Below, one piece after another: positions 1 through 64,000 of a stretch of DNA of 64,000 nt. Positions within the stretch are counted from its first letter, which is position 1. Every line of letters begins with the position of its first letter. The notes under the pieces were generated by a model. The model saw only the letters and a list, made by a program, of their open reading frames with translations, made no database searches and had not been told where the DNA came from. The position numbers and the translations under genes were made by a program. Source of the DNA: an uncultured Candidatus Saccharibacteria bacterium (lineage in GTDB: Bacteria > Patescibacteriota > UBA1384 > DTJR01). The stretch is from NCBI GenBank assembly GCA_964487045.1, contig CAZAOT010000001.1:4875-68874 (forward strand). The letters run 5' to 3'.

Positions 1-444
1 ACTCCTACCCTGCCTTTTGCCAAAATCCTCCCAGTGAGCGATATCAAGACAGACTCCAGCAAACTTATCTACGTTTTCTTTAAAGTCGGATCCGAGTTCG
101 TCTATGTTTTCGACAAAAATATCTCCTCTAAAATCTTTTAGCACGTAATCATCCGCAAGATTCTTCTTGCTAGAGTGGGTGTTAAAGAACTTAGTACCAT
201 ATCGATTCTTGAAGTAATTGATTTCATCAACATTGGTGTCTTCTACTCTGATGTGGACAAAGGGAACATACTCGATCGGGGTTTCGGCCAAAAGTTTGTA
301 GAAGTTGATTCTCTCTGCGGGGTTTAGAAATGTTGGGAAGACTGCTATTTCTTTTAGACCGAACTCTTTAATTTCTTGAATTTTTTCTTTCCAATTTGAG
401 TCCGGGGTAGTCGTTAATCCTAGGTAAATCTTTTGTTTTGCCAT
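1..444 (-). CDS. hypothetical protein, 5' portion only (ORF runs off the window start)
   Basis: ATG at 444-442 on the minus strand, then 148 in-frame codons with no stop down to position 1 (MAKQKIYLGLTTTPDSNWKEKIQEIKEFGL...). Lies directly downstream of rfbB on the same strand. No family recognised; weak RBS. Confidence 0.55.
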   Translation of the reverse strand, partial: MAKQKIYLGLTTTPDSNWKEKIQEIKEFGLKEIAVFPTFLNPAERINFYKLLAETPIEYVPFVHIRVEDTNVDEINYFKNRYGTKFFNTHSSKKNLADDYVLKDFRGDIFVENIDELGSDFKENVDKFAGVCLDIAHWEDFGKRQGRS

Positions 445-470
445 AAAGAATCGTTCCCGAAGGGAGCTCC

Positions 471-1502
471 TTAATTTTGAGTTTTAAGCTTTGAATTTTG
501 AGTTTGACGCGAAGCGTCAAGATACTCTTTGGAGATTATCCTCTGCCACCACGGCTCGTTGTTTTTGTACCACTCAATTGTTTGCTTCAAACCCTCCTCA
601 AAGGTCACAGATGGCTTCCAGCCGAGCTCGCGGGTGATCTTTGAGTGATCCATCGCGTAGCGCATGTCGTGGCCTTTTCGGTCCTCTACGAAGGTTTTAA
701 AAGACTGATCTTTGCCGAGCTCTTTTAGAATTGCATCGGCCAGTTCGATTGTATTTTTTTCGCTATCTCCACCAATACAATATGTTTCTCCTGGCTTGCC
801 CTTCTCTAAAATCACGTCAATTGCCGAGCAGTGATCGGTGACAAATAGATAATCCCGAACGGCCTTACCTTCCCCGTAAATTGGAACTGGTTTGTCTTTT
901 AATACATTAGTGATAAACAGCGGAATAACTTTTTCCGGAAAGTGAAATGGTCCGTAATTATTGGTGCAGTTTGAGATGGTTATTGGCAGAGAGTAGGTGT
1001 CAAAATAAGCTCTTACCAGATGATCAGAGCCAGCCTTGGAAGCAGAGTATGGCGAGTGGGGATCATAAGGTGTAGTTTCGGAAAATTTGGCTTCTCTGTC
1101 CTCTAGGCTAAGCGAGCCAAAAACTTCATCGGTGGAAACATGGTGAAAGCGCTTGATCCCCTTTTCCTTGGCGGCGTCAAGAAGAATCTGAGTGCCGATC
1201 ACATTTGTCTGGACGAAAACGGCCGGTCCAGTAATTGACCTGTCGACATGACTTTCGGCGGCGAAATGGACTATCTCATCCACTCCACTAACTGCTTTTT
1301 CAACATCTTCTTTGCTCGTAATATCCCCAAGGATAAACTGATAATTAGGATTGTTTTCGACTGACTTAAGGTTGTCTAGATTGCCAGCATAGGTCAAAGA
1401 ATCGAAGTTGATTATCTTAACGTTGTCATATTTTTCAAGCATAAAACGAACAAAATTGCTGCCAATAAATCCAGCGCCACCTGTAACTAAAATAGTTCTC
1501 AT
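471..1502 (-). CDS. rfbB: dTDP-glucose 4,6-dehydratase
   Basis: 343 aa. Extended SDR with GGAGFIGS Rossmann motif and YSASK (YxxxK). Collinear with RmlB. In an operon with rfbA and a RmlC-like gene. Confidence 0.92.
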   Translation of the reverse strand: MRTILVTGGAGFIGSNFVRFMLEKYDNVKIINFDSLTYAGNLDNLKSVENNPNYQFILGDITSKEDVEKAVSGVDEIVHFAAESHVDRSITGPAVFVQTNVIGTQILLDAAKEKGIKRFHHVSTDEVFGSLSLEDREAKFSETTPYDPHSPYSASKAGSDHLVRAYFDTYSLPITISNCTNNYGPFHFPEKVIPLFITNVLKDKPVPIYGEGKAVRDYLFVTDHCSAIDVILEKGKPGETYCIGGDSEKNTIELADAILKELGKDQSFKTFVEDRKGHDMRYAMDHSKITRELGWKPSVTFEEGLKQTIEWYKNNEPWWQRIISKEYLDASRQTQNSKLKTQN

Positions 1503-1510
1503 TATTACCT

Positions 1511-1999
1511 CTATTTGAATTTATCCCAGCCGGCGTCAATCTCCTTGTCAAAAGGATCAATTCGCTCTTCATCAGGATTATTTCTATTATAGTGTTTAGT
1601 GACGTGATAAAAAAGCATGACTGGCTCCTTGGAAATGCTCTTATAGCCATGGGCGACTCCAACTGGAATTAGTATCAGTTTGTAATCACCCTCTCCTGCT
1701 TCCACAATTTGTTTAACTTTATATGTTTTTGAATTCTTGCGTCTGTCGTACATCACGATCACTGCTTTACCCGAAGCGACAAACCAGAGGTCGTCTTGGT
1801 ATTTGTGGTAGTGAAAAGCTTTAATCGTACCTTTGCTTGAGATGGTGAAATTGCTTTGGCCAAATTTCTTCATCAATTTGTCGTCATCACGCAAAACTTC
1901 CATGAAAATTCCAGGTTCAATCTTTTGCTCTAAGTCTGGAATATCTTTGAAGACTTTTAGTTTCTTGATTACTACTCCGTCAATTTTTCCTGTTTTCAT
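1511..1999 (-). CDS. rfbC: dTDP-4-dehydrorhamnose 3,5-epimerase-like cupin (RmlC family, short form)
   Basis: 162 aa cupin (FHYHKYQDDLWFVASGKAVIVMYDRR; VAHGY). Sits between rfbA and rfbB, and its start abuts the rfbA stop. Confidence 0.7.
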   Translation of the reverse strand: MKTGKIDGVVIKKLKVFKDIPDLEQKIEPGIFMEVLRDDDKLMKKFGQSNFTISSKGTIKAFHYHKYQDDLWFVASGKAVIVMYDRRKNSKTYKVKQIVEAGEGDYKLILIPVGVAHGYKSISKEPVMLFYHVTKHYNRNNPDEERIDPFDKEIDAGWDKFK

Positions 2000-2760
2000 T
2001 AGAATGATTCTCCATTAGCTTTTCTCATTCTGATTTCATTTTGGATCTCGTTTAAAGCGTCGAAGGTTCCCGCATCGGCCCAGGTTCCATCAAAAACATT
2101 TACTTTGAGTTTATCTTGCTTGAGGTAAATATTGTTGAGGTCAGTGATCTCGATCTCGCCTCGCTTAGATGGTTTTAATTCCTTGGCATGCTTAATAACC
2201 TTATTGTCATAGGTATAGAGTCCGACTACTGCGTAGTTTGACTTTGGTTTTTTGGGTTTTTCCTCGATGGATTTAGCTTTCATTTTATCGTCAAAGCTGA
2301 CGACGCCAAAACGTTCTGGATCGTGAACTTCTTTGGCAAAAACCATTGCTCCGCTTTTGAAATTCTGAATCTCCTTGGAGAAATCATGACCAAGAAAGAT
2401 GTTGTCGCCGAGAATCATAGTTACATCGTCTTTGCCGATAAAGTCCTCGCCGATAATAAAAGCGTCTGCGAGGCCTCTGGGCGCAAGCTGGATTTTGAAA
2501 GTAAAGTCGACGCCGCAGAATTCTCCCCTTTCTCCGTTTTCTTTGCACTTCTGTTGTTCCATCGAGAGCAGGTTGACGAAACTGCCAGAGAAGGTTGGAG
2601 CAGTGATAATGAGAATATCCTTAATCCCGGCCTTGACCAAAGTCTTAATTGGGTAGTAAACCATCGGCTTGTCGTAAACCATCAGGAGCTGCTTGGAAGT
2701 GATATAGGTTACCGGCCTGAGTCTTGTCGCATTGCCTCCAGCTAGAACAATTCCTTTCAT
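1999..2760 (-). CDS. rfbA: glucose-1-phosphate thymidylyltransferase
   Basis: 253 aa. N-terminal GIVLAGGNATRLRP nucleotidyltransferase signature. Collinear with RmlA. Confidence 0.9.
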   Translation of the reverse strand: MKGIVLAGGNATRLRPVTYITSKQLLMVYDKPMVYYPIKTLVKAGIKDILIITAPTFSGSFVNLLSMEQQKCKENGERGEFCGVDFTFKIQLAPRGLADAFIIGEDFIGKDDVTMILGDNIFLGHDFSKEIQNFKSGAMVFAKEVHDPERFGVVSFDDKMKAKSIEEKPKKPKSNYAVVGLYTYDNKVIKHAKELKPSKRGEIEITDLNNIYLKQDKLKVNVFDGTWADAGTFDALNEIQNEIRMRKANGESF

Positions 2761-2818
2761 AAGATCCTTTCGTATTTATATGGGACAAATATAGCCGAGT
2801 CTGATAGTAAAATAAAGA

Positions 2819-4666
2819 TCAAGAATTAATTTGCTTTTTAAGACTTAGAAAAACACTTTCCGGAATTTTTTCTTCCAGGGTGCTAACATCGCCAAGATCC
2901 TTGTTTTCTAAAGCGGCTTTAAGTAGTCGCCGCATAATTTTTCCGGACCTGGTTTTGGGTAAGCTATCGATAAATATAATATTTGATACGGCGGCAAACT
3001 TACCAATCGAATTGACGATTAGCTGCTTGATCTCGGACTCAATATCAGCCTCTCTCGCATTTTTTAACTTAACAGCGAAGACAATTATCTGCTCTCCCTT
3101 GATGCTATCTTCAAAACCGATCGCGGCTGATTCGGCGATGAGTGGGTGCAGGTTAATAACGCTTTCTATCTCGGGTGAGCTAAAGCGGTGACCGGCAACT
3201 TTAATAACATCATCGAAACGGCCAAGGATATAAATATCGCCGTCTTTGTCTCTGGTCGCAAAATCTCCTGTTAAATAGCAGCCTTTGAACTTGCTAAGGT
3301 ATGAGTTGATGAATCTTTTTTGGTCTTTATAGATTCCAGTGGTCATTCCAGGCCAAGGCTGGTCAATCACTAGATATCCTTTTTGGCCAGTTGATGCTTG
3401 TCGACCACTTTCGTGAAGTACCTTAACCGACAAGCCTTGAAGAGGCTTGGTAGCCGATCCAGGTTTTTGCTTCTTAGGGCCATCTTTGCGGGGCGAGATA
3501 ATCACTCCACCGGTTTCGGTTTGCCACCAAGTATCAGCAATAGGGCATCTCCCCTGGCCGATCACATCGTGAAACCATTGCCAGGCTGATTTGTTGATAG
3601 GCTCACCGACAGAGCCGAGTTGTCTAAGGCTGGGTAAGTTGATCTTGGTCTTGTCTTCCTCGGCGAATTTCTTGAGCATCCGAATGGCGGTTGGCGAGGT
3701 ATAGAAAATGTCTATTTTATGTTTCTTGATTAGGCGGTACCAGATTTGTCTGTCTGGATAGTCAAGCGTACCTTCTTGCAGAAAAATCGTTAATCCATGC
3801 ATCAGTGGTGCGTAAGTAACATAAGAGTGTCCAGTTATCCAGCCGATATCTGCTGAGCACCAATAAACTGATTTTTGGTTGAAGTCGAAAATTTGCTCAA
3901 AGATCGAATAATTATGTACCAAATATCCGCCTACACGATGGACAATCCCTTTTGGCTTGCCAGTGGAGCCGGAGGTATAGAGAATGAAGATTGGATCGTT
4001 TGAGTCCATTTGCTCAGGTTCTACGTTTTCTTGCCCGATTGATTTTGACAAATTCTTAAAGCCGATACTTCTGCCTTTTGTGGTGAATTTTTCTCGATCA
4101 AAAATCAGTACTTTTTTGACACATTTAACTCCCCTCACAGCCTGATCTACATTTTCCTTAAGGCTGATTTTTTTGCCCCGTCTGTAAGAGATATCACAAG
4201 AGATCACTAACTTGCATGATGTCTCTTCGATCCGCTCACGAAGTGCCTTGGGGCTAAAACCCGAGAAAACAACATTGTGGACGGCGCCAAGTCTTGTGCA
4301 GGCAAGCATTGCAATTATTGCCTGAGGGATCATCGGCATATAAATAGTGATGATGTCACCCTTCTTTGCCCCAAGGCGTTTAAGACAAGCGGCCCAAAGA
4401 TTTACCTCTCTAAGTAAGTCATTGTAGCTAAGCTTAAGCATTTCGCCCGTCTCTGATTCCCAGATAATGGCTGTTTTTGTGCCATGGCCTTTGCTCACTT
4501 GCCAATCAATGCAAACACTCGAAGGATTAATTTTTCCTCCGATAAACCAATCAGTCTTGTTTCCTGATTGCCGGGCGACTTTAGTAAAATTTTGCGCCCA
4601 AGGAAGTTTTCGCCCCTCTTTATCCCAAAATATTTGGCTTTCCTTGCTTAGCTTGTTCATAGTCAT
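2819..4666 (-). CDS. acs: acetate--CoA ligase / AMP-forming acyl-CoA synthetase
   Basis: 615 aa. AMP-binding motif YTSGSTGKPKG, and a WWQTETGG motif typical of Acs. Transcribed divergently from the pse operon. Confidence 0.85.
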   Translation of the reverse strand: MTMNKLSKESQIFWDKEGRKLPWAQNFTKVARQSGNKTDWFIGGKINPSSVCIDWQVSKGHGTKTAIIWESETGEMLKLSYNDLLREVNLWAACLKRLGAKKGDIITIYMPMIPQAIIAMLACTRLGAVHNVVFSGFSPKALRERIEETSCKLVISCDISYRRGKKISLKENVDQAVRGVKCVKKVLIFDREKFTTKGRSIGFKNLSKSIGQENVEPEQMDSNDPIFILYTSGSTGKPKGIVHRVGGYLVHNYSIFEQIFDFNQKSVYWCSADIGWITGHSYVTYAPLMHGLTIFLQEGTLDYPDRQIWYRLIKKHKIDIFYTSPTAIRMLKKFAEEDKTKINLPSLRQLGSVGEPINKSAWQWFHDVIGQGRCPIADTWWQTETGGVIISPRKDGPKKQKPGSATKPLQGLSVKVLHESGRQASTGQKGYLVIDQPWPGMTTGIYKDQKRFINSYLSKFKGCYLTGDFATRDKDGDIYILGRFDDVIKVAGHRFSSPEIESVINLHPLIAESAAIGFEDSIKGEQIIVFAVKLKNAREADIESEIKQLIVNSIGKFAAVSNIIFIDSLPKTRSGKIMRRLLKAALENKDLGDVSTLEEKIPESVFLSLKKQINS

Positions 4667-4668
4667 AA

Positions 4669-5757
<1,089 letters not shown>

Positions 5758-5758
5758 A

Positions 5759-6922
5759 ATGGGCAAATTCATTTCTTATGGCAGGCAGTTTATTGATAAA
5801 GATGACATTAAGGCTGTCGTCTCAGCCTTGAAGAGTGATTTTTTAACTCAAGGTCCAGAGGTGGTTGAATTTGAACGAGAGATTTGCGCTTACACTGGGG
5901 CAAAATATTGTGTTGTTGTCTCGAGTGCTACTGCAGGACTCCATATTGCTGTTCAGGCGCTTAAAATTAAACCAGAAAGCGAAGGAATAACTACCCCGAA
6001 TACTTTTGTCGCCTCGGCTAATTGTCTTATCTATAACTCAATCAAACCAGTTTTTGCCGATATCGATAAGCAAACCTATAATATTTCATTTGAAGAAATA
6101 AAAAAGAAAACAACGAAAAAGACCAAACTTATAGTTTGCGTAGATTATGCTGGTCAAGTTTGTGAAGCAGAAAAAATCAGCAAATTTGCTAAGAGCAAGG
6201 GAATATACTTGATAGAAGATGCTGCGCACGCCATTGGCTCGCAATATAAAAATGGCGCCAAAGTAGGAAGCTGCCAATATTCTGATATGACTGTTTTTTC
6301 ATTTCACCCGATTAAGAATATGACCACGGGTGAGGGAGGAGCGGTTACCACAAATAGTAAAGAGCTCTACGAAAGACTCTTGCTCCTCAGGTCTCATGGG
6401 GTTGTTAAAGATCCAAAGAAGTTATCTAAAAATCCTGGCCCTTGGTACTACGAGATGATTTCAATAGGGTACAATTATAGGATGAGCGATATCTGCGCCG
6501 CGCTTGGCAGAAGTCAGCTCAAAAAATTAGATAAGTTCATTGCAAGAAGAAGAGATATTGTAGATCAGTATAATAAAGCTTTTAAAGATTTGAAAAATGT
6601 CACGATTCCTTTTGAGCAGCCTGGCGTAAAAAGTGCATTCCATCTTTATACTTTGCAAATTGATTTTAAAGCAATTGGTAAAACACGTTCCCGAGTTATG
6701 GAAGAGCTCCGCAATCATTCAGTGGGCTCTCAGGTTCTTTATATTCCAGTGCCTACCCAGCCGTTTTATAGACGCTTTGGTTATAAAAAGGGGGATTTTC
6801 CGGTTGTCGAGTCTTATTATGAAAAGACGCTTAGTATTCCGCTTTATCCCGCAATGAGCGCAAGTGATGTTAAAAAAGTGATTAACGCTTTAAATGAAAC
6901 AATTAACTCGAGTCAGCTCTAG
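5759..6922 (+). CDS. pseC: UDP-4-amino-4,6-dideoxy-N-acetyl-beta-L-altrosamine transaminase (DegT/DnrJ/EryC1 family)
   Basis: About 387 aa PLP aminotransferase (SFHPIKNMTTGEGG lysine motif). ATG at 5759, just after the pseB stop. Position within the pse operon. Confidence 0.85.
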   Translation: MGKFISYGRQFIDKDDIKAVVSALKSDFLTQGPEVVEFEREICAYTGAKYCVVVSSATAGLHIAVQALKIKPESEGITTPNTFVASANCLIYNSIKPVFADIDKQTYNISFEEIKKKTTKKTKLIVCVDYAGQVCEAEKISKFAKSKGIYLIEDAAHAIGSQYKNGAKVGSCQYSDMTVFSFHPIKNMTTGEGGAVTTNSKELYERLLLLRSHGVVKDPKKLSKNPGPWYYEMISIGYNYRMSDICAALGRSQLKKLDKFIARRRDIVDQYNKAFKDLKNVTIPFEQPGVKSAFHLYTLQIDFKAIGKTRSRVMEELRNHSVGSQVLYIPVPTQPFYRRFGYKKGDFPVVESYYEKTLSIPLYPAMSASDVKKVINALNETINSSQL

Positions 6923-7982
6923 CGCAGTAAAAGTAGTATTTTTTGTCGTTTTTATTCTATGCGCAATAATCGCTGTCGCGATAGTTGTTATGTCAATAAA
7001 ATCTCCCTGGTCCAGTAAGCCTCAAATCAAGGAAATTGCTAATTTTGAAAGGCCTTTCTGTGTGGCGCAGGATTCGCAAGAAAGGATATTGGTTTGCGAC
7101 TTTAATGTTAATCAGATTAAGATTTTCGATCAGGCGTTAAAGCCGGTTAGTGTTATCGGGCAAACAGGTACTAAGCAGGGGGAATTTAACAAGCCTCATT
7201 CGATAGATTTTAATTCAAAATCAGAGATTATTGTCAGCGATTATGCGAACAAGCGCGTTCAAAGATTTTCACGAGATTTTGATTTTAAATCTTATCTTGC
7301 GTCTGATAAAAAACTACTGGGTCCCGCTACGGCTTATTTCGGAGGGGATGGCAACCTATACGTAAGCGATTATGACTCAAGCTCTCTTTTAAAATTTGAT
7401 AAAAATGGAAAGTATTTAGGCTGGATAGGAGCCAAGGAGGATGGAAGTCTGACCGATGGTTGGAATCTCTCCGGGAATTCGACTAATTCAACTTCTCCAG
7501 GAGGATTCGATCGCTTGCATGGGGCAAAAGTTGATTCAAATGGCATGATTTATGTTGTTGATTCGTGGAATCACCGCGTCCAGCGTTTTGACGAGGATGG
7601 TAAATTTCGTGGTTTTATCGGCAGCAGGGCGGATGGAACGCTGACCGACGGCTGGGAGCTTGAAGGCCAAGTGACTGCCAGTCAGCTTCCAGGGGGATTT
7701 AATGTACCAATTGCCATCGAAATTTCAGGTGATGACCTGTTCGTCCTTGAGTTTAAGAACGCCAGAATTCAAAGATTCTCAAAATCAGGCGAATTCCTGG
7801 GCTGGTATGGCGGCATGAAAGACGGGGGTCTGACGCCAGGATTTGTTAAATCTGGTTTGTCGATGGAAGGTAATGAGCCCGGTGCTTTTAAAGAGGCTTA
7901 CGATCTCAAGATATATGAAAATAAAATTTTTGTAGCCGATACTGGTAATAAAAGGGTTCAAATTCTAACTTTTGACAAATGA
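6894..7982 (+). CDS. membrane-anchored NHL-repeat (six-bladed beta-propeller) protein
   Basis: 362 aa. N-terminal TM helix (VVFFVVFILCAIIAVAIVVM), then repeated NHL-like units (...D..N.R(V/I)Q(R/I)F...). Overlaps the pseC end by 29 nt. Confidence 0.75.
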   Translation: MKQLTRVSSSAVKVVFFVVFILCAIIAVAIVVMSIKSPWSSKPQIKEIANFERPFCVAQDSQERILVCDFNVNQIKIFDQALKPVSVIGQTGTKQGEFNKPHSIDFNSKSEIIVSDYANKRVQRFSRDFDFKSYLASDKKLLGPATAYFGGDGNLYVSDYDSSSLLKFDKNGKYLGWIGAKEDGSLTDGWNLSGNSTNSTSPGGFDRLHGAKVDSNGMIYVVDSWNHRVQRFDEDGKFRGFIGSRADGTLTDGWELEGQVTASQLPGGFNVPIAIEISGDDLFVLEFKNARIQRFSKSGEFLGWYGGMKDGGLTPGFVKSGLSMEGNEPGAFKEAYDLKIYENKIFVADTGNKRVQILTFDK

Positions 7983-8665
7983 ACAGGCAAGAAAAAATAT
8001 TCAAAGAGATTAGGCTTGAATTAAAGCAACCCCAAAGACTGAGTCTCTTTGAAGAGATTGGTCGAGAACTTTTCGCGCAAATAGAAGAGTTTGAGGGTAA
8101 GGCGCAAAATATCGATACTGCTTTTACGAGTAAGCTCAAGTTAATTTGGGTTTTGTCGGGTTCGGGCTCGATCTCAAAAAGCATTCTGGATCATGAGCGA
8201 GGAAGAATTTTTGCAAATACAGATAGGGATCGAATTAAACTTGCCCTGAAGATAGCGCGTCAAAATAAAAATATTTCTATTCTTTACAATGGTACTAACG
8301 AGCAGAATAGTGACTTAGTTAAGGCGATTCGGTCGGGACGGTATGATATTTCTCTCGACCAGGTGAAAATTATTCCTGGGGAAATAAATTGCACGCTTGA
8401 CCAGGTTAGGCTTTTTAGTTATCCTGCCGATATATCGATTAAAGGCGATGAGCTGTTTGGTGTACTTTCACATGCCCCTCATCTAGTTAGGGTGCTTAGA
8501 ATGATGGCTGCTCATAAAGGTAACTTTAAGCAAGCGAAGATACTACCAATTCCGCTGATACTCGATAATCCTAGTGAGGAAGAGGAGTTTATAAAACGAG
8601 AAATAATTGGCACAATAGACTATATATTAAAAAATGAAGCAAGAAGAGAACCTTATGGAAAGTGA
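7979..8665 (+). CDS. DUF218/YdcF-like protein (function unknown)
   Basis: 228 aa. LIWVLSGSG and GVLSHAPHLVRVLRMM resemble the DUF218 core. ATGA overlap with the upstream gene. Sits where pseG is usually found. Confidence 0.6.
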   Translation: MNRQEKIFKEIRLELKQPQRLSLFEEIGRELFAQIEEFEGKAQNIDTAFTSKLKLIWVLSGSGSISKSILDHERGRIFANTDRDRIKLALKIARQNKNISILYNGTNEQNSDLVKAIRSGRYDISLDQVKIIPGEINCTLDQVRLFSYPADISIKGDELFGVLSHAPHLVRVLRMMAAHKGNFKQAKILPIPLILDNPSEEEEFIKREIIGTIDYILKNEARREPYGK

Positions 8666-9122
8666 TCAAGTAGAAATAAGCCCAATTGGGCCTGGTGATG
8701 TTTTGGATGTTTACAAGCTCTCTAGTCAAAAAAGTGTTCGCGAAAATTCCTTTAATCAAAATAAGATTGCGCTTGAAGATCATAAGAAGTGGTTTGCTAA
8801 GAAGCTCGCTGATAACAATTGTATTATGATCAAAGCTGAGCTCGGAGGGGCTTTTGTTGGTCAGCTGAGGTTGGAAATTGAAGGCAAGGAGGCGCTTATC
8901 GGCATTTCGACCGACGAGAAGGCAAGGGGACGCGGCGTTGCTTCGATGCTTCTTCGAGAGGCGATTGATATTGGCAGAAAAAATCATTTTTCGGTAATTA
9001 ATGCTTATATTAAGCCTTCTAACGAAGCCTCGATTCACCTTTTTGAGAAGAACGGCTGGGTCTACGAAAAGGATGAAATGGTATCTGATAATCTTGCAAA
9101 AAAATATATTTATAAATTCTAA
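8655..9122 (+). CDS. pseH: GNAT N-acetyltransferase, PseH-like
   Basis: About 155 aa from the ATG at 8655. GNAT motif A (ARGRGVASMLL). Lies between the pse genes, and its stop abuts the pseI start. Confidence 0.75.
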   Translation: MESDQVEISPIGPGDVLDVYKLSSQKSVRENSFNQNKIALEDHKKWFAKKLADNNCIMIKAELGGAFVGQLRLEIEGKEALIGISTDEKARGRGVASMLLREAIDIGRKNHFSVINAYIKPSNEASIHLFEKNGWVYEKDEMVSDNLAKKYIYKF

Positions 9123-10174
9123 TGCAATTAAAAATCGGCAAAAAGATAATTTCGCAAAGCGCTCCAGCTTTTATTATTGCCGAGCTTTCTGCTAATCATA
9201 ATCAAGATTTTAAAGTCGCCGCAAAGACGATCGAAGCGATTAAGCAGTCGGGAGCGGATGCGGTTAAAATTCAAACTTATACAGCTGACACCCTGACGCT
9301 AGACTCTGACTTGCCCCATTTCAAAATTAATCAGGGTACGATCTGGGATAAAAAGACCTTTTATGAGCTATATAAAGAAGCTCATACTCCTTGGGAGTGG
9401 CAGCCACGCCTCAAGAAAATAGCCGAGGATCTTGGTTTGATTTTCTTTTCTTCGCCTTTTGACCTGACAGCAGTGGATTTCCTCGAGAAAATGAAAGTGC
9501 CAGCATACAAAATTGCTTCCTTTGAAATCACTGATCATGCCCTGATCGAGTATGTCGCTAAGCAAGGAAAACCGGTTATCATCTCTACTGGCATTGCGAA
9601 GAAGAAGGACATTGAAGATGCAATTAGAGTTTGCAAGAAAGCGGGAAACAAGCAGATAGCCTTACTAAAATGTACCTCGGCCTACCCAACTGCTCCTGAA
9701 GAAATGAATTTAAAGACTCTTGCCGATATGAGCAAGCGCTTCAAGGTGATTGTTGGCCTGTCGGATCATTCTGAGGGTTCGGTCGCTCCAATTACCTCGA
9801 TTGCCCTCGGAGCAAAAATAATTGAAAAGCATTTTATTTTAGATAAGAAGATCGGTGGCCCAGACGCTGAATTTTCCATGGAGCCTGTTGAATTTAAAAA
9901 AATGGTTGAGGATATTAGAGTGGCCGAAAAGACTTTGGGGAAGGTTAGCTATGAGCTGACTGAAAAAACGAAAAAAAGCCGTGGTTTTGCCAGGTCGTTA
10001 TTTGTTGTCAAAGAAATCAAGAAAGGCGAAATTTTTACTTCTAATAACATTCGTTCAATAAGGCCAAACCTTGGTGTTCATCCTAAATACCTTAAAGCAA
10101 TTATTGGTAAAAAGTCGGCTAAAGATCTTAAGCCAGGAGAGCCTATGAATTTAAAATATATTTCTAAATCATGA
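9122..10174 (+). CDS. pseI: pseudaminic acid synthase (NeuB/PseI family)
   Basis: 350 aa. N-terminal FIIAELSANHNQD...GADAVKIQTY TIM-barrel signature and a C-terminal SAF-like domain. Confidence 0.88.
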   Translation: MQLKIGKKIISQSAPAFIIAELSANHNQDFKVAAKTIEAIKQSGADAVKIQTYTADTLTLDSDLPHFKINQGTIWDKKTFYELYKEAHTPWEWQPRLKKIAEDLGLIFFSSPFDLTAVDFLEKMKVPAYKIASFEITDHALIEYVAKQGKPVIISTGIAKKKDIEDAIRVCKKAGNKQIALLKCTSAYPTAPEEMNLKTLADMSKRFKVIVGLSDHSEGSVAPITSIALGAKIIEKHFILDKKIGGPDAEFSMEPVEFKKMVEDIRVAEKTLGKVSYELTEKTKKSRGFARSLFVVKEIKKGEIFTSNNIRSIRPNLGVHPKYLKAIIGKKSAKDLKPGEPMNLKYISKS

Positions 10175-10851
10175 GCTGCTTAGCCATAATACCTGCTCGT
10201 GGTGGCTCAAAAAGAATTCCAAAGAAAAATATTATTTCTTTTCTTGGTTCGCCCATGATTAAATATTCGATTGATGCTGCCTTAAAAAGCAAGTGTTTTG
10301 AAGAAATCATGGTCTCAACTGACGACAAGGAAATTGCTAGCGTAGCCTCTCGCCTTGGAGCGAAGGTGCCATTTATGAGAAGTAATGATAATTCGAAAGA
10401 TTGCTCTATTCTTGCTGACGCGGTTCTTGAGGTTATTGAGCAATACGAACAATTGGGGAGAAAATTTGAATATATTTGCGTAATACTGCCAACCGCTCCC
10501 TTGATAAAAGTTAAAACTCTTAAGGAAGGTTTTGCTCTTATCAAAAAGGGGGCTCAGGCGGTTATCCCCGTTGTTGCCTTTAGCTACCCTATTCAAAGGG
10601 CATTTAAGGTTAAAAATACCAAGCTAAAGATGTTTGACGAAGCATTTATGCATGTTAATTCACAGGCTCTCGAGCCCGCTTATCATGACGCCGGTCAATT
10701 CTACTATCTGAAAACTTCTAGTTTTAAAAAACAAAAAAAGATTTTCTTGGACAAATCGCAAGCGATAATTCTTAGGGAGTCTGAGGTTCAGGATATTGAT
10801 GTCTTAGAGGACTTGAAAATCGCCGAGTTAAAATATAAGCTTCAGTCATAA
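10171..10851 (+). CDS. pseF: pseudaminic acid cytidylyltransferase (CMP-nonulosonate synthetase family)
   Basis: 226 aa. AIIPARGGSKRIPKKN signature. ATGA overlap with pseI. Confidence 0.88.
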   Translation: MSCLAIIPARGGSKRIPKKNIISFLGSPMIKYSIDAALKSKCFEEIMVSTDDKEIASVASRLGAKVPFMRSNDNSKDCSILADAVLEVIEQYEQLGRKFEYICVILPTAPLIKVKTLKEGFALIKKGAQAVIPVVAFSYPIQRAFKVKNTKLKMFDEAFMHVNSQALEPAYHDAGQFYYLKTSSFKKQKKIFLDKSQAIILRESEVQDIDVLEDLKIAELKYKLQS

Positions 10852-10872
10852 TCTATATAAGAGGAGTGTATT

Positions 10873-11496
10873 ATGTGTGCATTTAAAACAGATCAAGAGA
10901 ATTTCCGGGCTAGCGACTTTGGGGATGAATATATCAATCGTAATTGCGGCGAGGATTTTATTGCCAATCAGGTGAACTATTTTTCTAAAATTTTTGAATA
11001 TACTAGCTCAGTAAAATCAGTCCTCGAATTTGGCGCTAATATCGGGGAAAACCTTAAGGCCATCAAAGTGTTGAAGCCTAAAGCGGAATTATCGGCAATC
11101 GAGATAAATGCCAGAGCCGCCAAAGAAATGAAGAAATGGTCCAAGAACTCAATTAAGGTCTATGAGCAGTCAATTTTTGATTTTAAGGTAGATAAAAAGA
11201 GAGACTTTGTCTTTACAAAGGGTGTTCTTATTCATTTGAACCCGGAAAAGCTGAATCTTACTTATGAGCTTCTCTACAAATCAAGTAAGAAATATATCTG
11301 TATTGGTGAGTATTACAACCCTTTTCCTACCCAGGTTGAATATAGGGGAAATTCTGACAGATTATTCAAGCGCGATTTCGCCGGTGAGATGATGAAGAAA
11401 TATAAGGATCTTAAGCTAGTTGCTTATGGTTTTTGTTATCACAAGGACAATAACTTTCCTCAAGATGATATAACTTGGTTTCTTCTTGAAAAATAA
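10873..11496 (+). CDS. class I SAM-dependent methyltransferase (pse-cluster-associated methylase type)
   Basis: 207 aa. Motif I VLEFGANIGENL. RBS GAGGAG lies 7 nt upstream of the ATG. Confidence 0.75.
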   Translation: MCAFKTDQENFRASDFGDEYINRNCGEDFIANQVNYFSKIFEYTSSVKSVLEFGANIGENLKAIKVLKPKAELSAIEINARAAKEMKKWSKNSIKVYEQSIFDFKVDKKRDFVFTKGVLIHLNPEKLNLTYELLYKSSKKYICIGEYYNPFPTQVEYRGNSDRLFKRDFAGEMMKKYKDLKLVAYGFCYHKDNNFPQDDITWFLLEK

Positions 11497-11499
11497 AAA

Positions 11500-12111
11500 A
11501 TGCTAGTAGTTATCAATCTAAAAATATCCAATTTGAGTTCAGTGCTAAACGCGCTTGATTTCCTTGCTATCAAATATAAGGTTTCAGATAAGGCGGAGGA
11601 TATCAAAGGGGCGAGCGGTTTGATTCTTCCGGGCGTCGGAACTTTTGAAGCGGGTATGGGTTCGCTTGAAAAAAGTGGCCTTCTGGAAGTGCTAAAGCAA
11701 GAGGTTGTAAAAAACAAGAAACCGATACTCGGAATCTGTCTTGGGATGCAGATGTTTTTTGAAGATAGCGAGGAGTCGCCAGGGGCAAAAGGGCTTTCAT
11801 TCTTCAAGGGATCTGTGAGGAAGCTTCCCAAAAACAAGGATTATACGATACCGCGAATTGGTTGGGGCGAGAGCTATGTAAAAAAAGAAATGCTTGGCCT
11901 GAATGTCGGACAAACGAAAGACTTTTATTATATTCACTCTTTCGCAGCTAACCCACTGGACAACGGTATTATTGCAATTACTACTGAGAAAACTGGTGTA
12001 TGCGGAGCGGTGTGTGAGGGAAATATCTTTGGCTGCCAATTTCATCCAGAGAAGAGTCATACTGCCGGACTCAATATACTAAAAGAGTTCGCTAATAAAT
12101 ATTCATCATGA
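11500..12111 (+). CDS. HisH-like glutamine amidotransferase subunit (WbuY type)
   Basis: 203 aa. Class I GATase with GICLGMQ (Cys nucleophile) and FHPE. Paired with a HisF-like gene and a sugar amidotransferase. Confidence 0.85.
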   Translation: MLVVINLKISNLSSVLNALDFLAIKYKVSDKAEDIKGASGLILPGVGTFEAGMGSLEKSGLLEVLKQEVVKNKKPILGICLGMQMFFEDSEESPGAKGLSFFKGSVRKLPKNKDYTIPRIGWGESYVKKEMLGLNVGQTKDFYYIHSFAANPLDNGIIAITTEKTGVCGAVCEGNIFGCQFHPEKSHTAGLNILKEFANKYSS

Positions 12112-12896
12112 AAAAACGACTAATCCCATGTATTTTTTTGAAAAACGGACTGATTATTAGAAGTGAACAATTCAAAACACATCAAATTATTGGTAATCCT
12201 CTTGACGAACTAAGTCGCTACAGCGACTGGGCGGTTGATGAGATTGTTTATATTGATATCTCGGCTGAGCAGGAATATGACATGCGTCGCGACGATCATA
12301 AGGTTAAAGACGATATAAAAAACAAGTTTGATCTGGTCAAGAAAGTCGCCCAGCACTGCTTTGTTCCGCTTGGCTTTGGTGGTGGGATTAGAACAATCGA
12401 TGAGATAAGGCAGATTCTAAATAACGGTGCCGACAAGGTCGTTTTAAATACCGTTTTATTCGAAGATGAAACGATACTACCGGAGTCTATAAAAATCTTC
12501 GGTTCGCAGGCGATCGTTGCTTGTGTCGATTATCGTGGTGATAAAGTTTATCACTCTTCTGGCAAGATTGACTCGGGGAAAAAAGTAATAGATTGGTGCA
12601 AATATTTAGACAAAAATGGAATTGGCGAAATAATATTAAACTCTATTGACCGAGATGGCATGGCCAATGGATATGACATCGATATGATTAAAGAAGTCGT
12701 TTCTGAAACATCTGTACCTGTTGTCGCGCTAGGTGGAGTCGGTGATTATTTCGATTTTGAAGAGTGCTTTAAGGAAGCGAATCCGTCAGCTTGCGCCGCT
12801 GGCAATATTTTTCATTTTAAAGAACATAGTTATTATTACGCCAAAAAAACGCTTTCTGAAGCTGGAATTGATGTACGAAGAGAGTGGGAAGCTTAA
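12108..12896 (+). CDS. HisF-like cyclase/ammonia-channel subunit (WbuZ type)
   Basis: 262 aa HisA/HisF (beta/alpha)8 family (GGGIRT, GADKV, GGVG). ATGA overlap with the HisH-like gene. Confidence 0.85.
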   Translation: MKKRLIPCIFLKNGLIIRSEQFKTHQIIGNPLDELSRYSDWAVDEIVYIDISAEQEYDMRRDDHKVKDDIKNKFDLVKKVAQHCFVPLGFGGGIRTIDEIRQILNNGADKVVLNTVLFEDETILPESIKIFGSQAIVACVDYRGDKVYHSSGKIDSGKKVIDWCKYLDKNGIGEIILNSIDRDGMANGYDIDMIKEVVSETSVPVVALGGVGDYFDFEECFKEANPSACAAGNIFHFKEHSYYYAKKTLSEAGIDVRREWEA

Positions 12897-12912
12897 TTAA
12901 ATTCGGAGGAAG

Positions 12913-14049
12913 ATGAAGTTAGGAAAAGTAAAATACTGCAAAAAATGTGTCATGCCAAGCTCTTCCGCAATCCCGGTTGAGTTTAACGATGAAGGGATTT
13001 GCTCGGGATGCCTCGTATCCAAGCAAAAAGAAGAGATCGACTGGAAGAGGAGGGATAAACAGCTAAGGTCACTCCTCGAACAATATCGAAGCAAGGATAA
13101 GTCCAATTATGACTGCATTATTCCAGTAAGTGGTGGAAAGGATAGTTTTTTTCAGGTTCATATGATTAAGAATGTATATGGCATGAACCCCCTTCTCGTT
13201 ACTTACAATGGAAACAACTGGACTGAAACTGGTTACGAAAATCTTCACCGGATGAGAGAGGTTTTTTCTTGTGATCATATTTTCTTTACTCCTAGTATCG
13301 AAGTTCTAAAGAAGCTAAACAGAATTTGCTTCAAGAAGATGGGGGATATGAATTGGCACGCTCATTGCGGTATTTTTACTTACCCATTTATCATTGCGAC
13401 TAAATTCAATATTCCTTTGGTTTTCTATGGAGAGCATGGTTTTATGGATATCGGCGGAATGCATTCTTACAACGACTATATTGAATTTACTAACAGATTC
13501 CGTCATGAGCACGCTTTGAGGGGTTACGAATGGACTGATATGATGGGTGACAAGAAGGATCCTCTTGAGGAGAATGAACTACTTTGGGCCAAATATCCCT
13601 CTGATGAAGAGATCAAGCGAGTTGGTGTGAGAGGGATCTATTTATCTAACTATGTTGGTTGGTATCCTAATAAGCACGCCAAGATGGTCATCGAGAAATA
13701 TGGTTTCAAGGTTCCTAAAAAACCATTCGATCGAACTTATAGGACGATGTCCAACCTTGATGATATGCACGAAAATGGCATCCATGATTATCTCAAATAT
13801 ATTAAATTTGGTTATGGCCGATGCACCGACCATGTTTGCAAGGATATCAGGGATAAAAAAATGACTCGAGAAGAAGGTATCAAGCTGGTTAAGAAGTATG
13901 ACTCTGTCAAGCCAAGTGACCTTAAAAGGTGGCTTGAGTATGTTGGGATGACTGAAAAACAATTTGATAAGATTGCAGATAGCTTCCGCGATCCGAGAGT
14001 TTGGAAAAAGCAAAAAGGTGAGTGGGTTAAAGATAATATCTGGGATTAA
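12913..14049 (+). CDS. N-acetyl sugar amidotransferase (PseA/LfnA/WbuX family, PP-loop)
   Basis: 378 aa. N-terminal zinc ribbon (YCKKC...CSGC) and PP-loop SGGKDS. Partners with HisH/HisF-like genes in acetamidino-sugar clusters. Confidence 0.85.
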   Translation: MKLGKVKYCKKCVMPSSSAIPVEFNDEGICSGCLVSKQKEEIDWKRRDKQLRSLLEQYRSKDKSNYDCIIPVSGGKDSFFQVHMIKNVYGMNPLLVTYNGNNWTETGYENLHRMREVFSCDHIFFTPSIEVLKKLNRICFKKMGDMNWHAHCGIFTYPFIIATKFNIPLVFYGEHGFMDIGGMHSYNDYIEFTNRFRHEHALRGYEWTDMMGDKKDPLEENELLWAKYPSDEEIKRVGVRGIYLSNYVGWYPNKHAKMVIEKYGFKVPKKPFDRTYRTMSNLDDMHENGIHDYLKYIKFGYGRCTDHVCKDIRDKKMTREEGIKLVKKYDSVKPSDLKRWLEYVGMTEKQFDKIADSFRDPRVWKKQKGEWVKDNIWD

Positions 14050-14105
14050 TTCTGTTTGTAGGCAATTGTTTTAAATTAGCCTTCTACTGGCTAAATAATT
14101 AGTTT

Positions 14106-15098
14106 ATGAAGATTGTTACCTCTATAAATCGTATAATAAAGAAAGCTCTGTACTGGAGCCCGGCGGCCCGTTTGTTTGCCAAGCGTGCAAAATATGGGAT
14201 TTTTGACTTTGAAGAAAGCTCAAAGGATATTCCGCTAAAATATTTTGAAGGCTATACCCCGTCGCTCGATATTTTTAATGATTTTTATGGTAATGCGCAT
14301 CAATTGAAAAGATTTGCTGGGCTGAGAGAAAATTATAGAATTCCATACCATGTCGAGCATGGAGTTTTTTTGGATAGATCTAGCTATCATGATGAGCTTC
14401 ATGGGCCTTACAAGAGAATATTAGTTGCTTCGGTGCACCGAGAGGAGGTACTTCGTGAAGAATATAATCGCTCGGCCTATCCAATTGGACCAATCATTGT
14501 TTATGCAAAATCTTTCTTATCAAAGGGTGAAACTGATTTGATAAGAAAAAAATCCGGTAAGACCTTGACGGCTATCCCAGTTCATTCAACCAAGACTGTC
14601 GATTATAGCTATGATGTTGATGGATATTGCAAGGACTTAAAGAAAATTGCTAAGGCAAATGATTTTAAGACAGTTAGGATTTGTCTCTTTTATGAAGATA
14701 TTCAAAAGAACTTACATAAAAAATATGAAAAGTATGGTTTCGAAATTGTGTCTGCTGGCCACATGTTTGATCCTTTGTTCTTGCCTCGATTTAGGTCTAT
14801 AATCGAAATCTCTGATGTTACTTGCTCTAATGCTATTGGCACGCACGTAGTTTATAGTGTGTCTCTTGGAATACCGCATTATTTAAAAAAGCAGTCTTTA
14901 GATTATGAGGATAATGGGGGCGAGATTAGTCAGGATGTATGGGAAGCATATTATGGAGAGACTGAATTGGCTAAAGCATTTGAAAAATATAGTGAAAAAA
15001 TTTCCAATCGGCAGCTAAAGCTGTTAGGCTATTACGCTGGGTTGGATAAGATAAAAACTAAATCTCAGCTAAGACAGCTTTTACTAAAAAAGAAATGA
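14106..15098 (+). CDS. hypothetical protein in glycan cluster
   Basis: 330 aa, AT-rich native codon usage. Its stop overlaps the flippase start (ATGA). No family recognised. Confidence 0.65.
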   Translation: MKIVTSINRIIKKALYWSPAARLFAKRAKYGIFDFEESSKDIPLKYFEGYTPSLDIFNDFYGNAHQLKRFAGLRENYRIPYHVEHGVFLDRSSYHDELHGPYKRILVASVHREEVLREEYNRSAYPIGPIIVYAKSFLSKGETDLIRKKSGKTLTAIPVHSTKTVDYSYDVDGYCKDLKKIAKANDFKTVRICLFYEDIQKNLHKKYEKYGFEIVSAGHMFDPLFLPRFRSIIEISDVTCSNAIGTHVVYSVSLGIPHYLKKQSLDYEDNGGEISQDVWEAYYGETELAKAFEKYSEKISNRQLKLLGYYAGLDKIKTKSQLRQLLLKKK

Positions 15099-16384
15099 AA
15101 AAATATTTAATTAATTTAGTGGAAAGAATTCATCTTCTTGTATTTTCTCACCCAATGTCCGATCGGATGAGAGGATTCTTGGTAAATTTATCATGGTCTT
15201 TCTTCGCTGGATTAGGAGTAATGTTTGTTACGATGCTGATTGGGACCTTGGCTGGTAGATTGATGGGCCCTGAGGAATTTGGAAAATTTAATCTTGTTGT
15301 ACTACTAAGCTCTTACGCGATTTTATTCATCTTTTTTGGTTTGGATATCTCAACGGTAAAAACAATCGTAAAATCGAAAAGCGACAAAGATAAAAAAACT
15401 GCTTTTTTTAGTTCGTTTGTTTTTATCTTCACAATGCTGGCGGTTCTAGCGATTATATCAATCGTATTTGGCGGGAAAATCGCCAGCCATTATCATATCG
15501 AAAAAATAATTATTTTATTTGCTGTTTTGTATACTGCGATGACGTCGGTCAAGTCAGTTTTGGATCTATTGGTTCGTGCGCTTGAGAATTTCAAACTTCA
15601 AGCTATTGGGAAAATGGTAGAGGTGGGGGCGATGTTGGTAGGCTTTATTTTTATCTACATCTTCCTTAAAGGAATGGACTATCGCTCTTATATCGCGATG
15701 GTTATCGCCGGGATCTTTTGCGTCTCAGTCTATTATCTCGTTTTCTTGCGAAAATTCTTCTCAGGATTTTCTCTTCCAGTGCTTGGTCGTCAACTTTCTG
15801 AGGGAAAGTTTTTCATGCTTTCCGCTCTTCTGGCAACCTTTTTTATCTCAGCCGATAGGTTATTGATCGCTAAATATATCGATCTTAAGACCTTAGGGAT
15901 TTATAGCGCATATTACTCAGGTTCATTTGCGCTAGTTCGAACTTTTTCTCAGTTATTTACCAATGTTCTTTTACCGGCTAGTGCCAAGGAAAAAGACAAA
16001 GCGTTTACGGTCAAGCTTGATCAACTAATGATTAAAGGTTTTGTACCTTTGTATCTAATTGTTTGCCTTGCCTTGGTTGTAGTTCTTAGTCTGTTTGGCA
16101 AGGAGTATCCGCTCAGATTAGACTATTTGTCTCTATTCGCTTTGGTGTCGACCCTATTCTTTTTCCAGTGCTTATACGACACTATCATCCTTGATTTACA
16201 TAAGAAAAAATATTTTATATATGTCTTGATATCGAACGTGGTTAACTTATTAACAGTGCTGGCTTATTATCTAATTCTAAGAAGTGCGCATAAATCAATT
16301 AGTTTTGTGCTAATAGGCTTTGCTCTTAATTTGATCGTAAGCATCTTAATTCAAAGAGTATTTGTAAAAAGGATGAGAGCTTAA
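15095..16384 (+). CDS. Wzx-like polysaccharide flippase (MOP superfamily)
   Basis: 429 aa, about 12 hydrophobic segments. Located in a glycan cluster. Confidence 0.75.
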   Translation: MKKYLINLVERIHLLVFSHPMSDRMRGFLVNLSWSFFAGLGVMFVTMLIGTLAGRLMGPEEFGKFNLVVLLSSYAILFIFFGLDISTVKTIVKSKSDKDKKTAFFSSFVFIFTMLAVLAIISIVFGGKIASHYHIEKIIILFAVLYTAMTSVKSVLDLLVRALENFKLQAIGKMVEVGAMLVGFIFIYIFLKGMDYRSYIAMVIAGIFCVSVYYLVFLRKFFSGFSLPVLGRQLSEGKFFMLSALLATFFISADRLLIAKYIDLKTLGIYSAYYSGSFALVRTFSQLFTNVLLPASAKEKDKAFTVKLDQLMIKGFVPLYLIVCLALVVVLSLFGKEYPLRLDYLSLFALVSTLFFFQCLYDTIILDLHKKKYFIYVLISNVVNLLTVLAYYLILRSAHKSISFVLIGFALNLIVSILIQRVFVKRMRA

Positions 16385-16385
16385 A

Positions 16386-17381
16386 GTGGCCCTTCAAGCG
16401 AAAAAAATTGGATGTGTGATTCTAAACTGGAATAACTATCCCGATACCTTGGCTTGCCTAGACTCGCTCTTGAAGGCAAAGGGGAATTTTTCTATCTACT
16501 TGGTTGATAATAATTCTTCCGATAGGTCGGTAACTAAGATATTAGAATGGTTCGATAAGAACAAATTAAATTGTAGAGTGCTTGAAGAAAGCGAATTCCT
16601 GTCTTATAAGCCTAAGAGCAAGGACTCTAGATTCTTTTTGATAAAAAATGATGAGAACTATGGTTTTGCTGGAGGAAATAATATTGGGATTAATTTCGCT
16701 CTAAATCAATTGAATGATTACATAATGCTTCTCAATAACGATACTCTCGTGCATCATAACTTTTTAAGTCAGTTGGTCAAAAAGATTTCGTCCAGTGCAA
16801 AAATTGGTTCAGTTCAGTCGCTAATGCTCTCGATTGATGGAAAATCGATAGACTCTACGGGCCAGGAGATGATCGGAGGAAAAATTCAAGACATTGCCCA
16901 CGGAAAGAATTTTGAAAAATCGATCGAAGGCCGAGAGATATTTGGTGCTTGCGCCGGAGCTGCCCTGTTTAGATCGGAAGTATTTAAGAAAATTGGTCTT
17001 TTTGATTCAGCTTTTCATACTTCGCTAGAAGACGTTGATTTATCTTGGAGAGCTCGTTTAGCGGGGTATAAGAGCTATGTTGAGTCAAGTAGCATCGTTT
17101 ACCATAAAGGTGGGGTGTCTAGAAAAAAAGGGATTAGGCTTGATTCGACGTCGAGCTATGTCGGCTCGAGAAACACTTTAATGATTTATTTGAGATATTT
17201 CCCGGTATCAGCAAGATATTTTTTACCGAGCGTCTATCATCTATTGATCTGCTCTAGCTGTGCGCTCAAACAAGGAAAGGTCGAAGATTTATTTTCGCTC
17301 TTAACTCACTCTTTTAGTTTAAGATTAAAAATAAATAAAAATAAAAACCTAAAATCAGTTAGGAAGAAATGGCTAAAGTAG
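16386..17381 (+). CDS. family 2 glycosyltransferase
   Basis: 331 aa with a GTG start. GT-A signatures (VILNWNN..., DNNSSD, NNDT). Confidence 0.8.
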   Translation: MALQAKKIGCVILNWNNYPDTLACLDSLLKAKGNFSIYLVDNNSSDRSVTKILEWFDKNKLNCRVLEESEFLSYKPKSKDSRFFLIKNDENYGFAGGNNIGINFALNQLNDYIMLLNNDTLVHHNFLSQLVKKISSSAKIGSVQSLMLSIDGKSIDSTGQEMIGGKIQDIAHGKNFEKSIEGREIFGACAGAALFRSEVFKKIGLFDSAFHTSLEDVDLSWRARLAGYKSYVESSSIVYHKGGVSRKKGIRLDSTSSYVGSRNTLMIYLRYFPVSARYFLPSVYHLLICSSCALKQGKVEDLFSLLTHSFSLRLKINKNKNLKSVRKKWLK

Positions 17382-18511
17382 AAGAGAAGCAAAGAGAACT
17401 GACCTATCTTGATAAGGTTGATTTTTTTGACAATAATTTTGATTTCTTGCGGTTCTTAGCTGCAACCATGGTTATTGTCGGGCATACCTTTCCTCTATTT
17501 GGTAGCAATTTTGATCCACTGAGCAAAATTACTGAGACCGTGTCGCTTGGACCTCTTGGACTTTTTATATTTTTTATCATAAGCGGCTTTCTTATTACTA
17601 AGAGCTGGCTTGATAAGCCGAACTTTTTTGATTTTTTCAAGAAGAGATTGCTTCGAATAATGCCTGGTCTTATTCTGGCAACCCTTTTTGGCTTCTTGGT
17701 GATTGGTCCACTTGCTACCTCACTAAGTACCAAAGAGTATTTTAAAAACTCGTCGAGCTTCGAATATCTTAAGAATATATTTTTTATGACAAGGGTTGGA
17801 ATACCTAGCGTTTTTGAAAATAACCCTTATTCAGCCGCAATTAATGGATCCCTATGGAGTTTGCCAGTTGAATTTTGGATGTATATTGCTGTGGCAGTGC
17901 TTGGACTTATTGGAATTCTCAAACGAGCTAAGCTTTTTGTTCCTTTTGTAATTCTGGTAATTCTGGCGATGAATTGGCATGTTTTGGTTAGGCCAGAATA
18001 TAAGGGGATGGTGGTGCTCGGAATTTCAGCAGTGCAGTTTTTTCGCCTGGGCCTTTTCTTTGCACTTGGAAGCGCTTTTTATCTATATCGACGTTTGGTA
18101 ATTTTAGATATAAAACTAGTAATCTTTGCCTTAGCAATTCTTGTGCTGACGTTTCACACCACTTTGAGTGATTTAGCGCTAACTTTCATTCTTCCATACG
18201 TAGTTTTGGCATTCGCCTATATTCCGAAAGCAAGATTTCTAAGGAAGTGGGGAAAATTCGGGGATTTCTCTTATGGCATGTATGTTTATGCTTTTCCGGT
18301 TCAACAAACAATTATTCATTTTCTCAAAGATAAAATTAACATGTTCGAATTTTTTTGCTTGGCTTTCATTGTAACTTTGATTCTTTCTTACGGGTCGTGG
18401 CACTTGGTTGAAAAGCAGGCGCTAAAACTTAAAAAGAAACCGATTATTAAGCCAATAGTCGATGGCTTAAGAAAAGCTTTTAGAAAAGTAGTCCCTGGTA
18501 GCTCTCTTTAA
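17369..18511 (+). CDS. acyltransferase 3 family membrane O-acyltransferase
   Basis: 380 aa, about 10 TM segments. N-terminal FLRFLAATMVIVGH motif typical of OafA/WecH-like acyltransferases. Confidence 0.8.
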   Translation: MAKVEEKQRELTYLDKVDFFDNNFDFLRFLAATMVIVGHTFPLFGSNFDPLSKITETVSLGPLGLFIFFIISGFLITKSWLDKPNFFDFFKKRLLRIMPGLILATLFGFLVIGPLATSLSTKEYFKNSSSFEYLKNIFFMTRVGIPSVFENNPYSAAINGSLWSLPVEFWMYIAVAVLGLIGILKRAKLFVPFVILVILAMNWHVLVRPEYKGMVVLGISAVQFFRLGLFFALGSAFYLYRRLVILDIKLVIFALAILVLTFHTTLSDLALTFILPYVVLAFAYIPKARFLRKWGKFGDFSYGMYVYAFPVQQTIIHFLKDKINMFEFFCLAFIVTLILSYGSWHLVEKQALKLKKKPIIKPIVDGLRKAFRKVVPGSSL

Positions 18512-19337
18512 CTTCTCGAGGAAAGAGATTGAGAATCTCGGGGCGATTTTTAATCGTCTTAATACCCCGCATCAACATGTAGTCTTTGAGTGCAGTTGGG
18601 ATCAGATAGAACAATTTTATATATGCTGAGTAGAAGAGGACTTTCTTATTAAGATAATCACTCGGGTGATAATGCTCCGCAAACTTTTGATGAATTTTTC
18701 TTTCATACTCGTTCATTATTTTGGTTTTATTGACCGCTGAGGTCTTTGATAAATGATGATGGCGATAGAAATGCAGTACCTCTACCTTTTTGCCAACATA
18801 GCCGTTTATTGAGGCTCTGACCCAGAATTCTCGATCTTCTAAATATTTAAAATTCTCATCAAATCCATTTAGTTTATCGAAAACGGATTTCCTGACTAGA
18901 GATGTCACCATAAAATATTGATAATACTTGAGCAGCTTGGCATCGTAGGACATGACTTGCCAGAATCCCAGACGACTGCCAAACAAAACTTCATTTGGGA
19001 AACAGAAACTTATGTTCTTATCGTTGTCTAACTCTTTCGCCATTATTGATGCGAAATTTTTCTGAATAAGATCATCGGAGTCTAAAAAAAGCAGATACTC
19101 GCCCAGCGCCTTGCTTGCTCCAAAATTTCTAGCCGAGGCAGAGCCACCGTTTTCCTTATAAAATATTTTTAGTCCCTTGTCTTTTTCTAGACTCTTAAGC
19201 AGCTCCTTAGTTTTTGTATCATTTGATCCGTCATCAACAATGATTATTTCGTGCGAGATCTCTTCATCGATATTCTCAAGAGTCTTTTTAAGAAATTTGT
19301 GTGCATTATACACCGGGATGATGATCGAAACTTTCAT
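18480..19337 (-). CDS. family 2 glycosyltransferase
   Basis: 285 aa. VSIIIPVYNAHKFL, DDGSND and DSDD motifs. Confidence 0.85.
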   Translation of the reverse strand: MKVSIIIPVYNAHKFLKKTLENIDEEISHEIIIVDDGSNDTKTKELLKSLEKDKGLKIFYKENGGSASARNFGASKALGEYLLFLDSDDLIQKNFASIMAKELDNDKNISFCFPNEVLFGSRLGFWQVMSYDAKLLKYYQYFMVTSLVRKSVFDKLNGFDENFKYLEDREFWVRASINGYVGKKVEVLHFYRHHHLSKTSAVNKTKIMNEYERKIHQKFAEHYHPSDYLNKKVLFYSAYIKLFYLIPTALKDYMLMRGIKTIKNRPEILNLFPREVKESYQGLLF

Positions 19338-20164
19338 GAATAAATCTTTCCAGCTATTCTTGGGACGATATAGTTGTAGAATTTTCTAAGAAAGCTAATT
19401 TTTAGCAAGTTATACTGAACGTAATTTTTAAAATACGCTTTTGTAAATCCTGGATAATCTTTTTTATATCTCGATATGATCTGCAAATGCTCTCTCATCG
19501 CGTGAACCTTATTTTGGTTTGAGTAAGAAGTAGGGTGGAAGTGGTATTTTAGGCAGAAATCTCCCAGGTTAGCGAGTTTGGCATGAGTGCCAATGCGAAG
19601 CCAGTATTCGAAATCCTCAGTGCCGTATTTTAAATCTTCCAGATAGTATCCGATTCTATTTACTAAGCTTTTTCTAAACATTACAGAAGGGGCTACGAAC
19701 ATCGAGGCCATTAAAAGTTTTTTTCTGATCTTTTCGTCAGTTGTTGGCGGAATAAGCTCAAAATTTGGTCCATCCTCGTTTATGACTTTGGTCCAAGTTC
19801 CAATTAAGCCAAGATCGGGATCATTGAGTAGGGCTTTGGATTGTTTCTCCAGTTTCTTTTTATCAATAAACAAGTCGTCCTGATCAAGCCTGGCTATGAA
19901 TTGTCCTTTTGCAACCCTAAGACCTTTGTTTTGCGTTTTGGCTATTCCGAGATTTTTTTCGTTGATTACTAACGTGACATTGTTGGGGTTTTTCTTCTGG
20001 ATTTTTTTTGCTAATTGGAGGCTTTTATCCTTAGAGCCGTCATCAATCAAGACTATTTCTACCTGACTGAAAATTGTTTGATTAAGAACACTCGAAACAG
20101 CCCTCTCGAGTGTTTTTTCTCCGTTGTAAACCGGAATGATAACCGATACTAAAGCGTTCTTCAT
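19334..20164 (-). CDS. family 2 glycosyltransferase
   Basis: 276 aa. VSVIIPVYNGEKTL, DDGSKD and DQDD motifs. ATGA overlaps on both sides. Confidence 0.85.
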   Translation of the reverse strand: MKNALVSVIIPVYNGEKTLERAVSSVLNQTIFSQVEIVLIDDGSKDKSLQLAKKIQKKNPNNVTLVINEKNLGIAKTQNKGLRVAKGQFIARLDQDDLFIDKKKLEKQSKALLNDPDLGLIGTWTKVINEDGPNFELIPPTTDEKIRKKLLMASMFVAPSVMFRKSLVNRIGYYLEDLKYGTEDFEYWLRIGTHAKLANLGDFCLKYHFHPTSYSNQNKVHAMREHLQIISRYKKDYPGFTKAYFKNYVQYNLLKISFLRKFYNYIVPRIAGKIYS

Positions 20165-22164
20165 TTTTTTATCTTATAAATTGCAACTCCATCTTGTTCA
20201 AAAACCTTCTCGCCGTTTGCTGGTTTTGCGGTGTTTTCTAAAAACAATCCTTTGTTGTTAATGTCGTTTGACTTATAGTAATTTGGATTTCCAACAAACT
20301 TAGTTTTTTCAAATCTATATTTAGAATAAACAAAATATATATTATCTAGGTCAATTGTCTCAAAAGGAATTTCAGTTATCTCATAAATTGTTTCTTGACC
20401 CGAGGTGTCAACATAGGCGACCTTCTTAAGTTCAACCTGGCTGGCATTATAATCTTGTGCCTGCGATAAAGTTTTGGCAAAAATATCTTGCAAGCTATTG
20501 CTCGGCATTGGGCTTACTCCAAGGAAATTCTTTCCGGCAAAAGAGCTCATATTGAAATTATACGCTTGAGTTGATGCAATTGTGCTTGAGCTTGGCAACG
20601 ATCTGATGAAGTTGATCGCCTTATCTTCTTTTTTTGAAAGTAGAATTCCTCGATTATAGGTGAGGAATATTGAGCCTGCTACACCCGATAAAATAGAGAG
20701 ACTAATAATAACCGAAATTATCGTTGTTGCAGTTTTGCTTATAAGCCTGTTTTTTATTATCAGATATAGCGCTAATACGATCAATAGTGTCAGTCCGGTA
20801 TCGAGAAATATCCAGGCTCTTTCTGGCAAAAAGGCGATCTTGGCAAATCTAGGGTATATCTCAGCAACGAAGAGAAATATTGAAGTAAAAACGATCAAAG
20901 GTAGTCCAAAAAGTAATTCTTTTCTATTAATCTTCTTGCCCACTATGGCGAGTAGGAATATAGAAATAATGGCGATAAGTAAGCCAAGGTAAAAATACCA
21001 TGCGACACCGCTTAGGCCAGGGTATTCAAAAACAATTCCGTCAGGATTGACGTAATGCGAAACATACCACCAGTTCCAAGTAAATTTATCCGGGAGGTTA
21101 TTTATAAAAAAATTTGGAATAAATGCGATCAATTTTGCTTTTTGGGGAATCTTAAGCAAAATCAGATAAGGGGCAGCGATAATTAGGGCGAATATTATTC
21201 TTTTGATTGTTTGACGTGGTTTTAAGGCAAGGCCACTGATCGTCATTGTGACTACAGCCGTGAGACTAGTAAGTATCAATATAATTGCTAATTCATGAAA
21301 AGCGATAGCCGACGTCGCTAACAGAAGGCTCATTGCAACTAATAATTTGTCGTTTTTATAAAGTCCGATCACACTAGTAAGTAAAACTGGGAAGCAGAAA
21401 ATTAGGATGAAAATTTGGGGAATTGAGTATTGAAGCTGAAAATAAAGATATGGCGAGGCAAGAAAAATTAACCCTCCTAGGATTGATAATAAATAATTTT
21501 TGCTTTTAGCAAAAATTGCTATTGGCAGGGTGAAGCTAAGCATTGCCAAAACGGGCAGGAAGAAGATTAGGATAGAATTGATTGAGAGTCCGGTTGAATT
21601 GAATATAAACAAGATAAAGTGCGTGAAGAAAGGCCTTCTCTCGATGAATGGCTGGACTATCGACTGAAGACGAATGCTCTCATTTATTGACGAGACCAGT
21701 ACATATGTATCATCTCCTACAAAATAAGGATAGATGACATAGCAAACTATAAGTAGAGCTATTGGTATCATAATCGGAATAAGCCAGATTAGGCTTTTTT
21801 TCTCAAATTTTAGGTCTGGTTCGCCTTTTATAAAATAATTTATAAGTGTTAGGGCGAGGGACGTGGTGACAACTACTGCAACCGCACCGATTTGGGAGAA
21901 GATTCCAAAGAGTGCAGAGCAAATCATTGCCATAACCAGCGAGGTAAAGACCGAGATCGAGATTGAAAGAATTAAATTAAAAGGAAAAACAAAATATTTA
22001 TTGATTGGTAGTCTGGAGACTAGAAGGGCTCCGGGAAAAAATATTAGATAAACACCTAGCAAGGCAAAAATAATTTTTCCAAAATCATTTTCTTTAAGTA
22101 GGAAAGAGCAAGCATATAGCCCGATAATAATCAGATTTAGAGCAAGAAACTTATTTTTTGGCAT
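20161..22164 (-). CDS. polytopic membrane protein, probable GT-C-type glycosyltransferase (GtrC/ArnT-like role)
   Basis: 667 aa. More than 12 TM segments followed by a roughly 170-aa soluble C-terminal domain. Lies directly downstream of a GtrB-like GT2 and DUF2304. Confidence 0.6.
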   Translation of the reverse strand: MPKNKFLALNLIIIGLYACSFLLKENDFGKIIFALLGVYLIFFPGALLVSRLPINKYFVFPFNLILSISISVFTSLVMAMICSALFGIFSQIGAVAVVVTTSLALTLINYFIKGEPDLKFEKKSLIWLIPIMIPIALLIVCYVIYPYFVGDDTYVLVSSINESIRLQSIVQPFIERRPFFTHFILFIFNSTGLSINSILIFFLPVLAMLSFTLPIAIFAKSKNYLLSILGGLIFLASPYLYFQLQYSIPQIFILIFCFPVLLTSVIGLYKNDKLLVAMSLLLATSAIAFHELAIILILTSLTAVVTMTISGLALKPRQTIKRIIFALIIAAPYLILLKIPQKAKLIAFIPNFFINNLPDKFTWNWWYVSHYVNPDGIVFEYPGLSGVAWYFYLGLLIAIISIFLLAIVGKKINRKELLFGLPLIVFTSIFLFVAEIYPRFAKIAFLPERAWIFLDTGLTLLIVLALYLIIKNRLISKTATTIISVIISLSILSGVAGSIFLTYNRGILLSKKEDKAINFIRSLPSSSTIASTQAYNFNMSSFAGKNFLGVSPMPSNSLQDIFAKTLSQAQDYNASQVELKKVAYVDTSGQETIYEITEIPFETIDLDNIYFVYSKYRFEKTKFVGNPNYYKSNDINNKGLFLENTAKPANGEKVFEQDGVAIYKIKK

Positions 22165-22495
22165 TGTTAATATTAATGAGCATTATTTCTTTAGCTAGCG
22201 CAATTACCGCCTTCTCAACTCGGTTTGCTTTGACGTAAATTCGATAATTGATGAACAGGACAAAGGCGATTGCCATGCCAAATACCGTTCCTATCCCAGT
22301 TCGTTGTCCTCCGGTTTGCTTGATCAATTCATCGACTAGGTTTGGGTAGTAAGCCAAAGCGAGTATGCCAGCCCAAATCAAGATCCAGAAAACGGTCATT
22401 GTGAATGACTCTTTTTTTCTTTTGAAATCGATAAATGACCTAGAGATGACGAGTAGGCCTAGGACTGTCGCGAATATTTTAGCTATTATTAGCAT
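22151..22495 (-). CDS. DUF2304-type small membrane protein
   Basis: 114 aa, 3-4 TM segments. Typical partner encoded right after polyprenyl-phosphate GT2 genes. Confidence 0.7.
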   Translation of the reverse strand: MLIIAKIFATVLGLLVISRSFIDFKRKKESFTMTVFWILIWAGILALAYYPNLVDELIKQTGGQRTGIGTVFGMAIAFVLFINYRIYVKANRVEKAVIALAKEIMLININNAKK

Positions 22496-22496
22496 T

Positions 22497-23195
22497 TCAG
22501 CCTGTTATCTTTCTGAATAACAATTTTGCCACTATGTTGATTCCGTTTAAAATTGACTGACCTTTTTTCTTGGAATATCGGCTGTAGATTACTTTGATCG
22601 GTACTTCTTTAATTTTAAGTTTATTTTTTGAGGCTTCCATGATTATTTCACTACAAAATTCATATCCAATTGTGTTGAGCTCGATCGTGTTTAAGGCTTT
22701 TTGTGAAAAGGCCTTAAATCCTGACTGTGAATCACTCGTCCATTTACGGGATAACGCATAGGTTATAAAATTTAGTCCAAAATTACCAATTTTTTTAATA
22801 ATAGGCATGCCTTTATGATTAAGCATTCTCGAGCCGATAACTAAGTCGGCTTTTTGATCTATAATCGGCTTGATCAGCTTCGCGATATCGGAAGGCGAGT
22901 GCTGACCGTCACCGTCAAACGTAACTGCGGCAGTGACGCTTAGGTCTTTTGCAAGCTTAAGTCCGGTTAGGGTGGCGCTCCCCGGCCCGAGGTTTATCGG
23001 TAAATTAAAACACATTGCTCGAGTGTTTTTGATTTCGAGCTCAGAGTTGTCAGTTGAGCCATCATTAATAGCAAGAATCGAAATCTTATTAATCCCTTCG
23101 ATTTTTTTGGGGAGACTTTCTATTACTTGCTTGATTACCTTGCCTTCATTATAAACTGGAATGATGATAGCAAGATGAGTCTTAGCTTGAGGCAT
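22497..23195 (-). CDS. polyprenyl-phosphate glycosyltransferase (GT2, GtrB/Dpm1-like)
   Basis: 232 aa. AIIIPVYNEGKVI, NDGSTD and FDGDGQH motifs. Confidence 0.85.
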   Translation of the reverse strand: MPQAKTHLAIIIPVYNEGKVIKQVIESLPKKIEGINKISILAINDGSTDNSELEIKNTRAMCFNLPINLGPGSATLTGLKLAKDLSVTAAVTFDGDGQHSPSDIAKLIKPIIDQKADLVIGSRMLNHKGMPIIKKIGNFGLNFITYALSRKWTSDSQSGFKAFSQKALNTIELNTIGYEFCSEIIMEASKNKLKIKEVPIKVIYSRYSKKKGQSILNGINIVAKLLFRKITG

Positions 23196-24108
23196 TTTTG
23201 AAATATTCGATAGTTAGTTTTAGCCCCTCGTTTATTTCTACTTTTGGTTCCCAGCCCAATTCGTTTTTAGCTTTGTCTGCTGCAAGGCTACTATACATTT
23301 GCTCACCCGGTTTTCCTTCAGCGTGATTAATCTCGCTTTCGGACTGAGCGATCTTCTTCATTTCCTGCGCAAGAGAATTAATACTAATCTCGACACTTGT
23401 TCCGATATTGTATGAACCAGTCTTGTCGCTCTCAAGGGCTGCTAAATTAGCCGCTACAACATCTCCTACGTATACAAAATCCCTTGTTTGTTCTCCTGAT
23501 CCGTAAATTGTGCACTCTTCGTTCTTGATCATCTTCTGGCCGAATATTGCCACAACTCCTGCTTCGCCTTTTGGATTCTGTCTTGGTCCATAAACATTGG
23601 CGTAGCGTAGGCAAACAGCTTGAAGGTCTGAAGAAGCTGCGAAGTATGAGATGTATTTTTCAGCGAATAGCTTGTCGATGCCATAGGGACAAACTGGCTC
23701 CTCAGCCGATCCTTCAATGGTTGGTCTTTCAACTTTATCGCCATAAATTGCACCACCTGTTGAAGAAAAGACAAATTTCTTTGTGTTATTTTTGACAGCT
23801 AATTCAAGTAGATTGATTGTGCCGATGACGTTTATGCTCACATCGGTCTGGGGGTCTTCCGTCGAGAGTCGAACAGAAGCTTGAGCCGCAAGGTGACAAA
23901 TTGCTTCGGGGGAGAAGCCTTCAAATACCTTAGCGAGGGCATCCTTGTCGGTAATGTCGATTTCAAAGAATTTAGCCTTCTCGTTTAAGTTTTCTCTTTT
24001 TCCGGTTGATAGATTATCTACAACCGCGACCTCGTGATCACTCTGGATAAGTGCATCGACGAGATTCGATCCAATAAATCCGGCGCCTCCAGTAACTAAA
24101 ATTTTCAT
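23182..24108 (-). CDS. NAD-dependent sugar epimerase (UDP-glucose 4-epimerase family)
   Basis: 308 aa. GGAGFIGS motif and YGIDK (YxxxK). First gene of the minus-strand glycan operon. Confidence 0.85.
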   Translation of the reverse strand: MKILVTGGAGFIGSNLVDALIQSDHEVAVVDNLSTGKRENLNEKAKFFEIDITDKDALAKVFEGFSPEAICHLAAQASVRLSTEDPQTDVSINVIGTINLLELAVKNNTKKFVFSSTGGAIYGDKVERPTIEGSAEEPVCPYGIDKLFAEKYISYFAASSDLQAVCLRYANVYGPRQNPKGEAGVVAIFGQKMIKNEECTIYGSGEQTRDFVYVGDVVAANLAALESDKTGSYNIGTSVEISINSLAQEMKKIAQSESEINHAEGKPGEQMYSSLAADKAKNELGWEPKVEINEGLKLTIEYFKNASS

Positions 24109-24189
24109 AATTAAGCTCCCTCAAATTTATGAGTTCATCTTAGCTCTTTTCAGGAGTGATCGCAATAGAATAATCGGCGATGGTTTAGA

Positions 24190-24218
24190 TTGACTTGAAG
24201 CCGATATTATGTTATTTT
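24190..24218 (+). promoter_or_regulatory. putative promoter of GC-rich island 1
   Basis: TTGACT (24190-24195), 17 nt, then TATTTT (24213-24218). The -10 box is weak. The track ATG at 24209 lies inside this promoter. Confidence 0.35.
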
Positions 24219-24268
24219 TTTGTGTCAGGTTTTTTGCAGCCTGCATCACAGCAAGGGAGGGTTGTACC

Positions 24269-25675
24269 TTGAAACTTCGAGATTTGACTAGGGTTAGTAC
24301 GGCCGGTCAGCTTCATCATCTTCTGAGTAAGAAACGAACCCGCAATGAGAATGTCGAGCTGGGGGCTCTGCTCGAGAGTAATCTAGCGCTTGCCAGGCGA
24401 CTGGTCACCTTGGTGGCTGGCTCTGCTGACGCTAGTCTGGTCAAGATGTTCTCACCGATCTTCTGTCTGCTTTCGTCATCTTTGAGGGCGCAGATGATTG
24501 AGTCTTTCAAGCCGTTCAAGAGCAGAGAGTTTCTGTTCTTCGTCTCAAGTCTACCGGCCAAGGGGCTAAGGTACTTGATCAGGGCCCTCGATAAGATGTC
24601 GTCCGTTGACGACACGAGGTTTTGTCTCGGAAAGCTAGTCGTATCAGGCAATCCCGAATGGCCGGGTGTTATCGGCGAGGCTTTTTCGGACAAGGACCTT
24701 GACAGGTTGCGGGCGCGTGAGCCGATCTGTAGCGAACAATCAGAGGAATTCACTTCTCTACAGGCTATTACCTACATGATCGGTAGCTTGCTCTCAGCCA
24801 GCGTCATTCTTCTGCCGGTGTGTGGTCGGAATCCTCGACCCGAATACAACCTCGCTGGTTTCAAGCTGACAGAGATCAGGCCTCATGAGACATTGGTTAT
24901 GAATGGAGAGAAGTCTCAGAACCACTGGCTTCCTTGGGTATTTCAGACAGAGGAGGGAGTTGAGAAGGCGCTCCACTTACTCGAATTCCTCGTCGGCAGT
25001 CTGAGCCTCTGCGATCAGGGCAACGAGTTGCTCAACAGGATTGGTGACGATGCCGAAAGGATGCTGGTAGAGATCAGTGAGCGCTGGGAAGCAATCAAGA
25101 AAGGCGTGCATCGCTGGGTACTCCCAGATGGACAGATGAAGCTTCGGTTCGGAGGCGACTTTGTCTTCTGTGGCCTGATGGTGACAGAACTTCACCCCGG
25201 GAAGAAAGTACCCGAGATGACGGTCAGAATCGTACAGAATCGATTCGGTTACCTCAAGTTCAAGGATCGGCCTCTCGACGAGAATGGCCTTTTTAAGGAC
25301 ATGGACCTCGGTAAGCAGGTCGGACTGCTCGAACTTGGCATCAACCACAAGGTGGTCTGCTGGCTGGCTGATTACGCTTTGCGACCTTCAAACTACAAGC
25401 CAAAGAATGGTGAAGGCAAGAGTCTTGACCCGATCAAGGTCGCGTTTGGCGAAGGCAAGCTGCCTGCTGGGTTTCACCTTCCTGAGTATATGAATCTCCC
25501 GGACAAGATAAAGCAGAACGGCAAGCCTTACGAAGCCAGTGGCGATGCGAAGAAGCGCGCCGAAGCGCTGGGCTGGGCCGAGCCGACTGATGGTCAGACC
25601 TTTAGGATGTCGGGAGATCCTCTTAAGGAAGGCCTTGGCCTTCCGGAACCCCTCGACATCGTATATGATGTCTGA
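24269..25675 (+). CDS. orphan protein of GC-rich island 1
   Basis: About 468 aa from the TTG at 24269, preceded by GGGAGGG 7 nt upstream. G/C-ending codon bias unlike the flanks. No family recognised. Followed by a hairpin terminator. Confidence 0.7.
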   Translation: MKLRDLTRVSTAGQLHHLLSKKRTRNENVELGALLESNLALARRLVTLVAGSADASLVKMFSPIFCLLSSSLRAQMIESFKPFKSREFLFFVSSLPAKGLRYLIRALDKMSSVDDTRFCLGKLVVSGNPEWPGVIGEAFSDKDLDRLRAREPICSEQSEEFTSLQAITYMIGSLLSASVILLPVCGRNPRPEYNLAGFKLTEIRPHETLVMNGEKSQNHWLPWVFQTEEGVEKALHLLEFLVGSLSLCDQGNELLNRIGDDAERMLVEISERWEAIKKGVHRWVLPDGQMKLRFGGDFVFCGLMVTELHPGKKVPEMTVRIVQNRFGYLKFKDRPLDENGLFKDMDLGKQVGLLELGINHKVVCWLADYALRPSNYKPKNGEGKSLDPIKVAFGEGKLPAGFHLPEYMNLPDKIKQNGKPYEASGDAKKRAEALGWAEPTDGQTFRMSGDPLKEGLGLPEPLDIVYDV

Positions 25676-25690
25676 TATCTCTCTATCTCA

Positions 25691-25734
25691 AAGGGGCGCA
25701 CTGTCATCCGACAGGGCGCCCCTTCTCTTTTTTG
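25691..25734 (+). terminator. intrinsic terminator
   Basis: AAGGGGCGC (25691-25699) pairs with GCGCCCCTT (25716-25724), followed by CTCTTTTTT. Confidence 0.75.
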
Positions 25735-25742
25735 TAAAAAAA

Positions 25743-26318
25743 TTACAGACGAAAAACGCGAATTAGCTTTTCGCTGATTAACTCGCCACGTTCCAGTTTT
25801 TCCGGCAAGTATCGAAGTAAATAATTCCTAACTTCAGTCGAACTTTGGGTACCAAGGGGAATTGCAATTGGGGATTTGAAAAAACCAACTGGCTCGATAT
25901 ATAGAATTGATTTTTGCCCATGCTGGGCAATCCAAAATGACTTTAGCTCATAAAACGGAACATAATTTTCTCTTTGCAGCATTCCGCTCTCATCAATCGC
26001 AAATTCGTGAGTCTTAGGCTTCTCATGAGAAAGTTGGAAGGTAACGATGACTGCTAAAATGATTATTATTACTGGGAAAAAGTTACCGGTGTAGATCAAA
26101 ATCAGAGATAAAACCATCGAAACAAGCCCAACTACTAGTGACCAGTAAGGAGATCTTTCAAAAGTATAATAATCTGGTGCTCTCCAGCGCAATATTTTTT
26201 TGATATTACCAAGCTTGATCGGCCTTGGGGTCGTCTTTTTTTCTTCCGGCCTTTTGGAATCTTTTTTGGATTTTTGAGCCGGTTTCTTGGCTATTTTTTT
26301 GTCTTTTTCTTTGGCCAT
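25743..26318 (-). CDS. hypothetical membrane protein with Lys-rich N-terminus
   Basis: 191 aa, two central TM helices, AT-rich native composition. Confidence 0.65.
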   Translation of the reverse strand: MAKEKDKKIAKKPAQKSKKDSKRPEEKKTTPRPIKLGNIKKILRWRAPDYYTFERSPYWSLVVGLVSMVLSLILIYTGNFFPVIIIILAVIVTFQLSHEKPKTHEFAIDESGMLQRENYVPFYELKSFWIAQHGQKSILYIEPVGFFKSPIAIPLGTQSSTEVRNYLLRYLPEKLERGELISEKLIRVFRL

Positions 26319-26351
26319 TAACTTAATTATAGCACAGCGAGATTTTTTCGA

Positions 26352-26762
26352 TTAATCAATCGATTTTTTTATAGCCTCGGCGATTTTTGCTCTTTCTCCA
26401 GATGTAGTCTCTTTACCGGGCCAGAGTTTGAGGCCATCACCGGAAAAACGGGGCATAATGTGAAGATGAACATGTCCGACAACTTGCCCAGCGTCTTTGC
26501 CGTTATTTAGCCCTAGATTAAATCCGCTAGCTCCCACCGCCTCGTTCAAACTAGAGCCGATTTTTTGCGCTAGCTTCATCATCTCGCAAAGATATTTTTC
26601 TTCTACTTCTTCTAGAGAAGCAAAATGCTTCTGGGGAATTACAAGCGTGTGGCCATTATTTACCGGATTTATATCTAGAAAAGCCAAGACGTATTCATTT
26701 TCAAACACTTTGTCAGCCGGGATTTTTCCTTCTATAATTTGGCAAAAGATACAATTTTCCAT
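26352..26762 (-). CDS. HIT family (histidine triad) protein
   Basis: 136 aa with the HVHLHIMPR histidine triad. Confidence 0.9.
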   Translation of the reverse strand: MENCIFCQIIEGKIPADKVFENEYVLAFLDINPVNNGHTLVIPQKHFASLEEVEEKYLCEMMKLAQKIGSSLNEAVGASGFNLGLNNGKDAGQVVGHVHLHIMPRFSGDGLKLWPGKETTSGERAKIAEAIKKSID

Positions 26763-26764
26763 CG

Positions 26765-27217
26765 TTAAAATTTCACTAAATTTTTCTCGAGGTCCTGAAC
26801 AATTAGCTTCTTGCCCTTTGTAACTATTTTATACCCTTCTTTTTCAAGAAGCTTTTTTTGATTTTCTATTCCACCTGGGTATTTATCGTTTAATTCTCCA
26901 GAGCCTTTTAGCGTACGCCAGTAAGGGGCACCATCTTTTAATTCCTCGGAGGCGTTAGCGGCTATCCAAGTAAAGATTCCAGTTGTAAGCGGGCAAGCGA
27001 TCGCAGTTTTATGTTTTTTTGCGAAGTATTGTCTTATGAGAGCAACCGAGGCGAGTTTGCCTTTTGGAACTTTCTTCATTACTTCGTAAACTTCCTCGGG
27101 ACATGGGATGTACATTGTTTCTCCACCCCATTTTTCAGCTGCTTCTTTGTCTAATTTTACAATTTTAGGGAGGTCGTTTTTGGTTTTTAGCTTTTCTACC
27201 CATGACTTTTTAGCCAT
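26765..27217 (-). CDS. hypothetical protein (possibly MGMT/Atl-like DNA-binding domain lacking the Cys)
   Basis: 150 aa. APYWRTLKGSGEL loosely resembles the PCHRV region. Family assignment is tentative. Confidence 0.55.
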   Translation of the reverse strand: MAKKSWVEKLKTKNDLPKIVKLDKEAAEKWGGETMYIPCPEEVYEVMKKVPKGKLASVALIRQYFAKKHKTAIACPLTTGIFTWIAANASEELKDGAPYWRTLKGSGELNDKYPGGIENQKKLLEKEGYKIVTKGKKLIVQDLEKNLVKF

Positions 27218-27225
27218 ACTGCTCC

Positions 27226-27711
27226 TTAGAATTTAGGATTTTCTTTTAAACTATCGGCCCATCCACCAACTAGTCCGCTAAGGATAATTACAACAACCGC
27301 AACCAGTAGATGCCCTAGCATTATTTTACCGACCGACCTTTTTTCAGCTTTAGCTATGAAGTAGGTAAGAATTGAGATCAAAATAAGTCCAAATAGTACT
27401 GATAAAATTATCGCTTGGTTTATTTGCAAAAAGAAAAAGGGAAGGGCAAACAAAATTCCAACAGAAAATTTAGAGATAAAGGTGGAAATTGTTTCTTCCC
27501 ATTTTGATTTTTCGTTGTCCCGCTCGGCTTCATCAGCCATAAAAATTGCAAATGAGTCCGACAAGGCGTCGGTGATGGCGATTACGGCGATACCAGCGAC
27601 AATTACAGAAACTGAATGAGTTCCTTGGTTCAGGCCAATCATCATTCCAAGCGTCGTAATAATACCGCTTGTCAGGCCAAAGCCAAATCCTTTTCTAACT
27701 GCTGATTTCAT
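27226..27711 (-). CDS. VIT1/CCC1-like small membrane protein
   Basis: 161 aa, 4-5 TM segments (LTSGIITTLGMMIGL, DALSDSFAIFMADEA). Confidence 0.6.
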   Translation of the reverse strand: MKSAVRKGFGFGLTSGIITTLGMMIGLNQGTHSVSVIVAGIAVIAITDALSDSFAIFMADEAERDNEKSKWEETISTFISKFSVGILFALPFFFLQINQAIILSVLFGLILISILTYFIAKAEKRSVGKIMLGHLLVAVVVIILSGLVGGWADSLKENPKF

Positions 27712-27768
27712 AGTTTGATTTTACTCCTTAATCCAGTGTTTCGGCAAGGGTTATGTTAATTTTTCTTC

Positions 27769-27797
27769 TTGATTTGGCGCCTCGCTTGTACTATACT
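27769..27797 (+). promoter_or_regulatory. sigma70-type promoter of GC-rich island 2
   Basis: TTGATT (27769-27774), exactly 17 nt, then TATACT (27792-27797), about 70 nt upstream of the ATG at 27869. Confidence 0.6.
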
Positions 27798-27868
27798 CTG
27801 CGGATCTCAAGATTTCTCTTGAGTTGCGACGAAATAGTGAACATTGACATAGAAGGGAATGGTTACGA

Positions 27869-29638
27869 ATGCAAGAGCTGGTGCTGTTTGTTGCTGTAAT
27901 CGGCTATCTGATCGGGTCGATACCGATCGGCTATCTGATTGGCAAGAAGTTCGGCGTGAATCTTCTCGAAGAAGGGTCTAAGGCGATCGGCCGGACCAAC
28001 CTCGAGCGGGTTCTCGCGCCGATCATCGGCGCCAAGCGCGCCAAGCTCTGGGGTTATATCGGCGAGGCAGGCGACCAGCTCAAGGGACTCGTCCCAATTC
28101 TGATTGGTATGCTTCTGCTTCGTCTTGACCCCATCTCGCTCGCTGTCCTCGCTACTTCGCTCATTCTCGGCCACTGCTACTCTGCGTTTCTTTTCTTCAG
28201 GGGTGGCAAGGGAGTCGCGACGACGATGGGCATCGTGCTTGCTCTTTGCTGGTACATCGCTGTGCCATGCTACGTGTTCTGGTTTGCCGCCAAGAAAGCG
28301 CTCGAGACCAAGACGCAGGAGGCAACCGCACTCGCTTCGATTCGCGGAGGTCTTCTGGTTGGTGTTCTGGGAGTCATGGTCACGCACGACCTGGCCATGC
28401 AGATCTTCTTCGCCTTTGCTGCGCTTCACATCGTTTTTGCTCACCGCGAGAACCTGAAGCGCTACAGGCAGGAACAGCTGCAGAAGAAGCTTGAGAAAGC
28501 AAGCTTCCCGGACGATATGCCGACCGGTGTATTCATCACCGATGCGGCTACGAACAATCCTGAGACGGTCAAGCGGCTTCTGATGCAAAAGAAGAAGTTC
28601 GCCTGGCTCGTCAACCTCTTTCCGGCCCAGTTCGTCTGCGACGTGATTCTCCCCATCATCCCGATGAAGTACCTGAAGATGGGCGAGGTCATCCTCGAGA
28701 ATGATCTTGGGGCCAAGGTCAGAGTTGTGACCTGGGGCTACCCGGACATCCCAAGACGAATGATGGAGAACCCGGGCCGTACGATCTCGAGGCTACTTGA
28801 TCTTTGTTCATACGTCGAGTCGCTTGGTGCAGACGACATCTGCCTTGGCGCCAACACAGCCAGTGTCGGCGACAAGGGAGCAACGCTTCAGCAGTTTGCC
28901 CAGTCGATCACGAACGGCAATCGCCTAACCTGCGTCTATGCGGTTAAGGCTGCTCTCAAAGTGCTAGACACAATGCTAATCCCTCGAGGAACCGCTGTAG
29001 CAACTGTGGTTGGCAGTGGCGGCTCAGTAGGAGATGGCGTGTGTCAGCTTCTGCTCAAGGCCGGTATCGGACGCCTGTATTTGGTTGGAAGCACTCTTGG
29101 TAAACAGGCTGGTCAGGCAACTGAGCTCTCGAGGCGTTTTGGGGTTCCGGTTGAAGAACTGGGACTAATGGACGCCCTCTCGCGAAGTCATCTGGCCATC
29201 TTTGCCTCTAGTGGTACGGCCAGAGAGAACGCGCACAAGATCAATCCCGAGGCGCTTCCAGCAGGCTTGATTGTCGTTGACATGGAACGCCCGCGCGAGA
29301 TCTCAAAGATGCTTGCCGAGTATGTGTGGCTTCTGCCGAACGATGGTGGCATGGTTGCTATCGAAGGAACGGGCAAGGCTGGGACTGGCTTGCCTGAAGG
29401 CGTTTACTTCCCTTGTTTCAGCGAACTAGCCTTGCGCCTCTTCCGCGGAATCAGGACGAAGTGGTGCTATCCAGCTACTCTCGAGGAATTGAGGGAGGTT
29501 TGGGAAGCGGCTGAGGAGGAAGGCTTCTCTCTAGCTGGTCTGCGTCTTAATGAGCAGCCAGTTGAAGATCATGAGCTTGCTTTCCGTATCGAGCAAGCAG
29601 AGATGGCAAAAGCCTACAAACCCAGGAGGGTGACATGA
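27869..29638 (+). CDS. fusion protein: PlsY-like glycerol-3-phosphate acyltransferase + acyl-ACP-reductase-like NAD(P) domain
   Basis: 589 aa, GC-rich.
- Residues 1-200 are PlsY-like: YLIGSIPIGYLIGKKFG, GDQLKG, LGHCYSAFLFFRGGKGVATT, AHRENLKRY.
- Residues about 215-589 are collinear with cyanobacterial AAR recalled from memory: TNGN, VVGSGGSVG and YFPCFSE versus TTGN, VVGATGDIG and MFACFAE, which contains the catalytic Cys. Confidence 0.8.
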   Translation: MQELVLFVAVIGYLIGSIPIGYLIGKKFGVNLLEEGSKAIGRTNLERVLAPIIGAKRAKLWGYIGEAGDQLKGLVPILIGMLLLRLDPISLAVLATSLILGHCYSAFLFFRGGKGVATTMGIVLALCWYIAVPCYVFWFAAKKALETKTQEATALASIRGGLLVGVLGVMVTHDLAMQIFFAFAALHIVFAHRENLKRYRQEQLQKKLEKASFPDDMPTGVFITDAATNNPETVKRLLMQKKKFAWLVNLFPAQFVCDVILPIIPMKYLKMGEVILENDLGAKVRVVTWGYPDIPRRMMENPGRTISRLLDLCSYVESLGADDICLGANTASVGDKGATLQQFAQSITNGNRLTCVYAVKAALKVLDTMLIPRGTAVATVVGSGGSVGDGVCQLLLKAGIGRLYLVGSTLGKQAGQATELSRRFGVPVEELGLMDALSRSHLAIFASSGTARENAHKINPEALPAGLIVVDMERPREISKMLAEYVWLLPNDGGMVAIEGTGKAGTGLPEGVYFPCFSELALRLFRGIRTKWCYPATLEELREVWEAAEEEGFSLAGLRLNEQPVEDHELAFRIEQAEMAKAYKPRRVT

Positions 29639-30804
29639 ACAGTAGGGTGGCCGTGCTTGGAGCGGGCCAGTTTGGCTTTGCTCTTGCTTGCCGATTGGCT
29701 CAAGGCGGGATAAAGACGGTTCTGTGGGGCCGTAGTCCGCATATTCTCAGCGGTCCGCGGGCAGTCTCACAGCGGTTCAGTGGTGGATCGCCGCCCCTTG
29801 GGCTTCAAGTTACTGGCGGATCAGGTCTTCCCAGCCTGGATGACTTTGACCTGGTCTTTGTCGCCACTGATTCTTCTGGACTCGCTGAGCTAGTCCCGAT
29901 GATCGCCCAGAGTGATATTGGCGATACGCCGGTTCTTCTTGTCCAGAAGGGTCTTGTGAATGGTGTCTCTCCCGTGGAATTCGCTAGCGCCGCCGGACTT
30001 AACGCCGGTTCGTTTACCGGCGCGGCCTTCGCAAGTGACATCTATCTCGGCTCTGAGGCGATGATGATCGTCGCAGCCGAGGACGTTACCCTCTGCATTA
30101 CAGTGATGGAGCTGCTTAAGCCCCTTAAGTTCTGGATAACTGCATGTAGTGATCCAGACGCGATCTGCGCTGCCAACGTAGCGCGAACGATCACCTCGAT
30201 CGAGATGGGTATTGTCAGCGGCTTCGCGGACTACTTGCAGCGCCAATCAAAGTATGCACTGGTGCCGCATAGGTCGCCTGACTTTACTCCAACCGAGATC
30301 GCGGCGGCCACCGCTAGCATCCAGTACGAGTGGCGGGTTGTCTCAGCGATGCTTAGTCCGGTGATTAACTCCTTGCTCTATCCAGAAGTAGTCTCGGATG
30401 ATGTTTCGATCGTGCGCAACATCAATCGCGAGCGCATTCTCAGGGTCCTTTCCGCTGACAACTACCTCTGCAGCGGGATGATACTCGACCGTAACGACAG
30501 GGGAGGAGATTCTCGGGTGACTCTGGGTCTTCCTCTCGCCACACCGGTCTCGCGCAACTGGCGGTTTGGCTATGCGCTTGGCTGCTGGCGTTATGTCCCG
30601 GATGCCATAAGGGCGGTTGCTGACCTTGGAGTGATCCAGGGGCAGCAGAACGCTCTTGATCTATACAAGCGGTTCGGTGCGAGCGCCCCGCCGTTTCTCA
30701 CCTCCCTTGGCCGAATCTTGACTGAAGTGTCAAAGGTCGAGGAGGAGATCCAGGTCATTCGCGATCGTCGCGATGCCTGGTATGAAAAGTACGCTTCTAG
30801 CTGA
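29635..30804 (+). CDS. divergent GpsA-like NAD(P)H-dependent glycerol-3-phosphate dehydrogenase homolog
   Basis: 389 aa, GC-rich. VAVLGAGQFGFALACRLAQGG...VLWGR aligns with the GpsA N-terminus, and further blocks are collinear (VLLVQKGL; FTGAAFA). ATGA overlap with the upstream fusion gene. Confidence 0.65.
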   Translation: MNSRVAVLGAGQFGFALACRLAQGGIKTVLWGRSPHILSGPRAVSQRFSGGSPPLGLQVTGGSGLPSLDDFDLVFVATDSSGLAELVPMIAQSDIGDTPVLLVQKGLVNGVSPVEFASAAGLNAGSFTGAAFASDIYLGSEAMMIVAAEDVTLCITVMELLKPLKFWITACSDPDAICAANVARTITSIEMGIVSGFADYLQRQSKYALVPHRSPDFTPTEIAAATASIQYEWRVVSAMLSPVINSLLYPEVVSDDVSIVRNINRERILRVLSADNYLCSGMILDRNDRGGDSRVTLGLPLATPVSRNWRFGYALGCWRYVPDAIRAVADLGVIQGQQNALDLYKRFGASAPPFLTSLGRILTEVSKVEEEIQVIRDRRDAWYEKYASS

Positions 30805-30822
30805 GCTATGCTCGGTCTTACA

Positions 30823-30860
30823 CGGGCTCCCGGAAGTTTTCCGGGAGCCCGTTTCTTTTT
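30823..30860 (+). terminator. intrinsic terminator (shared with convergent gene)
   Basis: CGGGCTCCCGG (30823-30833) pairs with CCGGGAGCCCG (30841-30851), followed by TTTCTTTTTT. Confidence 0.8.
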
Positions 30861-31729
30861 TAGTACAAATCTAACTTTGGTTTTTTCTTTTGATAATTTG
30901 CGAATGCTTTTTTCCAACTTTTTGACCAGTAACCGGGCTTCTTGCGGTAATCTTCAAACAGAAATAATCCGCAGTACGGACAAAGTTTCTCCAATTGTTC
31001 GCGCATCGAATCTTTATCCTCTGGCAGAGTTTTTCTTCCTAAATTGAAGCCCATAATTCGATCAATTGATCCAGCATTCGGGCAAGCATAATAGCCGTGC
31101 TTGGTAAGTGATTTGCCGCACTGGTTTAGAACTAGGCAGCCATTTCTAAAATCTGCATCCTTATATCGTTTGCGATCTCGAGGTGCAGCGTTGATAGAGA
31201 TAAAGTAGCCGTGTATTTGAGAGGTCTTTTTATTGTTTTGGATAATTATGCCTTCTGGCAACTTTTTAATCTCATCTTGAACTTTTTTACCGACCCCATT
31301 GGTGATGATTTTAATTTCTGATTTTGGTGAAAAATCGCGTTTATATTTTAAAAGCAAGCGAAACATCCCCATAGTTTCTGGTTCGAGCGTTGATTCTCCG
31401 CCATAAACCGTTATCCTTCCCCATTTCTTACCCGCTTTTTTCGACTCGGAAATAAATTTTTTCACTTGCTCAATCGTCATTTTCTCGCGCGATGGAGCTT
31501 GGCGACACATCTGAGAGCAGTCGTAACATTTGAGGTTGCAATGATAGGTGGTGATTAAATCTACTTTATTAGGGTCGCTTCTGTAAGCATAACCAAGTAT
31601 CTTGGTCACTCTAGGATTGATTCGAAAACGGTGCCAATTATCTTTTAAGAAAAAATAGCTCCAGCGAGCAGCTTTTTTCAGTGGTTTTATTCTATATACT
31701 ATCTTCCGAACAAAAAAGTTTTCTGTCAC
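30860..31729 (-). CDS. radical SAM protein
   Basis: 289 aa with CNLKCYDC (CxxxCxxC). AT-rich native composition. Confidence 0.75.
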   Translation of the reverse strand: MTENFFVRKIVYRIKPLKKAARWSYFFLKDNWHRFRINPRVTKILGYAYRSDPNKVDLITTYHCNLKCYDCSQMCRQAPSREKMTIEQVKKFISESKKAGKKWGRITVYGGESTLEPETMGMFRLLLKYKRDFSPKSEIKIITNGVGKKVQDEIKKLPEGIIIQNNKKTSQIHGYFISINAAPRDRKRYKDADFRNGCLVLNQCGKSLTKHGYYACPNAGSIDRIMGFNLGRKTLPEDKDSMREQLEKLCPYCGLFLFEDYRKKPGYWSKSWKKAFANYQKKKPKLDLY

Positions 31730-31734
31730 GTGGA

Positions 31735-32259
31735 CTATTTTATTTCAATTGATTCGATCTTATCACCGATTTTGATTTTCTTAACGATGTCCATGCCTGA
31801 ACTGACCTTGCCAAAATATGTATACTGCTTGTTTAGGAATGAGCAGTCGACTGTGCAGATGAAGAATTGGTCGGCATTTGAAACTTTAATATCGCCGGCC
31901 CTGGCAATACCTACCGCTCCCTCTGAAAAATTGCTGTCAGATAACTCAGTTGCTTGATCGCCACCGCCGGTGCCGTCTCCCTTTGGGTCACCTCCTTGTA
32001 CGACCCAATCCTCGACGCGGTGAAAAGTTCTCCCAGCATACTCACCGGCAGTAACTTTCTTGATGAAATTATCGACTGTGTTTGGTGCCGACTTAGCGTC
32101 GAGGTCGATTGTAAAACTTCCAGCATTTGTTTTGATAGTAGCCTTCTTATTAATCACATTATTCACGATATTTTCCTTCGATGTCTGCTTGCTAGATGCG
32201 CAAGCGGTTAATGTTAGAGCGAGCCCAAAAACAAAAAAAGCGATAAATATTTTTCTCAT
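31735..32259 (-). CDS. cyclophilin-type peptidyl-prolyl isomerase, lipoprotein
   Basis: FHRVEDWVVQGGDP cyclophilin core. Lipobox LTLTAC after the MRKIFIAFFVFGLA signal peptide (start taken at the second Met, 32259). Confidence 0.85.
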   Translation of the reverse strand: MRKIFIAFFVFGLALTLTACASSKQTSKENIVNNVINKKATIKTNAGSFTIDLDAKSAPNTVDNFIKKVTAGEYAGRTFHRVEDWVVQGGDPKGDGTGGGDQATELSDSNFSEGAVGIARAGDIKVSNADQFFICTVDCSFLNKQYTYFGKVSSGMDIVKKIKIGDKIESIEIK

Positions 32260-32301
32260 AAAGACAATGTAAAACAACTTAGCCGTTTTGGCAAATCAAT
32301 G

Positions 32302-33474
32302 TTATCTGTTAGATAGGTCACCAATAATTTTTTTGTATGTAGCGACGCTCTTTCTTGGTTTGCGGTCAATTGTATGCAGACCAAACATCATCGAGTAACC
32401 ACTGGCCCACTCAAAGTTATCAAGAAGCGACCAATAGAAATAGCCACGAAGATCATATCCGTCCTTTATCGACTCGCCAAGCTCCTGAAAAACGTTCTCT
32501 AGATAAGCTTGGCGCTTATCGTCATCGATCGTGTCATCGCAAGGAATGCCGTTTTCAGTAATATAAATTGGTTTATTATATTTGCTTGCCTCCTTGATAA
32601 CTTCACAAATTCCAGACGGCTTTTGGATCCAGTGATATTTTTCTTTTTCGGTAATTCGATCGCGGATGAATTTTGGGCTAAAACAGACGAAATGACTCAA
32701 ATAATGATTGATACCTACAAAATCAAAATGTCCCTTTATCTTGTTTAAGAAAAATTCGTTAACTAACCATTTGGCAAGACCAGTTAGTAGTCTATCTTGC
32801 CAAACGGGACGAGAAGGGAAAAATGCGCTCATATTATAAGCAATTCCAATTTGAATATCCTTACTTTCTTTTTTCATTGCTAAATAGGACTGCTTTTGGG
32901 CTGAAATAAGATTAAAAAAAGTTCTGACGCCGTCTAGGTATGCGCCTCGTCTTCCAGGATACCAGTTCCCAGCGATGAATCCGGTCATTACATAGACATT
33001 TGGTTCGTTTAGGACAGACCATAGCTTCACTTCATTGCCGAACTCCTTCGCCATCCTAGAGGCAAACCTAGCAAAATACCAAGGGGCTTTGCGATTGGTC
33101 AGGCCTCCCTTGTCATCTAGCCAGACGGGTAGGGTGAAGTGAAACAGCGTCACCATAGGCTCAATTTTGTTTCTATTGAGCTCGGCAATTATTTCCCGGT
33201 AATGTTCAACAGCCTCTTGATTGAATTTTCCTTCTTCGGGCTCGATTCGTGACCATTCTATCGAAAAACGATAAGCATTTTGAGAAGAATCCTTCAGAAG
33301 TTTAATATCATCACGCCATTTATTGTAACTATCCGCCGCTATTTCAGCAGTATCATGATTATGAATCTTTCCGGGAAGTTTCTCCCACTCAGACCAGTCA
33401 TTGTGCTGGTGCCCTTCGATTTGGTGAGCGCTTGTGGCTGAGCCGAATAAAAATCCTTTTGGAAATTTTATCAT
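32302..33474 (-). CDS. glycoside hydrolase family 1 beta-glucosidase
   Basis: 390 aa with NEPN (acid/base Glu) and ITENG (nucleophile Glu) motifs. Confidence 0.9.
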   Translation of the reverse strand: MIKFPKGFLFGSATSAHQIEGHQHNDWSEWEKLPGKIHNHDTAEIAADSYNKWRDDIKLLKDSSQNAYRFSIEWSRIEPEEGKFNQEAVEHYREIIAELNRNKIEPMVTLFHFTLPVWLDDKGGLTNRKAPWYFARFASRMAKEFGNEVKLWSVLNEPNVYVMTGFIAGNWYPGRRGAYLDGVRTFFNLISAQKQSYLAMKKESKDIQIGIAYNMSAFFPSRPVWQDRLLTGLAKWLVNEFFLNKIKGHFDFVGINHYLSHFVCFSPKFIRDRITEKEKYHWIQKPSGICEVIKEASKYNKPIYITENGIPCDDTIDDDKRQAYLENVFQELGESIKDGYDLRGYFYWSLLDNFEWASGYSMMFGLHTIDRKPRKSVATYKKIIGDLSNR

Positions 33475-33893
33475 CTGACTTTTTTTGAATATTTAGTAAT
33501 CAGATCTTTTACTCCAGCGATGACCGCGTCGCGTACTTCAGGATCACTTTGCGCCACCCAAATTGCCAGGTTGTAGAGCTTAGCCGGCTGAATTGTCATC
33601 CATCTTTTATTTAAGAACAAAAAGATAAGCAATGTTGTGACGGCAATGCGCTTGTTGCCATTTTGAAAGGGATGGTTTTTGATGAGTAGATAAAATAATA
33701 CCGCCGCCTTTTCTTCGAATTCAGGATAGAGATCCTTGCGATTATAGGTCTGAAAGGGTACAGCAAGACAGCTTTCCAGCACTTTTGGAAATCTTGTCTC
33801 AAACGCAGGGATTGGTTCATCCCAAGCCATAGTAGCGATGGCGAGCTGGTGAGCAATATCTTTGATGTGATCAACTCCAATACGCTTGATCAT
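33471..33893 (-). CDS. doc: Doc (death-on-curing) Fic-family toxin
   Basis: 140 aa with Fic/Doc motif HPFQNGNKR. ATGA overlap with the upstream HTH gene. Confidence 0.88.
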   Translation of the reverse strand: MIKRIGVDHIKDIAHQLAIATMAWDEPIPAFETRFPKVLESCLAVPFQTYNRKDLYPEFEEKAAVLFYLLIKNHPFQNGNKRIAVTTLLIFLFLNKRWMTIQPAKLYNLAIWVAQSDPEVRDAVIAGVKDLITKYSKKVR

Positions 33894-34147
33894 TCTGCTC
33901 CCAAGTCCTTAATGACCGACCCATAATCTCGAAGTGTTTTCTCTACACCCTTAGTAATCAGAGACTTATCGTTGCCAGAAATTTCCCCCGTAATTTTATT
34001 GAGCTCTCCGATTGGTATCAGGTAATTTTTACCAAAACGCTCAGACTTAATAAGCCCAGCCTTTACTCTTCTAAAGATCTGAGATCTGCTCATACCGATT
34101 GCAAGTGCGAAATCGGGGATAGTGATAAATTCCTTTTCATGTTGCAT
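33890..34147 (-). CDS. helix-turn-helix antitoxin partner of Doc
   Basis: 85 aa. N-terminal excisionase/MerR-like HTH (FITIPDFALAIGMSRSQIFRRVKAGLI). Translationally coupled to doc. Confidence 0.75.
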   Translation of the reverse strand: MQHEKEFITIPDFALAIGMSRSQIFRRVKAGLIKSERFGKNYLIPIGELNKITGEISGNDKSLITKGVEKTLRDYGSVIKDLGAE

Positions 34148-34155
34148 ATAAGTAT

Positions 34156-34195
34156 ATTATGAAACATATGTTGCATCTTGTCAATAGTATGCAAC
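34156..34195 (-). promoter_or_regulatory. TA-operon promoter with overlapping inverted-repeat operator
   Basis: On the minus strand: TTGACA (34184-34179), 17 nt, then CATAAT (34161-34156). GTTGCAT (34170-34176) and ATGCAAC (34189-34195) flank the -35 box. A third GTTGCAT copy covers the start codon (34141-34147). Confidence 0.6.
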
Positions 34196-34196
34196 C

Positions 34197-34221
34197 AAAA
34201 AGAACCATCTTGCAATGGTTC
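34197..34221 (-). terminator. putative intrinsic terminator (minus strand)
   Basis: GAACCAT (34202-34208) pairs with ATGGTTC (34215-34221), with a T-run on the minus strand (plus-strand A-run 34197-34201). Confidence 0.4.
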
Positions 34222-34533
34222 CTTCGGGTGTCTAGCTATAAACTGGTTCGAAGATAGCTTAAACTCTTAACATAAGCTTACCATGAGTTGTCAATGGGGG
34301 TTAGGTAATATAAAAAGCCGGTTTGTTGCCGGTATTTCATTTTTGGCGGAGCGATTTTTGAGAGCTTTTGCGAGGTGGAATCGCAAAATTCCTAAGCAAA
34401 AATCTAATGTATGAGGGATTCGGTCAGCGGTCAAAATTTGCTATTTTTTCCTTATGGAGGGATCCTCGTAAGGCTGGGCAAAGCCCATCTTCCTTGCGCA
34501 CCCTCGTCGAGGGTTCGATCCTTTCCCTCGCAG

Positions 34534-34558
34534 AAATAAAACACCGACACGAGGTCGG
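34534..34558 (-). terminator. terminator downstream of tRNA-Ser(GCU)
   Basis: CCGAC (34544-34548) pairs with GTCGG (34554-34558), with T-rich tracts on both sides, immediately 3' of the tRNA. Confidence 0.5.
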
Positions 34559-34569
34559 CATTTTATTTC

Positions 34570-34659
34570 TGGCGGAGAGGGAGGGATTCGAACCCTCGGG
34601 CCCCTTGCGAGACCAACACATTAGCAGTGTGTCCCATTCGACCACTCTGGCACCTCTCC
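34570..34659 (-). tRNA. tRNA-Ser (anticodon GCU)
   Basis: 90 nt. Acceptor GGAGAGG/CCTCTCC, anticodon arm ACACA-CTGCTAA-TGTGT, long variable arm, T arm GAGGG-TTCGAAT-CCCTC, encoded CCA. Confidence 0.92.
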
Positions 34660-34722
34660 ACTCCTGAAATTTTAGCACAAAAAATGAAAAACTCAATTAA
34701 TTGCTAGCTTATTTGAGACTCT

Positions 34723-35628
34723 CTATTTTTTAAGCTCTAGGTAGACCAAAGTCCAGTATGATGAGAAATAAGCCTGTACGATGCCAGCTAGAAAAAACAT
34801 CACGGCCAAAAATGGAATTCCTAGAATTATCGAATAAACGACGGTACTGATTAGGCCGAGCGTCGTATAAACCCCGAAACCAATTAGGGAAAGTATCAGA
34901 CCGATGACTCCGATAACTATCAAAATCCCAAGTCCAGCACCCATATTTAGAACCATTTGTAGAAGCATCGCTAAAATCGAATTGCCAAGATTAGCTTTAA
35001 TTTTTCTAAGAGATCTTACAAAAGCCTCGTAAGTACCTGCCTTTTCCAGAACAATTTCCCTCTTGGCATATTCGACTGTTGGAACTAATCCAAAGCAGAT
35101 TAAAATCATTCCAAGAATGCCGACGAATACTAGGATTCCACCCAAAATGTAAATCGGTAGCGCCTGAACAAAGACCATAAGTAGAATTGGCATGGCCATA
35201 AATACTAACATCCAACCCATGACCAAGGCGCAGACTAACAGTCCGAGAAGAAATAATTTTCCAGCGTAACCCTTGCTAGATGCCCACGCCTGTGAAAAAT
35301 TCTTGAAGTGAGTTTTATTTTCAATTTTATCTACTGAGTTTATAAGCCCTGCTTCTGCTCGAAGAGATAAATAAATAAAAACAATTGCCAAGACAAACAT
35401 GATAAGGGTAGCGATAATTATCGCTGATTCGTGCGTTGAGACCCAATTTGAAATATTATCAGCAATAGGACCAACCTGATCTGATTCATTCATGTTATAT
35501 CCAGAGGACATGCTGTTTGGCATACTGCTTGATCCACCTGCCAAGGAAGCAAGTACTCCAAGACCCCATAAATATCGGTAATGTTTTATATTCTGGAAAG
35601 ATTTCGAAATAATTTTGCCAAAGTCCAT
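34723..35628 (-). CDS. polytopic membrane protein, unknown function
   Basis: 301 aa, about 6 TM segments, AT-rich native composition. Confidence 0.65.
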   Translation of the reverse strand: MDFGKIISKSFQNIKHYRYLWGLGVLASLAGGSSSMPNSMSSGYNMNESDQVGPIADNISNWVSTHESAIIIATLIMFVLAIVFIYLSLRAEAGLINSVDKIENKTHFKNFSQAWASSKGYAGKLFLLGLLVCALVMGWMLVFMAMPILLMVFVQALPIYILGGILVFVGILGMILICFGLVPTVEYAKREIVLEKAGTYEAFVRSLRKIKANLGNSILAMLLQMVLNMGAGLGILIVIGVIGLILSLIGFGVYTTLGLISTVVYSIILGIPFLAVMFFLAGIVQAYFSSYWTLVYLELKK

Positions 35629-35700
35629 ATTTTCTCCAATTTATTTATATTTTAATTATAAACTTTTTTTTAGGAGTTTGTCTTCTGCTAGAATAATACT

Positions 35701-36828
35701 ATGAAGCGAGATACTAAGATATTTATTACTCTGCTAATTTTTTTCCTAGCAGTTTTGGCTTTCTTCTGTAAGAAGGAGTATGAAAATCTTGATTATTTTT
35801 TGCCGCTTGCTAACTCGATCTTGCATGGAAAATTCAGTGTTAATTGCAACCTAGCGCTAAACGAACTCGTAAACATCAAAAATAGATGCTTTGTAGTTTA
35901 TCCGCCGGCGCCGGCGATCGCACTACTACCGTTTGCGCTTTTATTTGGCAGCAAATTAAGCCAAGTATACCCTGGAATCATCTATGCCTCGCTCGCCGGC
36001 GCCTTGTTCTATCTGGTTCTAAGACGTCTCACAAAAGAACCAGAAGCAATAGCGCTTAGTTTATTTCTGATGTTTGGCACTAATTTCTTCATGATTTCGC
36101 TGATTGGAAGGTCATGGTATTTTGCCCATGTCACCGGAATATTTTTCATGGTTATTTCAGTACTCTTTGCCCTCAAAAAAAAGCCATACTTAGCTGGAAT
36201 TTTCTTAGGCTTAGCTGGCATGAGCCGTTTGCCGATGCTCTTTGCTTTTCCAGCAGTCTTATATCTTCTCAAACCTACCAAAAAAGATTATATAAAGTTT
36301 TTTATTCCAGTTAGCGCAGTTGTTCTTATTTTCTTAGCCTATAATTACTATCGTTTCGGCTCGATATTTCAAACTGGCTACTCCCTGATTCCGGGAGTGC
36401 TTGATGAAGCTTGGTACAAGCAGGGGATTATGTCGCTTAGCTATATACCTAGAAATCTCAAAGCGATGTTCCTGCAAATGCCAGAATATATATCCGTTTT
36501 CCCTTGGTTTGTTCCCAAGACTTATGCCATGGCCTTGTGGCTAACTTCGCCGGCCCTTCTGCTTCTTGTTTTTGGCCTTAAGGACAAGCGCTCCTTAGTA
36601 ATGATGCTGAGCTTCGCTTTAATAATTTTCACCGATTTAATGCACGGCGCGGTCGGATTTAGTCAGTTTGGTTACAGATTTGCGCTTGATGGAATGATTT
36701 TTCTTATTATCGCGATGATTCCAGCCCTTGAGTCACAGCCGATACTATCACTAAGCTTAATCTTTGTAAGTGTAGTGATAAACTTTTACGCTGTTTTGGA
36801 ATATGCGCTTGGTTACTTTCATCCTTAA
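35701..36828 (+). CDS. polytopic membrane protein, probable GT-C-fold glycosyltransferase (ArnT/PMT-like)
   Basis: 375 aa, about 10 TM segments. Functional call is tentative. Confidence 0.55.
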   Translation: MKRDTKIFITLLIFFLAVLAFFCKKEYENLDYFLPLANSILHGKFSVNCNLALNELVNIKNRCFVVYPPAPAIALLPFALLFGSKLSQVYPGIIYASLAGALFYLVLRRLTKEPEAIALSLFLMFGTNFFMISLIGRSWYFAHVTGIFFMVISVLFALKKKPYLAGIFLGLAGMSRLPMLFAFPAVLYLLKPTKKDYIKFFIPVSAVVLIFLAYNYYRFGSIFQTGYSLIPGVLDEAWYKQGIMSLSYIPRNLKAMFLQMPEYISVFPWFVPKTYAMALWLTSPALLLLVFGLKDKRSLVMMLSFALIIFTDLMHGAVGFSQFGYRFALDGMIFLIIAMIPALESQPILSLSLIFVSVVINFYAVLEYALGYFHP

Positions 36829-37220
36829 ATATCGATTCTGCTATAATTAATCTGTACTAATTTTTCTGCAAAACATTTACTTCTGCGTGAAGTATCTCAA
36901 AAGAGGGGGCACCCCGATTAAATTTACATATTTAACGGGTCGAGGTGACGTACTTTTTTCGCCTAAAATCTGATAGGTAATCGTTCAGTCTCGCCTGGCA
37001 CCCTATTGCATAGCGCGATAGAACTATCACAAGTCTAACAACCTCTTTTTGCTCGCTTTGTTAAAGTCGAAATCATTTCTTTGGTTTTTACAAAGTAGAG
37101 CTAAGCGAAACCAGTCGCTATTATTAGTTTTTTGTTCGAAGGAGGGGAAAATTCGGCAATTGTTTTGTTAGTGATTTTTTTCATACTAATGAGTGGGCGG
37201 TAAGATTTTAAAAAATATTT

Positions 37221-37264
37221 AAACAAAAGAGGCGGGAGCGAAGGGGTTGCCCTTCGCTCCCGCC
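37221..37264 (-). terminator. intrinsic terminator of the GC-rich small-protein operon
   Basis: GGCGGGAGCGAAGGG pairs with CCCTTCGCTCCCGCC (37231-37264), followed on the minus strand by TCTTTTGTTT. Confidence 0.8.
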
Positions 37265-37270
37265 GGGATG

Positions 37271-37423
37271 CTACGCGCTTTTCGCGCGCTTGATGTGGTA
37301 GGCGAGTGAGATGATGGCGCACACCCCACAGAAGAATGGGATTGCGCGTATGTGCTCACCTCCATAGGCCTCAATAAGGCCGCCAGTGACCAGCGATAGA
37401 ATCGAATAGCCCAGAAGACTCAT
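37271..37423 (-). CDS. 50-aa two-TM peptide (gene D of GC-rich operon)
   Basis: MSLLGYSILSLVTGGLIEAYGGEHIRAIPFFCGVCAIISLAYHIKRAKSA. RBS TAGGAG overlaps the stop of gene C. Not in the ORF track because of its size. Confidence 0.55.
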   Translation of the reverse strand: MSLLGYSILSLVTGGLIEAYGGEHIRAIPFFCGVCAIISLAYHIKRAKSA

Positions 37424-37433
37424 CGTGATACTC

Positions 37434-37709
37434 CTATTCTAATCCCAGAGTTGCTCCGCCGGCAAAGCGGCGTTCTGTTTCAGCGAGGAGAGCCTTTCCC
37501 TCGATCGTCACCATGTTGTCCGACATGATTCCTTGCTTGTCTGGACAAATGATGAGTTCTGCTTCGCCTGTCAGTCTGACTTCAGCGGAACTCGTTTCCG
37601 CTATCTCGACAAAAAGAGGTGGCTCGTGTGAGCCAGACTTATTCTTCAGACAGACCCAGATACGCGAGCCGACAGGTTGGCGCCTGAGGTCGAAGAAGTT
37701 TAGCTTCAC
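37434..37709 (-). CDS. 91-aa soluble protein (gene C of GC-rich operon)
   Basis: GTG at 37709, preceded by GAGGAGG. GTGA start/stop overlap with gene B. VKLNFFDLRRQPVGSRIWVCLKNK... No family recognised. Confidence 0.6.
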   Translation of the reverse strand: MKLNFFDLRRQPVGSRIWVCLKNKSGSHEPPLFVEIAETSSAEVRLTGEAELIICPDKQGIMSDNMVTIEGKALLAETERRFAGGATLGLE

Positions 37710-37927
37710 GCTACCTCCTCGCTTGACGCTTCGGCTGTTTCTTCTCTTCTTCCTCTGAACGAAGAGATGATGGCAAGGCCGCCACAGAAGATGCAATTGC
37801 CGCTTGCGAGGAGAGTCACTGAGACTGGCACGTCCTGCTTGATGTAGAGAATACCGAGCAGGACAAGTCCCATGGCGATTAGTCCGAGACCGCTAAGGAT
37901 CAGGCTTATATCCGGTTTGTATTTCAT
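37706..37927 (-). CDS. 73-aa two-TM protein (gene B of GC-rich operon)
   Basis: MKYKPDISLILSGLGLIAMGLVLLGILYIK...NCIFCGGLAIISSF. RBS AAGGGAAAG. Starts 15 nt after the gene A stop. Confidence 0.65.
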   Translation of the reverse strand: MKYKPDISLILSGLGLIAMGLVLLGILYIKQDVPVSVTLLASGNCIFCGGLAIISSFRGRREETAEASSEEVA

Positions 37928-37942
37928 TGGTGCTTTCCCTTT

Positions 37943-38077
37943 CTAGCGCGTGAATGCGAACTGGGGAAGGTGCTGCCAGGCGAGAGCAATGGCAGCACAG
38001 AAGATGATCACTAGTCCTACCAAGGCGAGGTAGGCCGGCAGATTGTGCCTTTCTGATTCTAGGAATCTTAGTCGCAT
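37943..38077 (-). CDS. 44-aa single-TM peptide (gene A of GC-rich operon)
   Basis: MRLRFLESERHNLPAYLALVGLVIIFCAAIALAWQHLPQFAFTR. RBS AGGGAGAGGG lies 3 nt upstream of the ATG at 38077. Confidence 0.5.
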   Translation of the reverse strand: MRLRFLESERHNLPAYLALVGLVIIFCAAIALAWQHLPQFAFTR

Positions 38078-38204
38078 GATCCCTCTCCCTATGTCAAGTT
38101 TCTTGTGTTTTACAGAATTAGGATATTTTACATCAAAAAACCCACCTTATCAAGGGTGGGCGATCATTATTTGATCAGATCATGATATATTAAATGTCTT
38201 AGTC

Positions 38205-38233
38205 TTGAAAACTTTGCGCATAAGAAGTAGTAT
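38205..38233 (+). promoter_or_regulatory. promoter of tRNA-Arg
   Basis: TTGAAA (38205-38210), 17 nt, then TAGTAT (38228-38233), 11 nt before the mature tRNA 5' end. Confidence 0.55.
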
Positions 38234-38244
38234 TACCCTGATAT

Positions 38245-38321
38245 GCACCCGTAGCTCAGCTGGATAGAGCGTTGGCTTGCGGAGCCAAAGGTCGTAGGTT
38301 CGAATCCTATCGGGTGTACCA
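38245..38321 (+). tRNA. tRNA-Arg (anticodon GCG)
   Basis: 77 nt. Acceptor GCACCCG/CGGGTGT, D arm with A20, anticodon arm TTGGC-TTGCGGA-GCCAA, T arm GTAGG-TTCGAAT-CCTAT, encoded CCA. Its last 6 nt are also the first 6 nt of IR-A. Confidence 0.9.
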
Positions 38322-39776
38322 GTACGGAAATGTCAAATTTTGGGAGTTTGCGCCGCCTGCGGCGGCGACTAAATTGTAGGGAATTTTTGCTTCAAAATGC
38401 CACTTTCGATTCTGTAAGAAATGGTTCGAGCCGATATTTTTGAGAAATGTTAGAATTTCCGAATAATCTTCGGAATTTTTTAGTTTATCTGCTTTGGCAA
38501 GCGATAAAATGAACTCTTTGGCCGGTTCGAGCCAAGACAATCCTTTTTGTTCAAAATCTGTAATTTTTTCGTTAATCTCCAGCTTTTCGCTAAGTAGCTT
38601 TTGTTTTCGCAAAGTATATTCTTCGGTTGTAATGACTTCGCTCAGATATACATCGAGTAATTTTTCAAGCTGTTTCGTAATTTCTTCGAGCTTTACTTTG
38701 AGATTTTGAACAGAAGTTTTAGCCAACGTTCTTGCTTGAGTTTCTTGTTTCTCTAATTCAAACAAAACTTTTTTGGTATCTTGGCTCGACAAAGAAACTT
38801 TTTGTAAATACCCATTTATTTGCTCAACGAGTTTTTCTTCTCGCAGATAATGCTTTTCTTGGCAACCACTTTTCTTTTTTGTGCATCGGTAATAGTTGTG
38901 GCCTTTTTGTATTTCGGCAGTAATCGCACAGCCGCAACTTTTACATTTCATAAGCCCAAGAAAAGCAAAATGATGTTTTTCCTTTTTGCGAGGCTTGCCA
39001 CGATCTTTCAATACTTCTTGGCATTTATCAAAAAGTTTCTTTGGGATTATCGGTTTGTGTTTTCCTTCGTATATTTCGCCGTTATATTTCATTAGCCCAA
39101 TGTAGAAAATATTTTGTAGAATTGAATTGATATTGCTGATAGAAATCCTCTTGTTGAGATTCCCGAATAACATGTCATCTTCCGCCCAATTTGCGAGAGA
39201 ATTAAAGGTATATTTGCCGGTTGAATAGAGCTCAAAAAGCTTTCTGACTTTTCTAACCTTTATTTCGTCGACATCAATATTTCTTGTTCTCGGATTATTT
39301 ATATAGCCAACCGGCGCCCAGCCGGGCCAAACTCCATTTCGTATTTTTTGCCTTAACCCTCGTTTTACATTCTCTCGCAAATTGTCTACAAAATATTTTG
39401 ATTGACCAAAAGCAATGTTCAACATGAAAATCCCTTGAGGTGTTGGTTCAAACCAGAACGAAGGAAAACACAAGGATTTGATTTTCTGCCGGTCTATCAT
39501 GTGGATTATCTTTCCACCGTCTACACTATTTCTTGCTAACCTGTCAGGGTGCCAACTCAAAATCCCTTCCGCCTTTCCTTTTTCGATCAATTCTAACATT
39601 TCAGCGAACTTCGTTCGACCAGGTTCTTTGGCAGTTTTGGCTTCGCACAGCGAAGCGACAATTTCAAGTTTTTCTTTGGCGGCAAATTCCCGAAGCTCAA
39701 CTAGTTGAGCTTCAATCGAAAGAACTTGTCTGTCATCATCTTCAGTACTTTTGCGAGCGTAAATTATGTAGCGCAT
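38307..39776 (-). CDS. large serine recombinase (integrase)
   Basis: 489 aa from the ATG at 39776 (RBS AAAGGAGG).
- MRYIIYARKSTEDDDRQVLSIEAQ resolvase catalytic domain (Ser10).
- Recombinase domain, zinc ribbon CKSCGC...YYRC...C, and a coiled-coil.
- AT-rich.
- The last roughly 36 codons lie in IR-A, and the stop lies inside the tRNA. Confidence 0.9.
   Translation of the reverse strand: MRYIIYARKSTEDDDRQVLSIEAQLVELREFAAKEKLEIVASLCEAKTAKEPGRTKFAEMLELIEKGKAEGILSWHPDRLARNSVDGGKIIHMIDRQKIKSLCFPSFWFEPTPQGIFMLNIAFGQSKYFVDNLRENVKRGLRQKIRNGVWPGWAPVGYINNPRTRNIDVDEIKVRKVRKLFELYSTGKYTFNSLANWAEDDMLFGNLNKRISISNINSILQNIFYIGLMKYNGEIYEGKHKPIIPKKLFDKCQEVLKDRGKPRKKEKHHFAFLGLMKCKSCGCAITAEIQKGHNYYRCTKKKSGCQEKHYLREEKLVEQINGYLQKVSLSSQDTKKVLFELEKQETQARTLAKTSVQNLKVKLEEITKQLEKLLDVYLSEVITTEEYTLRKQKLLSEKLEINEKITDFEQKGLSWLEPAKEFILSLAKADKLKNSEDYSEILTFLKNIGSNHFLQNRKWHFEAKIPYNLVAAAGGANSQNLTFPYWYTR
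38316..38415 (+). repeat. IR-A, left copy (100 bp)
   Basis: Manual base-by-base comparison with the reverse complement of 39817-39916 gives 98/100 identical (mismatches at 38398 and 38407). Contains the palindrome CGCCGCCTGCGGCGGCG. Confidence 0.9.
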
Positions 39777-39816
39777 TTTCCTCCTTTTAATTTCATAAAA
39801 ATTTTCTTTTACAATC

Positions 39817-39916
39817 ACAGAATCAAAAGTGGCAATTTGAAGCAAAAATTCCCTACAATTTAGTCGCCGCCGCAGGCGGCGCAAACTCCCAAAATTTGAC
39901 ATTTCCGTACTGGTAC
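39817..39916 (-). repeat. IR-A, right copy (100 bp, inverted)
   Basis: Reverse complement of 38316-38415 with 2 mismatches. Lies upstream of the recombinase start. Its outer 7 nt (CTGGTAC) are shared with IR-B. Confidence 0.9.
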
Positions 39917-40004
39917 TCTATCCTGAAAATTGTTCGAACGTATTTTGGCCGCGAAGCGGCCGAGAAAACACCCCCGAAAATTCCCGACTGAAATTCTGAA
40001 CTTT
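39910..40004 (+). repeat. IR-B, left copy (95 bp)
   Basis: Manual comparison with the reverse complement of 40970-41064 gives 95/95 identical. Contains the hairpin GGCCGCGAAGCGGCC. Confidence 0.92.
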
Positions 40005-40133
40005 CAAAACTGCCAAAGAATCTGTTTCAAAAATATCGGCTCGAATCCATTAGTTTGTAAAAGAAAATTTTTATTAATTCAATCAGCACTGATTGATTTT
40101 TTATTCTTCTTGGTATATGCTTTTATTCAACAA

Positions 40134-40175
40134 TCGAAAGCAGAAATATTGAGTTTCTCAATTTCCTGCTTTCGA
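40134..40175 (+). promoter_or_regulatory. long imperfect hairpin upstream of the cargo gene
   Basis: TCGAAAGCAGAAATATTGAG, loop TTT, then CTCAATTTCCTGCTTTCGA: a roughly 19-bp stem with small bulges. An alternative CCTGCTT/AAGCAGG stem lies at 40165-40181. Sits about 37 nt before the cargo RBS. Confidence 0.4.
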
Positions 40176-40225
40176 AGCAGGAAAATCTCTGTACAGGCCA
40201 CAAGGCCGTGCAAGGAGTGAGAACA

Positions 40226-40846
40226 TTGTCTAAGGTCAACAGTATCCAGCTCACGTGTCTCAAGCCGAATGACTGTTCCACCCGACTTGCTCTTCCCGAA
40301 GTCACCTACGACTTTCGGGTGTGGGCTATCATCAACGACCTTGAGAAGGCCGTTGAGAAGGCGGGCGGTGCAACGCTCGCAGTCTTCGCGGGTGTTCCGT
40401 GGGAGTACGGGAGCCGCTCGGTCAACTTTCTCAACTATGTGGCCGAGATGGTGGTGAGAACAAACCGCGGCAAAGGGGAATTCATCGGAAGAAGCTATCT
40501 TGCGAGTGGCGGGATGTCACGGCTCGCAAGCTTGATGAAGGACGTTCGGCCAGACGGACAGATCAGAGCTGTGGTCGACCAAATCACGCGAACAATCTGG
40601 TCCGACCAGCCGATCCCGCGCGGTTTGCCCGACAATCTCTGGTACGAGCAGACGGACTACGAGTCGTTCTGCATCAAGTCGGGCAAAGGTGACATCATCA
40701 GGTGGGTTCCCGAGAATCAAGTTCAGGAGGAGCGGACGATGGGATTTCTCCGCTTGGAGTTTGAGGAGCCCTCTGTCAAGCACTTCTGTCAGCTAATTCA
40801 ACAGCTACATCGCTTTCCGGGTGTGGCCGAGTTCGCCAACGGCTAG
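40226..40846 (+). CDS. orphan GC-rich cargo protein of the recombinase element
   Basis: About 206 aa from the TTG at 40226 (AAGGAG 8 nt upstream); GTG at 40208 or 40217 are alternative starts. G/C-ending codon bias. No family recognised. Followed by a terminator. Confidence 0.65.
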   Translation: MSKVNSIQLTCLKPNDCSTRLALPEVTYDFRVWAIINDLEKAVEKAGGATLAVFAGVPWEYGSRSVNFLNYVAEMVVRTNRGKGEFIGRSYLASGGMSRLASLMKDVRPDGQIRAVVDQITRTIWSDQPIPRGLPDNLWYEQTDYESFCIKSGKGDIIRWVPENQVQEERTMGFLRLEFEEPSVKHFCQLIQQLHRFPGVAEFANG

Positions 40847-40869
40847 CTGTAGACCGGAGTACAAGCAAC

Positions 40870-40898
40870 AGGCAGACCAGCAGTGGCCTGCCTTTTTT
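40870..40898 (+). terminator. intrinsic terminator after cargo gene
   Basis: AGGCAGACC pairs with GGCCTGCCT (one mismatch), followed by TTTTTCTT. Confidence 0.6.
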
Positions 40899-40969
40899 CT
40901 TGCCGCCAAAGGAGAAATCTGCTAAGATTTCTCTAGTGAGCGAAGCTCACTAAAAAACTTGAAATTGTC

Positions 40970-41064
40970 AAAGTTCAGAATTTCAGTCGGGAATTTTCGG
41001 GGGTGTTTTCTCGGCCGCTTCGCGGCCAAAATACGTTCGAACAATTTTCAGGATAGAGTACCAG
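40970..41064 (-). repeat. IR-B, right copy (95 bp, inverted)
   Basis: Perfect reverse complement of 39910-40004. Ends with GTACCAG at 41058-41064. Confidence 0.92.
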
Positions 41065-41186
41065 AATAAAATTTGCCCCTCGCGGGCTAATTTTATTATT
41101 TGGGAACCATAGGATTCGAAGGCCGCAGCGAGCGTAGGCGAGCGAGGCGGGGTCGATGAATTTGCCAGCAGGCAAATATCAGTGAC

Positions 41187-41208
41187 CGAATCCTATCGGG
41201 TGTACCAG
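41187..41208 (+). repeat. direct repeat of tRNA-Arg 3' end (att-type site)
   Basis: 22/22 identical to 38301-38322. Followed by hairpin ATATGAC...GTCATAT plus T8 (41210-41248). Confidence 0.85.
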
Positions 41209-41288
41209 AATATGACCCCGCACAAGTGGAGTCATATTTTTTTTATTGATGTTGTTTGATGAGCGGGGTAAAATTAAATAAATAATTA

Positions 41289-41828
41289 ATGGCAAATTAT
41301 ATGAACGAAGATACAAAGCATAAGTTTCTGTTAGCAATTTTGATTATATTGATCATAGTGCTCCTAGGCTTGGTTGGGCTTATCTATAGACAGATTAAGT
41401 CTGCTAGAGACGTGGCAGCTCGAGAGGATGGCTTGGTGTCAAGCTCAGCTACAATCGCTCCTACGGACAATATCAGTGTATCCTACGACTTGGGGTCACC
41501 AAGCAGCGCAAATACGGAGATACTTGATGGCGTTAAGGACGTCGCAAATAGGTTTATGCAAGCCAAAGAAAATCGATCTCTAGAAGAAGCCAAGCCTTAT
41601 ATGACTGAAGATCTATTTAAGTCGACAGCTCAGGAAGAATTCGCTGGAACGTCTAGTCCGTCAATGGATCGATTTGAGGTTAAAAGTGCCCAAGCGGTTA
41701 AGACTCCAAATACTTATGAAGTTGATGTGGTTAGCTACTGGAAATTAAACGGCGAAGATGCCGAAACGGTTAATTATAGTTTGATAGTTATAAAACAAGA
41801 CGAAAATTATCTGGTTAGTAAATTCTAG
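41289..41828 (+). CDS. hypothetical membrane-anchored protein
   Basis: 179 aa with an N-terminal TM helix (FLLAILIILIIVLLGLVGLIY). AT-rich. Confidence 0.65.
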   Translation: MANYMNEDTKHKFLLAILIILIIVLLGLVGLIYRQIKSARDVAAREDGLVSSSATIAPTDNISVSYDLGSPSSANTEILDGVKDVANRFMQAKENRSLEEAKPYMTEDLFKSTAQEEFAGTSSPSMDRFEVKSAQAVKTPNTYEVDVVSYWKLNGEDAETVNYSLIVIKQDENYLVSKF

Positions 41829-41981
41829 TCCTATTATTTTGATAGAGGACCTCTTAGAGCATTTCGGCTCTACTGATTTTGATATATTTTTCTAATATTT
41901 CAAACAACCTTAATTATATCTGGCAACACAAATAATAATTATTTTTTGGCCAAACACAATTAAGGTTGTATTTAAGTTAAC

Positions 41982-42293
41982 TTAGATATTAAACTTGTCT
42001 GCGTACTGTCCAATGATAGGTAACGGCTTTTCTTGTCCTCCAACTGCATTGATTATACCCATAATCCAGAGGATGAAGACGACTAAACCTCCGACGATGG
42101 AGATGATCTGTCCGATCACCGGTATCACATTAATAATGCTTACCGCTATCGAAGCGATGATCAAAACCAAACCTTGCTTGATGTGAAATTTTACAAACGC
42201 ATCGTTCTTCGCATCAGTTAACAAGGGAACCACGATCAAGATACCTAGATAACACAAAACAGCCATTCCAATATTTTTACTTCCTTCGGCCAT
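41982..42293 (-). CDS. DUF4870-type small membrane protein
   Basis: ATG at 42293, preceded by GGTGGGTGA. MAVLCYLGILIVVPLL...KFHIKQGLVLII is typical of DUF4870. Confidence 0.7.
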   Translation of the reverse strand: MAEGSKNIGMAVLCYLGILIVVPLLTDAKNDAFVKFHIKQGLVLIIASIAVSIINVIPVIGQIISIVGGLVVFILWIMGIINAVGGQEKPLPIIGQYADKFNI

Positions 42294-42437
42294 ATTATCA
42301 CCCACCTTTCTTACTAAATTGTAGCAAAAATTCTGATAAGTAAATACCTTTTAAAATTTTGATTATTATGCTTGCTTTAGCGTGGTTTATCTGGTAAAAA
42401 ATGCATATCACGACCATGTTCGAAGGATGGTGAGCAG

Positions 42438-42635
42438 ATGGCCAGGCATATGAGTTGGCGTAAAGGTGGTCGGGCGAGACCCAAGAGGTGTCACCGAGAG
42501 CAACCGGGTCACCCCGATCCGCAAGGTGCCCAGTGGCGTCACGAACGGTACATCGAGCAGATGCGCGCAAGCCTGAAGCCGGGACAGCTTGAGGCCCTTC
42601 AGGCGCTCAGCCACGGTTACCACAGGTACCGATGA
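42438..42635 (+). CDS. possible 65-aa highly basic protein of GC-rich island 5 (could instead be non-coding)
   Basis: ATG preceded by AAGGATGGTGA. Followed by hairpin AGAGTCTC/GAGACTCT (42656-42692) plus a T-rich run. The composition-biased sequence makes coding status uncertain. Confidence 0.35.
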   Translation: MARHMSWRKGGRARPKRCHREQPGHPDPQGAQWRHERYIEQMRASLKPGQLEALQALSHGYHRYR

Positions 42636-42717
42636 ACCACGAGCGCAGTCGTATCCAGAGTCTCAAGCTGGTCTTGTACCGGCGCGAGACTCTTCTTCTT
42701 TAATGATTGATTTTCCG

Positions 42718-43452
42718 TTATTTCTCTTGCCACACTTCTGTGATTACCTGTCTATTTTTTTTGAGGCCCGAACTTAGTGCCCAGCCATCTGCGGTTACAA
42801 ATGCGCATGCGGACTCGCCCCTTCCTCTGGGAATGATTTCTGCAGTTGGGGAAATTGCTCTTACGGATGCGACGGCTTGTTGTAAATCCTTTGTATCAAC
42901 TCGGGGAGAAAAAATAGTGTCGAGAACCTTGAATTGACTTTGCTTTACAGACTCGCCAATATGAGCGATTTGCTTTGCTGGAAGTCGGTATAGGATATGA
43001 CTTAGTAAAATAAAGAACTGGCCATCTTTTTCTAGACGCATCATTAGTGGGCAACAGTCCTTGGCTCTATCAGTATAAGCGCTAACACCACTGTCTGCTG
43101 GTAGAATAACAGCTGCGCTCCAGTTACTTTCATCAATGTAAACAACTTTTCCATCTTTATTTGAAAAAACAGGCATCTCTCCAGAATTATATGATCGAAT
43201 TGTTTGCCCATTCTCATCTTTAATATCCTCTATGGGTCCCTCGATCACAAATTGTTTATCTAAAGTTTCAGTCGGGCCTTCTCCTGAAAATATCATAACT
43301 TTAATGTTGCGGTACTGGTCCAGGATTTTTGCTCTTTTTTGTTCATCGTTAGGATCTTCGGGGGCAGCAGGTGCGCTTGGTATCTCCGTCATACGTTGAT
43401 CGTTAGGGGAAAGATTTTCTGGGTCTATCTGCGAGCGGCTTTCGTTAAGCAT
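42718..43452 (-). CDS. hypothetical protein
   Basis: 244 aa with an acidic, Pro-rich N-terminus. No family recognised. Downstream of tRNA-Ser(UGA) on the same strand. Confidence 0.65.
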   Translation of the reverse strand: MLNESRSQIDPENLSPNDQRMTEIPSAPAAPEDPNDEQKRAKILDQYRNIKVMIFSGEGPTETLDKQFVIEGPIEDIKDENGQTIRSYNSGEMPVFSNKDGKVVYIDESNWSAAVILPADSGVSAYTDRAKDCCPLMMRLEKDGQFFILLSHILYRLPAKQIAHIGESVKQSQFKVLDTIFSPRVDTKDLQQAVASVRAISPTAEIIPRGRGESACAFVTADGWALSSGLKKNRQVITEVWQEK

Positions 43453-43496
43453 AACTAGCCTTTAAACTATTATTTAAAATATGTAATATTCCCTAC

Positions 43497-43586
<90 letters not shown>

Positions 43587-43677
43587 CTCCGTCCTCTATT
43601 CTACGGAATTCTATCTTATTTTAGCAATTATTTCAATCCATTTACTAATTATTTTATATTTCCGCTATCTTTTGCTC

Positions 43678-43706
43678 TTGATTGTATGGGTATATTCTAG
43701 TATTAT
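43678..43706 (+). promoter_or_regulatory. sigma70-type promoter of GC-rich island 6
   Basis: TTGATT (43678-43683), exactly 17 nt, then TATTAT (43701-43706). Confidence 0.6.
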
Positions 43707-43750
43707 GACGTGACGAGAATTCGCGTTCATTACAGAGGAGAGAGTGCCAT

Positions 43751-44179
43751 ATGTGTAAGAAACTGATATTTGCTAGTACGCTGGCACCGAAACTCTACTG
43801 CTTGTGCACACCGAGTGAGGAGTTGCTGGAGGTCTTGCTTGAGCGTGCCAAGGACGATGAGTGTCGCGCCGAGCCACTTATGGTGGCCGAACAGGAGATC
43901 GAGTTCGGGCCAGCCAACTATCTTTATGACGAGGCCCGCATGCGCGTCTGTGAGGCTAGTGCAGGCATGGCTACGGTCATGATCCAGGTCGGTAGTCATG
44001 CTGATGGAATTCGATCAGTGCTTGTGCCTGTTGGCGAGAAGGAGGGTGATGACGAAGCCCTGCCTGAAGGGGCTTTGATGCCAGGTATCGGTTGCCCGAT
44101 GGAATGTCTGCTGGGCCTGGGGCTGTTTTGTCTCGTGATCAAAGGCGGCATTTGCGCCGTCCATTATCTGCTCGGCTAA
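43751..44179 (+). CDS. orphan Cys-rich protein with C-terminal TM helix (GC-rich island 6)
   Basis: 142 aa. RBS GAGGAGAGAG. C-terminus GIGCPMECLLGLGLFCLVIKGGICAVHYLLG. Confidence 0.6.
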   Translation: MCKKLIFASTLAPKLYCLCTPSEELLEVLLERAKDDECRAEPLMVAEQEIEFGPANYLYDEARMRVCEASAGMATVMIQVGSHADGIRSVLVPVGEKEGDDEALPEGALMPGIGCPMECLLGLGLFCLVIKGGICAVHYLLG

Positions 44180-44200
44180 TGGCCGGGAGGGGAGTACAGC

Positions 44201-44512
44201 ATGTCTTTGTTTGGCAAAAAGGGAGAGCCGAAGCCGCCTAAGGTGAGGAAGGAGCGCAAGCCGCGCGCTCCGATCACCAAGGAGCGAGTCTTTGAAGGGT
44301 TGTTGGCTTTTGGCCGCAACCTGTTGCTGGTAGTGACCGTCGTAGGCATCTTGGCGCTCTCGGCGCTCGTCTACGTCCTGTTCCAGAAGATCGGCGGCGG
44401 CAGTAGCGACCCAGCAACGAAGAACCTGATTCTCGTCGCGACTGCGATGACGGCCGGAGGCGGCTTTTTCACGCTCTGGCTCGGCCGCACCTGGGGCATC
44501 ATCCCGTACTAG
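44201..44512 (+). CDS. orphan two-TM protein with Lys/Arg-rich N-terminus (GC-rich island 6)
   Basis: 103 aa. RBS GGGAGGGGAG lies 6 nt upstream of the ATG. Followed by a strong terminator. Confidence 0.65.
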   Translation: MSLFGKKGEPKPPKVRKERKPRAPITKERVFEGLLAFGRNLLLVVTVVGILALSALVYVLFQKIGGGSSDPATKNLILVATAMTAGGGFFTLWLGRTWGIIPY

Positions 44513-44535
44513 GGCTGATGCCTGCGAGCATCTTT

Positions 44536-44576
44536 GGCGGTTTGTCCGGTCACCCGGACAAACCGCCTTCTTTTTT
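44536..44576 (+). terminator. intrinsic terminator
   Basis: GGCGGTTTGTCCGG (44536-44549), loop TCAC, CCGGACAAACCGCC (44554-44567), then TTCTTTTTT. Confidence 0.85.
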
Positions 44577-44582
44577 AAAAAC

Positions 44583-44603
44583 AAAAAAATCGCCCTTTGG
44601 CGA
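44583..44603 (-). terminator. intrinsic terminator of the valS-TPR operon
   Basis: TCGCC (44590-44594) pairs with GGCGA (44599-44603), with a T7 run on the minus strand. Confidence 0.5.
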
Positions 44604-44644
44604 AATAGAGTTCTCTCGTTCTTAGCTCTTAGTTTTTAGTTTTT

Positions 44645-45286
44645 TTATCCTCCAATTTCAGTCTCGAAACCAAATTGTTTGGCTTTGGCGAACTCCTTCT
44701 TGGCGGTTGTATTGTCTTTTAGCTCTTGATAGGTGAGGGATAGAAGATAATGGGCTTGGCCGCAAAGAGGATCGATTTTAAGAGCTTGCTCGAAGGCCGT
44801 TTTAGCCTCATCAAATTTGTTAGCAACCAGAAGAACATGGCCTTGATTGATATATCCATCGCGCCACGAAGCATCTTTTTCAACTGCCAATCTTGCCGCT
44901 GCTTCGGCTCGTTCTACGTCTTTATTTTTCAAAAACTGCTCAGAAAGGGCGACAAATCCTAGGGCATCAGTAGCCTGCGAAGCAACTTCTGCTTTAATTT
45001 TAGTAATATGCTCTTCATAGGTTTGTTTTTGCGCTACCATTGCCGCTTCGTTTGATTTGGCCGAGTATTCATAAACTGACTTAATACCAATATAACTCAT
45101 CACGATCAAGGCAAAGACTCCAAGAACCAAACCGATGCCCTTAAAGGGCACCTTTTTCAAATTTATCGAAGTTATTAGGTCAATTGGCGAGTATTTAAAT
45201 GAAGAAAAAGAGGTAGCTGATTTTCGGTTGTGATGTAATTCGGCTTTTAATTGAGCCGAAAGATGATACGACTTTAGATTATTCAT
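44645..45286 (-). CDS. membrane-anchored TPR-repeat protein
   Basis: About 213 aa from the Met at 45286 (MNNLKSYHLS...); the longer track ORF would overlap valS. One TM helix and C-terminal TPR units (AKTAFEQALKIDPLCGQAHYLLSLTY). Confidence 0.7.
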   Translation of the reverse strand: MNNLKSYHLSAQLKAELHHNRKSATSFSSFKYSPIDLITSINLKKVPFKGIGLVLGVFALIVMSYIGIKSVYEYSAKSNEAAMVAQKQTYEEHITKIKAEVASQATDALGFVALSEQFLKNKDVERAEAAARLAVEKDASWRDGYINQGHVLLVANKFDEAKTAFEQALKIDPLCGQAHYLLSLTYQELKDNTTAKKEFAKAKQFGFETEIGG

Positions 45287-45321
45287 CCCCACCTTGTTAA
45301 GAATAAAAATTAAAAATTCGA

Positions 45322-47427
45322 TCAGAGAGCTGGCCAGGAAGCGTCGATGAGCATTTTGCTCTCTCGTTGCTCCTCGGGTAGCTCTTGCCAACATGCTTCA
45401 GTTACAAACGGCATGTATGGGTGAAGCAATTTCAAGCTTGTTTTCAATATTTTTGTAAGCTTTAAGAGAGACGTCTTTTTTTCTCGTTCATCGCCGCCAT
45501 AAAGACGTTTCTTTTCCTGCTCTATAATCTTATCAGCAAACTCATGCCAAATATAAGCGTACAAATGTTCGCCTGCTTGTGAAAATTTAAACTCATCGAT
45601 CAGTTTTGTAACTTCTGAAGTAACCTTATCCAGATTCTCTATATCTTTTTTATCTTGATCTGAAAAATTAGATTCCTCAGTATCAATTTCAATATTTTCC
45701 AGATTTGTTACTACAAATCTGGCAATATTCCAAATCTTGTTTGAAAAATTACGATACCCTCTGATTTTGCTTTCACCAAGGGCTATATCCTGACCTGCGG
45801 TAGTTCCGACAATCAAGGAATATCTCAGGGCGTCGGCGCCGTATTTTTCGATAATATCTATTGGATCAATCACGTTGCCAAGAGATTTGGACATCTTGCG
45901 ATTCTTTTCGTCCCTTACGAGGCCATGCAGGTAAACAGTCTCAAAAGGAGCTTTGCCTGTCAGCTCTAATCCCATCATGATCATCCTGGCGACCCAGAAA
46001 AACAAGATGTCATAACCTGTTTCCATGACTGTTGTTGGGTAGAAGTTCTTGTAATCTTCAGCATCTTTGTCTGGCCAGCCAAGAGTGGAGAATGGCCAAA
46101 GTCCACTTGAGAACCAAGTATCGAGTACATCTTCTTCTTGCACCCAGCCGTCACCCTCGGGAGCTTTTTTGCCAACATAAATTTCTTCTCCCTTATACCA
46201 AACCGGAATTTGGTGGCCCCACCAGAGTTGGCGCGAGATACACCAGTCGCGTATATTATCCATCCAATGGAAGTAAACTTTTTCAAAACGCTTTGGCATA
46301 ATTTTGATCTCGCCTGACTCCACCGTTTTTTTGGCTTTCTCGGTGAGTGGTTTCATCTTTACGAACCATTGCTTTGATGGAATTGGTTCAATTTGACCAC
46401 CGCAGCGGTAACAAGTGGCTATATTATGTTCGTAATTTTCTTCAATATGATCGATTAGACCCATTTTCTGCATATCTTCGACAATTGCTTCGCGAGCCTC
46501 CTTGGTCTTCATGCCGGTATATTTACCGGTGTTCTCCATCATGCGGCCGTTTTCGTCTATCACTTGTTTAAGTGGAATATCGTTGCGCTGAGCAATTTCA
46601 AAATCAACCAAGGAGTGAGCAGGGGTAACCTTGATCGCACCTGTGCCGAATTTTGGGTCGACGGCGTTATCAGCGACGACAACAATTTCAAAATCTCCCA
46701 GTACTCCCGGAATCATAAATTTCTTGCCAACCATATCCTTATATCTCTTATCGGTTGGGTGAACGGCGACTGCAGTGTCGCCAAGCTTTGTCTCTGGTCT
46801 AGCGGTAGCTAAGGTAAATGGACCATATTTAATCCAGTAGAATTTGCCAACTTCTGGTTTGTGCTCAACTTCATCATCGGCAATTGCGGTGTGGCAGCGG
46901 GGGCACCAGTTAACTGTGCGCAGCCCCTGATAAATAAGTCCCTTATCGTATAAATTTACAAATGCTTCTTTGACTGCTTCGGATAGTCCCTCGTCTAGGG
47001 TAAAGCGTTCTCTTGTCCAGTCACAGGAAGCACCAAGTTTTCTAATTTGAGAGGTGATAGTATTGCCGTATTCTTCTTTCCATTGCCAAACTCGCTCCAC
47101 AAACTTTTCACGTCCTAAGTCGTGTCGCCTCAAACCTTCTTTGGAAAGTTGCTTTTCGACAACATTTTGAGTGGCGATGCCAGCGTGGTCAGTTCCGGGA
47201 AGCCAAAGAGTTGGTTCTCCCCTCATGCGATGGTAGCGAGCCATAATGTCCTCGAGCGTTACGTACATACCATGGCCGATATGAAGTTTGCCGGTCACGT
47301 TTGGCGGAGGCATCGAAATAACAAAAGGTTTTTTACCTTCTTCTATTTTTGGAGTGAAGGATCCGCTATCTTCCCATTTTTTATATATTTCGTCTTCAAA
47401 AACTTTGTGGTTGTAAGCCTTATCCAT
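45322..47427 (-). CDS. valS: valine--tRNA ligase (short form)
   Basis: About 701 aa from MDKAYNHKVFEDEIY. PPPNVTGKLHIGH (HIGH), PGTDHAGIATQ and KMSKS motifs. Confidence 0.9.
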   Translation of the reverse strand: MDKAYNHKVFEDEIYKKWEDSGSFTPKIEEGKKPFVISMPPPNVTGKLHIGHGMYVTLEDIMARYHRMRGEPTLWLPGTDHAGIATQNVVEKQLSKEGLRRHDLGREKFVERVWQWKEEYGNTITSQIRKLGASCDWTRERFTLDEGLSEAVKEAFVNLYDKGLIYQGLRTVNWCPRCHTAIADDEVEHKPEVGKFYWIKYGPFTLATARPETKLGDTAVAVHPTDKRYKDMVGKKFMIPGVLGDFEIVVVADNAVDPKFGTGAIKVTPAHSLVDFEIAQRNDIPLKQVIDENGRMMENTGKYTGMKTKEAREAIVEDMQKMGLIDHIEENYEHNIATCYRCGGQIEPIPSKQWFVKMKPLTEKAKKTVESGEIKIMPKRFEKVYFHWMDNIRDWCISRQLWWGHQIPVWYKGEEIYVGKKAPEGDGWVQEEDVLDTWFSSGLWPFSTLGWPDKDAEDYKNFYPTTVMETGYDILFFWVARMIMMGLELTGKAPFETVYLHGLVRDEKNRKMSKSLGNVIDPIDIIEKYGADALRYSLIVGTTAGQDIALGESKIRGYRNFSNKIWNIARFVVTNLENIEIDTEESNFSDQDKKDIENLDKVTSEVTKLIDEFKFSQAGEHLYAYIWHEFADKIIEQEKKRLYGGDEREKKTSLLKLTKILKTSLKLLHPYMPFVTEACWQELPEEQRESKMLIDASWPAL

Positions 47428-47495
47428 AGGTTTAATATTAGCGCAATTCAAGGAGAAAACAAGATGAAACTGTGAAAGCTGGAAGCAATTAGTGA

Positions 47496-47524
47496 TTGAC
47501 TAATTATTACTCTTGAGCTATATT
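47496..47524 (+). promoter_or_regulatory. sigma70-type promoter of GC-rich island 7
   Basis: TTGACT (47496-47501), exactly 17 nt, then TATATT (47519-47524). Confidence 0.65.
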
Positions 47525-47575
47525 TTCAGGATTGAGTGCCCCTTATGGGGCCCAAAGGACATTGAGGTGATGGCG

Positions 47576-48730
47576 ATGCGAATCGGCATGTTCACTTTGA
47601 CTTATGGAAGGTCTAACGGCGTGGCCGTCTCCGTCGCCAATCTGAGCCGCGCGCTTCGCGAAGCCGGCCATGAAGTTCATATCTTCGGGCCAAGCGGTGT
47701 GGCGGATACAGACGAATTCTACCATCCGTTCGTGACGGTGCGATTTCCCCAGGCTCCGGACTATCCGGTGCCAATACCGAACTTCCTGCGTGCTCTCAAG
47801 ATAGCGCGTCGGTACAATCTTAAGCTTATGCACACTCACCATCCTTGGCTGCTCGGCAGTGATGCGGTGAGGGTGGCGCGCGAGCTGGAGGTGCCGGTAG
47901 TTTCCACGGTGCACACTCAGTATGATTTCTACTCCGAGCTTTTCCCGTGGATTCCGAGCAAATGGAAGCGCAAAGCGCTGCATTGGGTGCTCAGGCGTCA
48001 CCTCTGCAGTGTCGATCTGGTGACGACGCCGGGCATTGGTTCCAAGGCGCGCCTGGATGACATGCAGCTGACTACGCCGGTTCGTCTCGTCACCAACGGC
48101 ACCGACCTGTCGCTCTTCGGGTATGGCGGCGCCAACGAAATCAGACGCCAGCTCAGAATTCCGGAAGGCGCCCAGGTCTTCGGCTATGTTGGCCGGTTCG
48201 ATCCCGAAAAAGATCTCGGCACCCTGATCGATGCGGCGGCTAAAGTGTTCAAATGGCATCCGCGAGCCGTGCTGCTCATGGTCGGCGACGGTAAAGAGCG
48301 CGAATCGCTCGAGTGGAAATCCAAACCGCTCGGCAACCGAGTCATCTTCACCGGCCGAATTGCCCACGAGCAAATCGCGCCCTACTACAGCGCGATGGAT
48401 ATCTTCGTCACGCCGAGTAGGTTCGAGGTTCAGCCGATGACCATCGCCGAAGCGTTTGCCAGCGGTTTGCCGGTCGTTGCTTTGGATGTGCCTGGCAGCG
48501 AGATGGTCCATCACGGCTACAACGGCCTGCTCGTGGATCCAGCCCAACCGGTAAGCGCCCTGGCTCGAGGAGTCAGTCAGATCTTTAGCGACCCATTCCG
48601 ACATCTGACGCTACAGGGCCACGCCAGAGAGTCGGCGCGGCAGTACGAAACCGCCGAAGCTTTGTCACAGATGCTCAGTGCCTACCAAGACGCCGGCTAC
48701 TTCTGCCGCACTCGTCAGTCGTCCGTCTAA
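47576..48730 (+). CDS. GT4 glycosyltransferase, GC-rich copy (diacylglycerol glycosyltransferase-like branch)
   Basis: About 384 aa from MRIGMFTLTY (GAGGTG RBS; ATG at 47570 is an alternative start). Motifs NGVAVS, GHEVHIFGP, TVHTQYDFY, VDLVTTPG, EVQPMTIAEA. Resembles alMGS/CpoA-type GT4 (from memory). Confidence 0.8.
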   Translation: MRIGMFTLTYGRSNGVAVSVANLSRALREAGHEVHIFGPSGVADTDEFYHPFVTVRFPQAPDYPVPIPNFLRALKIARRYNLKLMHTHHPWLLGSDAVRVARELEVPVVSTVHTQYDFYSELFPWIPSKWKRKALHWVLRRHLCSVDLVTTPGIGSKARLDDMQLTTPVRLVTNGTDLSLFGYGGANEIRRQLRIPEGAQVFGYVGRFDPEKDLGTLIDAAAKVFKWHPRAVLLMVGDGKERESLEWKSKPLGNRVIFTGRIAHEQIAPYYSAMDIFVTPSRFEVQPMTIAEAFASGLPVVALDVPGSEMVHHGYNGLLVDPAQPVSALARGVSQIFSDPFRHLTLQGHARESARQYETAEALSQMLSAYQDAGYFCRTRQSSV

Positions 48731-48746
48731 CAAGTAATGGTTCCGT

Positions 48747-48778
48747 GGCCGGAGGTTCGCCTCCGGCCTGTTTTTTTT
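48747..48778 (+). terminator. intrinsic terminator
   Basis: GGCCGGAGG (48747-48755), loop TTCG, CCTCCGGCC (48760-48768), then TGTTTTTTTT. Confidence 0.85.
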
Positions 48779-48803
48779 GAAAAAAGGTTCTACAATTAGG
48801 GTG

Positions 48804-49958
48804 ATGAAGATCGCAATTTTTACTAATACCTATTGGCCAACTGTAAATGGCGTAGCTGTTTCGGCGACTAATTTGCGCGAAGGACTCATTCAGCTTGGAC
48901 ATGAGGTTTTTATCTTTGCGCCAGACGACGAAGATTTGAAGAAGTTGAAAGAACAGGCTAACGTTTATCGCTATCCATCTTTCAATATTAAAGAAATTGC
49001 TGATTATGAATTGGCGCTTCCGTCCTTGAAGATTAATGAAGTTTTAGATAAAAATTCCTTTGATATCGTGCACAGCGAACATCCGCTCTGGATAGGAAAG
49101 TGGGGGATGAATTATGCCAAAAAAACCAATACCCCGATTATTACAACCGTTCATACTCAGTACGATCTCTACGCCAAATTAATACCGCTACCCCAGGGAA
49201 TTTTGGTACCAATTTTACATAAAAATCTTAATCGATATTTAAATAATGTTGATTTAGTGACGACTCCAGGGGAGGGATCGAAGCAAAGGCTGATTGAGCA
49301 AGGAGTGAAGACGCCGATCAGGGTGGTTTCAAACGCGACCGATCTCAGTAGGTACTGGAAGGCCAAAGGAGATAAGGTACGCCGTGAGCTGACTAACAAT
49401 AATGAGAAATTGATTGGGTTTGTCGGGCGGCTATCGAAGGAAAAAGACGTTTCTGTCTTACTTGATGCAATGAATCTTATTTTAAATAAAATGCCTGATA
49501 GTAAGCTCATTTTGATTGGTGATGGTCCGGATAGAAAAGAGCTCGAGGAAAAAGCCAAAACTATTTCAAACAAAATTGTTTTTCTTGGCAAAATTGATCA
49601 TAAACAAATCCCTGATTATTATGCCTCCTTTGATATTTTTCTCTCGGCTAGCCAGTCGGAGGTTCAGCCAATGACTTTTGCCGAAGCGATGGCAACCGGT
49701 ACGCCGATTGTTGTTTTTAATGTTGCTGGTTGTAATGATATGGTGAAAAATCGCGAGAATGGACTATTGATTGACCCTAAAAAGGGCGCCCAGGGATTGG
49801 CAGATGCGGTGACAAAGATTTTAGTAAACGAAAAAGAGTTAAAAAAATTAAGCTCTCAGGCTAGAAAATGGGCCAGCCGCTATGATCTGATGACGGCGAC
49901 CAAAGATATGGTTGAAGCCTATGAGCAGGCAATCAAGATTCACTCAAACAAGAACTAA
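48804..49958 (+). CDS. GT4 glycosyltransferase, AT-rich copy (same subfamily as 47576-48730)
   Basis: About 384 aa from MKIAIFTNTY. Shares NGVAVS, GHEVFIFAP, TVHTQYDLY, VDLVTTPG and EVQPMTFAEA with the upstream GC-rich gene. Confidence 0.85.
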   Translation: MKIAIFTNTYWPTVNGVAVSATNLREGLIQLGHEVFIFAPDDEDLKKLKEQANVYRYPSFNIKEIADYELALPSLKINEVLDKNSFDIVHSEHPLWIGKWGMNYAKKTNTPIITTVHTQYDLYAKLIPLPQGILVPILHKNLNRYLNNVDLVTTPGEGSKQRLIEQGVKTPIRVVSNATDLSRYWKAKGDKVRRELTNNNEKLIGFVGRLSKEKDVSVLLDAMNLILNKMPDSKLILIGDGPDRKELEEKAKTISNKIVFLGKIDHKQIPDYYASFDIFLSASQSEVQPMTFAEAMATGTPIVVFNVAGCNDMVKNRENGLLIDPKKGAQGLADAVTKILVNEKELKKLSSQARKWASRYDLMTATKDMVEAYEQAIKIHSNKN

Positions 49959-51079
49959 ATACCTAGCCCAATTGCTGTTTTGGCTTCCTTTAGAGTTTCC
50001 TGCGCATCGGGGGCGACTTTTGAAGCGCCGTCCGAGAGAATTTTTTTGAGGTTTTCTTTATCGGCAATCAGTTCGTTAAATTTTTCTCTAACTGGCTTTA
50101 ACTCGGCGATGACTGCTTCTGCCAAGGCCTCTTTGAATTCGCCATAGGTTTTGCCTTCAAATTCTTTTTCAATTTCGCTAATTTCCCGGCCGGTAACCCC
50201 GGAAAAAATATTAAGTAGATTGGTGATAGCAGGTTTATCTTCTCCAGCTTTGATTTCATTTCCAGAATCTGTGACCGCTTTTTTAATCTTGGTTCTAATC
50301 GTCTTATCATCATCAGTTATAGCAATGTAATTTGCGGGTGATGGGGCTGATTTTGACATTTTCTTTTTAGGATCATCAAGTCCCATAATTCTAGCGGTTT
50401 CTTTGCGGATTAAAGGTTCTGGAACGGTAAAGATTTGCCCATATTTATTATTAATTCTTTGGGCAATATCTCGGGTTATCTCAATATGTTGTTTTTGATC
50501 TTCGCCGACCGGAACTTGATCGGTTTGGTAAAGCAAGATATCAGCGGCCATGAGCGCTGGGTAGTCAAAAAGGCCAACTGAACTTATATCGTAGGATTTA
50601 CGTTCGGATTCTTCTAGGATATTTTTTGCAAGGTCTATTCTCTTTTCATTATTATCTTGTAATTCTTTTAGCTGTTCGGGTGAATTTATTTTATCGACTA
50701 ATCTTTTTATGACATTATCTGAAATTCTGTCTCTTATTTCACTCGATTTTTCCTTAAATTGGGTCATGCGGTTAAGCTCACCCATATAGGTATGGCAATT
50801 TAAAATCCAAGCTAGTTCGGAGTGCTCGGGACGGTCAGACTGAACAAAAATTGTTGATTTATTGGGGTCGATGCCAGAAGCAATATAGAGTGCGGCGACT
50901 TCTAGTGTCTTTTCTTTTAAAACTTTTGGATCTTGGGGAACGGTAATTGCATGCAGATCGACGATGCAAAAGATGCACTCGGCTTCATCTTGAACCTTGG
51001 CCCATTGCTTAAGTGCCCCTAAATAATTTCCTAAATGTAGGTTGCCCGACGGCTGTACGCCGGAAAAGATTTTTTTCAT
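49955..51079 (-). CDS. trpS: tryptophan--tRNA ligase
   Basis: 374 aa. SGVQPSGNLHLGNYLG (HIGH-type) and KKMSKS motifs. Confidence 0.9.
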   Translation of the reverse strand: MKKIFSGVQPSGNLHLGNYLGALKQWAKVQDEAECIFCIVDLHAITVPQDPKVLKEKTLEVAALYIASGIDPNKSTIFVQSDRPEHSELAWILNCHTYMGELNRMTQFKEKSSEIRDRISDNVIKRLVDKINSPEQLKELQDNNEKRIDLAKNILEESERKSYDISSVGLFDYPALMAADILLYQTDQVPVGEDQKQHIEITRDIAQRINNKYGQIFTVPEPLIRKETARIMGLDDPKKKMSKSAPSPANYIAITDDDKTIRTKIKKAVTDSGNEIKAGEDKPAITNLLNIFSGVTGREISEIEKEFEGKTYGEFKEALAEAVIAELKPVREKFNELIADKENLKKILSDGASKVAPDAQETLKEAKTAIGLGI

Positions 51080-51244
51080 TTTTATAGATCCTTCGACAAG
51101 CTCAGGATTAAAATGCCTTTTTAATTTTCTATTAAAACATTTTCAATTTAACAAAATTAAGGGGTTACCACAACTATTTGCTTGAAAATCGTCTGAAGGG
51201 TGTTAATTTTAATATAGATTCGGGGACCGAAGGGTAGGTGATAG

Positions 51245-51538
51245 ATGAAACTAGCATTTGTCCGCACTGAGAAGGGCTGGCAGCGAGGTTACTTCAGCGG
51301 AAGGATGCTGGTCGTAGGAGACAGCAAGCCAATCTCTGAAGTAGAGGCCAGAAGGCAGCTCAGCTTGCCAGGGGAAACGATCGTCAAGGTGATCGTTTCA
51401 GACCAAGTCTTTCGCGCCTATGACGTACTGATGAGACGGGACGATATGAAACCGGAGCAGGTCCAAATGGGTCTGCTGCCAAAGCCTGACAAACCCCGAA
51501 GAGGGTGCTTGATGTGGTTTCTTCCGCGCCATCATTGA
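51245..51538 (+). CDS. orphan 97-aa protein (GC-rich island 8)
   Basis: RBS AAGGGTAGGTGA, then the ATG. GC-rich codons. Followed by a hairpin terminator. Confidence 0.55.
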   Translation: MKLAFVRTEKGWQRGYFSGRMLVVGDSKPISEVEARRQLSLPGETIVKVIVSDQVFRAYDVLMRRDDMKPEQVQMGLLPKPDKPRRGCLMWFLPRHH

Positions 51539-51551
51539 TCCCGAATCTTAC

Positions 51552-51592
51552 AAGGGACGCTCCGCCTTGTGCGGTACGTCCCTTTTCCTTTT
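51552..51592 (+). terminator. intrinsic terminator between convergent island-8 genes
   Basis: AAGGGACG (51552-51559) pairs with CGTCCCTT (51577-51584), followed by TTCCTTTT. Confidence 0.6.
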
Positions 51593-51648
51593 AAAAGTAA
51601 AACGCCCCCCGGACCGTTGGCTCGGGGCATGAGGTTGGCTGGCCGGTG

Positions 51649-51924
51649 CTACTTCTTCTTTGGCCACGCCGGGCAGAGGACGAAGGCAAGCAAGGTGAAT
51701 CCGAGCGCGATGGGCGTTCCGAGGAACGCCCAGGCGACCCCGCTCCATCCCCAGATGGCTCCGGCTGTGACGCACCACCCGATCCATCCGGCGATCCCGA
51801 TGACAAGGGTCCAGAGAATCTTGTCGCCGGCATGGCGGATCCTGGGACAACTTAGGCCGATGAAGACAGCGGCCAAGAGCAATCCCCCTCCAACCGAAAT
51901 CAATGCGGGTACCATCGCACCCAT
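51649..51924 (-). CDS. orphan Trp-rich three-TM protein (GC-rich island 8)
   Basis: 91 aa (MGAMVPALISVGGGLLLAAVFIGL...WIGWCVTAGAIWGWSGVAWAFLG...KKK); the start may be the second Met at 51915. Overlapping ORFs in other frames look like shadows. Confidence 0.6.
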   Translation of the reverse strand: MGAMVPALISVGGGLLLAAVFIGLSCPRIRHAGDKILWTLVIGIAGWIGWCVTAGAIWGWSGVAWAFLGTPIALGFTLLAFVLCPAWPKKK

Positions 51925-51966
51925 CCTTTCTGTTCTGTTGCCAGATTGTCAAAACGCGATCTGGAT

Positions 51967-51995
51967 ATACTAACTCAAGGACAGCTATATTGCAA
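51967..51995 (-). promoter_or_regulatory. sigma70-type promoter for the 51924-51649 gene
   Basis: On the minus strand: TTGCAA (51995-51990), exactly 17 nt, then TAGTAT (51972-51967). Confidence 0.55.
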
Positions 51996-52024
51996 GCGTA
52001 TGGTTTCGATAATATAGTCGGTTT

Positions 52025-52651
52025 GTGAGTAAATTAATCAAAAGAGCCCGCTTGGCCGGACAAGTTCTGAGATTTGTTCCTTTCTTAAGGATGGCAGCTC
52101 TTAACGGTTCAATTGTCCGCGGGGAAGAAAACAAACAAAGCGATATTGATATTTTAATTATCGCCTGTGCCGGCCGGCTTTATACCTGCCGCGCGTTTGC
52201 AAGTGCATTAATTCATCTAACTGGCTGGCGACGTCATGGCAAAAAAATTTCTGGCCGAATATGCCTCAATTGTTATCTTAGCGACCAGTATTTAGATATA
52301 TTTCCGGAGAATAAAACCTCCGCTTATAAAGTGGCGAAAGCCTATAAATCGTCAATTGCACTAGTAGATGAAGGGCTAGCCCAAAAATTCCAAATTGAGA
52401 ACTCTTGGTTTGAAAAGTTTGAAAAATCATCAAACACCCATACAAAACTTTTACAAGAAGCTTGTTTCATAGGATTTCCATTGAAGCCAAGTGCCAGACT
52501 GCTTGAAAAAATGTTGCTCGGTAAGGTCGGCAATTTTGTAGAGAGAAGGTTAATGCAATATCAACAAAGTCGTATTCTCAGAGGTAAGCGAAAAGGTGAC
52601 GAAATTTACGCAAGCGAAAAAGCGATCAAATTGCATCCAAAAAAGTACTAA
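52025..52651 (+). CDS. nucleotidyltransferase-domain protein (Pol-beta superfamily)
   Basis: 208 aa with a GTG start. GSIVRGEENKQSDIDILI (GS...DxD) motif. Confidence 0.7.
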   Translation: MSKLIKRARLAGQVLRFVPFLRMAALNGSIVRGEENKQSDIDILIIACAGRLYTCRAFASALIHLTGWRRHGKKISGRICLNCYLSDQYLDIFPENKTSAYKVAKAYKSSIALVDEGLAQKFQIENSWFEKFEKSSNTHTKLLQEACFIGFPLKPSARLLEKMLLGKVGNFVERRLMQYQQSRILRGKRKGDEIYASEKAIKLHPKKY

Positions 52652-52711
52652 ATTCAGCTTGTTTGCAATGTAGAAAAAAGGTATAATTTTAGGTGGATTA
52701 TAAGGAGGGAA

Positions 52712-55700
52712 TTGGTCCAAATACCAAAGATTTTTAGCAAATCCAAATTCTTCAGGTTTAGCGAGGTTAAAACTCGCCCGAATCTTGTTATCAAATTTGG
52801 CAAGATAGAAAAAACGGCTGAAGAAAATGCTAAAAAACCTTCTAATTGGTTGATAGTTCTAACGCTAGTTGCAATTGTCATCGTTCAGTCATATTATCCG
52901 TCTGTTCAGACCAAGGCTTCGGGACAGACTTCGATTTCAAAAACTAGCACTTCTGATTGGGCTAAAGGAACTAATTCCGGAGTTAGTACTAGCTCGGATG
53001 AGGTCAAGATCTCTTCTGTGGATGGTTGGGCTAGTGATAACTACGCCTATCGTAAACAATTGACAGTTTCTGCTCAAGCATCTAATACTGTCACAAAAGG
53101 TCATACCTTAAATGCTGCTGGAGTTGGAAGCGGAACTTTTGATGGTAGCGGTGATTATTTTGATCTGGGCGATAATTATAATTCAACTGCATTGCCTGTA
53201 ACGGTTGAAGCCTGGGTCAAGATTACCGGTTCTGCTCCTGGTAGTGCGGGCTGGATGATTTTTGATTCTGATTCAAGCCCAACTTTCTATTATGGTTTTT
53301 GGATGTATGTGGATGTAAATAGAAATGTTTTTTTAAGTTATGGCGATGGTGGAGGTCAGCTATCTACAAATCGTCGCTCTAAAGTTTCTACCGGGACAGT
53401 ATCTCTTGATACTTGGACTCATGTAACTGGAGTGATTCGAGGTGCGACGGATATGTCGATTTATCTAAATGGTGTAGATGCAGGCGGATCTTACTCTGGG
53501 ACGACGAACAATGCTATGGCTCATTCTGTGGATAAAGCTAGGATTGGCTATCGTAATGTTGCAGTTAACCCAATGATGCGAGGAAATATTGACGATCTCA
53601 GAGTTTGGACAAAAGCTCGAACGACCACTGAAGTTACGGCTGATATGAACAAGGAGATATCTGCCCAGGCTAATTTGGAAGGTTATTATAAATTTAATCA
53701 GTCATCTGGAACTTTAGCCGATGATTCTGGTCATAATATCACTGGTACTGCGACTGGAGACGCAGGTTATTCACCATATTCATACGTTTGGGGTGGTATT
53801 GATACAAAGTCTCTAGTTGACGCAGGTAAGATGCGTTCGGACGGGAATGATTTGAGGGTATATTATGGTTCAAATGAAATTGAAAGGGAGTTAGTTCCAG
53901 CGAATGGAAAAACCCTGGCTACATCAGAGGCGACGCAGGTTTTGTTTAAAGCTCAGGCCCAGGTTGCAGGCGGAGCGACGGATAACGGATATTACTTGTA
54001 TTATGGTGATTCAGACGCTACTGATCCAATTGCGAATGTTTATGAAAAGAAGATGCGGGTTAAGAATGCCTATATCAACCCATCCGATGGAGACTCAACG
54101 GCGAACTCTTTGCAGTATAGCGCTGATAATTTTCCAACCGGCGGGGATGGTACTCTCGAACTGTGGTACAAATGGTCGAATCCGGTTTCTAAGTCGTGGG
54201 CAGGACCAATATTTACCGGCAACGACGATAACTCCTGGAGTATCTTCTATGGCAGATCGGGTTATAGGGTGAGATATGGCATTGGTAGTAGCCTTGTTGA
54301 ACCGTCAGGTAGCAATAATGAAGGAGGCGATTGGAACCATGTAGTACTCACATGGCATAACACGGACACCAATTCACAAATTAGAATCTACGAAAATAAT
54401 GCTTTAACACTTTCCAATGATGCTGGAACCAAAATCACAAAATGGCCCGATTATCTAAGGCTTCAAGATCCCCGAGCAGGGTTTGATGGCATAGAGATTG
54501 GTTTGTTTGACATTTATAACACTGCTAAAGATGCAGCATGGGTGTCGAGCCAATACTCAAGGACAACGGCCGTTCCATATGCAGCCGGCAGAGATACCGC
54601 TGCAACTTTTATACACAACTTTGACGGATCCACGTTTGATGCAACGGAAGCCAATGGGGGTTATGCTTTGGGAACCGCAACAGCTACGGCAACAAATGTA
54701 GCAATGAGTGGAGACTATCGAATGGGCGATACCTACGATGAAAGAGCCAATAATTCTTGGGTTAGCGGCGTTTACTATTGGTATGACGATTTTGCCGGCA
54801 ACGGAACGAAGTCGACGCCATGGAGAGAGATTGGAAAAATAAACACCGTTTCGGATGCTACGGTCTTAGGAAATGACCAGCATCTACTTATGAATAAAAA
54901 TAACATTCCAAGCAGCGTCAGAGTGGAAGCCGAAGCCAAAGGTACTGGACCGAAATTTATTTTCAACGACAGCGGTGCCTTTAACACTAACTTTTGCGGC
55001 GATCAGATGACTAGAGATGTCTATCCCGGCGATAGTGTATGGTGGCCAAGGGGTGCGGCGAGCACTTTTATCAGCGCGACTAATCAAAGTTTCATCTTGC
55101 AAAAACGTGATTATATTACTAACGGCAAGAGGATGTATATCGATATTGTAACTCCCGGGAGCTATAGTGGGCTAACCTATGAATACTGGAATGGAACGGC
55201 CTGGACATCTTTTACTCCAACCGATACAACTGCTGGGTTCACTAAAAGCGGTTATATCGATTTCTCGAATATTTATGATTCTCTAAGCGGTAGCAACCCA
55301 CCCACCGTGGGTACTTGTAACTTTTCGGGTCAAACGTATAACCGATTTATTAAAATTACTGCCACGTCAGTTACTACTGCGGCTACTTATAATATTATCT
55401 ACAATCAGTCAGATCATGCCGAAAATTTATTTACTAATGTGTCAAATGCGTTATCCGGTGATCTTCATAGTGCAACTGGTTCGACTACTATCACTCGAAA
55501 TACTAGTGCGTACAAAACAATCGGCATGTCAAAAACGTCAAACACTATCACAAGCTACATGGACGGCTATCAGACCTTTACCTCGACCGCTTCAGGTGGA
55601 GCTTGGGATAATGCGATGATTGGCCTTTCGGCCACGACTGATGCAACTTACGATAGTTTTAAAGCTTACAAAACATTAACTAGTGAACCTTCGACCGCTC

Positions 55701-58615
55701 AGGCTTCCGAGGCTCCTAAATATATAACTGGTTCGTATTATTCATCACCAACTTCTACAGCGGCTGATTCAGGAATTATTAATCTCGGTTGGATAGGAGA
55801 TTGGGGAACTCCAACCGGCTTTTCGGCAAATGTTACTATTCCGACCAATACCTCAATTGAATTCAAGGTCCGTTCTTCTTCGGTAGCCGGGTCAAATGAT
55901 GCTGACTGGACTGATTGGGCGACGATCGGCTCAGCCACAACGACTGGTGAATATAGTGTAGCTCATGCTTCGATGCCAAATATTACTTTGGGCTTGAATA
56001 AATATTTACAAATTAAGGCCACTTTAAACACTACTGACGGAGCTAGTACGCCTATTTTGAGCGACTATACTATATATTATGTTGCTGATACGGATGCTCC
56101 AACTAATCCTTCCGTTAGCTCTCTTACAGTCAATGGAACGTCAATTACTGCTTCTAACTGGACAAGCGTAAATGGAGCGGTTTTGGCGCAATTCTCTGGA
56201 GCAACGGACGCCGACGACCAATCTGGAGTAGCAGGATATTATATATATTTTGGAACGTCCTCTTCGGCTGATCCAGCTGCAAGCGGAGCATACCAAGCTC
56301 ATGTTGGAGCTGTTGGTGATACTCAAAGCTATGCTTCAACAATTACTACATCAGACGATGGAAAATATTACTATCTAATCTATAAAACCAAGGATGGCGC
56401 TGGTAACACTTCAAATGCGTCGACTTTGTATCAATTTGGCTATGATAAAACTAGTCCGATCAAGCCATCATTTGTCTCGGTTTCACCACTTGGATACACA
56501 ACGTCAAATTCGTTCACTTTTACCTGGCCAGCCGCCTCTGACCCAGATGGAGCAAATGGATCTTCAGGGATTAAATATTACGAATATCGTCGTGGCAATG
56601 AAGCCAACTGGTCGCATACGCTAAATAGCAGCCAGACCTCGGTTGCTTCACTTCAAGCTTATCAGGAAGGAGCGAACGCTTTTTATGTGAGGACGGTCGA
56701 TAGAGCTGATAATATCTCCTCTTCATACTCTCAAGTTACATATTATTGGTCAGGAACTGCTCCTGATAAGCCTGTAAATTTATCGGTTAGTCCCGATACA
56801 GCTGATGAAAATAATTTCGTAATATCTTGGGATAAGCCAACTGTTACAGAGGGGAATCCTCCAGTTGCTGGCTATTACTATTCCATCAATGCTTCTCCGA
56901 CGCTAAACAATATTACTTATATTGCTTCGACTGCAAGCCACGTCGAGCTCCCTGCTTCTAGCTATGCTACTAAGCAAGGGGCCAACATAGTTTATGTATT
57001 ATCCGTTAATGAAGCGGGTAACTTCTCGCTAGAGGAAGCATACATCGCCCAGGCAACTTTTAATTGTCAGACCGCTGCTCCGCCAATTCCGGTATCAGTT
57101 TCTATATCAGATACTACCAACCGCGCATATAATATTTATTCTCTCACTACAAAATGGTCGGCTGGAACTGGCCAAAATCAAACAAGTTTTGATCATTATA
57201 CTATTGAGAGATCAACTGACGCGGTAAATTATTCTGAACTTGCTACTACTACTTCTACAGCGTACATCGATGCTTCAAGTTTAAACAATTCAACAACATA
57301 CTACTATCGTATCAAAGCAGTTGATGATGCTGGCTCGACTTCGGCGGTTTCAACTGTGGTCTTTAAAACTCCGACCGGCAAATATCAGACCCCGCCCAAC
57401 TATCTTTCAAACCCTCAAACTTCAAATATTAAATCTTCTTCGGCCACTATTTCTTGGGCCACAGACCGAGTTTCAAATTCAATTGTAAAGTACGGAAAGA
57501 CTCAGTCGAGCCTAAGTGCTTCTAGCGGACAGCTTGACTCGGTTCTAAATCACGTAGTAGAGCTGCTTGGTCTTGAGCCATCTACTACTTATTATTATCA
57601 AGCTCAGTCGCTGGACAACGAAAGAGATTATCAATCTGACGAAGCTAATAGCGAGATGCAATCATTTACGACCTTGGCGGCGCCTGCAATATCAAATGTA
57701 AATGTATCAAATGTCACACTTTCTTCTGCTGATGTAACTTGGGAAACAACGACTCTTGCTGTTAGCTCGCTTAATTATGGTAATAATTCTAATCTTGATA
57801 AAACGCTTGATGATATTTCGGGATCAAATACTACCAAACACTCGGTTAAGCTTACCGATCTAGGGCATTCAACGCGTTATGGTTTTAGAATTTCCGGAAC
57901 AGATGCAGATAATAATGAACTCACTTCAGACCTTTATTATTTTGAGACACTACCAATGCCTCGAGTTGAAAATTTGAAATTAGAAATCGTGAAGGATAAA
58001 TCTAGGCCAGCCATCAAGGTTAATTGGAATACGAATGTTGCTACTTCTAGCATTGTTAAATATTCTGGATCAGAAGAAACACCAAAAGAAGAAGTGAAGG
58101 CCAAATTAGTCACAGAGCATGAAGTATTGCTTGAAAATCTTTCAGACGAAACTAGCTATAAAGTATCGGTATCAGGAATGGACTCGATCGGTAATTTGAC
58201 CGAAGCTTCATCGGCTTCGATTTTGACTCCGCAGGACTCAAGGCCTCCACAGATTTCTGATATTTCGATTGAAACTTCTAACGTTGGGCTAAACCGTCAG
58301 GATAAGGCTCAAGTCGTAGTTTCCTGGAGGACTGATGAACCGGCCACCAGTCGCGTCGAATATGGAGTTGGGCTAAGTGGTGACAATTATGAGAAGCAAA
58401 CCAGTGAAGATGCCAACCTAACAACAAATCATGTTGTGATCTTATCCGACCTCGAGCCAACCTCGCCATATCATCTAAAGGTTAATTCAAAAGATAAGGC
58501 GGGAAATACTTCAAAAAGTGACGATCAAGTAATTGTCTCTAGCGAAGTACCAAGATCGGTCTTGAGAGTTTTGCTAAACGCCTTAGAAGGAATATTTGGA
58601 TGGATAAAGATATGA
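52712..58615 (+). CDS. giant membrane-anchored surface protein (LamG/DUF2341-like N-terminal half, fibronectin-III-like repeats)
   Basis: 1967 aa. TTG start after AAGGAGGG. N-terminal signal-anchor (WLIVLTLVAIVIVQ). LamG-type IDDLRVW motif. The C-terminal roughly 950 aa are paralogous to the next gene. Confidence 0.85.
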   Translation: MVQIPKIFSKSKFFRFSEVKTRPNLVIKFGKIEKTAEENAKKPSNWLIVLTLVAIVIVQSYYPSVQTKASGQTSISKTSTSDWAKGTNSGVSTSSDEVKISSVDGWASDNYAYRKQLTVSAQASNTVTKGHTLNAAGVGSGTFDGSGDYFDLGDNYNSTALPVTVEAWVKITGSAPGSAGWMIFDSDSSPTFYYGFWMYVDVNRNVFLSYGDGGGQLSTNRRSKVSTGTVSLDTWTHVTGVIRGATDMSIYLNGVDAGGSYSGTTNNAMAHSVDKARIGYRNVAVNPMMRGNIDDLRVWTKARTTTEVTADMNKEISAQANLEGYYKFNQSSGTLADDSGHNITGTATGDAGYSPYSYVWGGIDTKSLVDAGKMRSDGNDLRVYYGSNEIERELVPANGKTLATSEATQVLFKAQAQVAGGATDNGYYLYYGDSDATDPIANVYEKKMRVKNAYINPSDGDSTANSLQYSADNFPTGGDGTLELWYKWSNPVSKSWAGPIFTGNDDNSWSIFYGRSGYRVRYGIGSSLVEPSGSNNEGGDWNHVVLTWHNTDTNSQIRIYENNALTLSNDAGTKITKWPDYLRLQDPRAGFDGIEIGLFDIYNTAKDAAWVSSQYSRTTAVPYAAGRDTAATFIHNFDGSTFDATEANGGYALGTATATATNVAMSGDYRMGDTYDERANNSWVSGVYYWYDDFAGNGTKSTPWREIGKINTVSDATVLGNDQHLLMNKNNIPSSVRVEAEAKGTGPKFIFNDSGAFNTNFCGDQMTRDVYPGDSVWWPRGAASTFISATNQSFILQKRDYITNGKRMYIDIVTPGSYSGLTYEYWNGTAWTSFTPTDTTAGFTKSGYIDFSNIYDSLSGSNPPTVGTCNFSGQTYNRFIKITATSVTTAATYNIIYNQSDHAENLFTNVSNALSGDLHSATGSTTITRNTSAYKTIGMSKTSNTITSYMDGYQTFTSTASGGAWDNAMIGLSATTDATYDSFKAYKTLTSEPSTAQASEAPKYITGSYYSSPTSTAADSGIINLGWIGDWGTPTGFSANVTIPTNTSIEFKVRSSSVAGSNDADWTDWATIGSATTTGEYSVAHASMPNITLGLNKYLQIKATLNTTDGASTPILSDYTIYYVADTDAPTNPSVSSLTVNGTSITASNWTSVNGAVLAQFSGATDADDQSGVAGYYIYFGTSSSADPAASGAYQAHVGAVGDTQSYASTITTSDDGKYYYLIYKTKDGAGNTSNASTLYQFGYDKTSPIKPSFVSVSPLGYTTSNSFTFTWPAASDPDGANGSSGIKYYEYRRGNEANWSHTLNSSQTSVASLQAYQEGANAFYVRTVDRADNISSSYSQVTYYWSGTAPDKPVNLSVSPDTADENNFVISWDKPTVTEGNPPVAGYYYSINASPTLNNITYIASTASHVELPASSYATKQGANIVYVLSVNEAGNFSLEEAYIAQATFNCQTAAPPIPVSVSISDTTNRAYNIYSLTTKWSAGTGQNQTSFDHYTIERSTDAVNYSELATTTSTAYIDASSLNNSTTYYYRIKAVDDAGSTSAVSTVVFKTPTGKYQTPPNYLSNPQTSNIKSSSATISWATDRVSNSIVKYGKTQSSLSASSGQLDSVLNHVVELLGLEPSTTYYYQAQSLDNERDYQSDEANSEMQSFTTLAAPAISNVNVSNVTLSSADVTWETTTLAVSSLNYGNNSNLDKTLDDISGSNTTKHSVKLTDLGHSTRYGFRISGTDADNNELTSDLYYFETLPMPRVENLKLEIVKDKSRPAIKVNWNTNVATSSIVKYSGSEETPKEEVKAKLVTEHEVLLENLSDETSYKVSVSGMDSIGNLTEASSASILTPQDSRPPQISDISIETSNVGLNRQDKAQVVVSWRTDEPATSRVEYGVGLSGDNYEKQTSEDANLTTNHVVILSDLEPTSPYHLKVNSKDKAGNTSKSDDQVIVSSEVPRSVLRVLLNALEGIFGWIKI

Positions 58616-61600
58616 GATACATAGCAAAAATTAAAAATCATTTATTGTTTGCCCTTATCTCCATAATGATCTTATCTGTTGTTGTGATTTCGCCGTGGCA
58701 CAAGCCATCTGTTGCGAGAGCGTCCTGGTATCCTGACGCTGCATGGCAATATCGTCAACAGATTGTAATCGATCATACAAAGGTTGCTGCCGATCAATCT
58801 GATTTTCCGGTAATGCTTAAAATTACCAGTCAGTACAATCCAGTTTTTGCTTCAGCCAAAGACGACGGAACTGATATTTTATTCACCTCAAGTGACGGCG
58901 CCACAAAACTATCTCATGAGATTGAAACTTTCTCTAAAACATCAAAAGAACTTTGGGCATGGGTTAAAATTCCTACATTATCATCGAGTAATGATGTGAC
59001 ACTTTATATGTACTACGGCAATGCAGACGCTACGAACCAACAAAATAATAATGACGTATGGTCCAACAATTATTCGGCTGTTTGGCATTTAGGTGAAGCG
59101 AGTGGCAATTCGTTAGATTCCACATCGAGTGGTATTAGTGGAACGATTGGCACTGGGGTGACCCAAAATGTTTCAAATAAGCTAGCTCGATATTATTCTT
59201 TGGCTGGAGCTGGTTCGGTCAATTATGGAAATTCTAGCGCTCTGCCAAATGGTACTTCAGCAAAAACGCTTTGCGGATGGGGAAGGTCTAATAGTGTAGC
59301 TGTAGGCTATCGCTGGATGGCGGCATATGGAACTGGTGCAACTAACCAAGCACTATTTATCGGGATGAATGGTACTACAGCTTATGGAGGAGGGTATGGT
59401 AACGATCTAACTTCGTCGAATTTTTGGTCTGCAGGTGAATGGAAATATCTGTGTGTAACTTATGACGGGACACAAGGAGCTTTGTACGGCAATGGATCGC
59501 AGCTAGTGGCGCCAACCACAAAACCTTGGAGCTTAGTCAGAAATCAGACATATCTTGGTCAGCAAGTGGGTGCAACTGAATACTGGAATGGAGATCTCGA
59601 TCAGGTTACAATCTCATCAACCGCCAGATCTTCAACATGGATTCAGACGGAATACAATAACCAGAATGATCCCGGAAGTTTTGCTACTTTTTACTGGGAA
59701 AAAAATCAGAACAATTATAATCAGACAACGGAAAGTGATTGGCTTTCATCGAACTGGCTTTATAGACAAAAAATTCAGGTCACAAACAATACCGCTTCGG
59801 CGCTTACAGATTATCAAGTTCTAATTGATAGCGGGTCGTTGAACTTATCTAACGTATTTAGCAAGGCAAATTCGGATGGTTCGGATATAAGATTTGGAAA
59901 TAATTCATCTAGTGAAGAGCTTAATTATTATATGCAATCTTATTCTAAGGTTTCTGGTACGGCTAAAATTTGGGTTAAAATACCTTATTTGCCGGCTAGC
60001 GGGAGCGGATATATTTACCTATATTATGGAAATTCTGGCGCTGCTTCACTTTCAAATTTGACAAATGTCAATTCCTCTACTGAAACTAAAATTAGCATTG
60101 GCTTAACAGCAAATGCTACTTCTTATTTTTCATCCTACGTGCCAGCTAACACTATCGACGGCAATACATCTTCAACTTTTTGGCATGGTAATAATGATGG
60201 TCAGCTGCATAATTTATGGGTTTCGGGGATATCTAATAAAATTTTATCGTCTGTTAAGGTTTATCATTACGCTGGACAGTGGGCTTCAACATTCAAAATT
60301 CAGGGATCAAATGATAATTTTGCTTCAGATATTCGGGAATTTGCCAGTGTTACCTCACCAACTCAAAATATGACTTTCTCTAATATTAATGATTCTGCAT
60401 CTTCGGTAAGATATCAAACCCTTACAACTACAAACTGGTATAATCCTACAATTTATGAAATTGAGATTTATACCAAATTTAAAACTGCCTCTAGCGAGCC
60501 AACCTTAATTTTGAGTGGGAGTGAGGTAGCCTTTGATTCCGATATTCCAAGCAATCCATCATCATTTGTCGGAAAAAATATCTCTGGGGGAGCAATAACA
60601 CTTGATCCAACCGCATATTATAATTACACCACGCCAGAAATCTCCTGGCCTACAGTTGGTTCAGCGGGAGGAGCCAGTGACTCAACTACCGGTGTCGACG
60701 GTTATTATATGTATTTTGGGACCAGTTGCGGCGGCGGAGGTGCTGATCCAGCACTGACCAGAGGGCTACTTAGTGACACGGGCTCGGGTCTTCATTACTC
60801 GGCAGCAGTTTCTATATCTGCTCCGACATTATCGACTGATGGAACTTATTGTCTGCGTCTAAAAACTAAAGATGTTGCAGGCAATATTTCTAGTGCTGTT
60901 GAGGCGTTTGTGTATAAGTTTGATGCCTCATCGCCTTCACAGCCAACATATATAGCCGCGAATCCCGCCGGATATACTTCAACCAATTCCTTTTCGTTCT
61001 CCTGGCCAGCCGCTTCCGATACAGGCGGTTCACTTTTTGCAGGGTATCAGTATAAGCGAGGTGGTAGCTCAGGGGACGGTTGGTCATCGACAATTACTCA
61101 AACCAGTGTATCGGGAATTCAATCTTATCAGACAGGTGAAAATATTTTCTTGGTCAGGGCTATTGATAACGCTCAAAATGTTTCAAGCGAGACCCAAACA
61201 AATTACTATTATTCTTCGAACGCTCCAACCAAGCCGACTAGTTTCTCGGCTTCTCCTGAAATATCTGCAACTAACAACTTTTCCTTTAGCTGGACAGCTC
61301 CAGTGCATGACATAGAAATTGATGAGTATGGCTATTCTATAAATGCCGCGCCAACGATGCAAAATATTACTTGGACAGGCTCAAATTCAACTTCAATTGC
61401 GGCCGGGCCATTTGCCACCAAGCAGGGCGTCAATACTATTTATCTTGTTGCCAAAGATGCTGCGGGTAACTACGCTTTTGATCAGGCTAATTATGCTACA
61501 GCGAATTTCGATTGTCAGACTTCCGCCCCGCCAACTCCAGTGGCCGTATCAGCGGTTGACTCCTCGGATAGATCAATTAGCAGATGGATGATCACAACTC

Positions 61601-63063
61601 AGTGGGCAACTGGCACTGGCCAAGACAGCGCCACATTCCATCATTATTCAGTCGAGCGCTCGACAGATAATGCTACATTTACCGAACTTGCTACTACCAC
61701 ATCAACTGCCTACATCGATGCTGATCTATCAAATACTTCCGCGTATTACTATCGAATAAAGTCTGTTGATAATGCTGGATCCAGTTCGGTTGCTTCGACG
61801 ACAGTTTCGAAAACTCCTACCGGGAACTATCCCACGCCTCCAACGATAGTGTCTGAGCCAACTTCAGTTGTTAAAGCGACTTCAGCGACAGTGACTTGGG
61901 TCACAAATAGAGCTTCAACTGGTGCGGTTAAATTTGGCACATCGGAAAGTGATATGGATCGAAGTCAGCTTGATGCGGAGGAGAGGACGGAGCATCAGAT
62001 CACTCTTCCCGGCTTAGAGCCAAATACGACCTATTATTTCAAGGTTCAATCGCTTGATAGTGCTAGGGACTATTCTGATTCCGAAGCATATTCTTCGATT
62101 TTTACGCTAAAGACACTTGCCTCCCCAGGAATTCAAAACGTAAAAATTACCAATATTAGCTTAGATTCGGCTGATATTTCCTGGGAGACTTCGTCCGCTT
62201 CTACAACCTTGATCAGATATGGGACAACGATCAATTATGATAAGTCGTGGGAAGACGCATCCTCATATACGACTAATCACACATTTAAACTTCAGGACTT
62301 AAATCATACGAGCACATATCACTTTAAAATCAGTGGCCTAGATGCTGATGAGAATAGTATCAATTCAGATGACTATGTTTTTGATACTCTACCATTACCG
62401 AAGATCTCCGCGGTTTCTTTTGACACTGACTATTCGGATGCTGAGCCCCAAACATCAATTAGTTGGACGACCAATGTTGCGACAACTTCCTCGGTTGAAT
62501 ATTTTCCAAAAAGCGGAGGCAATGTCGCTTACGAAGAAAGCCAATCAGACCTGATCACTACTCACAAGGTTAAGCTTACAAAGCTTTCCGACAATACGTC
62601 TTATAGTTTTTATGTTTCTGGAACGGATCAATTTGGAAATAAGGCTACTTCAGATGAATATATCTTTAATACCCCGTTTGACTCAAGGCCGGCCCGAATC
62701 ACCGATGTCCAGGTAGAAACTTCAAATGTCGGATTAGATAAACAGGATAAGGCTCAAATCATTGTGTCGTGGAAGACTGACGAGCCGGCTACGACTCAAG
62801 TCGAATACGGCAAAGGTGTAAGCGGTGATTATACAAATAAGACCAGCGAAGATAAAACTCTCACTAATGAGCATTTTGTTATACTCTCAGATCTCGAACC
62901 AAACCAACCATATCATTTACGGGTAATTTCCAAGGACAAGGGTGGTAACGAATCAATCGGAGAGGATACAAACTCCATTCCTGGAGAAGTACCACGATCC
63001 ATGCTGCAGGTCATATTCTCAACTTTTGAAAAAGTGTTTGGTTGGTTGGAAAAATTAGTATAG
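58600..63063 (+). CDS. giant membrane-anchored surface protein, paralog (DUF2341/LamG, discoidin-like, FN3-like repeats)
   Basis: 1487 aa. The start is 58600, or 58612 (ATGA overlap with the upstream stop). TM anchor LLFALISIMILSVVVI. NTIDGNTSSTFWHG is discoidin-like. The C-terminal half is collinear with the upstream protein. Confidence 0.85.
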   Translation: MDKDMRYIAKIKNHLLFALISIMILSVVVISPWHKPSVARASWYPDAAWQYRQQIVIDHTKVAADQSDFPVMLKITSQYNPVFASAKDDGTDILFTSSDGATKLSHEIETFSKTSKELWAWVKIPTLSSSNDVTLYMYYGNADATNQQNNNDVWSNNYSAVWHLGEASGNSLDSTSSGISGTIGTGVTQNVSNKLARYYSLAGAGSVNYGNSSALPNGTSAKTLCGWGRSNSVAVGYRWMAAYGTGATNQALFIGMNGTTAYGGGYGNDLTSSNFWSAGEWKYLCVTYDGTQGALYGNGSQLVAPTTKPWSLVRNQTYLGQQVGATEYWNGDLDQVTISSTARSSTWIQTEYNNQNDPGSFATFYWEKNQNNYNQTTESDWLSSNWLYRQKIQVTNNTASALTDYQVLIDSGSLNLSNVFSKANSDGSDIRFGNNSSSEELNYYMQSYSKVSGTAKIWVKIPYLPASGSGYIYLYYGNSGAASLSNLTNVNSSTETKISIGLTANATSYFSSYVPANTIDGNTSSTFWHGNNDGQLHNLWVSGISNKILSSVKVYHYAGQWASTFKIQGSNDNFASDIREFASVTSPTQNMTFSNINDSASSVRYQTLTTTNWYNPTIYEIEIYTKFKTASSEPTLILSGSEVAFDSDIPSNPSSFVGKNISGGAITLDPTAYYNYTTPEISWPTVGSAGGASDSTTGVDGYYMYFGTSCGGGGADPALTRGLLSDTGSGLHYSAAVSISAPTLSTDGTYCLRLKTKDVAGNISSAVEAFVYKFDASSPSQPTYIAANPAGYTSTNSFSFSWPAASDTGGSLFAGYQYKRGGSSGDGWSSTITQTSVSGIQSYQTGENIFLVRAIDNAQNVSSETQTNYYYSSNAPTKPTSFSASPEISATNNFSFSWTAPVHDIEIDEYGYSINAAPTMQNITWTGSNSTSIAAGPFATKQGVNTIYLVAKDAAGNYAFDQANYATANFDCQTSAPPTPVAVSAVDSSDRSISRWMITTQWATGTGQDSATFHHYSVERSTDNATFTELATTTSTAYIDADLSNTSAYYYRIKSVDNAGSSSVASTTVSKTPTGNYPTPPTIVSEPTSVVKATSATVTWVTNRASTGAVKFGTSESDMDRSQLDAEERTEHQITLPGLEPNTTYYFKVQSLDSARDYSDSEAYSSIFTLKTLASPGIQNVKITNISLDSADISWETSSASTTLIRYGTTINYDKSWEDASSYTTNHTFKLQDLNHTSTYHFKISGLDADENSINSDDYVFDTLPLPKISAVSFDTDYSDAEPQTSISWTTNVATTSSVEYFPKSGGNVAYEESQSDLITTHKVKLTKLSDNTSYSFYVSGTDQFGNKATSDEYIFNTPFDSRPARITDVQVETSNVGLDKQDKAQIIVSWKTDEPATTQVEYGKGVSGDYTNKTSEDKTLTNEHFVILSDLEPNQPYHLRVISKDKGGNESIGEDTNSIPGEVPRSMLQVIFSTFEKVFGWLEKLV

Positions 63064-63072
63064 ACTATTCGC

Positions 63073-63762
63073 ATGGCAGATCTAGCAAAAAAAATACTTG
63101 AAAGTATAAAAGCTGGCTTGGGTTTGATAGGAAAGTATCTTTTAATGGTAATTATAATTGCCAGAAATTTTATCACTCGTAAACGAAGACTTTATGCAAA
63201 CCCGGTATTTTATATTGCTCTTATTGGTGCTTTTTGTGCTGGAGTCTATTTAAGACAACCTGCTCAGAATATAATGTCGAAAAATTCTAAGTCAAAAGAA
63301 AAGACGCAGGTAGCTAAAGTTGTTGAAACTGATTTTTATACTGGTTGGGAAAAATATGAAGATCAGTTGGGATATACGATTCGCTACCCGAAAGATTGGC
63401 AATTTAAAAAAGAAGATGAGCTGTCTAGGTCGTTGTGTAAAGATGAATATTGTCTGTATTTTGCGATGAATAAACAAGGGAGTGGGGAATTAAAAATTTT
63501 CCAGCGCTACGACAAAGAGAAGCCAACAGACTCTGGATACTTAAAAATAGGGGAAGAAAAGCTTAAAAAGCAGAAATATCTAGTTGGCGAGAAAGCAAAA
63601 GAATATTATTATCCAAAAACAGTTCAAAATGTTAAAAATTTTCAAATTATTGCCAGTTTTGCTTATAAAAACAAAAAAGTTGAAGAAGCGAGCGTAGATA
63701 TGGAAACGCTTGATTCAAGAGCGATTGCAGAAAAAATCTTGCAATCAATCGAGCTAAAGTAG
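63073..63762 (+). CDS. hypothetical membrane-anchored protein
   Basis: 229 aa with two N-terminal hydrophobic segments. Lies 10 nt downstream of the giant gene. Confidence 0.65.
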   Translation: MADLAKKILESIKAGLGLIGKYLLMVIIIARNFITRKRRLYANPVFYIALIGAFCAGVYLRQPAQNIMSKNSKSKEKTQVAKVVETDFYTGWEKYEDQLGYTIRYPKDWQFKKEDELSRSLCKDEYCLYFAMNKQGSGELKIFQRYDKEKPTDSGYLKIGEEKLKKQKYLVGEKAKEYYYPKTVQNVKNFQIIASFAYKNKKVEEASVDMETLDSRAIAEKILQSIELK

Positions 63763-63828
63763 GTTGTTGAATCGGTTCTAACGGGTGATATAATTGACTT
63801 GTATCAAAAAAGGCGGGGGTGCATCTGA

Positions 63829-64000
63829 AGAAATTCAGATTAGACCTAAATATAAGAGAAAAGTTCTCTCTAGATTCTAAGTCTCGGGGGTATTTATATT
63901 TGACTCATATTTGCAAGTTGAATCGATTTAAGATATCATCTTCCTTTCTAGAGCGAGCTCAAAAAGTGCTTAAAAATATCTGGGACCTTGCCTATCAAAA
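63829..64000 (+). CDS. possible start of a CDS running off the window end
   Basis: GTG after AGGCGGGGG. Open frame to position 64000 (VHLKKFRLDLNIREKFSLDSKSRGYLYLTH...). Very short sample. Confidence 0.3.

Follow-up and report, generated by a model that had tools for sequence, protein, structure and literature searches.

Islands defined by composition are reported to occupy up to 13% of the genome in Patescibacteria, and most of the transfers to have taken place within the phylum (PMC12455944). The window analysed here, a 64-kb stretch of DNA, carries eight GC-rich islands with a combined length of 8,974 nt, which amounts to 14% of the window, or 32% of its part between positions 24190 and 51995. 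The trpS and valS genes are nearest to those of Berkelbacteria, WS2 and other Patescibacteria metagenome-assembled genomes (MAGs), and the host, as judged from these genes, is a Berkelbacteria-like CPR (Patescibacteria) bacterium. We have found that at least some of the islands are old, lineage-wide, fast-evolving accessory genes that have remained GC-rich much longer than would be expected of imported DNA.

Composition and continuity of the eight intervals

A 300-nt composition profile combined with a two-state HMM recovered all eight intervals (GC 0.53–0.61 against a background of 0.38–0.42), and the segments agree within a few tens of bases with the original prediction of eight GC-rich intervals with G/C-ending codons. 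The single additional HMM segment, 34456-34666, includes a tRNA-Ser gene (34570-34659). The segments, the predicted transcription units and associated features are as follows.

24190-25722, plus strand: island 1 unit (HMM segment 24236-25722, GC 0.533); promoter-like site 24190-24218, ORF 24209-25675 (488 aa), hairpin ending at 25722
27769-30852, plus strand: island 2 operon (HMM segment 27901-30851, GC 0.565); AT-rich conserved promoter and leader 27769-27868, terminator 30822-30852
27869-29638, plus strand: island 2, PlsY fused to an acyl-ACP-reductase-like domain (589 aa)
29635-30804, plus strand: island 2, GpsA-like dehydrogenase (389 aa)
37229-38153, minus strand: island 3 unit (HMM segment 37229-38049, GC 0.546); promoter-like site 38153-38125, TTGACATAG box 38097-38089, terminator 37264-37231
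37943-38077 (44 aa), 37706-37927 (73 aa) and 37271-37423 (50 aa), minus strand: island 3, small membrane-protein ORFs with predicted transmembrane (TM) segments
38301-41208, no strand assigned: element integrated at tRNA-Arg(GCG), with 22-nt direct repeats 38301-38322 and 41187-41208
40194-40893, plus strand: island 4 (HMM segment 40194-40892, GC 0.567); cargo ORF from 40208 or 40226 to 40846 (212 or 206 aa), terminator hairpin 40870-40893
42409-42692, plus strand: island 5 unit (HMM segment 42409-42692, GC 0.609); ORF 42438-42635 (65 aa, basic), terminal hairpin and T-rich run
43678-44567, plus strand: island 6 unit (HMM segment 43779-44567, GC 0.593), adjoining tRNA-Ser(UGA); promoter-like site 43678-43706, terminator ending at 44567
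43751-44179, plus strand: island 6 ORF 1 (142 aa, C-terminal TM segment)
44201-44512, plus strand: island 6 ORF 2 (103 aa, two TM segments)
47534-48770, plus strand: island 7 (HMM segment 47534-48770, GC 0.592); GT4 glycosyltransferase 47573-48730 (385 aa), separate terminator
48777-49958, plus strand: GT4 paralogue of native composition directly downstream of island 7 (GC 0.41, GC3 0.42)
51221-51926, both strands, convergent: island 8 (HMM segment 51221-51926, GC 0.581); 51245-51538 (plus, 97 aa) and 51649-51924 (minus, 91 aa, three TM segments)

The compositional step is clear. Native genes (n = 48) have GC3 of 0.392 ± 0.043 and do not exceed 0.50, while the island ORFs (n = 13) range from 0.58 to 0.81; the lowest island gene lies 4.4 SD above the native mean in GC3 and 5.3 SD above it in total GC. 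Three hand counts of G+C in single 60-nt lines made earlier (39/60, 33/60 and 11/60) were all exact on recount. Edges are sharp, with GC typically 0.25–0.40 in the 100 nt outside a boundary and 0.53–0.66 in the 100 nt inside. The non-coding DNA of the islands is also GC-rich (0.52–0.74, apart from one 15-nt spacer at 0.47, versus 0.36 in native intergenic DNA); thus the contrast exceeds codon choice. Codon and amino-acid usage in the islands is typical of a genome with ~57% GC, and most islands form one compositional class, having similar codon tables and dinucleotide signatures nearer to other islands than to native DNA.

The islands sit between native genes, and the epimerase, VIT1-like, tRNA, valS and trpS genes are all intact, as originally stated. 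An assembly or binning artefact, with chimeric joins to reads of a GC-rich organism, is suggested by the compositional contrast alone and is scarcely credible. The region 24289-34597 of the window was reproduced by four independent Logan assemblies with 99.99–100% identity, and a fifth Logan contig covers TPR-valS-island 7-GT4-trpS, the junctions of island 7 being confirmed in L167. Junctions around islands 1, 2 and 7 are therefore not chimeric, since they are contiguous in these five contigs from four runs; a similar alternation of GC-rich and AT-rich DNA is present in related genomes of other projects.

Transcription units and their contents

Each island is, by its sequence features, an apparently autonomous transcription unit made of an AT-rich promoter region, a Shine-Dalgarno ribosome binding site (RBS), one or more GC-rich ORFs and a terminator with a hairpin and a T-run. 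Promoter-like sites were predicted upstream of islands 1, 2, 3 and 6, and an exact TTGACATAG box directly upstream of the RBS is common to islands 2 and 3. All seven of the strongest hairpin and T-run sites in the window fall inside islands: six terminate units of islands 3, 2, 6, 1, 7 and 8, and the seventh is the hairpin region of island 3 read on the opposite strand. The hairpins of islands 4 and 5 are weaker, so that the unusually strong GC hairpin terminators ascribed to most islands were found in six of the eight. In two relatives (L085 and L086), too, the strongest hairpin of the locus is the one that closes the island 2 operon. Most islands lie antisense between housekeeping genes that share one direction; an arrangement antisense to both co-directional neighbours was observed for 11 of 15 GC-rich units versus 5 of 60 native genes, counts that include orthologous units from several lineages and hence are not independent.

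The cassettes encode glycerolipid and glycolipid enzymes, small membrane proteins and orphans with no family match. The island 1 ORF (GC3 0.61; terminator hairpin −26.5 kcal/mol) has only six relatives among 1.84 billion representatives and belongs to a lineage-restricted family; the structure model of its protein (pLDDT 75) matches only a generic helical-repeat fold. In island 2, Pfam searches detected PF02660 (105 bits) and PF01210 (31.7 bits), NCBIfam matches fell under the curated cut-offs, and the domain fused to PlsY matches an acyl-ACP reductase structure (PDB 6jzq, E = 7e-9). This PlsY-fusion has five relatives among 5.8 billion clusters.

Island 3 has the strongest terminator in the window (−34.5 kcal/mol) and a 282-nt GC-rich stretch in which no convincing ORF was seen; no Rfam family scored above threshold. 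The island 5 protein (hairpin −24.9 kcal/mol) is absent as an exact sequence from the public collection, which makes its coding status the least certain of the eight. The NCBI record annotates both ORFs of island 6 (GC3 0.61 and 0.81; hairpin −28.7 kcal/mol) as genes, and in island 8 hairpin and T-run sites lie between the two convergent genes. A search of 176 loci and of family libraries gave no relatives for islands 3, 5, 6 and 8.

Only the unit at 40.2 kb (island 4) had been described as visibly tied to a mobile element, and this holds. A large serine recombinase gene (domains Resolvase, Recombinase and Zn_ribbon_recom) is flanked by inverted repeats of ~100 nt (38316-38415 and 39817-39916), the island 4 cassette by another pair of inverted repeats (39910-40009 and 40965-41064), and the repeats of the element duplicate the 3′ end of tRNA-Arg. 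The recombinase gene has the native AT-rich composition (GC3 0.37), whereas the cargo ORF has GC3 of 0.70. The latter has no match in Pfam, NCBIfam, PADLOC or PHROGs, and no viral or plasmid relative was found.

The GT4 protein of island 7 (hairpin −20.2 kcal/mol) carries Pfam GT4 domains and resembles monoglucosyl-diacylglycerol synthase, although the NCBIfam model for MGlcDAG synthase is hit below its cut-off. No database relative exceeds 36% identity; its best match is the adjacent AT-rich GT4 (38% identity, E = 1e-93). The AT-rich paralogue makes a natural control beside the GC-rich gene.

Islands in related lineages

At least four other lineages carry islands 1 and 2 in matching syntenic places, again with GC-rich composition. 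Island 1 orthologues were found in L168, L170-172 and L085, and those of island 2 in L086, L168, L085 and L177; the island 2 leader is conserved (leader alignment A1), and L085 and L086 have additional GC-rich genes within the island. The proteins are orthologous but diverge much faster than those of neighbouring genes. Identity to L168, L170 and L085 is 57, 35 and 26% for the island 1 protein versus 79, 76 and 67% for the product of a native 191-aa gene, and in matched comparisons the PlsY-fusion has 62 and 46% identity versus 87 and 68% for PPIase. Pooled identity at 4-fold sites between lineages is 0.36–0.37, near saturation as compared with 0.27 expected by chance, and corresponds to ~1.6 substitutions per site. 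From these comparisons islands 1 and 2 are older than the split of the lineages. Divergence ranks of the two islands track those of neighbouring genes, with silent sites diverged as much as native ones; thus nothing shows a recent replacement of islands 1 and 2.

GC-rich genes were observed in conserved slots in L085, L086, L168, L170-172, L173, L175, L002 and L001, and the contents of the slots vary. The trpS and valS genes of L173 are 75% identical to those of the window, and the GC-rich genes that occupy its slots 6 and 8 are unrelated to the window's. The same is true of L002 and L001, both for the island 6 slot (downstream of valS-TPR) and for the island 8 slot (from the W_52025 homologue to trpS), and in L087 the gene in the island 8 slot is raised just mildly (GC 0.49). 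The GT4 pair is an insertion between trpS and valS seen in the window only (as compared with L002, L001, L087 and L173); in relatives having both trpS and valS these genes are adjacent or separated by one small AT-rich gene. Related genomes commonly have GC-rich units the size of a gene: in L173 they make up six of the 25–26 genes called, and L002, L168 and L175 have several each. By the criterion originally proposed, this weakens the case for an exceptional density.

The size of the contrast depends on the measure. At strict 4-fold sites in two lineages GC is 0.58–0.59 in native genes versus 0.66–0.68 in islands, a small difference, while the fraction of G-ending Lys, Glu and Gln codons in three lineages is 0.34–0.39 versus 0.69–0.76; over the same three lineages native 4-fold GC shifts from 0.40 to 0.59. 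Codon selection specific to the gene class could also give such a combination. In the window, island GC4 is 0.57 (an excess of +0.17).

Protein searches in 1.8–5.8 billion sequences, in line with the suggestion that donor lineages be identified, returned no donor for islands 1, 2 and 7. All relatives of the PlsY-fusion and of the island 1 protein with retrieved genomic context are syntenic CPR sequences, except L177. On the reading preferred below, the cassettes would be foreign in composition and not recent imports from another phylum. Of the original reading as foreign DNA, the foreign-like composition stands, and recent import fails for islands 1 and 2.

Origin and maintenance of high GC content

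Our preference, held tentatively, is for a clade-wide second class of genes: autonomous GC-rich accessory cassettes residing in conserved slots and renewed from a pool within the clade. The cassettes would be drawn from a GC-rich accessory gene pool specific to the clade, and would be inserted, and occasionally replaced, at a few permissive slots, where strong terminators may act as insulation between the antisense units and the genes beside them. Such renewal, possibly together with class-specific codon selection, would then preserve high GC while the composition of the core genome drifts. Should islands 1 and 2 be strictly vertical, pool renewal could not account for their composition, which would then have to be maintained by a gene-specific force.

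Such a force defines a possible, if doubtful, alternative in which lineage-specific genes are inherited vertically and keep GC-rich codon and base usage, for example through a separate translational or mRNA regime (with G/C-ending Lys, Glu and Gln codons being non-optimal for a minimal tRNA set, and with GC-rich, more stable transcripts) that would make expression condition-dependent. It agrees with orthologues that are still GC-rich after the silent divergence given above, with the steadiest contrast being codon-specific while native 4-fold GC drifts, with the TTGACATAG box in two islands, with the GC-rich GT4 being most similar to its AT-rich neighbour and with the native composition of the chaperonins, which shows that high GC does not mark the class of highly expressed genes. 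However, cassette leaders, spacers and 3′ UTRs are GC-rich as well, so codon selection alone is insufficient; such strong selection per site is unexpected on weakly conserved, fast-evolving genes, and the unrelated genes in slots 6 and 8 of relatives are left unexplained. Eight independent and fairly recent transfers from GC-rich donors, still unameliorated, are unlikely, and for islands 1 and 2 they are refuted by the synteny. Atypical base, codon and amino-acid usage, a promoter and terminator of its own for each unit, tRNA genes next to islands 3 and 6, the integrative element around island 4, the lack of relatives of islands 3–6 and 8 in related loci and of the island 7 pair in relatives all speak for transfer, but no donor for islands 1, 2 and 7 was found among 5.8 billion clusters and 1.84 billion representatives, GC-rich units are common among relatives, and all eight islands lie within a narrow GC band with similar signatures, whereas diverse donors would differ. 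Recent acquisition of the orphan islands 3, 5, 6 and 8 and of islands 4 and 7 is possible.

If the ancestor of the clade had received the DNA in one or a few ancient transfers, with amelioration unfinished, the islands would share their descent, be GC-rich in every lineage and belong to a single compositional class, and island GC4 is indeed lower in the window than in relatives (0.66–0.68), as if partly tracking the background. A passive relic is nonetheless improbable: by a rough two-state estimate ~1.6 substitutions per 4-fold site would remove about three-quarters of the initial excess in each lineage, and the present excess in the window would imply an impossible starting GC4 above 1; such a relic also fails to explain why the GC-rich genes of slots 6 and 8 are unrelated between lineages. 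A local process raising both GC and substitution rate, whether GC-biased gene conversion at hot-spots of recombination or orientation-dependent mutagenesis where replication and transcription meet head-on, has still less to recommend it. High GC coincides with accelerated protein evolution, most units are antisense to their neighbours, and the shift is about strand-symmetric at 4-fold sites, but edges are sharp to tens of bases with no GC gradient in flanking genes, the AT-rich GT4 starts just 46 nt downstream of the GC-rich one on the same strand, and two native genes that are likewise antisense (35701-36828 and 41289-41828) have an AT-rich composition. Most improbable of these three is relaxed constraint, by which neutral equilibrium is GC-rich, selection keeps conserved genes AT-rich and fast genes drift. 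Native 4-fold GC is already 0.58–0.59 in two lineages, and cassette genes evolve fast and have GC-rich non-coding parts; against this, a native gene (20161-22164) with 25% identity to its L085 counterpart is AT-rich in both genomes (GC3 0.36 and 0.44), GC is 0.37–0.40 in a non-coding stretch of ~400 nt (36829-37228) that separates the 3′ ends of two convergent genes, and native intergenic DNA is as AT-rich as noted above.

A point against the clade pool that we prefer is that no reservoir of such cassettes was found in viral contigs, plasmids, defence families or phage families, and the sole candidate, an ambiguous one, is L177. This 3.1-kb contig consists of exactly the island 2 unit and nothing else, and its ends overlap by 24 nt, a length that is not the k−1 expected of the assembler; the overlap is located within a hairpin.

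Composition and architecture of the GC-rich units

A 300-nt composition profile and a two-state HMM recovered all eight GC-rich intervals of the original prediction, and the three G+C counts of 60-nt lines made by hand proved exact on recount. In the two-state HMM the islands have GC of 0.53-0.61 versus a background of 0.38-0.42, with sharp steps at their edges and AT-rich flanks. They account for 14% of the window and for 32% of the flagged region.

GC-rich HMM segments and the genes they contain
Island 1, 24236-25722: 488-aa protein without a family match
Island 2, 27901-30851: PlsY fused to an acyl-ACP-reductase-like domain, and a GpsA-like dehydrogenase
Island 3, 37229-38049: three small membrane-protein ORFs
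Island 4, 40194-40892: 206/212-aa orphan
Island 5, 42409-42692: 65-aa basic ORF
Island 6, 43779-44567: 142-aa and 103-aa membrane proteins
Island 7, 47534-48770: GT4 glycosyltransferase resembling monoglucosyl-diacylglycerol synthase
Island 8, 51221-51926: convergent 97-aa ORF and 91-aa three-TM ORF

Forty-eight native genes, i.e. AT-rich genes outside the islands, have GC3 of 0.392 ± 0.043 and the 13 island ORFs 0.58-0.81, so that the lowest island value is 4.4 SD above the native mean. Island genes favour the codons AAG, GAG, ATC, CTC/CTG and CGC, and in parallel with this codon usage their proteins are enriched in Ala, Gly, Pro and Arg and poor in Lys, Asn and Ile. Within the islands, the non-coding parts (leaders, spacers and 3' UTRs) have GC of 0.52-0.74 (native intergenic DNA, 0.36), and in dinucleotide signature most islands are nearer to other islands than to native DNA.

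The sole additional HMM segment (34456-34666) contains a tRNA-Ser gene. About 110 nt upstream of this gene, tRNA-Ser(GCU), were also flagged as GC-rich, and a 33-nt imperfect inverted repeat (34508-34540 with 34566-34598) pairs the GC-rich stretch to the 3' part of the tRNA gene; the stretch may derive from a tRNA fragment that an old integration left behind.

The junctions that were checked, those of islands 1, 2 and 7, are not assembly chimeras because they are reproduced in independent Logan contigs. At positions 24289-34597 the window is matched with 99.99-100% identity by four Logan assemblies from as many sequencing runs, strain-level variation amounting to a single-base difference, and a fifth contig covers the region TPR-valS-island 7-GT4-trpS. 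As to the host, trpS and valS are closest to those of Berkelbacteria, WS2 and other Patescibacteria MAGs.

Each island is a single self-contained transcription unit. AT-rich DNA with a sigma-70-like consensus match, a predicted promoter, lies directly upstream of islands 1, 2, 3 and 6; a Shine-Dalgarno sequence precedes the first ORF; and the GC-rich block stops at the final base of a hairpin, after which a T-run follows. The seven strongest hairpin and T-run sites in the 64 kb are all within islands: six close the units of islands 3, 2, 6, 1, 7 and 8, and the seventh is the hairpin region of island 3 read on the opposite strand. The hairpins of islands 4 and 5 are weaker. Of 15 GC-rich units in the window and five related loci, 11 run antisense to the native genes on either side, these being co-directional, compared with 5 of 60 native genes (these counts are phylogenetically non-independent). 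Such placement would explain a need for strong terminators. No upstream motif common to all islands was found; TTGACATAG is shared only by islands 2 and 3. It lies 17 nt before the start codon in the leader of island 2, and its sole other exact occurrence in the window (38089-38097) is 12 nt ahead of the first ORF in island 3; it may be a shared regulatory site.

Judged by profile scores, the N-terminal domain encoded by island 2 is a divergent member of the PlsY family: it scores 105.3 bits against Pfam PF02660 (cut-off 24.1) and 111.7 bits against the NCBIfam equivalog TIGR00023, below the cut-off of 137.2. The GpsA-like protein has an N-terminal NAD-binding domain (31.7 bits, Pfam cut-off 23.1); its C-terminal catalytic domain was not detected in the window protein and was only 'faint' in L086, a related locus, and L177, a contig that carries the cassette alone, and every NCBIfam match is far below cut-off. 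The PlsY domain is fused to the acyl-ACP-reductase-like domain (~360 aa) in the window (27869-29638) and in the related loci L085 and L086, whereas in L177 (167-1959) they form two ORFs that overlap; in every case a divergent GpsA-like gene lies downstream. The full-length fusion has only three relatives in public data, among them one in L168. The set is a predicted glycerolipid module, an unusual one for a CPR bacterium. The promoter and the ~65-nt leader (leader region 27760-27868) are AT-rich and conserved in four lineages, with a -10 box and a hairpin showing changes on both sides of its stem; the rise in GC coincides with the start of the coding region rather than with that of transcription.

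The GC-rich islands of AT-rich thermophiles frequently turn out to be structural RNAs, a reading that was rejected for the present islands. Rfam identifies only three tRNAs at the gathering threshold, and for islands 3 and 8 it gives no meaningful match at E <= 1. The island ORFs, which have GC3 well above GC2, ribosome-binding sites and in several cases Pfam domains, also oppose such a reading. Within island 3, a 282-nt GC-rich stretch (37424-37705, GC 0.52) has no convincing ORF or clear codon periodicity; a small RNA, a decayed gene and an ORF that escaped recognition are all candidates.

Islands 1 and 2 in related lineages and turnover of the other slots

Islands 1 and 2 occupy the same slots, positions between conserved native genes, in several related lineages. 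The order in L085 is that of the window: two GT2 genes separated by DUF2304, epimerase, a 453-aa gene, a 192-aa gene, HIT, VIT1 and then the island 2 slot, which holds the PlsY fusion, the GpsA-like gene and a 324-aa gene, with PPIase next. The slot genes of L085, including the 453-aa gene, have GC of 0.55-0.61 and the remaining genes 0.35-0.48, except for one 42-aa ORF. The pattern was also seen in L086, L168, L170-172 and the cassette-only contig; island 2 of L085 and L086 carries extra GC-rich genes. L086 and L168, whose island 2 leaders are identical, were taken as one organism. Native neighbours in these lineages mostly share 60-79% identity with those of the window, and the island proteins have diverged far more.

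Identity to the window protein in related lineages
Island 1 protein: L168/L086 57%, L170 35%, L085 26%
PlsY fusion: L168/L086 62%, L170 not available, L085 46%
GpsA-like protein: L168/L086 26%, L170 not available, L085 29%
Native 191-aa gene beside island 1: L168/L086 79%, L170 76%, L085 67%

The divergence ranks of the island 1 protein agree with those of the adjacent 191-aa gene, and its identities are lower, which indicates that islands 1 and 2 descended vertically with markedly faster protein evolution. Syntenic orthologues of islands 1 and 2 are present in L085, L086, L168 and L170, and acquisition after the divergence of these lineages, as expected of a classical genomic island, does not apply to them.

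At conserved residues, pooled 4-fold sites are 0.36-0.37 identical versus 0.27 expected from family-specific composition, which corresponds, by our own rough estimate, to ~1.6 substitutions per 4-fold site between lineages. Over this distance most of the excess GC of a passive foreign relic should have disappeared; in the window the 4-fold GC excess of islands over native genes is still +0.17. The contrast that is most stable by site class is the fraction of G-ending Lys/Glu/Gln codons, 0.34-0.39 in native genes versus 0.69-0.76 in island genes of three lineages. Native 4-fold GC varies from 0.40 to 0.59 over the same three lineages: it is 0.40 in the window and 0.58-0.59 in two related lineages that nevertheless prefer A-ending Lys/Glu/Gln codons (L085, L086, L168 and L173 were used). 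Silent-site composition of the core genome is therefore labile in the clade and the two-fold codon preference is fixed.

Other slots have variable content. In L173, whose trpS and valS are 75% identical to those of the window, slot 8 (from the homologue of W_52025 to trpS) holds 136-aa and 141-aa genes with GC of 0.55-0.59, and in slot 6 (after valS-TPR) there is a 348-aa gene with GC of 0.60, encoded on the other strand; none of these resembles islands 8 or 6. Slots 6 and 8 of L002 and L001 likewise hold genes unrelated to the two islands, and in L087 the counterpart genes have only mildly raised GC. The GC-rich GT4 gene of island 7 (47573-48730) is followed by an AT-rich paralogue (48777-49958), which lies outside the island. 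In relatives that carry both trpS and valS, the two genes are adjacent or parted by one small AT-rich gene only, so that the GT4 pair between them is an insertion. For islands 6, 7 and 8, post-divergence acquisition is thus consistent with the data, as relatives hold other content or none. No relatives of islands 3-6 and 8 turned up in the 2.4 Mb of related loci that were retrieved. The GC-rich gene class itself is clade-wide, not confined to the 28-kb region: it makes up about a quarter of the genes of L173, with several each in L002, L168 and L175.

Mobility signatures and the search for a donor

A mobility signature (recombinase, tRNA target and direct repeats) is present for island 4 only, which lies in an element integrated at tRNA-Arg(GCG).

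The integrated element of island 4
38301-41208: integrated element, 2.9 kb, carrying a large serine recombinase and island 4
38301-38322 and 41187-41208: 22-nt exact direct repeat, the duplicated 3' end of tRNA-Arg
38316-38415 with 39817-39916: inverted repeats (~100 nt, 98%-complementary) bracketing the recombinase gene
39910-40009 with 40965-41064: inverted repeats (~100 nt, 98%-complementary) bracketing the island 4 cassette
41058-41064 and 41202-41208: recurrences of the tRNA-end core GTACCAG

The recombinase matches the Pfam domains Resolvase (7.8e-22), Recombinase (6.4e-14) and Zn_ribbon_recom (1.2e-6). These three domains, the duplicated attachment core and the small cargo are shared with the known large-serine-recombinase elements at tRNA genes. 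Island 4 differs from them in that recombinase and cargo each lie within near-perfect inverted repeats, which abut at CTGGTAC, the reverse complement of GTACCAG, and in that the cargo is GC-rich but the recombinase gene AT-rich. The nested element looks like two invertible or serially integrated segments; flipping the first would restore an identical recombinase gene on the opposite strand. Islands 3 and 6 lie next to tRNA genes without being flanked by repeats, and for islands 1, 2, 5, 7 and 8 we found no integrase or recombinase, tRNA or direct repeat.

The closest relative of island 2, L177:1-3124 (a contig of Logan SRR30681658, present in three samples), contains a promoter, plsY, the reductase-like gene, the gpsA-like gene and a terminator only, which is exactly the island 2 unit. 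Its first 24 nt equal its last 24 nt, the overlap sits in the loop of the terminator hairpin, and the joined ends give one coherent hairpin followed by the T-run and promoter. Nine other Logan contigs lack such an overlap. L177 could represent a circle, a tandem cassette copy or an assembly break at the hairpin.

Searches of large protein databases with islands 1, 2 and 7 found no donor-lineage homologues closer than the host relatives. The PlsY fusion has five relatives among 5.8 billion protein clusters, and those with context retrieved lie in CPR synteny or on the cassette-only contig; the island 1 protein has six among 1.84 billion representatives. No database relative of the island 7 GT4 exceeds 36% identity, and nothing anywhere matches it better than its AT-rich GT4 neighbour, which lies 46 nt downstream (38% identity, E = 1e-93). 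A viral or plasmid reservoir was rejected, since scans of viral contigs and plasmid tblastn gave only PlsY-domain matches of ~30% identity; so was a prophage or defence island, as there were no PHROGs or PADLOC matches.

Explanations and comparison with known systems

The original prediction took the islands for eight units of foreign composition. They do resemble inserted modules, but they do not amount to eight recent imports from foreign lineages. On the available evidence they are best described as GC-rich accessory cassettes that form a clade-specific class and occupy conserved slots, some of them inherited and some replaced.

For the persistence of the composition we tentatively favour renewal from a clade-internal pool of cassettes, which would keep them GC-rich. 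The main rival, selection on codon or mRNA properties specific to this gene class, seems to us rather unlikely. We are equally doubtful that the clade carries two stable gene composition classes, in which mostly antisense, terminator-insulated accessory units are GC-rich beyond silent-site saturation with no external source. If true, this would imply an undescribed mechanism: candidates are a separate, codon-based regime of translation or expression, or the copying and re-insertion of hairpin-bounded cassettes via free circular or tandem intermediates, at which the overlapping ends of L177 (3.1 kb) hint.

Several other causes were rejected. Orientation or position does not account for the composition, because the same-strand neighbouring GT4 paralogues differ by 0.18 GC and other antisense native genes are AT-rich. 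Fast evolution does not either: the native gene at 20161-22164, only 25% identical to its L085 counterpart, is AT-rich in both. GroEL/GroES of relatives have native composition, which argues against a high-expression codon class, and for membrane location a crude hydropathy test gave only weak enrichment (20/32 versus 41/99, p = 0.04). GC-biased conversion in eukaryotes, of which mouse Fxy at the pseudoautosomal boundary is reportedly a hot-spot (Galtier and Duret 2007), shares the sharp local rise in GC3 and the accelerated amino-acid evolution. In the present case the effect follows the gene and not the position, since the adjacent GT4 paralogues differ; the steps are abrupt and the flanks AT-rich; and the host is a bacterium, with no known structural boundary.

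Among known systems, the islands have the deviant base and codon composition of classical genomic islands, such as the 'class III' genes of E. coli, reportedly horizontally transferred (Medigue et al. 1991). Like atypical genomic islands they are gene-sized blocks with many orphans, some are tied to tRNA genes and a recombinase, and transfers are mostly within the phylum. Accessory pools are reportedly AT-richer than the core as a rule (Rocha and Danchin 2002); here the polarity is reversed. The units also differ in being single transcription units interspersed gene by gene, at least two of which keep position and composition across near-saturated lineages with no donor found. Phage morons, as reportedly described (Juhala et al. 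2000; Hendrix et al. 2000), are likewise modules of promoter, ORF and factor-independent terminator, with composition unlike that of their neighbours, inserted between genes adjacent in relatives; the islands combine these parts as one unit (promoters predicted), and such insertion was shown for the GT4 pair between trpS and valS. However, the islands lie among cellular housekeeping genes (epimerase, HIT, VIT1, PPIase, valS and trpS), not in a phage or prophage genome, they have no PHROGs matches or viral-contig relatives, and in all relatives most of the slots are filled. Chromosomal hot-spots at which genes reportedly come and go between core genes (Oliveira et al. 2017) also have variable accessory content at a few conserved positions flanked by conserved core genes, as seen here upstream of trpS and downstream of valS-TPR; here all incoming content has one narrow GC-rich composition, and islands 1 and 2 are inherited, not replaced. 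An integron array consists of tandem promoterless cassettes with attC hairpins (cores RYYYAAC/GTTRRRY) beside an IntI tyrosine integrase. The units are instead dispersed with their own promoters, their perfect GC-stem hairpins with T-run lack attC cores, and no integrase was found among the window ORFs scanned.

It is routine to interpret atypical composition as a sign of recent horizontal transfer, and islands of CPR/Patescibacteria have been called on this basis. Here, in at least two cases, it marks genes older than the divergence of several lineages and with no detectable donor; therefore composition-based calls of horizontal transfer in Patescibacteria may count a resident gene class. Islands of similar extent have already been reported in the phylum, where composition-based tools predict genomic islands and islets in up to 13% of the sequence, versus 14% here, with transfers mostly within the phylum (PMC12455944). 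Of interest here are a composition that persists, a GC polarity that is reversed and the lack of any donor found. If the composition is actively maintained, the islands would form a compact natural system for what sets bacterial base composition (selection, biased conversion or gene flux), with the side-by-side GT4 paralogues as internal control. CPR bacteria are usually regarded as dependent on hosts for lipids. By their domain matches, the cassettes appear to encode membrane-lipid enzymes (the PlsY-reductase-like fusion, the GpsA-like protein and the diacylglycerol glycosyltransferase-like GT4) along with numerous small membrane proteins; an envelope module that evolves fast and is regulated separately would be relevant to the interaction between episymbiont and host.

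Two further loci deserve mention. The TrpRS ORF of the window (49955-51079) encodes 374 aa, most close relatives having 326-335 aa, and its Pfam match is split in two, as if the protein had an insertion or were extended at the N-terminus. At 52712-63063 lie two adjacent ORFs of very large size (1967 and 1487 aa), whose codon-position profile is unusual in that GC2 (0.48) exceeds GC1 (0.43-0.44) and GC3 (0.35); they are probably giant surface proteins, and partial homologues are encoded in L002 and L175.

Follow-up and report, generated by a model that had tools for sequence, protein, structure and literature searches.

What is a GC-rich gene without recognizable relatives doing among AT-rich neighbors, and is it a recent arrival from elsewhere? 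The question is raised by an orphan protein of 468 aa encoded on the plus strand (24269–25675, stop codon included) of a 64,000-nucleotide stretch of DNA from an uncultured Candidatus Saccharibacteria bacterium (GCA_964487045.1, CAZAOT010000001.1:4875-68874), hereafter called the window. An earlier note, made from this DNA alone, had described the gene as a self-contained GC-rich unit with a single long ORF, and had taken it to be a foreign island that could serve as a handle on the donor lineage. Our results bear out the description, since the ORF has a GC content of 0.526 and its own predicted promoter, ribosome-binding site (RBS), and terminator. The foreign origin was not supported by the comparison with relatives, which were found only in the same chromosomal slot of related AT-rich genomes from within the candidate phyla radiation (CPR). 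Based on our findings, we propose, with a probability of about 0.5 for the reading as a whole, that this is an old, clade-restricted, fast-diverging accessory gene, whose soluble product would consist of a solenoid and a C-terminal module and would likely have a binding role.

The ORF is open without interruption and offers two possible starts, an ATG at 24209 (488 aa) and a TTG at 24269 (468 aa). The TTG begins 8 nt downstream of the RBS AAGGGAGGG (24253–24261), within a plus-strand 5' leader (24222–24268) that also contains a small 5'-proximal hairpin (about 24222–24246) and the block GCAGCCTGCATCACAGC (24236–24252). Upstream of the leader, a consensus scan predicted a sigma-70-type promoter on the same strand (24190–24218), composed of a -35 element TTGACT at 24190–24195, a 17-nt spacer, and a TG-extended -10 element TATTTT at 24213–24218; we infer that this segment acts as the promoter of the orphan gene. 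A TTGAC, a spacer of 17–18 nt, and an A/T-rich -10 element also stand upstream of the orthologs at five related loci (L001, L003, L008, L010, and L006), while a leader of about 50 nt with GGAGG and the start context aTTGAAr are kept across six orthologous loci. Because promoter, leader, GGAGG, and aTTGAAr recur in this way, TTG 24269 is the right start, as the earlier note had read it. The database annotation begins at the ATG at 24209, which falls within the promoter, and the database start codon is wrong; a conserved-looking "REGC" preceding the start is the translated RBS and does not reflect conservation of the protein.

The leader sequence agrees with that of the L001 ortholog at about 90% identity, although the silent sites of the coding region are near saturation. 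Its block GCAGCCTGCATCACAGC occurs once in the window, the leader motif is absent from the window's other GC-rich islands, the thermodynamics of the leader hairpin are ordinary (z -0.1 to -1.4), and Rfam gave no match in the orphan region or in two other islands. At the 3' end lies an intrinsic terminator (25691–25735) with 15-nt arms (25691–25705 and 25710–25724; 93% complementary) followed by the T-tract CTCTTTTTTG. It is common to the orphan gene and a convergent 191-aa gene, and behaves as bidirectional. A 3' GC hairpin is kept at the orthologous loci, where the stem sequences differ in a compensating manner and pairing is retained. Over both GC junctions, the window sequence recurs with 100% identity in each of two independent same-strain assemblies; the island is therefore not an assembly chimera. 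Taken together, the orphan is a genuine, independently transcribed, monocistronic protein-coding gene. Between the window copy and its L001 ortholog, pN is 0.29 and pS 0.69, and the resulting dN/dS of about 0.19 indicates that the reading frame is under purifying selection.

The searches for relatives covered about 15 billion proteins in all. The window protein had no match in Pfam, NCBIfam, PHROGs, or PADLOC at E values up to 10, nor did eight family members in the same four profile libraries at E up to 1, in keeping with the earlier statement that no domain is recognizable. A word-indexed search of 5.8 billion clusters returned the window protein itself and P0002 (57% identical) and nothing else, and the same kind of search with an eight-sequence profile added no members. 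When 1.84 billion representative proteins were searched exhaustively with a HMMER profile, seven matched, P0002 to P0008, with E values from 0 to 5e-4. The member at L017 was recognized by position alone and then scored 73.6 bits, with an hhalign probability of 98% over residues 23–440. The family thus comprises about nine members, and every one that could be placed is a positional ortholog in a related AT-rich CPR genome. Scanned with two peptide patterns, the GTDB species genomes yielded no member; the scans of GTDB, metagenomes, and viruses yielded no new locus apart from a duplicate of L004; and neither tblastn searches of phages and plasmids nor the viral contigs turned up a family member. 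Sequence-profile searches of the PDB with the full-length and C-terminal alignments returned noise only (E ≥ 0.17), no paralog is present in the window, and PADLOC-DB contained no defense component matching the window protein or any of the eight members. The sequence and profile searches thus gave no clear match to a common family, the outcome that the earlier note had named as refuting its reading. Our literature searches turned up no account of the orphan family, nor of CPR genomes with GC-rich islands. With homologs in a narrow clade only and a frame under purifying selection, the orphan can be classed as a taxonomically restricted gene. Orphan proteins are in general common in CPR genomes.

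The position of the gene is as restricted as its distribution. On the left, the slot is bordered by a minus-strand gene for an NAD-dependent epimerase/dehydratase (23182–24108; Pfam PF01370, E 1e-67), and on the right by the convergent minus-strand gene for a 191-aa membrane protein (25743–26318), which has native AT-rich composition and is highly conserved. The earlier note had seen the convergent native gene correctly, but had placed the orphan at the end of a glycan operon; the epimerase gene is in fact the first gene of that operon and is transcribed divergently from the orphan. Epimerase orthologs, 53–71% identical, border the slot in L001, L008, L010, L015, and L017, and the 191-aa protein has 60–82% identity in L001, L003, L008, L015, and L017; in L011, where 26 of its residues can be seen, the figure is 54%. 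The 191-aa family comprises 81 clusters, some of them named Candidatus Berkelbacteria or candidate division WS2. Judging from such names on homologs of this neighboring gene, the host genomes are probably Berkelbacteria-like members of the CPR.

In the readable contexts of seven lineages, the orphan always lies between the 191-aa gene and the first gene of the glycan operon. The epimerase on the left and the 191-aa gene or its homolog on the right were seen in L001 and L008, and L017 likewise has the epimerase side to its left and the 191-aa side to its right. In L003, a remnant of an IS transposase abuts the unit on the left and the 191-aa gene follows on the right; in L010, the left side reads GT2, DUF2304, GT2, Avd, and epimerase, and the right side is the contig end; in L011, the 191-aa gene is on the right and the left side is not visible. 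These neighborhoods were read from about 10 kb per relative, and the sequences of L006 and L009 are too short for placement. The slot is not constant in content: it is empty in the P0015 genome, where a 133-bp gap is found; in L015 its occupant is an orphan of 343 aa, also GC-rich but not similar to the window family; in L017 a SpoVS gene, likewise GC-rich, and an orphan of 171 aa lie there in addition; and in L003 a further GC-rich orphan adjoins it. We tried the L015 protein as a diverged family member and rejected it (hhalign probability 0.1%). Flanking repeats around the orphan unit did not exceed chance-sized matches, no integrase is adjacent, and a distance of 12.6 kb separates the unit from the nearest recombinase and tRNA. 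The flanking genes owe their conservation to synteny and so give no clue to function. The co-occurrence with the PlsY fusion, which the earlier note had suggested as a check, amounts to conserved synteny only.

Within this slot, the orphan evolves much faster than its neighbors. Silent sites between the window and L001 are near saturation in all genes (pS 0.65–0.84). In amino-acid identity, the window protein shares 57% with L001 (flanks 71–82%), 33% with L003 (flank 73%), 27% with L008 (flanks 61–68%), and 26% with L010 (flank 58%). The pairwise divergence of the orphan correlates with that of the flanks (Pearson 0.77–0.85), a correlation driven largely by the closest pair, the window and L001. 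These coarse distance correlations, dominated as they are by that pair, would support vertical descent of the orphan; the variable occupancy of the slot is compatible with repeated exchange too.

The composition of the gene is what sets it apart most clearly. The ORF has GC1 0.573, GC2 0.391, and GC3 0.613, compared with GC 0.36–0.43 and GC3 mostly 0.35–0.45 in the 43 AT-type ORFs of the window, GC3 of about 0.38 in native genes, and GC of about 0.39 in the neighboring genes. In 200-nt segments, GC rises from 0.375–0.40 (24000–24299) to 0.51–0.57 within the ORF and is 0.42 by 25700–25899. Six further GC-rich stretches are present in the window (27869–30804, about 37.0–38.0 kb, 40208–40846, 43751–44584, 47513–48730, and 51548–51973), and the codon usage of the orphan is that of the other islands, with AAG at 0.88, CAG at 0.92, ATC at 0.71, and TAC at 0.78 and with A-ending codons avoided. 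The PlsY-fusion island is likewise syntenic and GC-rich in L001 (GC 0.574, 60% identity). The nine orthologs are GC-rich at all codon positions (GC1 0.58–0.71, GC2 0.38–0.49, GC3 about 0.62–0.79), the window copy having the lowest GC, whereas their native neighbors have GC1 0.44–0.51, GC2 0.32–0.37, and GC3 0.36–0.51. The orthologs share 25–57% of residues (25–35% at depth), yet they stay rich in GARP and poor in FYMINK residues (FYMINK 0.15–0.24, compared with 0.32–0.36 in the native neighbors). At conserved four-fold codons, the L001 and L003 orphans have an identity of 0.270, where 0.271 is expected from composition, in comparisons that rest on 74–127 sites. The four-fold sites of this pair retain no memory of the ancestral base, and GC4 is nevertheless 0.70 in L001 and 0.61 in L003 despite this randomization; given how few these sites are, slow decay from a donor that was itself extremely GC-rich (GC3 above 0.9) is still a remote possibility. 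Selection on codons or mRNA is one candidate for the force that keeps the composition; others are gene conversion biased toward GC, if the slot recombines, and repeated exchange with an unsampled GC-rich pool.

For the protein itself, we rely on an AF2 model built from an eight-member alignment (best pLDDT 85, pTM 0.74; the other four models 68–72); a model from two sequences was poor (pLDDT 48). In this model, residues 1–150 appear as a putative ARM-like helical solenoid, in which nine or ten helices are stacked on one another (4–148); residues 151–278 form an alpha/beta region (163–245) followed by two long helices (248–278); and residues 279–375 form a beta-beta-beta-alpha unit with strands at 303–336 and a 22-residue helix at 350–371. 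The remaining residues, 376–468, are a conserved tail that contains the strongest motif of the family, (R/K)LPxKIxxDGKPYxASxDAxxRAxxxGWxEPxxGxTF. With the whole-protein model, Foldseek gave no PDB or BFVD match below E 0.03, and the predicted C-terminal alpha/beta half, compared as part of that model, seems to match no solved structure. Residues W283, G288, P315, G340, G401, A427, P439, and T444 are invariant across the family, and none of the invariant positions is acidic, basic, His, Cys, or Ser; the alignment consists of few and highly divergent sequences, in which a catalytic residue could be misaligned. A PD-(D/E)xK-like pattern, PD287...E307xH309, was considered and rejected, as it is not conserved across the family. 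No signal peptide was detected, as the earlier note had also stated; its claim that there is no transmembrane segment needs a qualification, because residues 167–185 are borderline hydrophobic (Kyte-Doolittle 19-residue mean 1.94). In the model this stretch is part of the buried core, and it is weaker in the orthologs. The orphan protein appears to be soluble and cytoplasmic.

These results have to be weighed against other explanations of the locus. That stop-poor, GC-rich DNA is open here by mere chance could be argued from the long antisense ORFs in the GC-rich islands, for example at 24316–24753 and 24977–25348 on the minus strand; however, the low dN/dS, the confident predicted fold, and above all the conservation of frame, start codon, RBS, and stop position in nine lineages speak otherwise, and by sequence comparison the cross-lineage conservation of the frame refutes this explanation, to which we assign next to no probability. 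A recent foreign island from a GC-rich donor, not yet ameliorated, would fit the sharp composition boundaries, the self-contained unit, and its absence from one fairly close relative (the P0015 genome). But at least seven lineages, with silent sites at or near saturation, carry the gene in this one slot, all nine copies are as GC-rich as the window copy or more although 43–75% of residues have been replaced, and no donor homolog was found in any search. Because the composition persists across saturated silent sites and replaced residues, a recent import awaiting amelioration is untenable, and we consider it very improbable. It is easier to imagine that the slot is a hot spot of recombination or integration, where genes of a GC-rich accessory pool are repeatedly passed around within the clade or brought in anew from an element or host that is GC-rich and unsampled; the orphan's composition would then stay foreign through repeated exchange. 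The varying content of the slot (empty in P0015, another orphan in L015, extra genes in L017, an adjoining orphan in L003), the IS transposase remnant that abuts the unit in L003, the one codon usage common to all islands, and the lack of compositional decay all agree with such traffic. Arguing against it, no member was found in a GC-rich, viral, or plasmid context, the unit has neither flanking repeats nor an adjacent integrase, conservation of the flanks extends to the promoter, leader, and TTG start, and the divergence of the orphan roughly follows that of the flanking genes. We regard exchange at a hot spot as somewhat unlikely.

The remaining alternative concerns function: the C-terminal half could be a nucleic-acid-binding module, either a Rad52/ERF-like single-strand annealing domain or another beta-beta-beta-alpha module, in which case the target of the protein would be DNA or RNA and not another protein. 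The model has three strands followed by the 22-residue helix (residues 303–371), a topology compatible with that of Rad52/ERF proteins, both this region (residues 279–375, pI 9.0) and the solenoid (residues 1–150, pI 10.1) are basic, and 9 of the 50 best BFVD matches are ERF, Rad52, or recombinase proteins. Those matches, however, have E values of 0.1 or more, probabilities of at most 0.14, and TM scores below 0.25; no member has a Pfam or PHROG match to ERF or Rad52; and the beta-beta-beta-alpha motif is a common one. We consider such a module unlikely. As no residue of catalytic type is invariant, a binding or adaptor function is a better reading than an enzymatic one, and from the fold class together with this lack of conserved catalytic residues we infer, with low confidence, that the orphan product may serve as a binding or adaptor protein; the gene itself would be accessory in character.

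Our preferred reading of an old, clade-restricted accessory gene can then be put as follows. The family would be confined to Berkelbacteria-like CPR bacteria and would have resided in one slot since before the lineages split, being lost or replaced in some relatives. It would belong to a class of accessory genes, mostly orphans, that are GC-rich and avoid A at the third codon position among AT-rich core genes. The protein would most likely bind a partner as an adaptor or scaffold in a non-enzymatic manner. A wider proposal, which we advance tentatively and rate somewhat below an even chance, is that Berkelbacteria-like CPR genomes keep a second, stable compartment of fast-evolving accessory genes, mostly orphans and with the window gene as the clearest example, whose codons avoid A at the third position and whose GC3 stays at 0.6–0.8, as opposed to 0.35–0.5 in the core, for long enough that silent sites become randomized. 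A compositional compartment of this kind, extending across a clade, is the part that a specialist would find surprising. If it is true, it would imply selection on mRNA or codon composition that is specific to these genes, a strong local bias of gene conversion toward GC, or ongoing exchange with a GC-rich pool (host or element) yet to be discovered.

The orphan gene defines a new protein family, confined to poorly understood, ultra-small, and probably symbiotic bacteria, and its case means that recent transfer is not a valid reading of this genome's GC-rich islands. A class of genes that stands 13–20 GC points above the genome despite turnover of residues and silent sites runs counter to simple amelioration, and equally to the AT-richness that accessory genes usually have. 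Should the pattern extend to the whole genome, it would provide a handle on a selective or recombinational force that acts on composition, or on a hidden partner of CPR bacteria in gene exchange. Accessory genes are in general AT-richer than core genes (PMC5303225), and the pattern of the orphan is the opposite.

Several known systems resemble this locus in part. Integron cassettes are promoterless and carry attC with an integrase near, whereas the orphan has no integrase nearby and has its own conserved promoter and a 3' T-tract terminator. In the amelioration framework of Lawrence and Ochman, compositional genomic islands result from horizontal transfer. The orphan shares with transfer islands the sharp breaks in GC and codon usage and the possession of its own promoter and terminator, but it has no mobility genes, flanking repeats, or donor homologs, it is syntenic at silent saturation, and it does not decay toward the host value; of five features that mark a recent transfer island, it has atypical composition and lacks the other four. 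GC-biased gene conversion would raise GC, and GC3 most, in accessory loci that recombine often, and would maintain it indefinitely. Lassalle et al. (2015) reportedly observed such conversion at recombining bacterial loci with effects of a few GC3 points, whereas the GC3 excess of the orphan is 20–30 points. On the side of the protein, the ARM/HEAT scaffolds (beta-catenin, 2z6g; the SARM1 ARM domain, 7lcy; the ZNFX1 ARM domain, 9eve) have a sequence identity of 5–14% to the orphan. This likeness is generic to helical repeats, is confined to the N-terminal third, and concerns a predicted fold; the orphan has no Pfam Arm or HEAT match, and its C-terminal two thirds have no counterpart in these scaffolds. 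As for bacterial ORFans, the orphan shares with them a narrow clade, the lack of an annotated domain, faster evolution than that of core neighbors, and a patchy presence in a variable slot. ORFans are usually short, as Daubin and Ochman are said to have found in 2004. Compared with ORFans, the window gene is long (468 aa), has a confident predicted fold, and stands 13 GC points above the core, and it keeps its GC-rich composition in positional orthologs across deep divergence.

The slot between the gene for a 191-aa membrane protein and the epimerase gene of the glycan operon, in which the orphan (the GC-rich 468-aa gene of the window) lies, is a recurrent site of GC-rich genes in related genomes. 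More GC-rich genes (GC 0.55-0.64) were found amid AT-rich neighbours at four loci of these genomes: L015 (6991-8022), L017 (6662-6919, 8751-9266 and 10761-11609), L001 (650-1594) and L003 (2536-3093). Among these further genes, the only Pfam match was that of a SpoVS homolog, whose GC3 is 0.86.

The PlsY-fusion unit of the window can be set beside the orphan. This two-gene GC-rich unit (27869-30804) encodes a 589-aa fusion, of which the PlsY domain forms the N-terminal part, followed by a 389-aa GpsA-like dehydrogenase, and is closed by a strong terminator. In L001, the PlsY fusion (14542-15804) keeps its synteny at 60% identity and is equally GC-rich (GC 0.574); its GC-rich persistence is the same as that of the orphan.

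The conserved start of the orphan is TTG 24269. The database version of the protein (P0001, 488 aa) starts from ATG 24209, which falls between the -35 and -10 elements, directly 5' of the -10 box (24213-24218). The annotations of two relatives, P0004 and P0005, are too short, and their true TTG starts lie further upstream in L006 and L008. The epimerase start is preceded by an 18-nt block, TTTCAGGAGTGATCGCAA (24149-24166), which is identical in the window and in L001; together with a stretch within the epimerase gene (24036-24054) it makes up an imperfect inverted repeat, and this block may be a regulatory site for the glycan operon.

Elsewhere in the window, a 400-nt segment of GC 0.60 (51548-51973) reads open on both strands and drew no match from Pfam or from Rfam, even with E up to 1; the segment is either a further orphan or an undescribed RNA. 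Of the 860 profile positions, the valine-tRNA ligase ORF (within 44645-47451; 709 aa) accounts for 1-696 only, and an adjacent 249-aa ORF overlaps its end, so that a split or a frameshift in this gene is possible; directly downstream of this region is a GC-rich segment (43751-44584). Two giant ORFs side by side (52712-63063; 1967 and 1487 aa) have an unusually high second-position GC (0.48) and a low GC3 (0.35), and near the same neighbourhood relatives encode proteins of 1867-1927 aa with fn3 and Pur_ac_phosph_N matches.

An AT-rich gene for a large serine recombinase (38245-39902; 531 aa, CcrB/XisF-like) adjoins tRNA-Arg(GCG) and is flanked on both sides by GC-rich segments (37.0-38.0 kb and 40208-40846), whose ORFs are without Pfam match; with these flanks, the region may be an integrated element. 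In L003, the epimerase is replaced as left neighbour of the orphan by the C-terminal end of a transposase of rve type (IS3/IS481-like; 1-130), which abuts the orphan promoter on the upstream side. Close to the slot, two relatives carry Avd-like genes (bAvd/23S_rRNA_IVP; L010 8443-8838 and L015 1989-2339); Avd proteins are accessory to diversity-generating retroelements.

Follow-up and report, generated by a model that had tools for sequence, protein, structure and literature searches.

How do CPR bacteria (Patescibacteria) obtain the acyl-phosphate that PlsY uses? Published surveys of CPR genomes found PlsY and PlsC without PlsX, ACP or fatty-acid synthesis, and asked where the acyl-phosphate originates. 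These genomes reportedly carry PlsY but neither PlsX nor ACP-related enzymes, and every intact polar lipid of a CPR-enriched size fraction, 72 in all, was an acylglycerol (PMC7242380). The acyl-phosphate source was still being posed as a question in 2024 (PMC11665869). The locus described here lies in a 64-kb stretch of DNA (the window) from a tiny-genome, CPR-type, Berkelbacteria-related bacterium, and encodes a PlsY fused to a domain resembling cyanobacterial acyl-ACP reductase (AAR), followed by a GpsA-like gene (Table 1). Our tentative proposal, to which we give a little short of an even chance, is that the two genes act as one module for lysophosphatidate synthesis: the Cys-bearing domain would load an acyl group and supply PlsY with its donor, most likely acyl-phosphate. 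A Pfam scan of window ORFs recovered no plsX, fak, fab or acpP genes within the 64 kb, and PF02504 (PlsX) matched neither the fusion nor any other scanned window ORF. Any PlsX-like role of the AAR-like domain would be by analogy only, not by homology.

Table 1. Positions within the window of the fusion, its partner gene and flanking signals
Feature	Position	Strand	Basis
Sigma-70-like promoter candidate, TTGATT-17-TATACT	27769..27797	+	9/12 consensus matches
SD-like AAGGGA, 10 nt 5' of fusion ATG	27853..27858	+	sequence read
Fusion ORF, PlsY domain + AAR-like domain, 589 aa	27869..29638	+	ORF calling
PlsY membrane domain, residues 1-206	27869..28486	+	PF02660, 5xj5, TM-score
PlsY motif 1, GSKAIGRTNLER	27974-28009	+	
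PlsY LGH block	28166-28189	+	
PlsY GGKGVAT loop	28199-28225	+	
PlsY HRENL block	28439-28465	+	
AAR-like (thioester-reductase-fold) cytoplasmic domain, residues 212-589	28502..29638	+	structure/profile matches
TNGNRLT	28910-28930	+	
Gly-rich NAD(P)-binding loop VVGSGGSVGDG (G382, G385, G388)	29006..29038	+	conservation, predicted
DMERPRE	29279-29299	+	
Cys516 codon, equivalent of AAR catalytic Cys294	29414..29416	+	alignment
SD AGGAGG of GpsA-like gene, within the end of the fusion ORF	29624..29629	+	sequence read
GpsA-like NAD(P) dehydrogenase, 389 aa, ATGA overlap with fusion	29635..30804	+	ORF, PF01210
GAGQFG of GpsA-like gene	29659-29676	+	
QKG of GpsA-like gene	29941-29955	+	
NVARTI of GpsA-like gene	30175-30192	+	
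SRN of GpsA-like gene	30547-30570	+	
Intrinsic terminator (14-bp stem, 10 G-C pairs, T-run), between operon and convergent radical-SAM gene	30822..30862	+	

A recurrent fusion of PlsY with a reductase-fold domain

The initial annotation had read the ORF as PlsY followed by an AAR-like domain with a catalytic Cys, and profile searches, alignments and fold matches all bore this out. The N-terminal half matched PF02660 over residues 11-198 (Pfam profile search, E 4.7e-30, 105.3 bits, cut-off 24.1), and it aligned with aaPlsY (5xj5) at E 1e-18, while the fusion fell below the cut-off of the equivalog TIGR00023 (111.7 bits versus 137.2). AlphaFold2 modelled the whole protein with high confidence (pLDDT 96, pTM 0.85), and Foldseek placed its seven-helix PlsY fold close to 5xj5-5xj8 (target-normalised TM-score 0.85-0.87, rmsd 1.9-2.6 Å). 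The C-terminal half of the same model resembled AAR (6jzu; TM-score 0.82) and, less closely, the carmabin TAD (about 0.7). This half also aligned with Synechococcus AAR 6jzq (E 7e-9, spanning AAR residues 82-339), pairing TNGNRLT with TTGNTHT, VVGSGGSVGDGVC with VVGATGDIGSAVC, and YFPCFSE with MFACFAE, and with PigE 4ppm (E 3.9e-5); its best NCBIfam match was the PigE N-terminal region (7.7e-17).

The proposed collinearity with AAR therefore holds for fold, motifs and Cys, but does not extend to orthology, which is ruled out by a TIGR04058 score of 21.5 bits, far under the equivalog cut-off of 449.7. On these matches, we place the domain in the wider AAR / PigE-N-terminal / TAD superfamily. 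Cys516 lines up with the residue that AAR-C294S (chain 6jzz) carries as Ser, and across 95 aligned family members Cys516 was conserved in 100% and Glu519 in 99-100%. The glycines G382, G385 and G388 of the NAD(P) loop were likewise conserved at 96-100%, in fused and stand-alone family members alike.

Could the fusion be an assembly or frameshift error that merged two genes? Close relatives (L006, L007/L008) do carry the parts as separate genes. Nonetheless, such an error is extremely improbable, because three further, independent assemblies contain the identical 589-aa ORF, and because there are fused orthologs at 62%, 46% and 41% identity. A search for the same architecture added at least 16 other cluster representatives (50% identity) with the fusion (L001, L002, L009 and at least 13 more), one of them from a Ca. 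Berkelbacteria MAG, while plsY and the AAR-like gene were adjacent or overlapping in three lineages (L006, L007/L008 and L024/L025). The fusion is thus a recurrent family, found also as split adjacent genes, and not a singleton. A GpsA-like gene lay directly 3' of the unit in 9 of 12 lineages sampled, and the order plsY, AAR-like, gpsA-like was conserved even among lineages so divergent that their AAR-like domains share 24-64% identity. We found no published description of this fusion, in line with the initial remark that no PlsY with such a partner had been described. Database annotations give only one of the two domains, which hides the architecture.

Substrate sites and the GpsA-like partner

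Residue roles in aaPlsY, where the G3P- and acyl-phosphate-binding sites were defined from structures (PMC5700162), were transferred to the window protein by alignment. It keeps the G3P-binding S35, R45, K104, S142, H177 and N180, as well as the acyl-phosphate-binding T41, H92 and GGKGVAT loop. In an alignment of 17 fused cluster representatives, including the window's own protein, 13 kept every one of these residues and the GGKG loop, allowing for Ser at T41 in one, Asn at H92 in one, and S or T at position 142. The kept "phosphate hole" argues, at the level of sequence, that the donor to PlsY still bears a phosphate. In the remaining four, the PlsY motifs are degenerate (S35, K104 or N180 lost) and the Cys of the AAR-like domain is retained; hence, the AAR-like domain may have a role without PlsY catalysis.

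The initial annotation had also reported that the SGN(L/I)GATN motif is altered to SKAIGRTN. The change is real (GSKAIGRTN in the window protein versus GSGNVGATN in aaPlsY), but the loss is limited to Asn37, with all substrate-binding residues kept. Asn37 is the proposed oxyanion stabiliser and contacts neither substrate; the aaPlsY N37A variant retains about 18% activity, and about 12% of PlsY sequences generally have another residue here (PMC5700162). Position 37 is Ala in the window protein, and A, G or S in 9 of the 13 fusions, an enrichment suggesting that the PlsY site has co-adapted. From conservation, both the PlsY and the AAR-like domains look catalytically competent.

The product of the downstream gene exceeded the cut-off for the N-terminal domain PF01210 (31.7 bits, cut-off 23.1), and was under that for the C-terminal domain PF07479 (12.5 bits, cut-off 25) and below every GpsA equivalog cut-off (best NCBIfam GpsA model 55.4 versus 202). 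In NCBI, the ortholog from Berkelbacteria is annotated as a hypothetical protein. When aligned with E. coli GpsA, the protein retains the Lys of QKG, the conserved Asp and the phosphate-binding SRN motif. Relative to the other operon partners, the window copy carries an extra insertion of about 35-65 residues, depending on the partner compared. The GGxxKN block, whose Lys is catalytic in GPDH structures, reads NVARTI, with Arg for Lys whether aligned by HMMER or by MAFFT. This confirms the change suspected at the outset, and the canonical Lys-Asn pair is Arg-Thr/Pro/His in all nine of the nine operon partners examined. Since the Arg is conserved in 9/9 partners, the substitution reads as a subfamily signature rather than decay. 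ORF coordinates likewise verified the suggested translational coupling through ATGA. Of the proposed flanking signals, the terminator is strong, whereas the promoter is a chance-level consensus match (four promoter-like sites in the region versus 2.0 ± 1.3 expected).

How an acyl group might reach PlsY

In the proposed lysophosphatidate module, the GpsA-like enzyme would turn DHAP into glycerol-3-phosphate (G3P), and the PlsY domain would move an acyl group onto it. The AAR-like domain would bind the acyl group as a thioester to Cys516 and pass it, activated, to PlsY, to whose cytoplasmic C-terminus it is predicted to be joined by a short linker beside the active site. The AAR-like fold begins about 20 residues past the H192/N195 G3P-binding motif, and the junction (residues 201-220) was modelled at pLDDT 87-88. 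As the PlsY active site opens toward the cytoplasm (PMC5700162), the modelled geometry appears favourable. The likeliest hand-over would be phosphorolysis of the thioester to acyl-phosphate, on the GAPDH/ASADH pattern, which would substitute for the PlsX or FakAB reportedly missing from CPR genomes. The thioester might come from oxidation of a fatty aldehyde, as the conserved NAD(P) site suggests, in which case GpsA would consume NAD(P)H and the module would be redox-neutral, or from transfer from an acyl-thioester or ester. Observed are the identities of the domains, the conservation of the catalytic residues, and the recurrence of the fusion, its split form and the operon; which way the acyl group flows, its release by phosphorolysis and where it comes from are what we infer here.

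Acyl-phosphate supply by the AAR-like domain in place of PlsX is the best-fitting reading, although putative and drawn by analogy. It gains support from the presence of PlsY without PlsX in CPR (PMC7242380), from a FakB-like (DegV) acyl-phosphate carrier fused to the same, C-terminal, end of PlsY in two UniProt entries (PMC5700162), and from the attack of a non-hydride nucleophile on the Cys thioester that has been proposed for the related TAD (bioRxiv 10.1101/2024.10.28.620694). Recurrence in fused and split (Rosetta-stone) form also counts for a functional module. Several observations point the other way. An ordinary reductase would account just as well for the strict conservation of the NAD(P) loop. 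A comparison of PlsY-linked with stand-alone members in the family alignment found no phosphate-binding feature particular to the linked domains; R474-P-R476 is present in 100% of PlsY-linked domains, yet also in 41-51% of stand-alone homologs. The closest Armatimonadota homologs, which are stand-alone genes in housekeeping surroundings unrelated to lipid synthesis, count against the lysophosphatidate module, as does the Cys retained in the four fusions with degenerate PlsY motifs. In its fullest form, the AAR-like domain would be an acyl-phosphate synthase of a new kind, with the acyl-Cys516 thioester resolved by phosphate and the product passed directly into the fused PlsY, giving a third route beside PlsX and FakAB that is redox-neutral with the Arg-variant GpsA; we regard this as possible but doubtful.

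Three other readings share parts of this evidence. A genuine reductase would take the acyl group (from PlsY-bound acyl-phosphate or an acyl-thioester) onto Cys516 and, using NAD(P)H, convert it to a fatty aldehyde for another membrane product (ether/vinyl-ether lipids, fatty alcohols or wax), with PlsY as membrane anchor or acyl-phosphate dock. All characterised or partly characterised relatives (AAR, PigE N-terminal domain) are thioester reductases, the NAD(P) loop and Cys are invariant, the Cys outlasts degenerate PlsY motifs, and ASADH, ArgC and ProA are established examples of enzymes that turn acyl-phosphate into aldehyde. We nonetheless consider this unlikely, as it leaves the acyl-phosphate source, the conservation of all PlsY G3P-binding residues and the coupling to a G3P-producing GpsA-like gene unexplained. 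Moreover, no aldehyde-consuming partner (ADO, aminotransferase or alkyl-DHAP synthase) was found in the operon or among the ORFs scanned in the 64-kb window, nor ADO in related loci, and the lipids of the CPR-enriched fraction were acylglycerols throughout (PMC7242380).

Mere co-location, with the AAR-like domain in an independent or regulatory role (e.g., NAD(P)H sensing, or as an unrelated acyl/amino-acid dehydrogenase) and its link to PlsY serving membrane targeting or co-expression without substrate hand-over, would suit a family that is joined elsewhere to PilZ, GAF, SRPBCC and aminotransferase domains and has stand-alone homologs in non-lipid contexts, and a PlsY that bears unrelated C-terminal domains in other phyla. 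It is made distinctly unlikely by the same pair being both fused and translationally coupled when split, in conserved order across such divergent lineages, by the short, confidently modelled junction, and by the apparent co-adaptation at position 37. Direct attack of the G3P sn-1 hydroxyl in the PlsY pocket on acyl-S-Cys516, with no free acyl-phosphate, would agree with the tight tether in the predicted model and with the dispensability in 9/13 fusions of Asn37, proposed as oxyanion stabiliser of the acyl-phosphate reaction. This we judge very unlikely, given that the "phosphate hole" (H92, GGKGVAT loop) and the carbonyl-binding T41 are still conserved and that the PlsY site lies half-way into the cytoplasmic leaflet (PMC5700162), where the Cys of a soluble domain could hardly reach it.

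Relation to known systems and implications for CPR membranes

Like the PlsX/PlsY and FakAB/PlsY systems, the fusion has an N-terminal PlsY with all substrate-binding residues and presumably ends in lysophosphatidate; unlike them, it lacks PlsX (PF02504) or DegV/Dak homology, pairs PlsY with a Cys/NAD(P) thioester-reductase-fold domain, and has Asn37 replaced. With cyanobacterial AAR (6jzq, 6jzu), the domain shares the fold, catalytic Cys, Gly-rich NAD(P) loop and TxGN motif, but at about 20% identity, and it is joined to a membrane acyltransferase in a host group reportedly without ACP (PMC7242380). AAR channels its product to the partner enzyme ADO, whereas the fusion domain has no such partner. 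As in PigE and TamH, an AAR-like domain is fused to the enzyme that would use its product, although that enzyme is PlsY rather than a class-III aminotransferase and the pathway belongs to primary lipid metabolism instead of pigment biosynthesis. The carmabin NRPS TAD (9e4s and related) also combines the AAR fold with an invariant Cys next to NAD, but differs in its macrodomain-like N-terminal subdomain and its terminal place in NRPS modules, and its proposed nucleophile, in a mechanism that is itself a proposal, is ammonia rather than phosphate. GAPDH, ASADH and ArgC, in which a Cys thioester and Pi yield acyl-phosphate with NAD(P) coupling, are mechanistic analogues and not family-level homologs, the only match being a sub-threshold one to the Semialdhyde_dh NAD-binding domain (E 0.0065). 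The partner gene resembles GpsA in its N-terminal Rossmann domain, QKG Lys, Asp and SRN, and differs in its Arg-Thr/Pro/His signature, insertion and sub-cut-off scores.

A large part of bacterial diversity belongs to the CPR, whose way of building membranes is an acknowledged open problem. The conserved PlsY partner, in a fusion or a split operon, is a specific and clonable candidate for their acyl-phosphate source, making the question testable by a two-gene construct. Should the domain prove to be a plain reductase, lipid assembly would have, at its first step, an aldehyde branch not known before. If it makes acyl-phosphate, the AAR / PigE / TAD superfamily would gain a further, new type of reaction and bacterial phospholipid synthesis a new point of entry, which would account for how ACP-less, PlsX-less CPR bacteria start their phospholipids.

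The PlsY/AAR-like fusion and its operon

The first 200 residues of the 589-aa fusion match Pfam PF02660 (PlsY; 4.7e-30), and this half also matches the Aquifex PlsY structure 5xj5 (1e-18). The C-terminal ~375 residues align with Synechococcus AAR (6jzq; 7e-9) over nearly the whole AAR chain. The three AAR sequence blocks named in the initial annotation all pair in this alignment, and the proposed catalytic Cys, that of YFPCFSE (Cys516), aligns with the Ser of the C294S mutant entry 6jzz. The claimed collinearity with cyanobacterial AAR thus stands, but it does not extend to orthology: the AAR model gives 21.5 bits, where its cut-off is 449.7, and the closest NCBIfam model is the PigE N-terminal region (7.7e-17). 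Because the PigE model scores best and the AAR model falls far under its cut-off, the domain is best classed, on these profile scores, as a member of the AAR superfamily rather than an AAR ortholog.

Fused orthologs with 62% (L002) and 46% (L001) identity are each followed by a GpsA-like gene and, farther downstream, a cyclophilin gene; the VIT1-like gene upstream is kept in L001 and the GH1 gene in L002. The only named relative is a Candidatus Berkelbacteria MAG (L009), in which the fused ortholog overlaps its GpsA-like gene by 4 nt; a related CPR lineage is therefore the most likely source of the window. A genome profile scan was built from six closer sequences, and the C-terminal domain, used in an exhaustive profile search, returned 1235 relatives (E <= 1e-3). 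Among the best 150 of these 1235, 14 further representatives of 50%-identity clusters were PlsY fusions, showing that the architecture recurs; a word-indexed homolog search with a profile of 17 fusions gave a set identical to that of the single-sequence search. In three lineages (L006, L007/L008 and L024/L025), the unit is split into separate genes. For example, plsY (210 aa) of L006 overlaps the AAR-like gene (387 aa) by 4 nt and a gpsA-like gene follows, and in L024/L025 a 1-nt gap separates plsY (203 aa) from the AAR-like gene. Of the 12 lineages with readable context, nine have a GpsA-like gene as the next gene downstream (L016, L020 and L024 have none there), and it follows the L015, L017 and L018 fusions despite only 24–31% AAR-like-domain identity to the window. 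Database entries for other long PlsY proteins show C-terminal domains unrelated to the AAR-like domain; the ~600-aa proteins P0007, P0008, P0015 and P0017–P0019 were rejected as instances of the same fusion on these grounds.

Translational coupling of the two window genes is borne out by their ATGA overlap, where an AGGAGG Shine-Dalgarno sequence stands 5 nt before the second ATG, and the expected terminator was recovered as a hairpin. The claim of a dedicated promoter was not sustained: a promoter-like site is present, yet at chance level only. A convergent radical-SAM gene shares the terminator hairpin with the operon; it is restricted to the window's own lineage (L003–L005) and missing from L001, L002 and L009.

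Public labels of fusion proteins include "glycerol-3-phosphate acyltransferase", "PlsY", "fatty aldehyde-generating acyl-ACP reductase" and "predicted amino acid dehydrogenase". We found no description of this architecture in searches of the literature on PlsY and acyl-ACP reductase, combined with fusion and CPR/Patescibacteria, in agreement with the initial annotation, which knew of none. Both domains come from known families; the part for which we found no description is their combination in one protein, together with the operon conserved around it.

Conservation of the active sites

Residue roles in PlsY were assigned from aaPlsY structures (PMC5700162). The window PlsY domain keeps the G3P phosphate clamp (S35, R45, K104 and N180), the 2-OH ligands (S142 and H177) and the acyl-phosphate contacts (T41, H92 and the GGKGVAT "phosphate hole" loop; the hole is H102 and G112–A117 in window numbering). 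The motif change reported earlier (SKAIGRTN) is real, but Asn37 is its sole loss and every substrate contact is kept. Asn37 touches neither substrate and is proposed to stabilize an oxyanion, and the N37A mutant of aaPlsY retains ~18% activity (PMC5700162). Of the 17 fusions, 13 have the full substrate-binding set, with at most Asn37 lost; nine of these 13 carry A, G or S at position 37, where 88% of PlsY sequences in general have Asn (PMC5700162). This enrichment of non-Asn residues suggests that the acyl-transfer site has co-adapted to its partner domain. A separate clade, with representatives outside the window (P0062, P0077, P0132 and P0133), has degenerate PlsY motifs (S35, K104 or N180 lost) and retains the Cys and the NAD(P) loop of the AAR-like domain; here, the membrane domain may be a mere anchor or may have acquired a new specificity.

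Across 95 aligned AAR-like family members, Cys516 and Glu519 show essentially no variation, and conservation is 96–100% for the Gly-rich NAD(P) loop and 86–100% for the TxGN motif. No phosphate site specific to PlsY-linked domains was found in this alignment; the RPR motif, a candidate, is enriched in those domains but not exclusive to them. In a neighbor-joining tree, PlsY-linked domains fall in one subclade (33/95 leaves), mixed with stand-alone and split members. Elsewhere in the family, the domain is joined to class-III aminotransferases (as in PigE) or to SRPBCC lipid-binding, PilZ or GAF domains. The closest stand-alone genes are from Armatimonadota (L010–L013), with the conserved order pantothenate kinase (CoaX), Dus, AAR-like in the two loci scanned (L010 and L011). 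A FadH-like 2,4-dienoyl-CoA-reductase-type gene follows in L011, and L012 and L013 each have an ORF that resembles it in size and position. These neighborhoods were set aside as a clue to function, as CoaX and Dus are uninformative housekeeping genes. That the AAR-like domain can work without PlsY is shown by the clade with degenerate PlsY motifs and by the stand-alone homologs of Armatimonadota.

AlphaFold2 modeling of the fusion with a 102-sequence alignment gave a mean pLDDT of 96 and a pTM of 0.85, with confidence of 87–88 across the junction (residues 201–220); a single-sequence model (pLDDT 37) was discarded. Foldseek against the PDB recovered both expected folds, with TM-scores of 0.85–0.87 for PlsY and 0.82 for AAR, and ~0.7 for the carmabin "terminal amidation domain" (TAD). 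The last PlsY helix has the G3P-binding motif H192/N195 at its cytoplasmic end, and the AAR-like fold starts ~20 residues beyond this motif. Since the PlsY active site faces the cytoplasmic side (PMC5700162), both active sites are predicted to lie on the same membrane face.

Features retained in the GpsA-like protein are its Rossmann motif, the Lys of QKG, the Asp and the phosphate-binding motif SRN. The suspected loss of the GGxxKN Lys was confirmed, as the canonical Lys-Asn pair is Arg-Thr/Pro/His in 9/9 aligned partners (Arg184 in the window protein), which, by its constancy, is a conserved subfamily signature and not decay. The protein as a whole has diverged far enough for the Berkelbacteria ortholog to be a "hypothetical protein" at NCBI.

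Base composition and surrounding features

The operon is GC-rich at synonymous sites relative to its neighbors (GC 0.39–0.42, GC3 0.36–0.45), and the same contrast occurs at orthologous loci (see table). A simple recent horizontal transfer is insufficient as a cause because the contrast recurs with synteny conserved. The 488-aa ORF at 24209–25675 is also GC-rich, lies on the strand opposite to its neighbors and had no Pfam or NCBIfam match; a GC-rich ORF fills the same syntenic slot in L001, with no detectable similarity between the two. The first of two adjoining, paralogous-looking GT4 genes has the highest GC3 of the window, and the long antisense ORF over it is probably a by-product of high GC.

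Other features surround the operon. A DUF7544 gene ~4 kb away may be a recurring operon neighbor; in L017, the gene immediately after the gpsA-like gene is a homolog with 32% identity. A Fic/DOC-family gene overlaps the 85-aa ORF just upstream, also on the - strand, by 4 nt, an arrangement that resembles a toxin-antitoxin pair. The end of a large serine recombinase gene overlaps a tRNA gene, and this region could be a mobile element integrated at the tRNA site. The polysaccharide cluster includes dTDP-sugar genes, a PseB-like dehydratase, a DegT aminotransferase, NeuB, a cytidylyltransferase, a HisH/HisF-like pair, a flippase and several GT2 glycosyltransferases. Fn3, purple-acid-phosphatase-N, LamG and DUF2341 domains occur in two giant proteins, which probably act at the cell surface or in adhesion. 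An AMP-binding, acetyl-CoA-synthetase-like gene implies that the organism uses CoA thioesters.

Coordinates of features in the window and at homologous loci
Locus	Feature	Coordinates	Strand	Properties
Window	Surface-polysaccharide and nonulosonic-acid cluster	471-24108		large
Window	AMP-binding gene	2819-4666		
Window	ORF	24209-25675	+	GC 0.53, GC3 0.61
Window	Promoter-like site	27769-27797		
Window	Operon	27869-30804	+	GC 0.56-0.57, GC3 0.62-0.64
Window	Fusion	27869-29638	+	589 aa
Window	GpsA-like gene	29635-30804	+	389 aa
Window	Terminator	30822-30852		strong
Window	Radical-SAM gene	30860-31729	-	
Window	Fic/DOC-family gene	33471-33893	-	
Window	ORF upstream of Fic/DOC gene	33890-34147		85 aa
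Window	DUF7544 gene	34723-35628	-	
Window	tRNA gene	38245-38318		
Window	Serine recombinase gene	38307-39902	-	
Window	Region beyond recombinase	40200-44600		several ORFs without Pfam matches
Window	GT4 gene	47513-48730	+	GC3 0.70
Window	ORF antisense to GT4 gene	47543-48604		
Window	Adjoining GT4 gene	48777-49958		GC3 0.42 (normal)
Window	Two giant proteins	52712-63063	+	1967 and 1487 aa
L001	ORF in slot of 24209-25675	6444-7805		453 aa, no Pfam match
L001	GC-rich locus	10001-12815		0.60 vs 0.44 around
L009	GC-rich locus	7383-10186		
L017	GC-rich locus	6001-8792		
L017	DUF7544 homolog	8927-9856		
L018	GC-rich locus	1195-4034		0.57 vs 0.41 around

Proposed acyl-donor supply and alternative readings

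The comparisons show three parts that recur together in a selectable association: a PlsY and a Cys/NAD(P) thioester enzyme, both of which look competent, and an enzyme resembling G3P dehydrogenase. Probst et al. reported CPR genomes with PlsY and PlsC and without PlsX or ACP-related enzymes, and asked explicitly which enzyme makes acyl-phosphate in CPR (PMC7242380); lipid acquisition is still counted among the unsettled questions in a 2024 perspective (PMC11665869). Neither plsX nor fakAB was found within the 64-kb window. Li et al., looking for PlsY fusions, reported that a FakB-like acyl-phosphate carrier can take the C-terminal place that the AAR-like domain has here (PMC5700162). In enzymes of this AAR-like fold (AAR and GluTR), the acyl group moves to Cys ahead of reduction (summarized in PMC8341465), and the TAD thioester is proposed to be resolved by a non-hydride nucleophile (bioRxiv 10.1101/2024.10.28.620694). 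Given the CPR gap, the FakB-like precedent, the thioester chemistry and the intact phosphate hole, by which the PlsY donor should still be acyl-phosphate, we infer, as the best reading, that the AAR-like domain supplies the acyl donor to PlsY. The interpretation in the initial annotation is thus supported in part. Two results weigh against this reading: no phosphate site particular to the PlsY-linked domains was found in the family alignment, and the domain can work apart from PlsY.

Production of fatty aldehyde by a genuine AAR-like reductase is unlikely, as the G3P site of PlsY is conserved, the GpsA-like gene is coupled to the fusion and no aldehyde-using partner is present in the operon or the window; lipids of a CPR-enriched fraction were also reported as acylglycerols only (PMC7242380), which likewise disfavors an ether-lipid role. 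We consider mere co-localization or regulation of the two domains slightly less probable still. Direct transfer from the thioester to G3P is improbable. The chance of an artefact is negligible: an identical copy was called in three other independent assemblies, and fused orthologs exist elsewhere.

Under the donor-supply reading, the acyl-Cys516 thioester would be converted to acyl-phosphate by phosphorolysis of the kind that GAPDH and ASADH perform on acyl-Cys thioesters. The thioester could arise if a fatty aldehyde were oxidized with NAD(P)+, and the GpsA-like enzyme could then use the NAD(P)H formed. Since that enzyme would consume the NAD(P)H, we infer a net conversion of aldehyde and DHAP to lysophosphatidate that would be redox-neutral. 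The unit would represent a step beyond known families only if the acyl-phosphate-synthase reading is confirmed; as a two-gene unit, it offers a concrete way into the published question of which enzyme makes acyl-phosphate in CPR bacteria.
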